The notes beneath the pieces are model-generated. The model did not search any database and was not told the origin of the DNA. It saw only the letters and a list, made by a program, of their open reading frames with translations. DNA of 63,775 nucleotides, counting the filler, from Kipferlia bialata (taxonomy: Eukaryota), in assembly GCA_003568945.1 (NCBI GenBank). It is 4 parts of 4 records of this genome, joined end to end, with 100 filler letters (N's around TTAATTAATTAA, not from the genome) between each part and the next. Parts side by side here need not be neighbours in the genome. Positions count along the whole stretch, not along the records: positions 1 to 24,054 come from BDIP01000241.1; positions 24,155 to 48,135 come from BDIP01000242.1; positions 48,236 to 57,112 come from BDIP01000283.1; positions 57,213 to 63,775 come from BDIP01000291.1. The stretch is one strand, 5' to 3'. The position numbers and the translations under genes are program-made. Positions within the stretch are counted from its first letter, which is position 1. Each line of letters begins with the position of its first letter. Below, piece by piece: positions 1-63,775 of this stretch.

Positions 1-2967
1 CCCTGCCCAAGCCTCTCTTCTTCATGCACCACACACACAAGGAGAGCCACAAGCCTGGGTCTCGCTCCACACTCAACTACTTTGAGTCTCAATGGCTGGT
101 CAACCTGATACCCGTGCTCTGTGGCAATGGGTACAAGCCGTCAGACATCACCATCATTGCACTCTACAAGGGCCAGATGTTCCAGGTTAGTCACTATACT
201 TCTATGCACCTGATACTAATGCAAATTCTTGCCGCTCATATCAGATCATGAAGGACATCGAAGCTCTCAGGCAGCGTATTGTTGATCATGAGAGCACCCA
301 CCCCAGTCTGCAAGTGCTGCGGTGTCCTGTGGAGTCCCTCAAGGAGGTGCAGGTGGGAGAGTCCTTTGAATCATGATGTGACCGTTCATCAGCACATTCT
401 CATTCCGATTGATTATGATTAGACACTACCTCCTACCTATTGCTGATATCCAGATTGTGAATCTGGACGACTTCCAGGGCCAGGAGAACAAGGTCATTCT
501 GGTCTCTCTTACTCGGTCTGACCGTCTTGGCTTTGTGAGGGAGAAGAACCGTGTACTTGTCACACTGTCAAGGGCCAAGGAGGTGATGATTGTGTGTGGA
601 CACGAGTTCTTCACCCAGACTGAGAACAAGGTGTGGCATTACGTCTCCCAACACTTCTTGGCCTCTGGGGACCCTTTGACCGGCATGGGTCCTGGCCTCC
701 CCATAGGCTGCACCAAGCACCTCAACACTCTCAACTACAGTGACCCCAAGCAGCTCAGTAGCCTCACCGGCCTTGCCCTGGGTGGGTGTACGGAGCAGTG
801 TGCCACTCGACTGGTGTGTGGCCACATCTGCCCCCTCACGTGCCACGGCCCTGACCACTCCCCAGAGTCTGGGTTCAAGTGCCAGCACCGGTGTGCGGGG
901 GAGTGTGATAGAGGGCACCGGTGTCGGGCGCCTTGTCACAAGTGCCAGGCTGCCAAGGGATGTGTGCCCTGTACAGTAGCCGTTGACACTGTCTTCCCCT
1001 GCGGTCATACCTCATCAGTGCCCTGCCACAAGGTGGATGGCTGCCCCCCTGCCCCCACCCATGTGGCAGGACCATGCAGTGTGGACACCTCTGCCGTCTA
1101 CCCTGCGGCCATGCCGCAGAGGAGGGCTCGCAGTGCAGTGGCATATGCGAGGAGAGGATCATCGTGACCTGCCCAACCTGTGAGCGTAAGTACCGCCAGA
1201 AGTGCTCTGTCATTTCTCAGCTTGGTCTAGCAGGTGCCTGTCCATACCCGTGTCCAGAGGACCTGCCCTGCAAGCACAGCTGCCCGGGCAGGTGTGGGGT
1301 GTGTACCAGGAAGGGACATGCGAAGTGCAAGGCCACACACCACAGGTTCCTCGGCTGCGGTGAGTGATATCTGAATGCAGCTGTTAATCCCATATAACTT
1401 CAAGTATGTATTGTGTTTTGCACTCACCCTTTAGGTCACTTGTGTGGGGATACTTGTGGGCACTCTGGAGCCTGTGTGTGCAAGCACCCATGCGACATAT
1501 CTACCTGCAGCCATGGGAAGTGCCCTGCACCCTGCTCCCACGAGTGCCCAAGGTGCCAGGCCCCATGCTCCATACGGTGCAGGCACAAGAAGTGCACTAG
1601 GCTGTGCTGCGAGGAGTGTGACAGGCTACCATGTGACAAACCGTGTAGGAGGCGTCTCCGCTGTGGGTGTGTGTGCCGGGGCCTCTGTGGGGAGGCCTGT
1701 CCCCCCTGTCCCACCCATGACAAGGAGGCATACAAGGGCATGCAGAGTGTCATGGATATGTGCCCCCTTCTGGAGGTGCTAGAGGAGGACCCAGAGGCGC
1801 GTGTGTACTACATGCCCACCTGCAAGCACTCCTTCCTCGTGGATGAGCTGGATCAGACCATAAGGGTGAGGGAGAAGGACATTCACGACAACGGGGAGCT
1901 GACTAATGTGGCTCTACTGTGTCCTCACGGAGACTGTCGTGAGAGGCTGACCCTGGCCAACGCCCCAAGGTACCAGAGGGTGGTGAGAGAGGTAGCAAAG
2001 AGACTGAACAAGGCCAAGAGGCTGGCCAGAGAGAGAGAGAGAGAGCTCCAGGCTGCACAGCAAGGTGAACTGACAAGTGAGGAGTTTGCAGAGGTGAAGC
2101 GTGCCATGATTGGAGATGTGATGGGCGCAGTTGAGGGACACTGGTTCGAACACGACTGTGGCTGTACATACTTCATAGCAGACTGTGGGGGTGCCACGGT
2201 GCAGTCAGTTTGCCCAAGTTGTGGGGGAACACTAGGTAGGCATTTCAGCCAACAGTGTATTCTATCATATGATATAGTGTGCTTGAGTTCGGGTATTCTC
2301 ACTTCTAGGAGGTCGCGATCACACTCTGACCGAGGGCAACAAGCAGTCCCACCTAGACGCTGGCTCTCACATGGCATGGCGGGCTATGGAGACAGGACCC
2401 AAGATCAAAGACACGCTGACAGAGAGGGAGAAGGCAGAGAGACTGGCCAAGCTGAGGGGAACTGGTGAGGAGAGGCGTCGTAGAGAGATTGAGGCCATGA
2501 CTGCCCATGTGGCTGAGGCCCAGAGACATCGCCTACAGGAGGCCATCCGTGCCGCAGACAGGGGGGAGGGGATGTCCCGCGAGGACTTCTGTGTGATCAA
2601 TGGCCAGCCTGTGCCTGACAACATAGGAATGCAGCCTGGTGGCGGTCAGGGTGGAGGTGGTGGACAATCCGCCCCCAAGCAGAAGGGAAAGGGCAGAGGC
2701 AGGGGTAGGGGTAAGGGTAAGGGGAGGAGAGGATCAGGGGGTAAGGGTGCGTCTCGGGAGGCAGGAACAAGGGCCCTAGGAGACACTCAGAGAGACCAAG
2801 TGGAAGGTGAGAGAAGGAGGAGAGGCAGAGGAAGGAGAGGTAGTAGTAGAGGAGGGAGGGGACCCCGGCCACCTCAGGATGGTGGAAGGGGTGGTGGGAG
2901 AGAGACGGGGAGAGGGAGAGGGAGAGGGAGACTGGACCACAGACGGAGAGAGGAAAGGAGGGAGTGA
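1..2967 (+). CDS. ZNFX1: ZNFX1-like SF1 helicase with NF-X1 zinc fingers, RING-like and RZ-finger domains, and RG-rich tail (5' partial)
   Basis: Upf1-like C-terminal motifs (IIALYKGQ, NLDDFQGQENKVILVSLTRS..GF, NRVLVTLSRAK), many CGHxCxxxCH repeats and an RZ finger GHWFEHDCGCTYFIADCGG..CPSCGGTLGGRDH. GT-AG introns at 186-244, 353-453, 1360-1434 and 2236-2308. One frameshift in the C-run at 1044-1049. Confidence 0.9.
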
Positions 2968-3415
2968 GTGAGACATATGTGTATGCGTGTGTATATACTT
3001 GTATACAGTGTCACACAGCTGCATGTTTTGACTACTGTATTGCATATATATGAGTTACATGTGTGTGTGCAACTCTCATGATTGTGGTGGAGTGGACTTC
3101 GTGTCTGCTCCTCTACTCTTGTGGGATTCACTCATATATAGTGATTCATTGTGTGTGTGCAAGTGGCATGCAGTATTGTGTTGTGTATCATTGTATATGT
3201 TTGGTGACCACATATACTGCGATGCAAGATAATAGAGAGAGATATATTAGTGTCTATTTGTGGTATGTGATATAAGCGGCACTATTACAGTCTCCCTCAC
3301 AATATGTTGGGGGATGTAGTTGTTAGAATAGTACACAGTTCCCGAACCAGAGGATTTCCACTCACTTCTCTATTTGAGTATTGGGATATAGAGAGACTGT
3401 GTCCCGTAAGCATGT

Positions 3416-4791
3416 TCACTCCAGGGGAAGGATCCTGCCGAACCAGAGGAAGTCGTGGGAGTTCTTCTGAAGGATAAGAAGTGCAACTATTCATACATAA
3501 ACAACAATGCATACCATATATATATATATAAATACACTAGTATACCTCGTAGACCTCTGTGATTCCGTACTCCTCCTCGGGCACTCCCTCGGCACACAGC
3601 CTGTCCTTGCTGGGGTGAGAAGAGGGGGGGAGGGGGGGAGGGGGGGGGGCATAGAGGAAAACAGATAGAGTGAGTGAGAGCAATGTATATATATCTCAAA
3701 TTACTCGGGTCATTGGGAAAGAACTGGAATAGTATATAGAGTAGGAATACCACTCCCGTACCCCTCCTTGACCATCTCCTCCTCCATGGGCACAATGTAA
3801 TCACAGCTCTTGGGGTACACCTGGGGTGGGACTGAGTAAGGACTGATCAAATATGAATGTACATATCAATACACTGTGTCATCTCTCTCTGGGTACACCT
3901 GGGGTGGGACAAGGGCTAGTTAAAATACATATATACAGACTTGTACTAGACACTTACCCTCATGATGTTGACGATTATGCTCAGCATGGTGCGGCAAGGC
4001 ATGTGCACTCCAATCTTGGTGCCACCCTGCAGGATACCAGCCTCAAGGCCTACTTATTAGGGGTGACAATATCGTAGTATAGTACATATAACAATCATAT
4101 ATTGTATATAATATAGTACCACCCTGCCGGATACCAGCCTCAAGAACTTAGCAAGAGGAATAGAGGAAAAATAGAATGTATATAGTGAATGCACTATATG
4201 TATCCATACCCTCCACTCCGTCCAGGGCCTTGGCCTCAGCCTCTGTCACCACATTGCCAACTAGCCAGCGGAGGTCCTCCTGGGGTAAGGGCATATACAT
4301 ATATATTGCAGCACGTATTAAATACTGTGAATGGCTGTCAAATACACCACGTGAAGGTATCCTTCTTACGTGTGTCATGGATGTATAAAGTAGTGAGTGA
4401 GTTGACAGTGCAAATCCAACAGCGGGACTCGATTATACAAATTGAGGGGGGGGGGGGGGGGGGGCAGACACAGAGAGATAGGGGAAGAGAGAGACATACC
4501 TTGGGCACGGTCTTGGGGTCACTGTAGTAGAGTCCGAAGCCGACATCACTGGGATCAGGGGACATAAATATGGAAACAATATCATCATTGGCAATGAGGA
4601 GATGCACAACCGGTCAGAGCGACAGAGCATCATGAGAATTATCCCAGTGTATATATGTATATATGTATATATGTATATATGTATATATGTGTATATGTGT
4701 ATATTATAGCAAGAGATCAGTGTCACAATATATCAGGCACTCACCAGTTGACATTGTGCTTCTTGAGGATGGCCTCAACCTCCATGCAGAC
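3416..4791 (-). CDS. TEX264-like GyrI-domain protein (5' partial, about 7 exons)
   Basis: Spliced: VCMEVEAILKKHNVNCDVGFGLYYSDPKTVPK|EDLRWLVGNVV...|..MLSIIVNIMR|VYPK...|..GITEVYE|KNSHDFLWFGRILPLE*. Resembles the TEX264 motifs YYDxPxxVP..R..VG, LSI....RVYP and EIY. Confidence 0.65.
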
Positions 4792-5047
4792 CTGGAATAA
4801 GGAACATGTACTAATATATGTATATATATATAGAGAGAGAGAGAGAATATCGAGGATGGCCTCAACCTCCATGCAGACCTGCAGTAAGGTATATGTACGT
4901 ATGCATATATGTATATATAGAGAGAGAGAGAGAGAATCAAGGACGGCATCGGCATCCATGCAGACTTTGGACTGAGATGTGAATATATATACAATAGAGA
5001 GAGGGGAGGAGGGATGAGACAGCATGTCCCAAGGAATGAGCGGGAAT

Positions 5048-5081
<34 letters not shown>

Positions 5082-5419
5082 TATGAAAAGGATGAGAACA
5101 TGACAGAGAGATCCCTAGGGGAGAATATACAGCACAGAGAGTACATGAGGACTTCTGGATGGAGACTACGGTGGTAAGGAGCGAATGACATGCCATATTT
5201 ACATATTCATTATTATATTTATATATTCATATGGCTACACAGGGTATGTGTGTAGCACGACATTGAGTAGTAGTGGCAGATCCCGTATATATGAGGCATA
5301 TCAAAAAATATATACCACCCATAGGGTGAAAGAGTGCAAACCAGGAGTCAGATTTGGTCTACACACACATGGTAAATACATCATATAACAGTGCTCATAC
5401 TCACACCACATCTACCCAC

Positions 5420-5798
5420 CTGCTCCGATTGAGCTGTCTGCGTATATGGGCTTGAGGGTGCAGTCTACCCCAACCCTGACAGAGAGAGAGACCACCACGT
5501 TGTTCATGAGACAGGCAATGACTGGGGACCCCTCCCTGTCGTACTTGGCCATCACAGCAGCAAGGGTCTTGGCCTTGTGCACGTCGAGCTGGTCGTCCTC
5601 GTCCACCCCGTACATACTGGCAGTCACAGAGGTGCGGTCCATGGGGGTCTTGGGCCGGCTCTCCCTCCCAGAGGCACTGCTGCCGGTGCTCGAGGTCAGC
5701 AGGGAAAGACCGTCGATCCCGGTCTGGCCGTTGTCGACGCTCAGGCGCCGGGGGGCGAGGTGCGAGGCCTCCAAAAGCGCATTCAACTGGTTCGGCAT
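5420..5798 (-). CDS. First exon of a hypothetical gene; continuation cannot be traced past the poly-G at 5048
   Basis: GC-rich ORF MPNQLNALLEASHL... ending at a donor CAG|GTGGGT. Confidence 0.5.
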
Positions 5799-6142
5799 TG
5801 GATACGGCGGGTAAAGAGGAGAGTGGGGCAGTTGTCTCTAGCTGGTCTGGATCTTTCTCGAGGCAACGCTGACTAAAGGGTGCAGACCAAAAATGACAAA
5901 CGGCTAAAGGTCCTCTATGAGGTCACAATGCATGTATTACCTGAATATAGTCTACACAGAATTATATATAGTATAACAGGTACAAAATCTGGTTTATTCA
6001 GAAAATTTGAGTGACCCCACATATTTCTCCTGACCACAGAGGTAGAGATCTATCTCTCTTGGCAATCCAAGTTGGCATCCAACCAACCTCCACCACTACT
6101 GGAAAACCATAGAGTCTCTCTCTTCTCTAGAACCGATTACCC

Positions 6143-9100
6143 TCAGTATCCTCTCACGTTTGCTAACAGGCTGCCAACCCTGAGAAGTCTGGCAAAGGGA
6201 GCCTGCTGGCCATCCTGAAGTCAGTATATGTAAATATATATATACACACATAAATATATAACACACATATATATACAATAATGAAGCCTAACACGTCATC
6301 TTAGACCCTGATATTGACCCTGATACTGTTAGGCCATCCTGTAATATAGGAAAGAGACCAACATATGACATTTTGTTCATGAGAGAGAGAGAGGGGAAGA
6401 AGGGAATCCAACCTGTGCCACCAGTAGGAGACTCTGCCCCTCAGAGGCGTCTGAGACGTTTGACGCGTGTGAGACGTCAACCACAGGCAACAGGTGGACG
6501 GTGTTACCAGAAGCATATCTGAAGTAAAAGAGGGATAAATTCATCATGTGCTCACACATATACACTCATCTATTGTGCATTAACATGCATTGCAATGCAC
6601 ATATCTTGTTGTGCAGTGTGGGCGATATATAGAGTGTGTAGATATATATATAAACATATGCACACATATGTCGTGAGTTGTCAGTAGTGTTTACTAAATT
6701 GTACATACGCATAACAAAATGTATATATTTATGTCAATACACCAGTTGTGCATCTTGAGGTGTGGGATGGGCACACATCCATATACATATATATATATAT
6801 GGGTGTATCTGTGTACATATATGCACATACCTGTTGTGCATCGTGAGGTGTGGGATGGGCACACATCCATATATATATATACATATATATATATGTGTGT
6901 GTGTATGTATATATATATACCCATACCTGTTGTGCATGCTCAGGTGTGGGATGGGCACCGATACTGCCAGTTCCCATCCATCATGGCCTGAGGGGTCAGT
7001 ATCAGTATCAGTATAGTATACTATATGGAATGTAAATATTACAGTATCCGTTACGGATATGTCGTATCAGTTTCATTACCGTCTCTTTCATAAATTGTGT
7101 ATCTGGTCCCTCGTACTACTACAGCACCTACTCTTACAGTCTCGCTACTATCCTATCAGTATGTTTACCTATGGTGTCCAAGCAGTACACTGAGAGGTGG
7201 GCAGAGTCGGAGTCTCTACCGGCTAGGAAGAAGTACCTTCAGTTAGACAGGGTGGGGGAGAGGGGGAGTGACAGGTGGTTTTACACAAATGTACGCAATA
7301 TGTATCTCTACACAAATACCCATTCCTCTCCCCATTGCTGCCTGCTTATAATCTCACTGATGAAATATATAGTATACATACACACACACACACATATACA
7401 TACATGTATGTCTATACACGTACCTCCCCACCGCTGCCACTCCGTAGTGTCTGATGTCCTCAGGGGGTACCTCAGGGGCGGTGTACTCACCTAGACGTCA
7501 GTATATAGTATATATATATGCAGATAATAGTATACATGTGTATAGAGTATTGTTATGTGGTACGGTCAGCATATGTTCCCTATCTAACTATACTAGTAAA
7601 TCCAAATGGTTCAATATACATTGCCGATCTCATGCAATTATGTATGAAATACCTGTCTCCGTGTGGTGTGTCTTATGGAACAGTGTCAGACACTACCTTT
7701 GTATACATTCATACTGTATATATGTTCTTATAGTATACATGAATTGTGTTACCTATCTCCATGTGGTATGCACATATGTATCATAGAACAGTCACATAAT
7801 TGTCTTCGTTGTCAATATGACAAAAACATACAATGTATAGTATATATATGTGAGTATATGGTGTTACCTATCTCCATGTGATGTGCACATATGCTATGGT
7901 TCCTGCCGATGAAGACATGGGAGACGTCGGGGCTGGAGGGGTCAGAGGAAACAGGGAACACAACGACATGTATATACTTATGTATATACTCACATACATG
8001 AATGGGTCTCTGACACTCCTTGTCACAGGACCATTATGTATGTACAAGTATGCATATATATTTATACATATTGGTGTATGTATGTATGTTTATACATACA
8101 TACCTGTAGGGGTCTGTGACACTCCTAGATCCAGACCATTAGGTGTATATCCATACCATGGTACTGTATGACACAATGTATATACTTACCTGTATGGATC
8201 ATTGACACTCCTAGTCCCAGGGCCCCCATAGCTGTTACCCTGGTCACAGCAATCCTTGTGCACAGGGGACATGCAGTACCAGGAGAGCTGAGAGTCAGTG
8301 TTGTATACAATGCGGAAGGAGTATATATAGTATATAGTATATAGTATATGTTGAGTATATATCAGATGGGCCTTGTGCACAGGGGACATGCAGTACCAGG
8401 AGAGCTGAGAGTCAGGAATCTTACACGTCTAGATTATACACATCACATACACAAATATAAGAATATGATTGTATATAGTACATATGTTGGAGTATATATC
8501 AGATGGGCCTTGAGGGGACATACAGTACCAGTAACAATGTGTATTTATACATCGAGTGCATATATACCTTGTCCCCCCCTGGCACCGTGTCCAGTGCCCA
8601 TATGGCATTGCTCTTGTATATATACAAATGTCATATACACTTATACACATCAACCAACTGTATATACATACCTGGTCAACCCTTCCTGGCACCGTGTCAA
8701 GTGCCCATATGGCATTGGTCTTCAGAGTGTCCACAGCCACACAGGCCACACACCCATGGGAGGTGAAGGCGGCTGTGATCAGAGAAGAAGGTATACATAC
8801 ATGAAAATGGCATGATATATATCACTATTCACACAGGGCAGCTCTCATGAGAAGTGAAGGCAGCTGGGGGAAGGAAGAGACTATCATATATATGTATATA
8901 TAGGTATGTATATATATATATTTACATTACTTTGCTATATCAATCATATTGACACAGATCTTACATCTATGGGATGTAAAGGCGGCTATAAGGTCAGATA
9001 CATAAATGTATGTGTGTATATGAATATATATATGGTTATGGCATGATATATCTCGATGTGCAGGCTCACATAGTGTGTTGCGTATCAACACTATAGATGA

Positions 9101-10154
9101 CACAGATATATACATATATATATGTGTGGGTGTACATATATGTTCATAGTACGATAATAATGTCTCATGCACACTCACATAGCACGCTGTTGACGGTCGG
9201 TGTGTACACAGGTGTGACCTCTGTCCACTCATAGGTGGAGAGGTCAAGGACAAGGGTACAGAGGGGGGTGGGGACAGTGTTATAGCTAGGGTGAGATATA
9301 CGCCAAGTATAGAAGAGAGAGAGAGAGAGAGAAAGACGAAGAACGGGGCTTAGTGGAGTAGGGACAGTGGTGTAACTTGGGTCAGGTAGAGACTCTAGAG
9401 CTAGGAGAGAGAGAGAAAGGGAGATAGAGCGATTTGTAAAGATGGGGTAAGCGGCAAACTTGGAGTCGGAGAAGCCACAAGCACGGAAACACCTCCAAAT
9501 AGGGAATATTCTTATAGAAGACCAAATAAATACTAATATACAATTGAACTACTCACTCGTTGCGTCTTGGCCCCGCACAGAGGAAGTACACACTCCCACC
9601 CTGCACAACCATCTTAGAGGCAGCGAGAACCCTGAGCACAGTGTTGACAGCAGTGACGTCCCCTGAGTTAGATAGAACGCAGACCCGTATATTGATATGT
9701 ATATACATTCATATGTAATAGAGGCAACTAGGATACTGAGCACAGTGTTGACATCAGTGGCAGACCCTGACATGAGACAACGGTATATATAGAATCTATT
9801 ATCAATATATACATGTATATGTGTGGGTGTCTTTGTATAATTAGGCAGCCTCTGTGCAAGTCAAAAATCAAAAGAATATCACATATGAAGAGAATCGGTC
9901 TCTAAACAGAACTAGAAGACACTAATCTCTATATAAACTAATATATACAAGATATATATATATGGTAAGGTATATAGGTAACGTAAATACTGATACTCAT
10001 ACACATGTGTATCTATCTATATATATATACATGTGTTCCCACCAGTAGGAGTTCTCAAATGTATAAATAAATTTATATATGTGTCTATCCTATACCCATA
10101 CCTATACGACTCTGAGTTAGTATATGCACACATATGTATATGTATAATTCTTGC

Positions 10155-10188
<34 letters not shown>

Positions 10189-10289
10189 TTATACTCATAC
10201 ATATGCACCGAGGCAGGGGCAGGGGGCAGTTGTGTATACAAACATATATATCTATATATATTACGAATACTCTGATACCTATGGCAATA

Positions 10290-10320
<31 letters not shown>

Positions 10321-13300
10321 CTGATATTTATATATATACTGATACCTATGGACTTAGGCAGGGGCAGGGGGCTGAAGGACAGCTTGGTGATACCACTGGG
10401 GGTGCTAGAGGTACTAGTGGCACAGAGAGTAGTGATGCCGAAGGAGTGTGAGACAGTCTGACCTAAGGTTATACATGAGAATGTATGATTTACAATTACA
10501 TATACATATATATATTGAGAGAGAGAGAGAGAAAAAATATAGTGGGAGGCAGTCTGACATTAGGGTGAGGATAACATGGGTATATATACATATATACACT
10601 ACTATAGTATTAATGTCATACTATATAGATACTATGACTTACTCATGTATATACATAATGCCATAAGTAATGTCATATGTATATATATGTATACCTGCTC
10701 TTGGATCTTGGCACTCTAATCTAATATGTATTACTATATGAGAATATTCATAATATGTATATTGTCATTAATATGTATATATATATACATACCTGCGCTT
10801 GGGTCTTGGTACCTAATTTAATATGAATTACTAGATTTCAATATATATGAGAATATTCAAAATATGTATATTGTCATTAATACATATATATATAGATACA
10901 AACCTGTCCTTGGTAGTCTACCTCTTCACATATAGATACATACCTGCGCTTGGGTCTTGGTACCCAACGACAAGGGACAGGTACTGGGGGTGAGAGACGC
11001 AATACAATATGTAGAATAATAAATGAATGTCAATATATACTCAGTGTAACAATAATAACAATGGTATTACTAATGAAGATGACAGTTATTGGGGGTGAGA
11101 CGCAGTAGTACCAAATGTGTATGTAATATAGTGTGATACATATGAATTATACCAAGGTGCTTTAAGCTTTAATATATATAGTACAGTATTAATATGTATG
11201 TATAGTATATGTGTCGTATATATACCCGGTTGTTGCCTATTGGCACCATCTGTTCCCACACCCTGGGCAGCCTCTTGCCATCCTCAACTGGGGGTTAGAC
11301 ATACATATTGTAACCATGTATATACTGAATACATATACATATGTTGTATATATATGCAATACCTAGGGGCATGTCCACACTGGCCACTAGGGATTCTATT
11401 ACACATTATACATTATGCATATGATATATATATATATATACTACTATAGCTAGGGGTACATATATACTATTATTGCATACCTAGAGGTATGTCCACACTG
11501 GCCACAAGGGCTGACCCCGGAGACATGGCATCTGGGGTAAGGATTTATATGAATATATATATATATATATAGACTACACAGGAAATATATTAGTGTGTAG
11601 ACAAATGCATACATGTATATATATATATGACTCGCGAGACATGGCATATTATATATTATATAATTATACATTTATATAATTATACATATATATATATATA
11701 TATACATATATAACTATATTATTATATATATACTAAAAATTAAATAAAATATACATGACTCGGGAGACATGGCGACTGAGGCTTAGGGAACATAGTACAT
11801 GTAGATATATATGAACATATGAATAGTACATTTTATACTATGCATCTACCCACCCTCACCTTCGGCTGTCTGGAACCTCTTGGCAGGCAGTGGCAGTGGT
11901 TCATCTTCGACACCTGGGATAGAGAAAGGGGGAAGGCCACGCGGTACAGCAACTGTTGGTGAGACATCAAATATATATATATGAATATATACATCATATA
12001 CATCTAAACATGTGGTTCTTTCTATTCATATATATGGTGTAATATATATGAAACTGCATATACGTATACACGGCCACGCGGTACAACCACTATTGGTCAG
12101 ACAAGTATACTTTGTAGCCACAATATACACATAATCATCATCAAAAAGAGTATGCGATCAAACTGTAGTACTATTGGTATAGTAAAGGCAAACAAGTGGT
12201 TCACTGTATTCCACTATACGGTATGTGTATAAATACGGCATATCTATATATACTACCTATGTATATACGCTTTTCATATATAGATAGCATATAAATACAC
12301 TGCACATCAATCATTACGACACCAGTGTTATACAACCATCATATTACTCACCCAGTCTAGGCCCGTGTGCCTCTTCAGACGAAGACTCTGAACTATCCTC
12401 CTCTCCCTCTTCCTCTCCCTCTTCCTCTCCCTCTTCCTCTTCCTCTCCCTCTCCCTCTTCCTCGGACGCATCATCGTCATCCTCGTAGTATGATTGTGAG
12501 AATTCCATACTATCCTGGGGGTGAGATGTATATATTATATTGAGGTTGTATTTCAAAGAATATCTATAAATACATAGATGTATAGCTCTATATTCACGCT
12601 CCTCACTATCCTCCACATCCGAGTCAGTCTCATCGCTGTCTACGGGAGCTGCCCAGACCATAGAGGACAGCTTGAAAGATATGCATTCCCTGAGGTTACG
12701 CACTGTATGAATATAGTTATATATATATAATGTCCAGTCCATAGAGGACAGCTTGGAAGATATGCATTCCCTGAGGTTACGCACTGTATGAATATAGTTA
12801 TATATATATACATGTCCAGTCCATAGAGGACAGCTTGGTGCATACACTCTCTCTGAGAGTATTAGCTATGATGGAGTATATCTATATGAGTAGTACACAT
12901 AAATCCATGTACATATCTAGAAGGCGCTGGCACAGCTTGAAGCATACACAGTCCCTTGGGTAGGGAGCGTAAATATAGATATGTATATATATAGAGAGAG
13001 GGAGAGATAGTTACAGATTGGAGCATACACACTCTCTGAGTCTGTTAGCTATCTTAAAGTGTGTATATGTGTATATATGTGTATGTGTGTGTGTGCATGG
13101 AAGGCGGAGACATGCAGTCATGTATAGAACTATACATATCTATACATACTCACATATATATATATAGTATTATAGTGTATATACAGTATATTTCACCTCA
13201 TGACTGTAGGTGTGTCTGCATACATATATAGATATATATATATATATATACCTGATGACTGTCGGTGTGTCTGCATGTAAGGCTGAGACACGCACTGTCT

Positions 13301-15672
13301 TGTCACACACACTCTTCTTCACACCACTAGTCCTCAAGAACCCTATCAGCTGGGCCATGCCCTGGCCCTGGGTGTCAAGAATACTATATATATGAAATAA
13401 TAGATATATATATATATTAATATGTATATATATTAGTATATATATAATATTGCGTGTCCCTATCAGCCTGGCCATCGCCTGGCCCTGGGTATCAGTGACA
13501 ATCATTTCTGTGGTACAGGTACTCTTTCACACACACACACATGTCTATATATATATAGTGTATGTACATAAATTCTTGAGCCTGTCCCTAACAGTCGGGC
13601 CATGGCCCTGGGTGTCAGTACTTCATATATTCACATTTCTATATGTATTAATATATATTCAGCATTCATGGTATTAATTATTTTCCTTTCAGTATATCGA
13701 CAAAACTGACATATGATTAACATATGATTTGCCCATAGTGTGCCCTGGACGTCAATACTATAAATAGCAATATGTACATATTTACCATACCTTCACCTCG
13801 GCGCCCTCACCCTCCACCAGAGGTGTACACAGGTATCTATATTTATGTATATATATACATACCTAGTAAATACACACCTAGTATATCCACCAACCATGTA
13901 AACAATGTGTATACTACCATACCTTCACCTCAGTGCCCTCTCCCTCAACCAGAGATACTTCAGACAGGTCCGCAGAGACGGTGCTTCCATACGCACAACA
14001 ACCTACAGCTATGGTACAGTCTGTGTCAGGACTGCACACGGCTAGGACACACTCGCCCCAGAGGCTATGGAAGGGTGGGTACTGCACTGCCATTCTGCAC
14101 ATGACACTCAGCATGCCTCCTAGAGTAAGAACCAAGATAACAAAACATAACAACACACACATATATATATATATATGAGGATAGAGAGAGAGAGAGAGTA
14201 GGATGTAGGTACTGCACTGCCATTCTGCACATGACACTCAGCATTTCACCTAAGGTAAGTGATATGTATATATACACATGTATATATGAATATATATATG
14301 GAGAGAGAGAGAGAATGATGTGGTTACTACACTGTCATTCTGCACATGACACTGAGCATGGCACCTGATATTAGTATATATAGTATACATATGCATATTT
14401 ATATATATACATATATACAGGAATATATGTATATATATATACTATATGGAGAGAGAGAGAGAATGATGTGGGACCGGCACTGCCTCTCTGAACCGTGACA
14501 CCTAGCACACAATGCTCTGCCTAGATATATATCCATACACCTAGATATATATACTAGTGATAATAGATGTATCACATCTATGCATATATACATACACATT
14601 CATATATGTTCATACCTAGTGTATCTGCCAGATACACTAGATACTACTTGGCACTGTCTCTGCAAACCCCTCCAATACAAGTACCAAATGCATGTATAAA
14701 TACATATACATGATTAGTACCTAAGGAAGAGGGGACGCTCTCTGCATACCCCTCCAGGGTATGCACCACGTGCATGGGAGGTGCCACCAGGGACAGGTCT
14801 GAGGACACAACAACACCTGACAATATGAAACATTACATAGACAGTATATATAGTACATATGTTACATAGATAGTAGGACACAGCCACATCTGAGTCATTG
14901 AGACATTAGATAAGTAGTATAGTATATATTACATACATCTATACCTGACAGATAGTGCACCCAGGGCCGGCACTCACGCACCCTTTGTAGCTGAGCCTCT
15001 CTCTCTCTGCCAGTCTCTGTCTCTTCATTGGCGCCGGACTCGCGTAGTAGCACAGCCGCCTCAGCAGCTCTAGATCCACCTGTAATGGCTATATCAGCCA
15101 CCTGCGAGTAGAGGCTCCCTCTCCCCTCCTTCTCCCTCTCTCTCTCTCTCTCACTCACCCACTCGGATAGTATTGCCTGTATACGCTTGTTGTGTAGACC
15201 CTTCATGGCCATACCAACAGTCATACAGGATACAGGGTCAGACGGATCCACATGAGACAGGATAGACCTTTGGTTAGTGTCAATCTTTACACACATAGAA
15301 CTAGATCCGTATCACACATATGCATACATACAAATATATATGAATATTAATATATATATGTGTGTGTGTGTATACCTGATGTACTTCTCCCTCTGCCCCT
15401 CCACACTGACTGTGTCCTCCTCCTCAGACACCCCTAGCTGGTACAGCGTGTTGTACACGATCCATGCCACATCGGTCCTCAGCATGTCACACATCTGTGG
15501 CAGATATGCACCCATCGACGCCACAGTGCAGTCGTCCAGACCGATTGACACCATCTCTCCACAGTCTAGAGGGTTAGCATGGTAATGGTAAATTAATATA
15601 GTCTAGAGAGTTAGAAGAACAATATAATATATATCAACTCCTGTGATCATGAATGCCGTGTTGATTTCCGTC

Positions 15673-15710
<38 letters not shown>

Positions 15711-16512
15711 ATATTACATGTATATATATACCTGTGATCATGAGTGCCGTGTTCATGTCCATCATACACACAGACCCTGTCTTATACTCTGATACACCAT
15801 GCTCACTGGGGTTCTGGCCATCACAGCATGTCCAGCCCTCGGCGGGGAATCTGGTGTTAGGTATATATTTATATATATATAATATCTATATAATATATAT
15901 ATATATATAATATAATATGTATATACAAATGGTATGTATATAAATACATATAGATACAGGGGTTCTGGCCATAGTACATAGCATGTCCATCCATGAGACG
16001 GGGGTCTAGGGTTAGATGGTATATATATATGTGTGTGTGTGTGTATAAGTATACATGGGTTACTAATATATATGAATATATAGGGGTTCTGGCCATCATA
16101 GCCTGTCCAGCCGTCGGAGTGACTTGAATCAGTATATATATATACATACAAATACATATAATTATACGTAAACATTCTCTATATACCCACCTCGTGTCGA
16201 ACTATACCATGTTGCCGCATGTGACTGCCATATATATGCCTATATACCACATATATTCATCCATATATATATAGATATACAAGAATTATTGATTCCCCCT
16301 ATATGTATTCTTGTATTCATGTCAAACTATGCTACATACAAACATATATTTGAATATATGTGTTGATGATATCCAATGCATATATACATATACATATATA
16401 TACCTCGTGTCGAACTGTACCATGCTGCTGTGTGTCACTACCATGAGGCATGGACCCACACAGAACACAGGGGGGCGGCAGCTCTGATGTGGGAGTATCT
16501 GTATAGAGAGAC

Positions 16513-16543
<31 letters not shown>

Positions 16544-19500
16544 ATAATGAATATATATATATCAATATATTAATGAATATATATATATATATTGACACAG
16601 AACGCAGGGGGGCGGCAGCTCTATCTAGTAAGTACGTAAGAGAGGAAGGCAGTAAGAAGTGAGTATACAATATGTATATATCCCCCACAGAACACAGGAG
16701 GGCGGCAACTCTATTGTGTTAGAGTATAAAAAACGCTATAGACAGAATATGGAATAGTATATATGCACAATACCTATAATAACACGCGTATTTAAACAAT
16801 ATTAGAATACAAGAAACAATTGTCACAATTAATCACAATAAATCCCTTGGTTGGCATGTCTAGTATATATATTACTATAGAGCATAGAATATCTATTATA
16901 GAGCATAGAATATCTATTTTACCTTGAAGTACATCCTGTGCCCCTATACACTTAAATGATACTGAATTACCACAAATTGAATGATTCCCAAAATCTGATA
17001 TATACCTTTATATGTACATCTGGCATCCTGTGCCACTGTCAATAGAATCAATCATCAAATGATCAATCATCATATGATCAATCCTACCTTGATTGGTACA
17101 TCTGGCATCCTGTGCCACTGTCCGTCAGGTGTGAGTGTCATGTGCATACAGCCAGACAGGCCACCCAGGACATGCAGGGTGTCTGGGGTTTAGATAAACT
17201 ATGTTGGATCTATACAAATTTATCCATATATAGATATAAATATACACATGCATACCGTGTGTGACTGTGGATGCCAGTCTCAGTGGCACAATTTCAGCAA
17301 TATATATATATATAAATATGTATTCTCTATGTATATATGAATATATATATACTATACATACATATCCATANNNNNNNNNNNNNNNNNNNNNNNNNNNNNN
17401 NNNNNNNNNNNNNNNNNNNNNNNNNNNNNNNNNNNNNNNNNNNNNNNNNNNNNNNNNNNNNNNNNNNNNNNNNNNNNNNNNNNNNNNNNNNNNNNNNNNN
17501 NNNNNNNNNNNNNNNNNNNNNNNNNNNNNNNNNNNNNNNNNNNNNNNNNNNNNNNNNNNNNNNNNNNNNNNNNNNNNNNNNNNNNNNNNNNNNNNNNNNN
17601 NNNNNNNNNNNNNNNNNNNNNNNNNNNNNNNNNNNNNNNNNNNNNNNNNNNNNNNNNNNNNNNNNNNNNNNNNNNNNNNNNNNNNNNNNNNNNNNNNNNN
17701 NNNNNNNNNNNNNNNNNNNNNNNNNNNNNNNNNNNNNNNNNNNNNNNNNNNNNNNNNNNNNNNNNNNNNNNNNNNNNNNNNNNNNNNNNNNNNNNNNNNN
17801 NNNNNNNNNNNNNNNNNNNNNNNNNNNNNNNNNNNNNNNNNNNNNNNNNNNNNNNNNNNNNNNNNNNNNNNNNNNNNNNNNNNNNNNNNNNNNNNNNNNN
17901 NNNNNNNNNNNNNNNNNNNNNNNNNNNNNNNNNNNNNNNNNNNNNNNNNNNNNNNNNNNNNNNNNNNNNNNNNNNNNNNNNNNNNNNNNNNNNNNNNNNN
18001 NNNNNNNNNNNNNNNNNNNNNNNNNNNNNNNNNNNNNNNNNNNNNNNNNNNNNNNNNNNNNNNNNNNNNNNNNNNNNNNNNNNNNNNNNNNNNNNNNNNN
18101 NNNNNNNNNNNNNNNNNNNNNNNNNNNNNNNNNNNNNNNNNNNNNNNNNNNNNNNNNNNNNNNNNNNNNNNNNNNNNNNNNNNNNNNNNNNNNNNNNNNN
18201 NNNNNNNNNNNNNNNNNNNNNNNNNNNNNNNNNNNNNNNNNNNNNNNNNNNNNNNNNNNNNNNNNNNNNNNNNNNNNNNNNNNNNNNNNNNNNNNNNNNN
18301 NNNNNNNNNNNNNNNNNNNNNNNNNNNNNNNNNNNNNNNNNNNNAATATATATATACTATACATACATATCCATACCTCCATGTGTAACTGTGGATGCCA
18401 GTGTCATTGGCACAGGCACATCCATCAGTCTAGTCCACTGGCCACTCTTGGGTGTGTATACCCAGGAGTCAAAGAGAGGCCTTCCTGAACCCTTATCAGT
18501 AGGTACTGTCTCTCCCCCTATCACCAGCAACTTGTCACCGAAACACGCTAGAAGAGGCTTCACTCTGTCACAGGGCCACATCATCTGACCATCCTTGACC
18601 TCTGTTGACCCCTCTTGAGCAGAGTTGGGGAGCATCACACTACCCCACTGCTCGGTGTATATGTCCAGGGTGATGAGCTCAAAATGCTCTCTCCTGGTTA
18701 TGTCTGTGATAGGGCTCCCATCATAGTTAGTCTTGGGAGCACCCACGCAGTATAGGGTGTTGCCTACAATGGCAGAGGAGGGTAGGGACATGACCTCCTG
18801 GTGGGGGTGGTCGATGACACTGACCTAGGGTCAGTAATATGTATATATATGTATATATGTATATATGATACATAGTGCATAATAGTGTTTAGTAATGATA
18901 TGTATATTTGTATAAGAGTATATATATAGAAACACGTATAGTAACATATTACTAAATGTATAGTAATGTAAAACACATTGTATACAAGGATGTGTCCTGA
19001 CCTTGTATGGATCCTCCCCACCCTCCGCTGCAATGTCTGATATCCGGTACACAGCACCCTCCTGCTGTTGGACTGCCAGAAGCTCGACAGGCCCAGACTG
19101 GGGTGAGTGTGAATGGAGTAATTGAACATAATAGAACCATTGCGACATGCACTGTCACATATCAGTGTGAATAGAATTACATGCAAAACAAAGAAATGTA
19201 TGCAGATGGATACGGGTTGTGTGAACATAATAATTGCATTACACACTATGCTTGTGTATAGTGTGTCTAGAGTAGGTACAATAATATGCTATAATGATCG
19301 TGCATGATGAACATGAGCATATTCTTTCTGTATGTGAATACTTGTCAACATAGTGTATATGGTATATGCATGTATATACCACACACATGCCTGATGATGG
19401 GCGAAGGAGATGTCGGGACCGCTGACATAGTATCTGTGTATCATAGTATATGTAAATATATATATAGTAATATCATAATATATATATATCATAATTTATA

Positions 19501-21377
19501 ATACATGGATATATAATACACGTATTATGTATGTATGTGTATACCTGCCTGATGAAGGGCGAAGGAAATGTCAGGTCCACTGACATAGTATCTGTATTTC
19601 ATAGTATACTCATATATACATAAAATATACTAAATATGTATGTGTATACATGCCTGATGAAGGGCGAAGGAAATGTCGTGGCCGCTGACCCCTAGGGTCT
19701 CCCTGTCTGACCAGAGTCCCTCGTCAGCCACTATCGTGTAGTTCCATGTCTCAGACAATGCATGTACATCTGCAGTGTCACCCTTCTCTTCGGTGGCTCC
19801 ACACTCTGTGGTGATATCCTTGGGGTGAGGTGTGTAGGTGTATATATACATAGTATACAGAAGGCATATGACAAAATACCCAGAAATGTATACAGTATGA
19901 CTTACTACGATGGTGAGTGCCTTCTCGTAGACTCTAGTAAAGTAAATATGTACATATGAATACTCACACTGGACGGTGCCACCTCAGAACGTATAATACA
20001 TAAAGATAGATATGAGACAAGAATGTATAATACTTATAGAGAGATATACATAGATATAGATACTCAGGATTGCTAACCTTGGACAGTGCCCTCTCGTAGA
20101 ATTGGTGAAGAGTGGTTGGCAGTGCATGGAAGGGAGACGCTGCCTCTGCCTCTGCCTCTGCCATTGTCTCCGTCCACTGTACACTCCTCACACTCAGGGG
20201 TAAGGCATGCAGAACACCCAGTGTATCCATCTCCAGGTCCCCTCCCCTCTCTCTAGGCACCACCTTACAGAGAGTGGTCCACACCACACCCATATCCAGT
20301 GACTCTACTGAGAGGGTGGATGCGAGGTGGTGCATAAGGAGTGCAGATGGGGCATGCATCAGACACGAGGCCACTATGCATGAGACCACAGTCTCGCTGG
20401 GGAGAGATGCCAGCCAGGCATCGCTGTATACAGCGGGTGTGGGTGTAGATGTGGCACTGAGTGTCTGTGTCCACACCCTGTCCACCCCAGTGCACACACC
20501 ATGTACACCCAGGCCCAAGGTACGTGCAGAGTGCAGTAGGTACCCTAGTACAGTGCATGTGTCTGCAGGCACTGTAGCTGGTACCAGGTGGCTGAGGGCG
20601 AGAGCCGCCCTGTGTCGAGGGTGTGTCTTGTCTGACAGGATGTCTGCCACCCTTGCACCACCCATACACTCAGCCACAGCATCTACAGTAATACCACCAA
20701 GACATAGAGTGGTGGCAGCACTAGTAAGGGCATCCTCAGCACCAGCACATCCCTCCAGCAGAGTGGCAGCCAGCCCTTGCCCCCCCTCCTCACCCTCTCT
20801 CTCGAGTGTGTATCTCACTGCCTCATAGGCTAGAAGGGCCCTGTCACAGCACAGGGTAGAGGGTGCACCATCGTCCAGCACACACTCACCCACTAGGGAG
20901 GTGGGTAGGCGTAGCAGGTAGAGACCCGCCTTGCACAGGACAAGTGCACTGGTCGGTGACACCAGGCAGGCGTGGCCACCAGATACACGAAGAGGAGGTG
21001 CCTCCTCATCCTCTAGGCATACCCCACCCCACCCCTCCCATGTATCAGACACAGTATCCAGTACATGCACCAGAGACCGGTGGTGGGTGCTCTTACCGCC
21101 TAGCACCAGGATGTATCTGCCTGAATGTTACAGGCAGCAGAATAGTAATAATATGGGTATACTACAAAATATGAAGTTACTGTGTATGTATCTATACCTA
21201 CAGATAGCACTGCAGGTGCGGCACACTTGAAGGGACAGACACGGGGGCAACTCCACTCCAGACCCTCAATTCCCTCTGCACCCTCAGTCACGATGCATGA
21301 TGTGTGTGTGAGTGTCTTGTTGGACTCCCAGTGGAACAGGTGCAGAGTGCCTGGAGTCATATATAGATATCAATTAT

Positions 21378-21409
<32 letters not shown>

Positions 21410-22481
21410 CCAATGGCATTACATACCCATACACATGCAGTACACGCATGCATGTATATATGTATAGAGAGAGAGAGAGAGACAGAGAGAGAGATAGAAC
21501 CACGTACCCATGCACATGCAGTGGACAGAGTTGCAAGCATATAGTGATTACGTATTAATACATTAGTATATATGTGTGTATATGTATACTCTATATGTAT
21601 GAGTGACACCCGTACCCATGCACATGCAGTGGACAGAGTTGCGTGTCGTGATGGGGCAGCGGTCTGTCTCGACAGAGGCCCAGTCACCCTCACCCTCACT
21701 CTCTCCCCCATTGGGTGTGTATGTGTAGACACCCGTGGAGTCTCCCTTGTCAGTGGCACCACCTGCAAACACAACACCTCCTAGAGGGTCTAGAAGTACC
21801 TTAGTAGAAGCTACACCCTTAGTAGAGAGGGAGAGAGGGATGCCGATGTGGGAGTGCAGGGTGGGAGAGGCGTCAGAGGCAGGAACAGTTGTCCAGGTTC
21901 GGCTGAGGGTAAGATAGAGAGACAGAGAGGAAGAATGAGAGGTAGGGAGACATAATGGGGGAGCGTGGTCCAGGTGTGCCTGAGTATAGTAATGAGAGAG
22001 AAGGGAAGAAAGAGACAGAGAGAGAATCTCATGATATTCACATATATGCAAAAGAACACTCCTAAACAGAATGAACACGTGCTTTCATCAACGGATATCA
22101 AATATACCTTACATATATACTACAAGTAAGTATATATGCACAACACATAGACATGTCACATATTCAATCCTTGTACCTCTCAATGTGGAACAAACGTACT
22201 GGTATACTTACAATACATAGTATATACACATATATGTATACATATATGTATACATATATTTGACATACCTCTCAATGTGGAACAGGTAGAGGTGCTGCAC
22301 TGGACAGGTAGGCATCTGAAATACACTGAAACACACACAATACATAGACACGTCACATATATATACTATACTATACACATTTGGTCCTCTCACCTCTCAA
22401 TGTGGAACAGGTAGAGGGAGCTGTAGTGGACTGTCTGCCAGACAGCTATGGTGAGTGATACACACACACGTATATATATAT

Positions 22482-22512
<31 letters not shown>

Positions 22513-22534
22513 ATAGATGGTGAGTGATGCACAC

Positions 22535-22567
<33 letters not shown>

Positions 22568-23571
22568 TGCCGTCAGTTAACACATCTCGTATAATAAGCA
22601 CCAAAATCACTGGTCAGCTGTATAGGGAAACACCCACCCTTTGTGAACCCCCATGCACCACCAATATAATACATGTATATATAATTGTATATATTGACTA
22701 CTGCAACTATATATACTACATACCCTTTGTGAACCCTCCATGCACCACCAATATAATACATGTATATATAATTGTTTATATTGACTACTACTACTACTAT
22801 ATACTACATACCCTTTGTGAACCCCCCATGCACCACCACATAACCACCCACCCTGGTGACAGACATGTTCTTGAGGTCCCTAAGGGGTCAGAGAAGTATA
22901 TGTATATATATATACATATATATATATATGTGGATTGACATGTACATTTATGTATACACCCACTTCTGGTGACAGACATGTTCTTAAGGTCCCTAAGGGG
23001 CCAGAGAAGTATATGTATATATATATATATGTGGATTGACATGTACATTTATGTATATACCCACTTCTGGTGACAGACATGTTCTTGAGGTCCCTATTGA
23101 TAAGATATGCAGGTAGAAACAGTGAGGATGAAACGTAATGATAATGGTGATACTAGTAAGATACTATTACTAACCTGCAGAAATAGGTGGGGGGGGGGGT
23201 AGGGGGAGACAGAGAGAGAGAGATCTGTGACTGGGTAGATTACTAGATGAATACTATATGAGAGTACTATATGAATATCTCCATTATTATTAGGTGCAAT
23301 CTACTTCATATATATACTCGTAACTGATGTCAGAAGTTGACTGTGAGAGAGAGTGTGTGTATATAACTGGGAAGGGGGGGGGGGGGCTGTGACAACGTCA
23401 CATATATAAATATATATGTACAGAGAGACAGAGAGAGAGAGTATACCTAGTTATTGCCAATGACTTATTGGGCGTGGGATTGGTGGGCACCAAAGGCATG
23501 AATGTATATACATATATACGAGAGTATATGTAAATATAATACACCTAGGAATGGGGCATTGTATGGGTGTG

Positions 23572-23607
<36 letters not shown>

Positions 23608-23782
23608 ATATAATAGTATACTCATACCTAGGAATGGGGCATGGTATGGGTGTGGCTGTGACAGTGGGTACATCACTTGTGTCACACACCCCACTGGACA
23701 CTGCGTCTGTGACAGTGTACACATAGCAGTTGAAGGACATGTCCCTGTCAGCGCCAAGGACTAGCACACTGCCTGGGGGTTA

Positions 23783-23816
<34 letters not shown>

Positions 23817-23914
23817 TTCAAAACTAGGATACTGACCAGTAGTAAACCTAGAGAGACAGAGAGATACCTAGCCCGATGGTCACTGCTGCATAGGAACTCT
23901 CGGGAAACAGGTAC
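6143..23914 (-). CDS. Very large Kelch/beta-propeller-like repeat protein (about 30 exons, 5' partial; could be more than one gene)
   Basis: Kelch-like blades such as YILVLGGK..VHVLDTVSDTWEGW, LLVIGGE..DSWVYTPKSGQWTRLMDVP, DTLHVLGGLSG..GQWHRMPDVP, VVFAGG..VYTYTP and LVLDLSTYEWTEV, plus an acidic linker at 12350-12700. I found no internal stop among the exons traced. Confidence 0.6.
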
Positions 23915-24054
23915 CTGGAGGTGAGAATATTCATACCTTAATAGCATAACTATACTCAGCCCTATGTATGAACAACAAACATATGAGAAGAACAAACAAC
24001 TACAAGAGGGTGGGGGGGGGGGGGGGGGGGGGGGCTGGGGAAAAAAAAAAAAAA

Positions 24055-24154
24055 NNNNNNNNNNNNNNNNNNNNNNNNNNNNNNNNNNNNNNNNNNNNTT
24101 AATTAATTAANNNNNNNNNNNNNNNNNNNNNNNNNNNNNNNNNNNNNNNNNNNN
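24055..24154. other. Artificial scaffold linker N44-TTAATTAATTAA-N44
   Basis: Six-frame stop linker flanked by Ns; the same 100-nt element occurs three times. Confidence 0.97.
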
Positions 24155-24187
24155 TCTCTCTCTCTCTCTCTCTATTAACCCCCTAGG

Positions 24188-26400
24188 CCCATGAGATCCA
24201 GACCCAGTCTCTCCACACCATCCCTGACCTAGAGTCAGGTGCCATCCTGTCCCCACCCTGTTCACCCCTGGTGCAGAAGGGTGGAGAGGGGGAGAGAGAG
24301 GAGGAGGAGGAGGAGGAGACGGGGACAGACCTCGCAAATGACCTCAGGTATGTATGTATGTATGCTATATACATTTACATGTGTTCAGAGACTGAAGGGC
24401 TGTGTATCACTGTCTCAGTTGACTCTTCTCTCTATGTATACATCCCTGACCCCCAGGTTGTACCGCGGCAGGCTCCAGAAGCTGAAGGGGTGGCTGACCA
24501 TGGGGGATGACCTAGGTATATATATATAAATACCCATAAAGTATATAGGTATACCTATGACCTATGGGATACTGATACTGACACTGACCACCTAGGAGAC
24601 ATGCCTGCCACTTGTATATATGGTATATAGTCTTATGACATATATGATGCATACTTATCGGATTCTGATACTAGGAGACATGCCTGTCATGCCGCTGTCA
24701 GCCACAGAGAGAGGGAGGGGGAGGGACGCAGAGGCAGAGGGAGAGAGAGAGGCTGACACTGCCTCCAAGGGTGCCGACCTCCCCCCCGCTGTCTCCATGC
24801 CCAGTCTCAACCTGAGTACATCAATACCAAAGGTATGTATGCATGTATATACATTCATTAATGCATATGTATACACTCTCTATTGTGGTGTCCCCATTCC
24901 TAGTCTCAACCTGAGTACATCAATACCAAAGGTATGTACATTGTCTATAGTGGTGTACGTGTGGTAACCTATGCTGACTCCCAGGGATCCCTAGCAGTGA
25001 AGGTAGCAAGAGACGAGGAGGGAGAGGGTCAGGCGGATGGTGAGACTGAGGGAGAGAGAGAGAGGGTCGACCAGATGCGTCAGATGATGGAGAGAGATGC
25101 CATGACTAGGAGCAGAGACAGGCCACCTAGGAGAGAGAGGGAGAGGGAGGCAGAGAGAGAGACTCCTAGCAGGGACAGACACAGTGTGCAGCCTGAGCCT
25201 AGGCCAGAGATGGAGAGAGAGAGAGAGACATCCTCTGTCCCCCCACCTCCAGTGTCCTCTGCACCTGTCTCTAGGCCCCCACCCCCTGAGGCCCCTGTGC
25301 TAGTCCTTGACACAGCCGTGTCTGGGGAGGGTGCCCCCTCACCCCTAGGCTCCACACCCTCTGTATGTGCCAGAGATACAAGGGCTGCACCTCAGAGGAG
25401 GGCACCCCCCACAGGTGGTATGGGTATGGGTATGAGTGGAGGTGTAGGAGGGGGAGGCATGGGGCTGCTCCTTGTGCCTGACACCCCTGTCCTCAGACAC
25501 AGTACTAGTAGTAGTACACACACTGCTGGTGCACCCCTTGGCTCTGCCAGGCACCGTCCCCCCCGTGCCACCCCATCCTCCACTGGGTCTAGTGCACCTA
25601 GTGCTAGGCCATATGCTATGGGAAGGTCAATGTCCATGGGTGCTCAGCCAGGGAGGGAGAGAGAGAGAGAGAGTGGCCGGAGGGAGAGTGCTGCTCTGTC
25701 CCGCGGCCCCTCCCCCTCCTCCCACATGCCCCCTGCCTACCCACCCCACACCACCATGCACAGTGGTGGTATGCACGCTACACAGGGAGAGAGAGAGAGG
25801 GAGAGGATGTCTGCAACAGGGCCGGTGCAGAGGCGTCACTCTTACTCCCACTCCCACTCCCAGTCCCAGCCACGCTCTATGTCCCGGGCCTCTGTCAATG
25901 ACACTTCCCCTGCCTCTCTGTCCATGTCGTCTCTAGTCAGTGACACAGTGATAGGGGGGACGGTCTATGGGGTGGTGGAGAGAGAGGGGGAGGAGGCTGA
26001 GGCAGTCCCCCGTACCGAGGCATCTTCCACTGGCAATGGTCACTTGAGCAGTGATATGAGGGATGAGACTGGTATTGATGAGAGGTACAGTGTGGTCAGG
26101 TCGCCGACTGGTGTGAGGCAGAGGAGGACAAGGGAGCCCAACCTCTCTGCCAGGGCACCTGCCCCTGCCTCCTCTCTCTCCTTCTCCCTCCCTCCCCCTG
26201 CACCTGCCTCTGCCCTCGGGTCTGGACCCTTATCCGCTAGGCGCACACCCTCTCCCCCCTCCGACCCCCCAGGCCCCCACTCCCGCTCTGGGGTTGTGGT
26301 CTCTGTACCAGTGTCACAGGACGGCATGGTGCTGGGAGAGAGAGGCGAGGGACCCAGGGGGAGGCGTGCACCACGGCCTCCCCCGAGTCTCTTCATGTAG
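24188..26400 (+). CDS. Hypothetical protein, 3' part with a long disordered S/P/R/E-rich terminal exon
   Basis: Exons at about 24188-24347, 24457-24515, 24675-24832 and 24985-26400, with GT-AG borders. Confidence 0.65.
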
Positions 26401-26823
26401 ACGGTGTAGGTCATGTAGCATACATACAGTCAGGGCGATTGCTGGCTATGTATGTGGTAGTAGTGTGGCGTCGCATGGTCTATGATGCCACAGATGGCAG
26501 ATTGACTGCCAGTGTACCCTCTTTTTGTAGCGCATTGACGCTTGGACCGTCGTTGCGCAGGCCAAGACCCCTATTGTACCCTATTTATTACGTGGGTTCC
26601 TGGTCATATGAATGTATCAGTGTAAGTATAGATTGAAGTATGTATTCCTTAGGTTCGTGTTGTTCTGTACATGATGCTGTCAGCATCGTCACTCTGTGGT
26701 GCCGTTCGTGCTAACGTTTCACACATAGAATCGCAAAAGGGTTTAGATGAAAAACAGGCGCCACTTTCGTGGAGCGCGGGCATGTATAACTGCTTCTCTA
26801 GAGGTTTAGGACTCAGTTGATTG

Positions 26824-27359
26824 ATGAATAACGTTCCTTTCACCTTTGGGAAGCGTTCTAGGACTGCCTATGCCCCCCAGCCCCAGCGTACTGGCTTTTC
26901 CCCCGAGACCCAGCAGATCCGTCAGTCTCGGCAAGCTGGGCAGAGCTCCAAGCGCCGTTCTGGCCCCACAAGTACGTTGTTTTGTGTATATCTGTTGATA
27001 TTACCCGTCTTTTGCATTAATTGGCTGCTCTTACGCCAGATGTGTTCGATGAGATGTCCCGCGCATCCCGCAACCTGTGCACTGCCCACATCAACAGCCC
27101 CCCTCTGCCGGACGGGAGGTGCATGTGCAGTGTGTGCCGGGTGCTGACTGTGACGGAGACGTGCACGTCCTGTGGGCACCAGTGCTGCGAGACCCACGGG
27201 GGAACATGCGATGTCTGTGGCGGCATCTTCTGTGATCTGTGCCTCAACTGTGACTTCTCGATGCCGGACATGAGGGTGCTCACAAAGTGTATCGACTGTG
27301 GGTTCCAGGTACATACCCCATTTACTGCATATAGGCCTACTACTATGGTCACTCAGTGA
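26824..27359 (+). CDS. Siva-like zinc-finger protein
   Basis: CSVC..CTSCGHQCCETHGGTCDVCGGIFCDLCLNCDFS..VLTKCIDC follows the cysteine spacing of the SIVA1 C-terminus. Intron at 26972-27039 and a probable intron at 27309-27356 before TGA. Confidence 0.6.
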
Positions 27360-27375
27360 ATCCCGCCAATCCAAT

Positions 27376-27408
<33 letters not shown>

Positions 27409-27605
27409 CCCCCCCCCCCCCTCTCTCTCTTCATACCCTCCCTGACTCCTAGTAAATCCTTGTTTCACTCCTCATCCCCAGCTCCCCATGTTCGACAGGA
27501 GGGATGTGGAGCAGATATATATGTATATCCTATTTATCCATCGTCCTTATATATATATATATATATATATCGGTCTTACTCTCTATATGTTTCTCATATC
27601 CTCAG

Positions 27606-28681
27606 CTCCCCATGTTCGACCGGAGGGATGTGGAGCAGATATTCAGACGGTACGATGCACTGGACAGGGGCAGCATATCTGTAGGGCAGACTAGACAGGT
27701 GTGTGTATATACTATATATACTGTGTATACACTATGGAGAGGGAGAGAGAGAGGTATATATATGATGCACTGGAGAGAGGCAGCACTCGGTGGGTGTGCC
27801 CAGCTCATCTTTCTCTCTCTCTCTTTCTCTGCATATATATATATATGTATATCTATACATATATTCATACCCACCCCAGGCCCTGTCCTCGATGGGTGTG
27901 CCCAGTTCATCTCTCTCTCTCTCTCTCTCTCTGCATATATATCTCTATATCTATATATTCATACCCACCCCAGGCCCTGTCCTCAATGGGTGTGCCCAGT
28001 TCATCTCTCTCTCTCTCTCTCTCTCTGCATATATATCTATATATATATATATTCACATCCAGGCCCTGTCCTCGATGGGTGTGCCCAGGGCCATAGTCGA
28101 CAGAGTGATGGCTAGGTGTGTGGAAACATTCATGTATATCGTATACTCTCTTATGTACTTTATGGGTAATATACTGTGGGCCATAGTCGACAGAGTCATG
28201 GCTAGGTGTGTTGATATATGTATAGTATTCGTGCTACAAGTCATTGTCGAGACAGAGTGCAGGCCATTAGCAACCTATTGCTCGTTTGTCATATATACGA
28301 ATCACTACTCTCTCATTCGGATGTTCTAGTATATATATGTATGTACTAGTGTATACATATATGTACTGGTATATATACCTACCCCTCACCCCAGGATGTC
28401 AGATGACCAGGCCCTGTCCCTGCCCATCTTCCGGCGATACTGGTACGTACATGTTTGTACATGTGTATATACCATAGATGTGTATATATTGTCTTACTCC
28501 CAGCTCCAAGACTGGGAGTCACTCTACATACATGCGCACATTCTGATATACAGTATTCTGTGTTCTTTACTCTATATATATATATATGACTACTATTGTT
28601 GTTTACACATGCGTATTACTATTATCTAACCTTAGTACCAAGGCCCTTGAGGCACGGGTGCAGAGTTGGTTTGGAAAGTGA
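27606..28681 (+). CDS. EFCAB10-like EF-hand protein (5' partial)
   Basis: LPMFDRRDVEQIFRRYDALDRGSISVGQTRQ|ALSSMGVPRAIVDRVMAR|MSDDQALSLPIFRRYC|TKALEARVQSWFGK*. Contains an EF-hand loop DxxDRGSIS followed by ALxxxG. Confidence 0.6.
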
Positions 28682-29010
28682 GGGAGGCATGTTGACTAGT
28701 TAGATACGGTCTTCATGTGTGTATTGTTTAGTGTTGATGCTGTTCGGATGCAGTGTTGTCCAGTTGTATAGCAGTGTTGCAGTGCAGTGAGTAAATGTCT
28801 GTGATTCTAGTATATCTGGTCAAGGATGGTATATGCTCTGTCATAGTAGGTATACGCAGTGTACGTAGTTTCATGGTTATTATGTCTTAATTCGTCACCA
28901 GGTCTATTTTTACATGTGAGAAATGAGTCTAACAGACACTTTATCACATGCATTCAATGTATAGACATATATGTCTATACACTATATCTATACACTTATA
29001 CTCTATCCCC

Positions 29011-31904
29011 TCACTGCCACCCATACACCTCCAGCCTCATGCTGATGTGGGATGACCAGGTCAGGGCACTGACACGCACCCTGTCAGCCACAACAGGCTC
29101 AGACAGAGTGTGGAGCACTATACCGGCACCCTCGTTGCCCACAAAGGACTCTGTCCCACTCAACACAGACAACCACCCGTCACTAGCGCTGTCGAAGTAC
29201 TCGATCTTGTACGCGGTCACGTGCTGGTTCCCACTCATGGTACCAGCCGTGGCAACTGCACAGACTACAGTCGGAGAGCTGTACACTATAGTGCACCCCT
29301 GACCCACCTCGTTAACACTGGCTGCCCAGTGAGGGAGCATGTCGGCGAAGTGGCTACGCAGTGTGTAGCTGTGGCCATAGTCATAGATGGGGGCAATGCT
29401 GGGTATGAACACACTCGTGAACCGTACGTCTGCAATGTCCTTCTCGACTGTCTCCCATACAGTCACACCGGTGTAGTATGCAGTCACTGCTGCCAATGCC
29501 TCATCTGCCGTGTCATGGGTGCTTCTGAGGGTGAACTAATAGTATAGGAATTACATAACTAGTAGATAATGTCTATACTCCTGAAGGAGGACCAAGTAAT
29601 AGGAGAGAGGGGAGCAGTGTGTATACATGCCTGATGTAGTTGGGTGCCAGCACCGACACTCCGTCCATCAACACCGTGTAGGCATCTGAGTAGGTAACAT
29701 TGGGGTCTGCGTACACTTCCAACACCCCCAGGTCACTCTGTACTGTATCCATATCAGCATCCAGGGTGGATATCTGTGTATCGTGTGTGTTGACAGTGAG
29801 GGAGAGAGAGGAGACAGAGGAGGAGAGGGTGGCGGTGGTGGTGTCTAGTGTAGAGACAGTGCCCTCTAGGGTAGACAGGTCAGTGCCTAGAGTAGAAACA
29901 CTTCCCTCTAGGGTAGTGATGTCAGTGCCTAGAGTAGAGACACTACCCTCTAGAGTAGACACGTCAGTGCCTAGGGTAGAGACAGTACCCTCTAGAGTAG
30001 TGATGTCAGTGCCTAGGNNNNNNNNNNNNNNNNNNNNNNNNNNNNNNNNNNNNNNNNNNNNNNNNNNNNNNNNNNNNNNNNNNNNNNNNNNNNNNNNNNN
30101 NNNNNNNNNNNNNNNNNNNNNNNNNNNNNNNNNNNNNNNNNNNNNNNNNNNNNNNNNNNNNNNNNNNNNNNNNNNNNNNNNNNNNNNNNNNNNNNNNNNN
30201 NNNNNNNNNNNNNNNNNNNNNNNNNNNNNNNNNNNNNNNNNNNNNNNNNNNNNNNNNNNNNNNNNNNNNNNNNNNNNNNNNNNNNNNNNNNNNNNNNNNN
30301 NNNNNNNNNNNNNNNNNNNNNNNNNNNNNNNNNNNNNNNNNNNNNNNNNNNNNNNNNNNNNNNNNNNNNNNNNNNNNNNNNNNNNNNNNNNNNNNNNNNN
30401 NNNNNNNNNNNNNNNNNNNNNNNNNNNNNNNNNNNNNNNNNNNNNNNNNNNNNNNNNNNNNNNNNNNNNNNNNNNNNNNNNNNNNNNNNNNNNNNNNNNN
30501 NNNNNNNNNNNNNNNNNNNNNNNNNNNNNNNNNNNNNNNNNNNNNNNNNNNNNNNNNNNNNNNNNNNNNNNNNNNNNNNNNNNNNNNNNNNNNNNNNNNN
30601 NNNNNNNNNNNNNNNNNNNNNNNNNNNNNNNNNNNNNNNNNNNNNNNNNNNNNNNNNNNNNNNNNNNNNNNNNNNNNNNNNNNNNNNNNNNNNNNNNNNN
30701 NNNNNNNNNNNNNNNNNNNNNNNNNNNNNNNNNNNNNNNNNNNNNNNNNNNNNNNNNNNNNNNNNNNNNNNNNNNNNNNNNNNNNNNNNNNNNNNNNNNN
30801 NNNNNNNNNNNNNNNNNNNNNNNNNNNNNNNNNNNNNNNNNNNNNNNNNNNNNNNNNNNNNNNNNNNNNNNNNNNNNNNNNNNNNNNNNNNNNNNNNNNN
30901 NNNNNNNNNNNNNNNNNNNNNNNNNNNNNNNNNNNNNNNNNNNNNNNNNNNNNNNNNNNNNNNNNNNNNNNNNNNNNNNNNNNNNNNNNNNNNNNNNNNN
31001 NNNCAGTACCCTCTAGAGTAGTGATGTCAGTGCCTAGGGTGGAGACAGTACCCTCTAGGGTAGTGATGTCAGTGCCTAGGGTAGAGAGGGTAGAGGTGTG
31101 TACTGCTACAGTGTTGGATATACTGGATATGTCAGAGGACAGCATATCTGTGCTTGTGTCTAGGGCAGAGACATCACTAGACATAGAGGCCAGTGAGGAG
31201 GTGTGACCAGCCACGGTTGCAGTCAACCCACTGACATCACTCTGTAGTAATGATACATCACTCTGTAGACCTGACACATTGGTCTGGACAGTGGAGAGAG
31301 AGGCGGAGACAGCGCTGATGTCTCTCTCTGTAACTGCAGCATCCACCTGCAGAGTGGAGACGGAGGTAGCCATACTGTCTAATTCATCTGACATAGTGTC
31401 CACCTCACCCTCTAGGTCTCTTAATGATACAGCGTGTGAGCCCACCTCCTGTGACAGGGTGGATGTCACAGAGTACAGGTCTGAGGACATTGTACTTGTC
31501 ACACTGTCCAGACTGGCCACAGAACCAGTCATACTGTCCATCTCCCCATCAAGCACTGCCAGGGAGTCAGTGTTGGTAGCTACCTCGTCTGACAGCGAGT
31601 AGAGCCGGGTCAATAGGACATACTCATCTGTGGTCTCACGCACAGTCAGGGATATCACCAATGCGGCAAAGACAGAGCCCACAGACACACACACAGCCAC
31701 CCCAATAGCCCACAGAGACAGCCTCCGGGCCCTCTTTATAGCAGCCTCAGTGCTATTCTGGAGAGAGGCTAGGTCCGCCTTCATCTGCTGTCTATCCTCT
31801 GCATCCTCTATACACTGCAGGTCGGGGGCCTCGGGCACCTGTTCCACGCACACTGCATCCGCCACCCAGAGAGGATTGGCTGTACTGTTCGCACAGTCCT
31901 CCAT
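29011..31904 (-). CDS. Type II membrane protein: TM, heptad coiled-coil stalk, F5/8 type C (discoidin) domain
   Basis: TM LWAIGVAVCVSVGSVFAALVISLTV, then S/T/D-rich heptads and a 14-aa repeat TLGTDITTLEGTVS spanning an N gap, then C-terminal VTAYKIEY..W..FVGN..HTLSEPVVADRVRV..TWSSHISMRLEVYG. One intron at 29525-29630 (GC-AG). Confidence 0.85.
29845..31085 (-). repeat. Coding tandem repeat, 42-bp unit (two 21-bp heptad halves), unresolved across a gap
   Basis: The unit cagtaccctctagagtagtgatgtcagtgcctagggtggaga and variants occur on both sides of the Ns at 30018-31003. Confidence 0.9.
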
Positions 31905-32290
31905 TTGGTAGTATCAGACAGAGTGGGCCTATGGAAGGAAGGGAGACATAGGGAAGCGTGTAGGCGGCTGAACCCTTATGAGGGTGTGTTTTTGTAGTCC
32001 TCACTGAGGACTCCTCAGAGTCAGGTGAACAATTTGGGTAATTGTGCCCTCATGTTGGACGTTTCTCCTACTATCTGTAGAGAACTGTAACTTGATCCTA
32101 AAATGTGGTGATAATGATGTCTATGGGCCTGCATGGTGGCCATAACGAGCCCTACACGCATACCAAGAGGTCCGGAAAGGTCAATGACGTGTGCGAGATA
32201 AGTTGGATGTTTTAGCGATTTAGTGAGGTGCTACACGCTTTCTCACTTGTCATGACCTTGCCTCATACACCCCTTCTTATGACACTAAAG

Positions 32291-35044
32291 ATGCCACTAC
32301 TCAGTCTTATATGTGCTCTGCTGCTACTATTGGGCCTCGCCGCTGCTCAGGGTGAGTGTACACTACAGATTACAGTGATATATTGGTCTTTTCCAAAAGT
32401 GCCCAATATCCATGTTCCCTAACCCCAGAGGCATCCATCTTCTCCACCTTCACCTGGTACACTGAGGCATCCGACGTATTCTCTCTCAGTGTGTACAGCG
32501 CGGATGGAGATGGAGCTGGGGCCGTGGTATGCCCCGGCACTGGGGACACTAGGTATCAGCGGCACTATGCATTAACACAGTGAATGATATGCATACACTG
32601 ATATGGTATACGCATAGTGATAGTGATACTGATACTGATCACAGGGTCACAGCTACAGTGGCACCCTCCAGCACCCTCAACGGCGACACAGCGGTGATGG
32701 TGAGTGATAACCTACCACTAATAGCTATGTCACTGAATAGTCAATGAAATTCATTCATTGAATGAATCGATTTGTTCTTTTGAAAAAGGGTTTATCAGAG
32801 TAGTGTAAGGTTCGAGATATTTATACATCTAGACCTTACGCCAGCTGATGCTGATCTCTGCCGACGCCGACTCCCATACACTCACGGGCTCAGCGGAGCC
32901 AGATTCTGGGGCTCAGACCGAGTACTTCTCAGAGGTATGTATAGACAATGATATATGTATACATATAGAAAACACATAGTGTAGTGTATATACTGATGCT
33001 GATGCTAGGGCTCAGACTATGTATGGGAGGCGTGCTTGTACAGACTCTCTTTTATATAGAATACACCCCTCACTGAGGGGCCCTCAGTATCAATACCAGA
33101 ATTACCATATATATGGTATGTTGTATGTATACCGGCACTGACACTGCTGCTTACCTCAGATCGACTTCAACCTCACGCTGACGGCTACCTTCAACTGCTT
33201 TGTCGTGTATGGACAAGCCGCTATAGCGGGTACCTCTCTAGAGATTGCCTACGCCCCCGCCGACCCAGCCCCCACCTCTCTCTCTACAGTCACCTCCTAC
33301 GCAGTGGATAGCGATGGAATGCACTACTACAACGACGCCGAGGGATCCTTCGACGCCACACTAGACAGTGATGGAGAGGGGGGGTTATAGTGTGCCCTGG
33401 GGAGGGGCTCACTAGGGTGGTGTGTGAGGTCACAGGCCTACCTTCCTTTGTCGACCCTGAGGAGACGTACTGCGAGGGTGCGGTGGCAGAGGTGGGTAGA
33501 GGCAAGTATACAAACTACACCAATATATATACTCTTTCATACTTAAACACAACAAGGTCTCTATACAGTATCCCGTCACATGGTGTACTCGACTACGAGG
33601 TCTCATACTATTCTCTCTCTCTATATATATATACGTCTACTTACCCCCTAGATCTCGGTGGCGTCCAGTGCCCTCACCGATGCATCCTATGTGGCTGGCA
33701 CCAGTGCAGAGGGTATGGGGTATATACTATATATACAATGTACATGTATGTTTATGGGTATATATTAGGGTATATACACTCATCTATGTGGCTGGCACCA
33801 GTGCAGAGGGTATGGAGTGTGTACTATACAATGTACATGTGTGTATATGTAGGTATATAATATGGTATACACACCGATCTATGTCGCTGGTACCAGATGG
33901 TATGGGGTATACCTCACTGAAGTCATTGTGTTATATATATCCACTAAGCTATACATATATATACACATACATGTATGTATGAACTATAACTGTAGATGGA
34001 GACTGGACCTGGGTCAGCCAGATCATGGTTGCTACCCAGACTGGGGTAGATACAGTGTTCAACCTAGACAGTCCCACCCACTGTGTGTTAGTGTACATGG
34101 ACCTGGACTCAACTCTCCTGGGCCTCTCCTGTAGCTACAGTGCAACTACGGAGCTAGAGGTGGAGGACGCTGATGCTGGCATGGATATACTCACGATGGT
34201 TCTAATAGGTATATAGTGATGCAATGTATATATACAGATTCATGATATTTGTACACCATAACCATACTCCCGATTATGGTCTCAGAGAACTCTCTATGAC
34301 AGTATATAACTTGATATCAGTTACATGTATTTGTGATATCCATGATCCACCTCACCCCAGGCGCAGGTGTTGTGGCTGCAGTCCTAGTGGTTGTGGGTGT
34401 GGTGTGTGTCTGCAGGAGGAAGAAGGGCAGTGAGACACCGGTACAGATGGTGGGGCAGGTACACACCGATACATATACATGTGTATATAGATTCATACAT
34501 CTACATACATATATGTGCATATATAGGGGTAGTAAGACACCGGTACAGATGGTGGGGCAGGTACGGCAGGGTAGCTAGCCGGTATCTGTAGTATGTACAC
34601 GTATCTATTTGGGACACACAGCATGCAATAGTACACTTGGACCACCGAAGGATTAGGCGAGTTACAGTATATATGTGTATATACAATCTGTCTCTCCCTC
34701 TTATACCCCAGACCGTCCCCGTTGGCCAGCCCGTGATGCAGGCAGTGCCCCAGACACAGGCACAGGTGTATCCGAAAACTGTATACCTATGTACTATATA
34801 TGCATACCACGTCTATAGAACTGGTATTTGTAGTGAATCACGTCGAAGACGCCTTCCCCTATCTATTCTAACCCCCCAGGCTCAGGCTCAGATGTATGCA
34901 CAGATGCAGGCCCAGATGCAAGGTCAGATGCAGGGCGCCCCCCCCACCATGTCTCAGCAGGGTATGACCCAGGGTATGGTACAGCCTGTACAGTATGCCA
35001 TGCAGCCTGTGGCACAGGCAGTGCCAGAGGCTGCCCCAGTGTGA
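32291..35044 (+). CDS. Type I membrane protein with a duplicated extracellular module and Q/P/M-rich cytosolic tail
   Basis: Signal peptide MPLLSLICALLLLLGLAAAQ; repeats DGDGAGAVVCPGTGDTRV and DSDGEGGVIVCPGEGLTRV; TM ILTMVLIG|AGVVAAVLVVVGVVCVC-RRKK. About 10 exons, with a frameshift in the G-run at 33378-33384. Confidence 0.75.
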
Positions 35045-35285
35045 GATGATAGTGGTATCTGGTTAGAAATGGTGGAGTATGTCAATCCGTGACATGTTGT
35101 GTATTGTGTGTAAAGAATAGAGAGAAGAATTCGAGTTCAACAGTTGATCCACACTCTCTGTATGACACGAGACGTTCCCTGAGACAAATGGTTTTCATCA
35201 AAACGGAGGTAGATACTATATGAGCGCACGTAGTAGAGTAATCTATCACATTGTATCGTTGGATGCCAGGGATACCTGCCGGTCT

Positions 35286-35335
<50 letters not shown>

Positions 35336-35762
35336 ATCAGTACGGGTACCATCGAAGTCTAAGATTCGTACTAGGAGTTTCGTAGGTGTCTCAACTGGAT
35401 TGGGATATATGTTCAGACAAAGGAACCAGCGTCAATGCAAGACTACTCGGCTATTGGGTAAAGAGACAGCTCCTCCAGATGAAATAGAGGTGTGTGAGTG
35501 AGAGAGCACTGAGATAGAAATGAAGACACCGTAGGGAGTTGGAAGAGTAAACCATTAACCATCACAATACCAAGCCTAATTGCACCGAGTCTATTTGCAC
35601 TCTAAACTGCACAGACGTCGGTGACTCACGGTAAACAATACGATTCTACTAACGTAATCACATTCGGTCAAAAGACCGAAAACAAAGGTTTCAAAAGTAC
35701 ACAGTTGGGTTGGTACACTCTCCTAGTCCAGAATAGTGTCACAGCATGTCACAGCGTGTATG

Positions 35763-36640
35763 TCACTGTGCGCTGTGACCAGTGTTACCGAGTAGCCAGG
35801 CCGGGGACTGCTGGGCATAGCACTCGTAGCACACCCTGGGGGTCAGATGGATATACAGCAATATATATCAATATATATCAATATATATCAATATATATCA
35901 ATATATATCAATANNNNNNNNNNNNNNNNNNNNNNNNNNNNNNNNNNNNNNNNNNNNNNNNNNNNNNNNNNNNNNNNNNNNNNNNNNNNNNNNNNNNNNN
36001 NNNNNNNNNNNNNNNNNNNNNCAATACTGTATTGATTCAATATATATATATATATATACACATATGTCGACATCTAGTGCATAGCACACCCTGGGGGTCA
36101 GATGGATATATACCAATATATCAATATATACATATATATACACATATATCAATATATACATATATATACATATATATCTACATCTAGTGTATAGCACACC
36201 CTGGGGGTCAGGTGGATACATCCACAGCAAGTACCCTATTTGGTATCTATAACCCACTGAAGGTAGCCACTCACCACTGCTTCTCTAAGTGTATACATAC
36301 ATCTATAATACATGTATAGTGTGTATATAGAATATACAGCCCCCACTCACCGCTGCTTCTCCAGGAAGTTCCAAACTTAAACCAAACCATAATCTGTAGA
36401 ACTACAACGTGTAAATATATCATATAACTATCGAACACACAGTGTCTATATTATATATGTATCTCACCGCTGCTTCTCCAGGAAGTTCCTGGCCGGGCAC
36501 ATCAATGTGGGTAGAATTCATCTAAGTATATATATATATATATATATATATAATATCAAATGTGCTCACCGCTGCTTCTCCAGGAAGTTCCTGGCCGGAC
36601 ATGGCAGGGTGTGCTTGGAGCACCCTGCACACACCAACTG

Positions 36641-36671
<31 letters not shown>

Positions 36672-37077
36672 CATATACACCACATACCGCTGTCTCTCCA
36701 GGAAGTTCCTGGCCGGGCATGGTAGGGTGTGCTTGGAGCACCCTGCACACACCAGCTGGTCACAGATACGGCAGTGGTGCCGCCTCTTCAGGGTCAGGCC
36801 TGGGGTTAGTACATAATACATATATGGCATTATAAATGTAACTGGGGTTAGTACATAACACATATATACCACATAATTGTATACGTGGATAGATTAGCAC
36901 TATGTATACGGCCTCTTCAGGGTCAGGCCTGGGGTGAGGAGGGATAGTATATGTGTGTATGTAGAGAGAGCCAAGTATACAGTATATACACCCATACCTA
37001 GTGACGACAGCGGCTGTCTGCACCTGGTGCATATCAAGTATATCAAGTATATGACACATTCATACATAGTATATGTT

Positions 37078-37108
<31 letters not shown>

Positions 37109-40100
37109 ATACATCCAATGGCATCAGTACCTAGTGACGACAGGGGCTGTCTGCACCGGGTGCATGCATCCTCGGTGCTGTCCTGGGGGGTAAGGGGTAG
37201 AGGATATATATATATATAGACAGATATCTATCCACGTATACACACATATATGGAATATTCATATATCATACACAAACAGTTACCTCCCACGTCTCTGGTC
37301 CCTGTCTGATCTTGATGCTGAACCCTGCCACAGCCCCTGCCTCACTGCCAGCCAGTAGCAGGTGCGGGTTGTGCTCAGAGACATGGACACAGGTGACGGC
37401 AGAGAGACCGGACCTACTAGAGAGGCCGAACAGCCTGGGGTGAGGTATATACATTGAGAACAATCACTCTATAACCATGTATACATATATGGGGTGAGGG
37501 CATACTATCGCCATACATAAGAATATATGTAAGTATTTAGTTAAGTTGCTGCAGACACTAGTAACACCCCTCCCCACCTTGGTGCCTGTGACTGGGCAGT
37601 ATGTGCACTGGATATCTTGAGTTGGTGCACGAGCTTGAGCCTCCTAGGCCCCACTAATGGGGACGCCTTAACTCTACCCAGTGACAGAGAGGCAAAGGAG
37701 GAGGAAGATGGGTGGGTGGGGAGGGAGGGAGCAGTGCCGGAGACAGGGCTGGTGTGGCCAGACCCGTCAGTCTCCATCTCGTCTCTCTCTCTCTCTCTCT
37801 CCTCCTCCTCTCTCTCCCTCTCCTCATCATCGTCCATGGAGTCCCCAGAGACAACGGAACCACGGTGCCTGGAGGGTGAGGGACATATCTCTACATGACA
37901 TACAGTAACAATAGTCTCTTTCTACTACACTGTCATTGGTACTCCTCTATCGGCTCTCTGCCATCCTTGACCGTCGGACACACAGAATGACATCCTTCCA
38001 ATTACACATTTACTAATATACATGTATGTATATATTCTATATCACCTGCTCTCTGCCAGCGTGACCCTCTGAAGTTGGAATCACGGATACATACTAATAT
38101 ATATATATATACATATACTATAGTGTATATACTATATATATACATTCACCATTCTATACCTGCTCTCTGCCAGCCTTGACCGTCTGAAGTTGGACGCATG
38201 GGGGGACTGGAACAGATCGGCCCTGAGGGGTGAGGATAGGATAGGAGAGGATATGATAGGGATAGGATTGGATAGGGATACAACACGAAATATGACACAG
38301 AGGTATAGGTATATATCAAGTTCACATACACATACACATATCCATACACCCACCTAGACATTGACATCTGCATGCCCCTGTCGTGTCTAGGGGTGACTGA
38401 CATATCAGTCACAGAGGACAGAGAGGGAGAGGGGGGCGCAGTGTTGACACCACTACTAGCCAGGGACAGAGAGGAGAGGGGGCGGTCTGGGGGTGGGTAT
38501 AAGTGTATACATATATATCCATCCATATATATATATATATATAATTATATACATACTCTATACCTGACTCCGGCAGGACTATGTTTGATGTTGCCCTTTC
38601 TGCATATATAGTACACTATCTATATATCTATCCACATATATCTATATACACCATATACCTGACTCCGGTAGGACTATGTTTGATGTGGCCCTTGGCCTCT
38701 GGTACTTGTGTCTGGATGATGCACTCAGGGACATGGGGACAGTCAGGATGGCCTGAGGGGGGGCCTAGAGGGTGAGAGGTATTGGATAGGTATATATATA
38801 TATAAGAGGATGTATATATGTGTATTGGTGCATGGATACAGTTAGGATGGCCTGAGAGGGGGCCTAGAGGGTGAGATACATATAGACTCGTTGTGTATAG
38901 AGGTATGTGGTAATGGTATTGATGTTAACACAGATATTATCTACCATATACCTTGCAGTCTATGTTCCACAGCAGTATATATCTATCTATCAATCTATCT
39001 ATCTCTATCTCTATATATACAATTATATACAATTATATACACATATACCTTGTAGTCTATGTTCCATAGGAGTATGGACCCATCTGCATGTCCAGTGATC
39101 AGGACCTGGGACTCCCACCACGACAGGCCTTGGGGGTGAGAGGCATATACATAGATGCATATACACAAAGATATATATAGCGACGTAGGTACCTGCCACT
39201 TCGAACGATGTGACTCTGTCCATGGCTCCCTACACCAACTAACACACTCTCTCTACATACACACACACATATATATATATATACATACACATATATATCT
39301 ACCTGCCACTTCGAACGATGTGACTCTGTCCATGGCAGCTGCCTCCACCAGCTCATGCCTCACCAGGACATCCCCAGAGAGACCATAGGCACACAGGAAG
39401 CCTGGGGTGAGGGGTGTTACATAACATGCGTTGAGAGACCGCCACACTCACCTTCTCCTGCGACGTATATGTTGCACTCGTTGCCGATGCACTTGAGGCC
39501 AACCACTGCACTGCGCCTGGGGGGTGAGATAGGTATCAATAGAATACTGTGTATATACGACGACGACACTACGTGTCATTACCTGCTGACTGTCCTGACC
39601 GGTGGGTATGCCTTGATGACCTGCATTGACCTCAGGCTGTACACACACACACTGCCATCGGAGGCACCAGTGACAAACACACCATGCCTCTCAGACACGT
39701 GGAGGCACGTGATGTAGACAACTCTTGGGGTGAGATACAAGGAGAGATATATATAGGTTGAACATGCAGACACGTGATGTACACCACCCTGGGAGTGAGG
39801 GAGGGATTGTGAATATACACTAGAGAGTTACAGTGACAGTACCACTAACATAGTGAAATGTCATCCATCTCCTATCGTGTACAAAGGGTAGTATAGTATG
39901 TACATATACATAAGCCAATACCTCCCGTCTGCGTCTGCGAGTGATACATATATAGTAAATGTAGATATATATACATAAACATATATACATATTCTGTCAG
40001 TTAGTACCTGCCGTCTGCATCTGCGAGTGGGTGTGAGTGGCCTATGGGCAAGGGGTGTGAGGCATACACACCACTGAGGTTGGACAGACTGAGCGGTGGC

Positions 40101-53280: not shown

Positions 53281-54388
53281 TCAGCCCTCCTTGTGAATGG
53301 TGTATCCTCTTCCCTCCAACACCCCGTTGATCTGCGCCAAGTTCTCCTCAGCACCTGTAGTATACCCCTCGCCGTCTCTCTCTGAGACTCTCTGGACACC
53401 AGCGTACACCTCTCCTTCGCCCTGTCTCTCCCACTCTCTGTGTAACAGAGCATTAATGACACCAAGTTGGTCTGCGAACTGAGCATACCCTTGTCCTTCT
53501 CCCTCTCTCTCTCTCTCCTCGTCTGCAGATGCACCCTGCTCGGACTCTGCACTCTCATCAATCTCACCCATCACAAGGTGGCCAATGAGCTTCCTTGGGT
53601 TACAAGACCAGTAAAGAGAAACAACAAAACAGGACAGGGACATAAGAACATACTAACGGACAACAACGCACTCCTAACTCAAGGTGACAGATCCACATTT
53701 GCAGTACATAGAAAACAGAGCTACGTACTCCTTGACCCTCTGCGACACATCGTCCATCCCAAACTGGACAACCTCACTCTGGATGACCTGGTCGTTAGTA
53801 TATGCATGTGTAGAACACTATACTGATATATATATGGGAAGTGAAAATACAAAGTGAGGGTCAAGAAATGTATTCAACTGGAGTGCTCTTTCTGTGAAAT
53901 TACTCGATGGCTTAGTACATGTAGACAATACCTCAAAGTGTCTGTCGAGCACTGGCACGATGTTCTCCTCCCACCAGGTCTGGGGGTAAGTATGAAGTAT
54001 GATACATTAATACTCAATGGTTCAATTGGTCACAATGACCATACCTGCTGGTCTCTCTGTGTATTGTATCAGTGTCAGTGTATATATACCTCTATGTTAA
54101 TGAGTGTATGTAAATATCGGTGTAACTAAAGAGAATGATGAATGATTAACCTGCTTGTCTCTGTGCTTGTCCAGGTACTCATCCATATCGGTACAGAGCT
54201 GCTCCATCTATAGGTGAGAAAGTGAAGGTGAGAGAGGGAGAGTGATAGTGTATGTGTAGCATATATAGGGCTTTGCAACCAAAGAGTGTATACCATACTC
54301 AATGCAATAGAGAGAATATGACACTTGACAACGGACAGTACACACACACACACACATACACATATATATATATATGCGTGTATGTATA

Positions 54389-54424
<36 letters not shown>

Positions 54425-54493
54425 TATATAGATATATGTATATATATCATGAACCTCGAAGTGTAGTATATATATAGAGAGAGTATTGTATAG

Positions 54494-54524
<31 letters not shown>

Positions 54525-56803
54525 TTGACCCAGCTTGCTGAGTAGGGGGATACCCACACCTGGAACAGAATCACAAATTCATATTCATATTCATACGTAT
54601 TACGCATGTGTACCTGTGTGATCCACCTGCTCAGAGTTCCGTTCACATCCACATAGCCCCATCCCCTGGGAGTAAGTGTTGAGTACAAAAGACATTCACA
54701 AATAAGAATTGACTATATATATTACATTGACTATGTATGCAGTATTTGGACTTACTGCAATATTTGGAAACTGCACCTGATGCTGTTTGTGTACCCCACA
54801 CTCCCGACCCATATCTGGTTGAGACTGGTTATGATGTCCCAGGCCAGTTCCACCCTGTCCCTATTGAACAGGTCCTTGGTGATGATGTGGCTGGAGTGAG
54901 ACTGGACGTGATGCATATTGGAATACATTGGTTATACATCATAGACTCCCGAACTTGAAGGCAAGAGACCTAACCTGAAAACTGCATAGTGTTAGCATCG
55001 ACTGCAATATATGACAGAGTGAAACTACTAAGCGAGTATAGTACCCACTATTCCCTCAGAAAGGTATTATATACACATTGCTATATATCTGCATTGCTTT
55101 GTATACTCACGTCTGAATCTGGTCGATCACAAGTTGTACACATCTGTCCAGGTGGTACTTGCTCTTGGTGTTGGACATCTTACGAATGGCGTCGATACCA
55201 GGGTATGCAAGCTGATGGTTAGTATGGCAGAGACCGAGAGGCCAAGAGCCCCAATCCCCTCCTGTAGTCAACCGATCCCTCTATACATGTGCTCTAAATG
55301 TACACATATACAATATCTGCTGAAGGTCACCTCTCTTTCTCTTCTATACACCCACTCCTTCCGCTCTCTAGCTTCCAGATTGTACATCACAATGTGTGAC
55401 CATACTCCTACATATGTAACTCTGTAATTTGTGTGCCAACAGTATCGCACACCTTCTGCAGCATAGCCACCAGCCTGTCCCTGTTGAACAGACAATACAT
55501 ACACACACACACACATATATATATATGTATATATATGTGTACTGTACAGTGACTGACCTTCTGCAGCCTAGCCACAAGCTTGTCCTTGTTGGGTAGAACC
55601 ATACTGGGGCCCCTCTTCTTGGGTACAAACCTGGGTCAGATGGAACAGTCTAAACACGACTGGGAATCATCGTATAGATAACACACAGTATACGTACTCT
55701 CCGTCCTCAGTCCATGTGCCCTTGGCCTGTTTGGGGGTGCCCTGGAGGTGGGTAGAGGCATACATATATTCACCTATATATACATTTATATATATTCAGG
55801 GAATACCTTCCCTGTTGCCCTGGAGGTGGGTACATGTATACTTATATACACCTATATATACATATATAGATATACAGGGTATACCTTCCCTGTTGCACTT
55901 TGGGGTGCCCTGGAGGTGGGTACATGTTCACATAATTTCACACACATGTATATACATGTAATACCTTCCCGGTTGCACTCTGTACCACCCTGAGCACCAG
56001 GTCGAACCTGCCATGAGTATACCTGCTTCATAATACACACTGATCAGAACTGATTCATCTGTGTTGGGAGTCTAAGCACCAGGTGCAAAGACAACGAACA
56101 GATATCAGCATCACCCTTCCAATATTACAATGCATCTAGTCACTTGATAGCTCATGTGACTCCACAGTATCATACCTGTTACCTGTCGAGCAGAGACCCT
56201 TGGACTGACGGTAAGAAATAGTCGATAGGATACATACTAGTACTCTCTAGCACACATTCTATCAGGCGAAGTATCTGTAATTTGACAAACACCAACCGTT
56301 TCTACATACTTTGATTACTACATCAGTATCTATGGCAGAGACTGATAGAAGACAGGATCTGAAAACATACACTGCTCTATCTACATATGACGCTTGTTAA
56401 TATGCCTTGAGTGTTGCCTTGATATCTGACACACATCTAGACATTATTAATATAATACATTGGTGTACGTATTGGTAGGCTACTTGTTTACGTAACAATC
56501 CTTGACATGCCTTGAGAGTTGCCTTGATATCTGCGACAGAGGGACCAGACTCATACTGAGGGAACCTAGATATTAAGGGCATATATATATATATAGAGAG
56601 AGAGAGAGGGTGATGAATGGATATACACCCTGAAGAACCAGAATCATACTGGGGGAACCTAGACGGTGACAGGTATCAGTTGCATAGACACGTATACATA
56701 TGCACGCATATATAGTATACACACACCTTCCCTCGTCCACCATCCTAGCCGTCATTGGCACTGTCCGTGCCTCATGGGCATAGGGGGAGGTGTGCTCACA
56801 GGC
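53281..56803 (-). CDS. Hypothetical multi-exon protein (5' partial)
   Basis: Chain of GT-AG exons, e.g. LAYPGIDAIRKMSN.., HIITKDLFNRDRVELAWDII.., TWWEENIVPVLDRHFE, and a terminal exon ending GYTIHKEG*. No family recognised. Confidence 0.55.
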
Positions 56804-56838
56804 CTGATGTGAGATATATATATATATATATATATACT

Positions 56839-56872
<34 letters not shown>

Positions 56873-57112
56873 TTTGACGTGCTCACAGGCCTGTAGCAAA
56901 ACATGTATCCATAGATATACATATACTGAGAGAGAGAGAAGGTTTGTGTGCCTCACGGTTACACATGGGTGAATGCCCATAGCTCTAGATCTCCTATTCA
57001 CACACACACATATACATATACATGTATGTCTATACACGTATTGCGAGGTGGGGTTGGGTCGGGTCGGGGGGGGGGAGGGGGGGGGGGGGGGGCCACCATC
57101 TTTTTAAAAAAA

Positions 57113-57212
57113 NNNNNNNNNNNNNNNNNNNNNNNNNNNNNNNNNNNNNNNNNNNNTTAATTAATTAANNNNNNNNNNNNNNNNNNNNNNNNNNNNNNNN
57201 NNNNNNNNNNNN
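57113..57212. other. Artificial scaffold linker
   Basis: N44-TTAATTAATTAA-N44. Confidence 0.97.
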
Positions 57213-57402
57213 TTTGGTTTTTGGAATTCCTATTTTTCCCCCCCCCCCCCCCCCCCCCCTTCCCTCTCTCTCTCTCTCTCTCATTCTCTCTCCCCCCCAA
57301 TATTACATACCTTTGGTATGATACTTCACTCCGTATTCTCTCCACTCACCGCCACTCTCTTGTCCCTCCTCTCAGAGGAGTCCTCTCTCTTCTGATAGTC
57401 TC

Positions 57403-57480
57403 CTCATCATCTCTTCTCATCATCTCTCCTCATCATCTCTTCTCATCATCTCTTCGCATCATCTCTTCTCATCATCTTTT
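57403..57480. repeat. 13-bp tandem repeat (CTCATCATCTCTT), about 6 copies
   Basis: Read directly from the sequence. Confidence 0.85.
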
Positions 57481-57691
57481 CTTTCCCCCTCCAATATCCT
57501 GTTTTCAACTGCTACTGTGGCATTGCAACACTATCCCATGAATATTTAATGTTTAATGTAGTATGTATCCAGTGAGTATACCATTAGTATCTCACCCCCT
57601 AGCCAGCCCCTCAAGTACTGGGACTCCAACTATATGTGTATATATATACATATGAATATACATTATTCTATATATATATATCTACCCCCAG

Positions 57692-60600
57692 CCAGCCCCT
57701 CAAGTACTGGGACTCCAAGTGTGGGGAGTACATCTGCCTCAAGTGCTACGGGGCAAAGGGGGACGAGGTGGATCTAAAGGTATACCTTCATCATACATAC
57801 TAGTGTTAGTGTATGCGAAGTCTCTCTAACTCTCTCTCTCTATCTCCTTTATCATACACTAGTGTATGCGAAGTCTCTCTCTATGTCTCTCTCTCTCTCT
57901 CCCTTCCCTCAGGACATCATCACTGTCAAGGATGACGCGTACCATGCCTCTGTGTGTGGCACCATAGCAGACAGAGTGAGGACGGGGGAGGAGGCAGGTA
58001 TATAATCATATGTGTAGTCATATATGGAGAGGGAGTGGTAGTTCATGACAGGGTCTTTGTGTATACATGGCTTATACATCCCCCTCACCCCAGATGCTGT
58101 GCTGGCTGCTGAGATCCACAGGCTGGAGAGGCTCAGGAGGAGGTATGTATAGACATAAATATCTGCGTCTAGTAGTGAATATGCTTATACAAAGGTATAG
58201 TCACCCACAGGCTGGAGAGGCTGAGGAGGAGGTAGACTAGTGTATACATTTATATATTAATAGTATTCATAATAGATCTGCATAGATATTTTGTATATAG
58301 CACTGTGTATACACAGGCTGGAGAGGCTCAGGAGGAAGTATACGCAATATAGTCTGTGCATATAGTAGTGTATATGCATGGTGGCTAGGTGGTATGACAG
58401 TGACAATGTTGCAGTCTATATGTGTGGCACTCTCTACAAATACTGATGCCTAGGTGGTATGACCGTGACAAGTCAGTGGAGAAGCACACGGCCAGTACAC
58501 CCGCTGATGCATTCCCAGCCATAGCAGAGGTAGGAGGATCACTCTCCTCTATATCATAATCCTGCAGAGGTAGGGGGTATCTCTCTCTTATATATCATAA
58601 CCCCAGCTCTGCAACGCTCATTCTGTCCTAGAGAGACCAGTGTACATTAGTGTTAGTATGTGGGCACTCACCTTCAGGTTCGCACTGCCCTCTCTGACCT
58701 TGACACTCTAGTGTGCGCCCTGTCCACAGCATGTGACACCAGGGGGGTGAGGGGGGTGGACATGCAGGTGGGTACATAAGTATGTTTATATGTTGGTATC
58801 AATGTCGATGTATATGTGTATGTGACACTAGGGGGGTCGACATGCAGGTGGGTATATATATGTGTATATATGTTGGTATCAATGGGTATACAAATGTGTA
58901 TGTGACACTAGGGGGGTCGACATGCAGGTGGGTATCTCTCTCTCTCCCTCTCTCTCTCTCTCTCTCCCTACCTCCAGGTCCAGACAGATGAGATTCGGGA
59001 GGAGGAGGAAGAGTCAGACCATGGTATGGGAGAGTTTGAATGGTCACATGTAGTAATATATACATATATGTACATATACTCAGAGGGGTGAAGACATCCG
59101 TGAGGAAGAGGAAGAGTCGGACCATGGTAGGGGAATGTGTATATGAAACTCTCTAGGCGGACCTGTGCATACTTAAAGAACACCGAAATGCACGCATACT
59201 TCCACTACATGTGGCCATAAGTCACATTTGGACTCACGCTTCAGACGACTCTATCCCCGAGGCCCTGTTTGACCCCCCTGAGGCAGGGGTGGTCATGTCA
59301 ACAGATATGAGGAGGTACATGTACTATATACCTCTAATCATAATACACCCACCCTTGATGTTGTTTCATCCTCAGGGGGGGTAATTATATATATTGACAG
59401 ACTGTACATATACTGTTATCTCACCTACAGGGGTGGTATTGATGGGGAACATCACGTCGTGCCCATAGCCAGGCAGCAGAGGGTAAGGCTTCCTTCTCTT
59501 CCTCTTTTGTTTCTTCATCAATCCCGAGATTATCTATCCCACATTAACAATGCATTATTATGTGATTGTGTATCTATGAATATATATGCACACTCTCACC
59601 CCAGATGCCAACTGACCACATCACACTGAATATATATCTATGTATGTATGTATACCTATGCATACTCTCACCCCAGATGCCCTCTGACCACATCCGACAG
59701 GCAGACTGGGTGCAGAAGCTCAAGTATAGGTGTGATAGAGTATATGCAGAGTATATATATATATACTCCAGAAGCTCAAGTACAGGTAAAGATGGGACTG
59801 AATACATAGTGTATACCCATGTATATATGTGTATATATACATATGTATAGTTGTGTTGGGACAGGCAGACTGGGTCCAGAAGCTCAAGTACAGGTTTGAG
59901 AGAGCTTAGTGTGTTGATATATTTGAATAGTGTCTTAATGCCGTTCAACAGTCCGATGACAATGAGGTATATCGAAAACACGTCCTCGCTAGCCCTCTCT
60001 GACTCCCCCAGGTGAGAAGGCATCGTGCACTCAACAGAAAGAGGAGACCACTTTTGATTTCGTATAATAGTATATTAGTATATTAGTATTATAGTACAAT
60101 AGTATATTATTAGCATAATTCACCTGTCAGGTGTGAGGGCATTGTGCACTCCCACCGGAAGAGGAGACCTGTGCCAGATGTGGACCCAGACACCCTCAAC
60201 AGAATGTGCACATACCTGTGGTGAGTACCGCAATGTACTATACATACTATATACTGAGTATTGAACACGTTTCACGATGTACTCTCAGCAGGACGTGCAA
60301 ATACCTGTGGTGAGTGATATATTCAGAGCAAAATTGTATGCCTAAGTGGTGAGTGGTGTGTATATAGTACTGAAGATGTACGGAGTCAATTGTCTGACGT
60401 TCCCAGGTACTATGGCGATGCTGCCGAGTGTAACACTGCACCTCCTATCAAGTTCCTCATTGAGGCAGTTGGGGTGTGGATGAAGAAAGGTACGTCACCA
60501 CATCTACACGATAGTGTCTAGTATGCATCTCTGTTTACGCCCAGAGTCCAACCGCCCCACCCTCATCTACGGTGGCCTCCTCCCCCCTCTGCTCTGTGCA

Positions 60601-62140
60601 CTATCTAGACAGAAGACACTGGCCCCACACACGTGCCTCAGGCTCTGTCAGTTTGTGGTGACGCTGGCAGGTATAGTCTATAGACTATAACCTATCGTAC
60701 CCACATATGTATCAGTTATGTACTATCATTGAACTATTCTCATCCTTTAGGTGAGGAGGAGGGCAAGAGTGAGCGGTGCGCCCTAGTAACTCTGGATGCA
60801 CTCAAACAGGCAGTGGGGAGGTACCATATGCAGTATTCTACATTATACTGTGTAGCATATACGCTGTGTGTATGATGGTGTCCTGAAAGGTCACACTAGG
60901 GGCACTCAAACAGGCAGTGGGGAGGTGGGATATATGGTGTAGATTACATTATGTGATGTATATAGTGAGCAAGAGTGTACTAGGAGCACTTCAACTGGGA
61001 CAGGAACGATAACCCAAAAATAAGCATTCCTCTGACCATGAGCCCAGTGTCATCTACAACAACAACAGCATATTCTAATATACATATGGGCATATTCAAT
61101 ATATAGTATGGACTTGCATATAGTATACATACATATAGTATCTAACCTGCAGTGTGAGGGCCAATGTCATCCACAACAACCACAACACGCACATCCACAG
61201 ATCCTATGAGAGGGCTCAGATACTCATGGGTATGGGAGACAGACTATACTCTCTATACATACTATATACAATGTAGAGTAAGTGTCATATATCTCTCATT
61301 ATAGCCTCATGCTCCTAGAGTCTTGTGTATACTCTACATGACAATACTCATGTATGTTGAAATACTAATTGACCCCCTCCCTAATGGACTAATAGATACT
61401 GTCTTACCTCAGCCCTCATGGGCCCCCTCCATGCTGAGGATGTGCCAGTGTACCAGACCCTGGCTGACCTGTGTGTGGAGCCTGCCACGGACGCAGTGTA
61501 TCACTTGGTCACAGACACTACCAACAAGCACCCACAGACAGAGGCCATAGGGGCAAGGTAGGGACACAATTACAGTGTACATATCCAAGGGTTGCTATTG
61601 GTAGAGTAGCTGTGCCTGTATATACTACTGGACTCCTCACCCTCTAGGTTGAGAGAGGGCATTGGTATCCTGATAGGAGCCGCAGACGATGGACACCAGA
61701 TAGCTGCCAGGCTGAGCGAGAAGCACAATCTAATGGAGGTATCTCTCTCTCCCTCTTACTCTCTCATGCTAGACCCCCATTCACATCAGCGTCTTCGGAA
61801 GATGGGTGCTGTTAATCCAGTCTATGAGAAGCTGCGGCAGAGGATTATAGAGGAAGGGAGAACGGGACATATGGAGCGGGAGAGAGAGCGAGAGCGAGAG
61901 AGAGAGAGAGAGATGGATAGAGGTCGAGGTCGGTCAAGACATGGTGATTGGGATAGACGTCCTGATTTTACGGAGAGGGAGAGGGAGAGGGAGAGAATTC
62001 CACAGGGAATGTACAGGGGTAGAGGGGGTGACCCCGATAGAGATGTGGGAGGGTGGAGGAGGGATCCAGGCTACAGTGACCGGAGAGATGACTACTATCG
62101 AAGCGACCATAGGGAGAATGATCGTCGAAGGGGTTGGTGA
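57692..62140 (+). CDS. B-box-like zinc finger, coiled-coil and helical region with an RD/RE/RG-rich tail (5' partial)
   Basis: QPLKYWDSKCGEYICLKC resembles the B-box LxxFCxxCxxxICxxC. About 16 exons; the last encodes RERERE..DRGRGRSRH..DRRRGW*. Confidence 0.55.
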
Positions 62141-63070
62141 TATGTAATAAACGCCCGGTAGCTCATTCCGTACACAGTATGGACTACCCACAGCTGGCCT
62201 AGATACTGTGGCATGTGTATGACACCCATAGAGAAAGAGACGGTCAATTACAAGTCAGAATATCTTGGCCTACGATTCTTTGATTTCATTAACTCTCTCG
62301 GTCTCTTTTGAGCATCCTTGCAAACTCTCTCACCATAGTTCACACATGAGCGAAAATATACAAGGGGAGTCTACGTATAACAAATACTTTGATATTCTGC
62401 ATGATCTAGTAATTCCTACCTTGTCACAAGGTAGTACCTTGTGTGGTTGGTGCCACCAACTTGGTGGGACTGGCAGCAGACGGGAGATCCGCCCGGGACG
62501 ACTCTGTGAACAAGCACTTGTTTGCGGAAAGCAGGGAGTGTCGTGACTCGGTAAAGCCAGACTTTCATGAGTGTCTTTGACTATTATCTGTTTACAAATG
62601 GTATTCACAGTCCTACCTGGGACGCACATGAGTACCGGAGCTTCTGGCCGATAATAGACCAGACTTCGTTAAGTACTACCGATCACGTGTTCACCTCCCT
62701 GGCACCAATTCCACCAATTTCCACTTCCTAAGAGAAATGCAAGTATCTACTGGACTCCAATAGTATCACCAGTAGAGTGACTAGGACATTGGGGTGATTG
62801 TGACTACGGTATGTGTTACGATTGTTAGTCTCTCGTAAATGGCTACTCCTCTAAGCAAATAACTATCCGTGCCGGAGTCATCATATGCATTATATGTGGA
62901 CTCATCTCCGTAACTAAACTGTCCCTAAGAGCAATGCAGAATCACGGTGGCACCAGCGCGGACACGCCGGTTAGCCAGAATGGTTACTTGTTTACCAGAG
63001 TGACACCGCTCGAAAGACTATGTCACGGTCCAAATAGACACGCCCAGGCCAATATATCTGCGCTTCTGGC

Positions 63071-63775
63071 TCAGTGATGCAGTAGTAGTGTGTCATGTAT
63101 CCTCGTGGTCTCACTGCGATCACTAATACACAAGTCCACCGTCAGTTCTAGCTCTGGGTCACATCCTATACTGTATGACCCATCAGACCCCCTTAGAGAT
63201 AATTGAGAACCAGACCGAGAGATTGTAACACGTGATTGAGACTTGCTTTCGGACGGTGTGAGCCTCTTCCACCCTCCGCCGGCCATAGCACAAAACACAA
63301 CTGTATTAACAGACGCTTCGATGAACGAACTGTGGTATTGATAGCAAGCTGGGATTGTGAGGTGGACTGTACGGTCTCCATCTCTATCCGTTGGTGATGT
63401 CATCTCTGCCCATGTCACCACACTCTCTGTCACACCAGGCTGCACCTCAAACCTTACTCCATGCTCTAGAGTCGGGGCATCCTTCCCTACTGGCAGCTGT
63501 TCTCCTGTGGTTAACCACTTGCTCAGCACCGCTCCACCCATTTGACACCCTCTAAGGTCAGCCATACTCAGGTCTGTCCCTCGAAGGTCCCACCCACTCA
63601 TATCCACTCCCCCTATCACTATGCCTCTCACGCTAGCCGCGACCTTCAGATGCTCAACTGAGAGTCCCCTAGCCCCAGTAAGATTAGCAGAACTGAGGTC
63701 ACACCCCACAAGGTTAGCCTCAGTGACGTCACACCTGGTGAGGTTTGCACCGGAGAAGTCTGACCCCGTGGCATC
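63071..63775 (-). CDS. Pentapeptide-repeat protein (5' partial, intronless in this window)
   Basis: SDFSGANLTRCDVTEANLVGCDLSSANLTGARGL..WDLRGTDLSMADLRGCQMGGAVL (A(D/N)Lxx repeats). Confidence 0.85.
   Translation of the reverse strand, partial: DATGSDFSGANLTRCDVTEANLVGCDLSSANLTGARGLSVEHLKVAASVRGIVIGGVDMSGWDLRGTDLSMADLRGCQMGGAVLSKWLTTGEQLPVGKDAPTLEHGVRFEVQPGVTESVVTWAEMTSPTDRDGDRTVHLTIPACYQYHSSFIEASVNTVVFCAMAGGGWKRLTPSESKSQSRVTISRSGSQLSLRGSDGSYSIGCDPELELTVDLCISDRSETTRIHDTLLLHH

What the first reader, a model, noticed from the sequence alone, without database searches (positions are those of the whole stretch)
3400..61200. Introns pervasively filled with serial partial copies ('echoes') of the neighbouring exon junction
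Seen: in nine multi-exon genes on all four scaffolds, long introns contain 1-4 copies of about 15-70 nt of the adjacent exon end, including its splice site, spaced by (TA)n/(TC)n/(CA)n tracts. Examples: 4853-4970, 6742-6870, 8370-8530, 14205-14370, 22635-22755, 22950-23095, 44510-44735, 46665-46810, 50990-51292, 55805-55900, 58207-58340, 58820-58930. Polarity is nearly invariant: [acceptor + exon start] copies lie upstream of the true exon, and [exon end + donor] copies lie downstream. Inference: introns grow by repeated tandem duplication across splice junctions. I do not recognise this as a described gene architecture.
Basis: partly seen in the sequence, partly recalled or inferred. Interest (0 to 1): 0.88.

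Follow-up and report, generated by a model that had tools for sequence, protein, structure and literature searches.

The report
Introns packed with old allele fragments
In the free-living protist Kipferlia bialata, about half of the introns examined carry short copies of the neighbouring exon end with its splice site, and in several genes these copies differ from the working exon the way two working gene versions differ, so they are likely leftovers of other alleles stitched in by faulty recombination rather than simple self-duplications.

Summary
Confirmed and real. The window is Kipferlia bialata. 69 of 144 modelled introns, in 9 of 11 genes, hold 125 copies of the adjacent exon end (control 0.13%), in ~100-nt units. 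A separately assembled DNA contig reproduces an array exactly, and a spliced contig from a probable RNA run skips the copies.

The new point: the copies do not look like dead self-duplicates. Differences from the working exon are mostly silent (pN/pS 0.33; BEACH gene 0.13), below the ~0.5 floor for a dead copy (simulated 0.53). Identity falls from 0.92 to about 0.5 right after the GT, yet echo splice sites score like true ones. This is the pattern of two working alleles.

Best reading (0.55): out-of-register repair or crossover between strongly diverged homologous chromosomes. The Kelch gene (0.59) still fits dead copies, and no second allele was seen.

The architecture resembles amphioxus 'mirages' and the human F7 intron-7 repeat. 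This scan noted such arrays earlier in animal genes, not in this genome. I found no paper describing this density or the allele signature.

The parts
35760..47981 (-). BEACH-WD40-FYVE gene (K. bialata KIPB_001651), 41 modelled exons; 21 of 40 introns carry 35 echo copies; echo-vs-exon pN/pS 0.13
6143..23914 (-). Kelch-repeat gene (5' end missing), 35 modelled exons; 22 of 34 introns carry 49 copies; pN/pS 0.59
   Evidence: model rests on open frame and splice signals only
57692..62140 (+). Gene of unknown family, 17 modelled exons; 7 of 16 introns carry 13 copies; three junctions confirmed by a spliced contig
48451..52827 (+). ELMO-like gene (weak Pfam hit, E 0.027), 5 of 12 introns with 9 copies
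53281..56803 (-). Gene of unknown family, 4 of 12 introns with echoes
3416..5798 (-). Gene of unknown family, 2 of 8 introns with 3 copies
24187..26400 (+). 3' part of a gene, 2 of 3 introns with echoes
26870..28681 (+). Small gene, 3 of 5 introns with 6 copies; the 27880/27974 acceptor copies have alignable flanks
32291..35044 (+). Predicted membrane-protein gene, 3 of 9 introns with 4 copies
58143..58453 (+). 311-nt intron with donor echoes at 58205-58231 and 58309-58336 and an acceptor echo at 58389-58406; spliced from the first donor to the last acceptor
47474..47894 (-). BEACH intron 1: three donor echoes (47767-47807, 47644-47684, 47540-47571), 7 silent and 3 replacement differences, each echo followed by a different intron start
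43152..43202 (-). 51-nt donor echo with 3 of 3 differences silent and an unrelated intron flank
42289..42320 (-). Acceptor echo whose first base differs silently in a codon split by the upstream intron (AG|A versus AG|G, both Arg), plus a silent Glu change
   Evidence: read directly from the sequence
36351..36640 (-). Last BEACH intron: three called donor echoes (71, 32, 22 nt) that share a Lys codon where the working exon has Arg
55807..55909 (-). Two chimeric pseudo-exons (acceptor + downstream-exon start joined to upstream-exon end + donor; 25 and 13 nt): whole-intron duplication type
   Evidence: read by eye; flags this intron
1..2967 (+). Contrast: helicase / RZ-finger gene with 4 short introns (median 74 nt) and no echoes

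Best explanation
About half of these introns contain ~100-nt units made of a copy of the adjacent exon end, its splice site and intron-like spacer, and most copies are likely the displaced exon ends of other, strongly diverged alleles, left behind when repair or crossing-over between homologous chromosomes joined out of register. Inferred steps: (1) alleles in this lineage differ at about 20-25% of silent sites and their introns barely align, so exons are the only long homology; (2) a break near an exon end is extended on the homologue, runs past the splice site into that allele's intron, fails to re-anneal and is end-joined, or an unequal crossover gives the same product; (3) the incoming exon end with 40-120 nt of its intron takes the working position, while the resident exon end and its whole intron stay behind as echo and core intron; (4) repeated events stack several echoes, and a sister or close allele as template gives a near-perfect tandem repeat; (5) selection keeps only units the spliceosome ignores (short echo, spacer above ~40 nt, no acceptor in front of a donor echo). 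Shown directly for three introns: the spliced contig uses the first donor and last acceptor.
For: Silent bias: 164 silent / 155 replacement differences, pN/pS 0.33; one echo per exon end (n=88) 0.33, p=8e-4 against 0.5; intron bootstrap 0.24-0.45. BEACH gene 70/22, 0.13, spread over 20 introns, and lost when the frame is shifted (13/79, 9/83). Forward simulation of a dead copy beside a drifting working exon gives 0.53 overall (lowest of 60 runs 0.41) and 0.56 for BEACH (lowest 0.38). In 31 exon ends with two copies, changes private to the near copy (15/14, 0.32) and to the far copy (21/24, 0.39) are both silent-biased, although the younger self-duplicate should be near 1. Five of 6 indels of 2 nt or more (4 of 5 distinct) are multiples of three. 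No GC-to-AT decay: 143 changes on 1854 GC sites, 102 reverse changes on 1305 AT sites. GT/GC kept in 63 of 66 and AG in 35 of 39 while identity falls from ~0.92 to 0.52 at +3..+8. Echo splice sites score like true ones (echo >= true in 22 of 39 acceptors, 32 of 66 donors). Core length equals echo-free intron length. No such repeats in 4.8 kb of intergenic DNA. Context from papers: fornicates lack Rad51A and Ku and keep Dmc1, and K. bialata has Spo11, Dmc1 and PolQ entries (PMC8516963); DMC1 tolerates mismatches (PMC7809202 abstract); in a hypervariable fungus crossovers favour exons (PMC4209137 abstract).
Against: No second allele was seen: the DNA run shows no variant over the 939 bases covered, no relative turned up in metagenomes, so the allelic diversity is inferred, not measured. 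The rejection of dead copies rests mainly on BEACH (0.13) and, weakly, on seven smaller genes (0.32, bootstrap 0.20-0.53); the Kelch gene (0.59) and all-but-BEACH (0.47, 0.34-0.65) fit dead copies. Echo-versus-echo 0.35 is only p=0.06 against 0.5, and near-private changes in BEACH alone are 4/6. A fixed synthesis-tract length is not supported: period rises with echo length (rho 0.30). Silent divergence is the same whether or not the flank aligns (0.19 vs 0.21) and flanks are more diverged than silent sites predict, so intron sequence must also turn over fast, which weakens the flank argument. Five stop codons and six 1-nt indels show real decay after insertion. Ten of the 11 gene models are not checked against a public protein, and only three junctions have RNA-type support.
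Confidence: 0.55

Rival explanations
1. Mirage-type self-duplication: local tandem duplications across a junction, after which the copy is dead, the working exon drifts at silent sites, and slippage scrambles the low-complexity intron part.
For: Explains polarity and ~100-nt period; about one copy in five has an alignable flank; whole-intron duplications at 55807-55909; Kelch gene 0.59 and all-but-BEACH 0.47 match its prediction; stops and 1-nt indels occur; known in amphioxus (PMC3087553).
Against: Cannot give less than about 0.5: BEACH 0.13 against a simulated lowest value of 0.38, overall 0.33 against 0.41. Near-private changes are silent-biased. Copies with alignable flanks also show 0.27 (22/16). 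With pN 0.066 the flank should be ~0.87 identical, but is 0.52 just after the GT.
Confidence: 0.22
2. Echoes are kept under protein-level selection where they sit, because they are sometimes used: as alternative exon ends in minor transcripts, or as cassettes that replace the working exon end by deletion or gene conversion.
For: Would give the silent bias, in-frame indels and strong splice sites without needing diverse alleles.
Against: The spliced contig has no cover on echoes in three introns (contigs hide minor forms). Only 2 of 66 donor echoes have a good acceptor in front. No enrichment of recursive AG|GT sites (46 of 55 vs 66 of 89; 8 of 33 vs 22 of 111). By my reasoning, conversion frequent enough to transmit selection would also erase the 20% silent divergence.
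Confidence: 0.1
3. Echoes come from diverged paralogues (duplicated genes that later fused or collapsed) rather than alleles.
For: Gives the same constraint signature; K. bialata has paralogue families (three F5/8 paralogues at 53-59%).
Against: One collapse leaves one scar, but BEACH has 35. The BEACH exon search returned only the gene itself (long proteins only, weak evidence). The genome could not be searched.
Confidence: 0.05
4. Staggered breaks filled in as target-site duplications, with newly synthesised AT-rich filler (polymerase theta type) as spacer.
For: Explains unrelated, low-complexity spacers; PolQ is listed for K. bialata.
Against: Copy and original start identical, so it has the same 0.5 floor; it gives no reason for homology to end at the splice dinucleotide.
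Confidence: 0.05
5. Assembly artefact: haplotypes stacked in tandem by the assembler.
For: The allele-like divergence is what stacked haplotypes would show; period (~102 nt) is close to a short-read length; run X1 may be the source of the assembly, so it is not independent data.
Against: A separately assembled 970-nt contig matches 57905-58843 with no difference and no unlike continuation, crossing three called echoes and the outer edge of a fourth; an exact repeat there has depth 1004 against 507. 0.97 of sampled 31-mers of 37200-47100 are in X1, where junction-spanning 31-mers make up 7.9%. Identity just outside echo edges is random (0.19-0.33), so no shared word exists on which a graph assembler could jump.
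Confidence: 0.03

Closest known systems
[quoted passage not shown]
   Same: Head-to-tail units spanning an exon-intron boundary, on either side of the exon, many keeping AG/GT, with normal splicing; mechanism stated as unclear.
   Different: Mirage units are described as 81-100% identical with concerted evolution, at a few loci. Here about half of all introns in 9 of 11 genes are affected, homology mostly stops at the splice dinucleotide, and differences are biased to silent sites.
Human F7 intron-7 37-bp VNTR (PMC1557585, abstract seen)
   Same: First unit spans the exon-intron boundary; downstream pseudo-donors are silent and the most upstream donor is used, as.
   Different: One locus, near-identical units, donor side only. 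Here acceptor copies must also be skipped in favour of the last one.
Intron gain by tandem duplication: Rogers model and the potato RdRp case (PMC4974935, passages seen)
   Same: Local duplication touching splice signals; the potato case duplicates an intron-exon boundary.
   Different: Those create a new intron and split the coding sequence. Here the copies lie inside existing introns and are spliced out; no gain was seen.
One-sided invasion / aborted synthesis-dependent repair finished by end joining (recalled; only a reference title seen in PMC4888836)
   Same: Gives a short duplication at the break with one part copied from a template.
   Different: Known from engineered breaks; not known to me as a genome-wide source of intron length, and not shown here.
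Exon-biased crossing-over in hypervariable Schizophyllum commune (PMC4209137, abstract seen)
   Same: Recombination between ~14% diverged genomes concentrates in exons, as the best explanation assumes.
   Different: The abstract reports clean crossovers, not junction duplications.

Membership tests
Mirages (amphioxus type) | Tandem units span an exon-intron boundary, on either side | tested here: met
   75 donor-side and 50 acceptor-side copies; 105 of 125 reach the junction
Mirages (amphioxus type) | Units keep splice signals yet splicing is normal | tested here: met
   GT/GC 63 of 66, AG 35 of 39; three introns spliced first donor to last acceptor
Mirages (amphioxus type) | Whole unit, intron part included, is a recognisable repeat (minisatellite-like, 81-100% identity) | tested here: not met
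   Only 21 of 105 or 18 of 105 have an alignable intron flank; identity 0.52 at +3..+8
Mirages (amphioxus type) | Copy number varies between haplotypes or cells | not testable with these tools
   One sample only, contigs not reads
Dead self-duplicates | pN/pS against the working exon of about 0.5 or more | tested here: not met
   0.33 overall and 0.13 in BEACH; met for the Kelch gene alone, 0.59
Rogers-type intron gain | Intron begins with a copy of the downstream exon and ends with a copy of the upstream exon | tested here: not met
   Donor copies precede acceptor copies in 13 of 13 introns, and a core of at least 51 nt always remains
Whole-exon duplication / mutually exclusive exons | Copies keep both exon ends or either end | tested here: not met
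   0 of 150 far exon ends are copied; 2 of 66 donor echoes have a good acceptor in front
Recursive splicing (ratchet points) | AG|GT sites enriched at the internal points | tested here: not met
   Fisher p 0.22 and 0.63; raw RNA reads not available
Introner elements | Families of similar introns spread across genes | not tested
   No all-against-all intron comparison run; K. bialata is scored 0 for introners in a supplement row of PMC9860276
Inter-homologue repair scars (proposed) | Echo plus core intron exists as a working allele in another haplotype | not testable with these tools
   No second isolate found

The most novel reading that the evidence does not exclude
K. bialata introns are an archive of its population's alleles: imprecise, mismatch-tolerant recombination between hyper-diverged chromosomes keeps parking displaced exon ends and their introns inside genes. 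That would make roughly a third of intron DNA and, if this window is typical, on the order of 100,000 fragments genome-wide, so that one genome records silent-site diversity near 0.2, gene-by-gene constraint and cryptic sex in a fornicate.
Probability: 0.5. Interest if true: 0.87.

Novelty: new variant of a known kind. Interest (0 to 1): 0.74.

Why it matters
It offers a route to intron growth that needs no transposons and may come from recombination between alleles. It would allow diversity and selection to be read from a single genome, and bears on the open question of sex and recombination in Giardia's free-living relatives, which lack Rad51A and Ku. It supplies a large natural set of strong but ignored splice sites on both sides of exons, in an organism reported to have a reduced spliceosome (87 of 174 proteins, no snRNA candidates found; PMC6679479), making splice-site choice directly testable. 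It also qualifies the published view that K. bialata's gene structure simply reflects the ancestral state (PMC5874029): intron lengths at least look actively remodelled.

Tried and rejected
No whole genome is held, so all counts come from this window. No run on record as RNA was listed; X2 is a guess, although its contig skips GT..AG introns. Read evidence covers one 1-kb stretch only; the BEACH gene has no read-level test, only the word share. Kelch exon search for longer homologues found nothing. Metagenome scan with a BEACH-gene exon found no relative (113 pattern hits, none confirmed). An automatic gene finder took echoes as micro-exons, so models were curated by hand for open frame and splice signals; the frame of one gene was corrected, changing counts from 162/157 to 164/155. 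mRNA- or cDNA-templated origin rejected: echoes continue into GT or are preceded by AG rather than by the next exon. Recursive splicing, whole-exon relics and Rogers-type gain rejected (membership table). Fixed synthesis-tract length not supported. Age order by distance is suggestive only: identity 0.92 near vs 0.91 far, p=0.32; pN 0.054 vs 0.085. Breakpoint microhomology could not be assessed without the source alleles. The intergenic blank is weak, as such DNA may be functional or decay faster. Two leading bases at each alignment end were dropped from codon counts; indels needed 9 aligned bases on both sides; introns with N gaps were left out of length and period statistics.


Full report
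Setting. The window joins four scaffolds with N-spacers and has three internal N gaps. Two single-exon queries hit Kipferlia bialata proteins at 100% identity (KIPB_001648; KIPB_001651), so the DNA is from this free-living fornicate. Its genome paper reports 124,912 GT-AG introns; the stems 'duplicat' and 'repetit' do not occur in its main text (PMC5874029; 12 of 16 passages seen, supplements not read). No whole genome was available.

Gene models. I curated 11 genes with 144 introns for open reading frame and splice signals. The 41-exon BEACH-WD40-FYVE model equals the public protein at 1455 of 1455 aligned residues (domains). The others rest on frame and signals; two have an apparent frameshift within an exon.

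Is it there, and more than chance? Yes. At score >=24, 69 of 144 introns contain a copy of the adjoining 40 nt of exon, against 0.13% of 11,520 control alignments, 1 of 288 reverse complements, 9 of 6172 non-adjacent same-gene ends and 0 of 150 far ends. There are 125 copies (75 donor side, 50 acceptor side) in 9 of 11 genes, 15-71 nt long, with a period of median 102 nt (IQR 89-116, n=101) and spacers of median 70 nt. All 12 example intervals overlap called copies. Short introns have none and long ones nearly all do. Echo units make up 10,564 of 32,113 gap-free intron bases, and the remaining cores match echo-free introns in length (122 vs 116 nt). A diagonal scan of the whole window found 168 local repeats: 104 exon-echo, 21 echo-echo, 33 intron-intron (by eye mostly flanks or weak echoes of the same units), 2 exon-exon, 8 other, and none in 4.8 kb of intergenic DNA.

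Is it an artefact? Unlikely. Two coded runs of one sample hold the region searched: X1 (DNA guess, 0.97 of sampled words) and X2 (RNA guess, 0.28). On 57905-58920, one X1 contig matches 57905-58843 without a difference or an unlike continuation, across three called echoes and the outer edge of a fourth; an exact repeat has twice the depth (1004 vs 507). One X2 contig skips three GT..AG introns of 96, 311 and 148 nt, using the first donor and last acceptor, with no cover on echoes. X1 may be the assembly's own source, so this is a second assembly, not second data, and only this 1-kb stretch was laid.

What the copies look like. Identity to the working exon is about 0.92, GT/GC is kept in 63 of 66 and AG in 35 of 39 junction-reaching copies, but identity drops to 0.52 at donor +3..+8 and 0.63 at acceptor -3..-8, with unrelated introns giving roughly 0.3-0.5. 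Only about one flank in five aligns (21 or 18 of 105 in two samplings). Echo splice sites differ in sequence from the true ones yet score as well. Inside the exon part, differences are 164 silent and 155 replacement, pN/pS 0.33 (bootstrap over 69 introns 0.24-0.45). Randomly mutated copies give 0.97 through the same pipeline; a dead copy beside a working exon that drifts only at silent sites gives 0.53, lowest 0.41 of 60 runs. The value varies by gene: BEACH 0.13 (70/22; third positions 67 of 331, first 14 of 326, second 11 of 329), seven smaller genes together 0.32, the Kelch gene 0.59. In 31 exon ends with two copies, changes private to the near copy, to the far copy and to the working exon are all silent-biased (0.32, 0.39, 0.23). 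Five of six longer indels keep the frame, and there is no drift toward AT. What is conserved between echo and original is thus what selection conserves in a working gene. Against this: all-but-BEACH is 0.47, echo-versus-echo is not clearly below 0.5 (p=0.06), and five stops and six 1-nt indels show decay after insertion.

How it most likely works (inferred). A head-to-tail geometry with two copies that each evolved as working sequence points to a join between homologous chromosomes carrying diverged alleles, made out of register. A break near an exon end is extended on the homologue through the splice site into its unalignable intron, cannot re-anneal and is end-joined; or an unequal crossover does the same. 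The incoming end takes the working position and the resident end with its whole intron stays as echo and core. This accounts for polarity, for homology ending at the splice dinucleotide, for strong echo splice sites, for normal core length and for the silent bias. A sister or close allele as template gives the near-perfect repeats. Fornicates are reported to lack Rad51A and Ku while keeping Dmc1 (PMC8516963, section 8 read), and K. bialata has Spo11, Dmc1, Msh2, XPF and PolQ entries (supplement rows; one supplement file unreadable). DMC1 tolerates mismatches (PMC7809202, abstract), and crossovers favour exons in a hypervariable fungus (PMC4209137, abstract). These give plausibility, not proof. 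The one-sided-invasion step is recalled; I saw only a reference title. No second allele was observed. A fixed tract length is not supported. Intron flanks are more diverged than silent sites predict, so intron sequence must also turn over quickly. How the spliceosome ignores echo sites is unknown; my guess is definition by composition (exons 58% GC, introns 39%) with a size floor, which would explain short echoes and the ~40-nt minimum spacer.

Comparison with what is known. The closest described structures are amphioxus mirages (PMC3087553, six passages seen) and the F7 intron-7 repeat (PMC1557585, abstract). The arrays look and splice like mirages, but fail the whole-unit-repeat feature for most copies, so I do not file them as members. 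Rogers-type intron gain (PMC4974935, passages) has the opposite layout. Ten literature searches (listings and abstract starts only, open-access library) showed no description of these arrays in Kipferlia, of this density, or of an allele signature; subscription papers and unread supplements could hold one. Earlier notes of this scan report junction copies in sea-urchin, annelid and other invertebrate genes, one of them attributing a silent bias (43 of 107) to protection of the working exon alone; none concerns this genome. I had tested that floor and simulated it: it fits the Kelch gene, not BEACH or the pooled set. The mirage lead came from those notes and was checked.

Verdict. Observation confirmed; interpretation partly supported. 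A new variant of a known kind, with a mechanism that may be new. Scaling 125 copies per 144 introns to the published intron count gives about 100,000 copies, a rough figure from one window. Best explanation 0.55; interest 0.74.

Noticed in passing
window 56510 (-), 19653 (-), 29630 (-): The three non-GT donors in the models are all GC-AG introns starting with the same hexamer GCATGT; echoes of two of them keep the GC.
   Followed up: partly
all 144 modelled introns: Very strong proto-splice context: last exon base G in 134 of 144, exon ends AG in 112 of 144, first base G in 86; phases nearly even (46/45/53). This may indicate lineage-specific intron gain rather than ancestral introns.
   Followed up: no
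acceptors, whole window: A branch-like YTVAY motif lies 2-8 nt before the AG in 107 of 144 acceptors, recalling (from memory) the fused branch-acceptor of Giardia introns.
   Followed up: partly
window 17371-18344 and 30018-31003: The 31 and 35 bases before these N gaps recur just after them, so the gaps probably mark unresolved repeats and their stated sizes may be wrong.
   Followed up: partly
window ~1030-1040 (+) and ~33380 (+): Apparent single-base frameshifts within exons: in the helicase/RZ-finger gene and at a G run in the membrane-protein gene; assembly error or inactivated gene.
   Followed up: no
window 1-2967: The helicase/RZ-finger gene has only short, microsatellite-poor introns and long exons, unlike its neighbours, and no echoes.
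   Followed up: partly
window 29870-31090 (-): In-frame 42-nt coding tandem repeat in the F5/8 type C gene KIPB_001648, interrupted by an N gap.
   Followed up: no
window 63416-63775 (-): Intron-free pentapeptide-repeat reading frame running off the window end (Pfam PF00805, E 2.5e-16).
   Followed up: partly
window 22446-22560 (-) and 36800-36870 (-): Duplications of an acceptor region with almost no exon sequence (periods about 75 and 42 nt), below the echo threshold.
   Followed up: no
window 12617 (-): The Kelch model needs a weak GTGGAG donor here, followed by sequence faintly like the next exon's start; this junction is uncertain.
   Followed up: no

What the first reader, a model, noticed from the sequence alone, without database searches (positions are those of the whole stretch)
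39696..39800. A 'non-coding' echo is almost completely synonymously recoded: 7 silent, 0 replacement changes
Seen: the true exon start (39723 downward) reads ag|A GTT GTC TAC ATC ACG TGC CTC CAC GTG. The echo (39788-39761) reads ag|G GTG GTG TAC ATC ACG TGT CTG CAT GTT. Both encode RVVYITCLHV, after which the echo runs into intron sequence. Neutral intronic decay should hit all codon positions. Inference: the echo has passed through purifying selection. Candidate causes: (a) unequal crossover between highly divergent alleles; (b) accordion collapse between echo and exon that periodically makes the echo coding; (c) cryptic DNA/RNA-level joining that places echo codons in mRNA; (d) mis-stacked haplotypes.
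Basis: partly seen in the sequence, partly recalled or inferred. Interest (0 to 1): 0.92.

Follow-up and report, generated by a model that had tools for sequence, protein, structure and literature searches.

The report
Intron echoes of lost exon alleles
Half the introns of one gene in a free-living flagellate carry spliced-out copies of the neighbouring exon ends that differ from the exon mostly at silent positions, likely because they were copied from other working alleles of the gene, which would point to unseen recombination between very different chromosomes.

Summary
Observation confirmed. The echo (39788-39761, minus strand) copies the acceptor and first 9 codons of exon 31 of a Kipferlia bialata BEACH/WD40/FYVE gene: 6 firm silent changes, a 7th at its edge, no replacement. 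Alone it is weak (p=0.02, and it was picked as an extreme), but it is one of 34 echoes in 21 of the gene's 41 introns: 77 silent vs 25 replacement differences, pN/pS 0.11, far below 'selected exon plus neutral copy' (p=2e-7). Likeness stops at the splice site. One DNA contig carries echo and exon in line; the RNA contig splices past it, so neither artefact nor main-isoform use is supported. Toy simulations reach such ratios only with exchange between alleles; an asexual accordion gives 0.56-0.71. Best reading (0.55): echoes are pieces of other once-coding alleles, about 25% apart at silent sites. Against: five of six other hand-built genes fit neutral decay, one prediction failed, and no second haplotype or outgroup was found. 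The architecture is known (amphioxus 'mirages'); this scan noted similar duplicated junctions in sea-urchin DNA. The silent-site bias was not found in print.

The parts
39761..39788 (-). Focal echo: copy of the first 27-28 nt of exon 31 (RVVYITCLHV), intronic
   Evidence: no RNA cover, contig joins across it
39789..39800 (-). Unused acceptor-like site in front of the echo
   Evidence: sequence; reading from it runs out of frame into exon 31 and stops after 51 codons
39583..39723 (-). Exon 31 (141 nt, phase 2, WD40-like region)
   Evidence: RNA piece 39582-39723 with 0 differences
39724..40007 (-). Intron 30 (284 nt, GT..AG) holding two echoes
   Evidence: RNA joint skips 284 nt
39922..39943 (-). 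Echo of the last 22 nt of exon 30 with its own GT; 2 silent, 0 replacement
   Evidence: no RNA cover
40008..40186 (-). Exon 30
40386..40415 (-). Echo of the last 30 nt of exon 28; 2 silent, 0 replacement
   Evidence: RNA laid here shows 2 other letters and runs on as exon 28
47539..47807 (-). Three echoes of the exon 2 end; three different Ala codons among four copies
44486..44726 (-). Array of echoes of the exon 16 start; silent plus conservative changes (S>T, V>I)
36351..36640 (-). Three echoes of the exon 41 end (71, 32, 22 nt), all with AAG where the exon has AGA
35763..48065 (-). Host gene as annotated on this contig: BEACH, WD40, FYVE; 42 exons, 1463 aa (P0001)
   Evidence: the 42-exon splice reproduces P0001 exactly

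Best explanation
The echo is a spliced-out copy of an exon edge that likely came from another once-coding allele of the same gene, which is why it differs from today's exon mainly at silent sites. Shown: short duplications across exon-intron junctions sit in half the introns of this gene, always donor-side copies downstream and acceptor-side copies upstream; the main mRNA ignores the three tested; likeness to the exon ends at the splice site; differences are silent far beyond what a neutral copy allows. Inferred: a junction is first duplicated by an ordinary ~100-bp tandem event; the intron half of the unit, rich in short repeats, soon loses homology, while the exonic half is repeatedly overwritten or swapped by misaligned exchange (ectopic conversion, unequal crossover, or one-sided invasion closed by end joining) with the exon on another chromosome. 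Each refresh brings in sequence that was coding, and so purged of replacements, on that chromosome. The echo-exon difference then equals allelic silent divergence (about 0.25 here) plus a little neutral decay (0.03 or less). The other allele may come from a very diverse sexual population, a hybrid, or a long-diverged homolog of a diploid that was later lost by homogenisation; I cannot separate these. The echo needs no function.
For: pS 0.28, pN 0.031 in 34 echoes, 0 of wrong polarity; p=2e-7 against selected-exon/neutral-echo with the observed spectrum; robust to boundary rules. Echoes differ silently even from each other, with no exon branch involved: 17 silent of 27 (p=0.002); echo-private changes 12 of 21 silent (p=0.02; 0.04 and 0.06 under other rules). 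Private changes are shared evenly among exon (10), near echo (13), far echo (11), and there is no GC direction (26 vs 22), so the exon is not simply the fast one. Identity is 0.71-1.0 on the exon side of the donor and 0.24-0.62 from +3 on, background 0.24-0.57. Toy two-locus model: ratio 0.08-0.19 with pS near allelic diversity when conversion and allelic recombination are both frequent, 0.60-0.71 without recombination. Gene E (57692-61738, hand-built) leans the same way, 19 of 30, p=0.01. K. bialata is reported as probably diploid (PMC5874029, passage) and to have Spo11, four Dmc1 entries, Msh2, PolQ and XPF but no Ku70 (PMC8516963 Supplementary Data 2, six rows seen); fornicates are described as relying on homologous recombination (passages).
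Against: Outside this gene the signal is weaker: 48 echoes in six hand-built, RNA-unchecked partial genes give 55 silent, 56 replacement, pN/pS 0.28, not distinguishable from the selected-exon/neutral-echo null (p=0.16; B+C+F 19 of 41, p=0.54; A2+A 17 of 40, p=0.69); the annotation-free test gives 120 of 330 vs 103.5 expected, p=0.027. My prediction that pairs with a similar intron side would be neutral failed: 24 silent vs 7 replacement in 15 pairs, against 108 vs 74 in 67 pairs with unrelated intron side. No second haplotype at 85% or more was seen over 1.1 kb of DNA contigs, so today's homologs, if two, are not that divergent there. The required silent diversity (0.2-0.3) is at or above the highest within-species values I recall. 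No exchange event or donor allele was observed. The gene was chosen because it looked extreme.
Confidence: 0.55

Rival explanations
1. Ordinary 'mirage' duplications decaying neutrally beside a selected exon; this gene is a picked outlier.
Against: p=2e-7 in this gene, 2e-5 with one echo per exon end and the focal echo removed; echo-echo and echo-private changes are also silent-rich; the intron half is near background while the exon half is 92.5% identical.
Confidence: 0.17
2. Echo and exon exchange only in cis (collapse and re-duplication, or conversion), and replacement changes in the echo are purged because they are copied into the exon.
For: Pairs with a similar intron side are the most silent-biased (24 vs 7); direct repeats 56-430 bp apart are natural substrates.
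Against: Toy asexual models give ratios 0.56-0.71 at any setting tried (3 accordion settings; 3 conversion settings); no collapsed DNA contig at two echoes whose exon lay in the stretch (contigs drop rare forms).
Confidence: 0.09
3. Echo codons enter mRNA by alternative or non-canonical joining and are under protein-level selection now.
For: Echoes keep a splice site; selection on protein would directly give silent-only change; one echo (59090-59126) has both an AG in front and a GT behind.
Against: The RNA contig skips or mismatches all three echoes tested; 5 of 34 allow an in-register canonical splice; use of the focal acceptor frameshifts.
Confidence: 0.08
4. Echoes are stumps of whole-exon duplicates that were long used as mutually exclusive exons.
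For: Two coding copies would diverge silently; some echoes show ortholog-like swaps (E>D, I>V, R>K).
Against: Random truncation should also leave upstream 3' ends and downstream 5' starts: 0 of 34 and 0 of 48; no intact pair among the 42 exons.
Confidence: 0.06
5. Assembly artefact: two haplotypes stacked in line.
For: Short-read assembly of a probably diploid genome; the DNA run laid may be the same sample.
Against: An independently built contig of that run holds echo and exon in one piece with 0 differences and no alternative path; echo and exon share no 31-mer that could join them.
Confidence: 0.03

Closest known systems
Amphioxus 'mirages' (Adh3, globins BflGb6/BflGb9, troponin C, PGBD5); PMC3087553 and PMC3902484, passages read; the original Adh3 paper was not held
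   Same: Tandem duplications across exon-intron boundaries, at both 5' and 3' edges, with unused splice signals and normal mRNA; unequal or intra-strand crossing-over proposed.
   Different: There, units are described as minisatellite-like and 81-100% identical (BflGb6) at a few loci; the word 'synonymous' does not occur in either paper. Here half the introns of a gene carry them, likeness mostly ends at the splice site, and differences follow the codon frame.
Concerted evolution of a gene and a non-functional copy by gene conversion (review PMC3924837, passages)
   Same: A non-coding copy stays like the coding one through exchange.
   Different: The copy is 15-70 nt inside the gene's own intron; the low pN/pS needs exchange between alleles, not only in cis.
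Intron gain by duplication of an AG|GT site (Rogers model; PMC3265369, search listing and abstract start only)
   Same: Starts from a short intragenic tandem duplication.
   Different: No new intron is made; only 5 of 34 echoes could splice in register and the RNA does not do so at the three tested.
Mutually exclusive tandem exons (recalled)
   Same: Tandem copies with silent-biased divergence.
   Different: Echoes have one splice site only and strict polarity.

Membership tests
Mirage repeats | Tandem duplication spanning an exon-intron boundary | tested here: met
   34 echoes anchored at GT or AG; intron length rises by about 100 nt per echo, medians 100, 180, 284, 421
Mirage repeats | Both 5' and 3' boundaries can be duplicated | tested here: met
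   21 donor-side, 13 acceptor-side
Mirage repeats | Normal splicing is kept | tested here: met
   RNA contig at three echoes; major form only
Mirage repeats | Units alike over their whole length (minisatellite-like) | tested here: not met
   Intron side near background; 15 of 82 pairs have a similar intron side
Mirage repeats | Copy number varies between haplotypes or somatically | not testable with these tools
   One sample, contigs only
Concerted evolution by ectopic conversion | Homogenised tract with a sharp edge against diverged flanks | tested here: met
   Identity profile across the donor
Concerted evolution by ectopic conversion | Polymorphisms shared between the two positions across alleles | not testable with these tools
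   No second strain or haplotype found
Mutually exclusive exons | Each copy has acceptor and donor and appears in mRNA | tested here: not met
   One splice site per echo; not in the RNA contig
Intron gain by AG|GT duplication | In-register GT in the first copy and AG in the second, used in splicing | tested here: not met
   Possible in 5 of 34, not the focal echo; unused where tested

The most novel reading that the evidence does not exclude
Kipferlia introns are a fossil sample of functional alleles: thousands of junction echoes record exons of other haplotypes about 25% apart at silent sites. One genome then yields population diversity and shows recombination between hyper-divergent chromosomes (sex, hybridisation, or long-diverged homologs later homogenised) in a lineage that repairs breaks without NHEJ or Rad51, and this exchange is what lengthens its introns.
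Probability: 0.35. Interest if true: 0.85.

Novelty: new variant of a known kind. Interest (0 to 1): 0.63.

Why it matters
Non-coding DNA that looks protein-selected normally means a hidden exon. Here the main mRNA skips it, so another route is needed. If echoes are pieces of other alleles, a single assembly gives an estimate of silent diversity and direct evidence on the open question of recombination and sex in free-living fornicates, relatives of Giardia. It would also warn that low dN/dS in intronic copies is no proof of exon use, and give a testable reason for intron growth in the most intron-rich fornicate on record in PMC5874029.

Tried and rejected
No whole genome is held, so no genome-wide count. 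Only 2 runs, one sample, both contigs; no holder on record as RNA, X2 is a guess, though its GT..AG joints behave as spliced RNA. Only 1.1 kb of the 12-kb gene could be laid; the other 31 echoes have no read check. No relatives in metagenome contigs for two exons; no protein record for two other genes, so their exons are hand-built. An automatic gene finder matched 38 of 41 exons of its own training gene but was unreliable elsewhere and took echoes for exons; not used for counts. In one search one exon of gene B and one end in gene A were mis-set; dropped or fixed, echo count unchanged (48). One search took an echo at 36200 for the last exon; corrected, counts unchanged. Transition bias: rejected by spectrum-matched shuffles (mean 34 silent, max 50, observed 77). 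Faster exon change or GC drift: rejected. Conservative replacements (BLOSUM) are only borderline: p=0.01-0.09 in this gene, 0.02-0.53 for all genes. Dispersion of silent counts fits one rate (chi2 31.8, df 24) and does not separate hybrid from diverse population. Recombinase triplet stepping (recalled) was dropped because the period follows the codon frame and includes first-position silent changes. Literature: 10 searches listed no report of echoes in Kipferlia or of silent bias in mirages; subscription journals and the Adh3 paper were not searchable.

Full report
Setting. The window is several contigs joined by spacers (N runs). The finding lies on the contig 24155-48135. A 200-aa exon matched one protein at 100%, P0001, named by its source as Kipferlia bialata KIPB_001651, with BEACH, WD40 and FYVE domains. 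A spliced mapping gave 41 exons and a wrong last one; with the last exon at 35835-35763 the 42-exon splice reproduces P0001 exactly.

Observation. The echo is as described: an acceptor-like site and 27-28 nt that copy the start of exon 31, 65 nt upstream. Six changes are firm and all silent; the seventh is at the edge. For this echo alone p is about 0.002 against neutral change and 0.02 against the fair null. That null matters: after a plain duplication the exon keeps gathering silent changes while the echo changes everywhere, so about half of all differences are silent with no selection on the echo. The focal echo is also the most extreme of many.

The gene as a whole. Anchoring on every intronic GT and AG gave 34 echoes in 21 of 41 introns: 21 exon-end copies, all downstream, 13 exon-start copies, all upstream, none of the opposite polarity. 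Differences: 77 silent on 275 sites, 25 replacement on 799 sites, pN/pS 0.11; some of the 25 come from overshoot into repeats. With one echo per exon end and the focal one removed: 50 vs 16, bootstrap 0.03-0.19. Shuffles that keep each base change give 34 silent on average (max 50 of 3000); the fair null is 0.504, p=2e-7. Four boundary rules give silent shares 0.75-0.84. Echoes also differ from one another mostly silently (17 of 27; echo-private 12 of 21, p=0.02-0.06 by rule), which removes the exon branch. Identity falls from 0.71-1.0 to near background right after the GT; a weak remnant is left (gapped score 7.2 vs 4.9). Each echo adds about 100 nt of intron.

Other genes. Six partial genes built by hand from splice sites and open frames, without RNA or protein records, gave 48 echoes, again none of wrong polarity, 55 silent vs 56 replacement, ratio 0.28. 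This beats pure neutrality (p=2e-6) but not the fair null (p=0.16); only gene E does (19 of 30, p=0.01). The annotation-free test agrees: strong in the BEACH gene, weak elsewhere. Weaker constraint, older echoes or frame errors could explain this, but I did not show any of them. So the echo architecture is window-wide, while the strong silent bias is shown for one gene and suggested for a second.

Reads. Over 39310-40418 the DNA run X1 gives one contig, 0 differences, no joint and no second haplotype at 85% or more; it may be the source sample. The run X2 (guessed RNA) gives one 12,496-nt contig spliced 40008 to 39723, past both echoes of intron 30, and with exon-28 letters where it touches the exon-28 echo. 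Contigs hide rare forms. In-register canonical splicing is possible for 5 of 34 echoes; the focal acceptor leads out of frame to a stop.

Mechanism. For pN/pS well under one half, the echo's letters must have been coding for most of the time since they split from the exon's letters. As only one copy per chromosome is coding, they were likely coding on another chromosome (inference). Toy haploid simulations (N=200, per site) agree: conversion without allelic recombination 0.60-0.71; asexual collapse and re-duplication 0.56-0.71; conversion with frequent allelic recombination 0.08-0.19, with pS close to allelic diversity, so matching pS 0.25-0.28 needs diversity of 0.2-0.3; rare conversion at low diversity gives 0.87. 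I therefore commit to repeated misaligned exchange confined to the exonic half of an older junction duplicate, with donors from divergent alleles. This also accounts for the sharp edge at the splice site. The species is reported as probably diploid from k-mer peaks, with assembly size equal to the k-mer estimate (PMC5874029, passages), and has Spo11, Dmc1, Msh2, PolQ and XPF but no Ku70 (PMC8516963, passages and six supplement rows): exchange between homologs is possible, not shown. Against: no divergent homolog at the tested locus, no outgroup, the failed prediction on whole-unit duplicates, and the weak signal in five other genes.

Known kinds. It is built like the amphioxus mirages (PMC3087553, PMC3902484; passages; lead from e1-8148756) and meets three of their features, fails whole-unit likeness for most pairs, and could not be tested for copy-number variation. 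It is not a mutually exclusive exon set nor a Rogers-type new intron. Ten library searches listed nothing on echoes in Kipferlia or on silent bias in such repeats; PMC6679479 (passages) treats only its spliceosome parts. Supplements other than one file of PMC8516963 were not read; the alignments in the supplements of PMC3087553 could bear on whether mirages show the same bias.

Verdict. Real feature, new variant of a known kind. Interest 0.63: a specialist would be surprised by protein-type selection on skipped intronic copies, and it makes diversity and recombination in a free-living fornicate testable with existing reads; held back by one well-supported gene and an unobserved donor.

Noticed in passing
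24055-24154, 48136-48235, 57113-57212: N-flanked spacers join separate contigs; genes do not continue across them.
   Followed up: yes
19654 (-), echoes 19584-19549 and 19426-19391: A probable GC-AG intron whose GC donor is kept in both echoes (hand-built model).
   Followed up: partly
59080-59126 (+): Echo of exon 58978-59023 with an AG in front and a GT behind, 4 silent changes and two D/E swaps: possibly a whole alternative exon.
   Followed up: no
about 4965-4939 (-) and about 21979-21955 (-): Older exon-start echoes below the scan threshold that read like orthologs, with conservative swaps (E>D, I>V, V>A; V>L) and silent changes.
   Followed up: no
35763-48065 (-): The RNA contig is 12,496 nt against 4.4 kb of coding sequence on this contig, so the BEACH gene likely continues on other contigs.
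   Followed up: no
36200 and 36090 (-): Two short echoes of the last exon's start beside a scaffold gap; another gap (17371-18344) is also flanked by repeated sequence, so arrays may break the assembly and be undercounted.
   Followed up: partly
382-2468 (+): Intron-poor tail of a helicase-like gene (AAA_12) followed by Cys-rich zinc-finger-like repeats; ZNFX1-like by recall.
   Followed up: no
29011-31913 (-): Long exon with 42-nt coding repeats and an F5/8 type C domain.
   Followed up: no
48451-51645 (+): Probable ELMO-domain gene (weak Pfam hit, E=0.027) with an array of echoes after exon 50738-50864 that carry replacement changes.
   Followed up: partly
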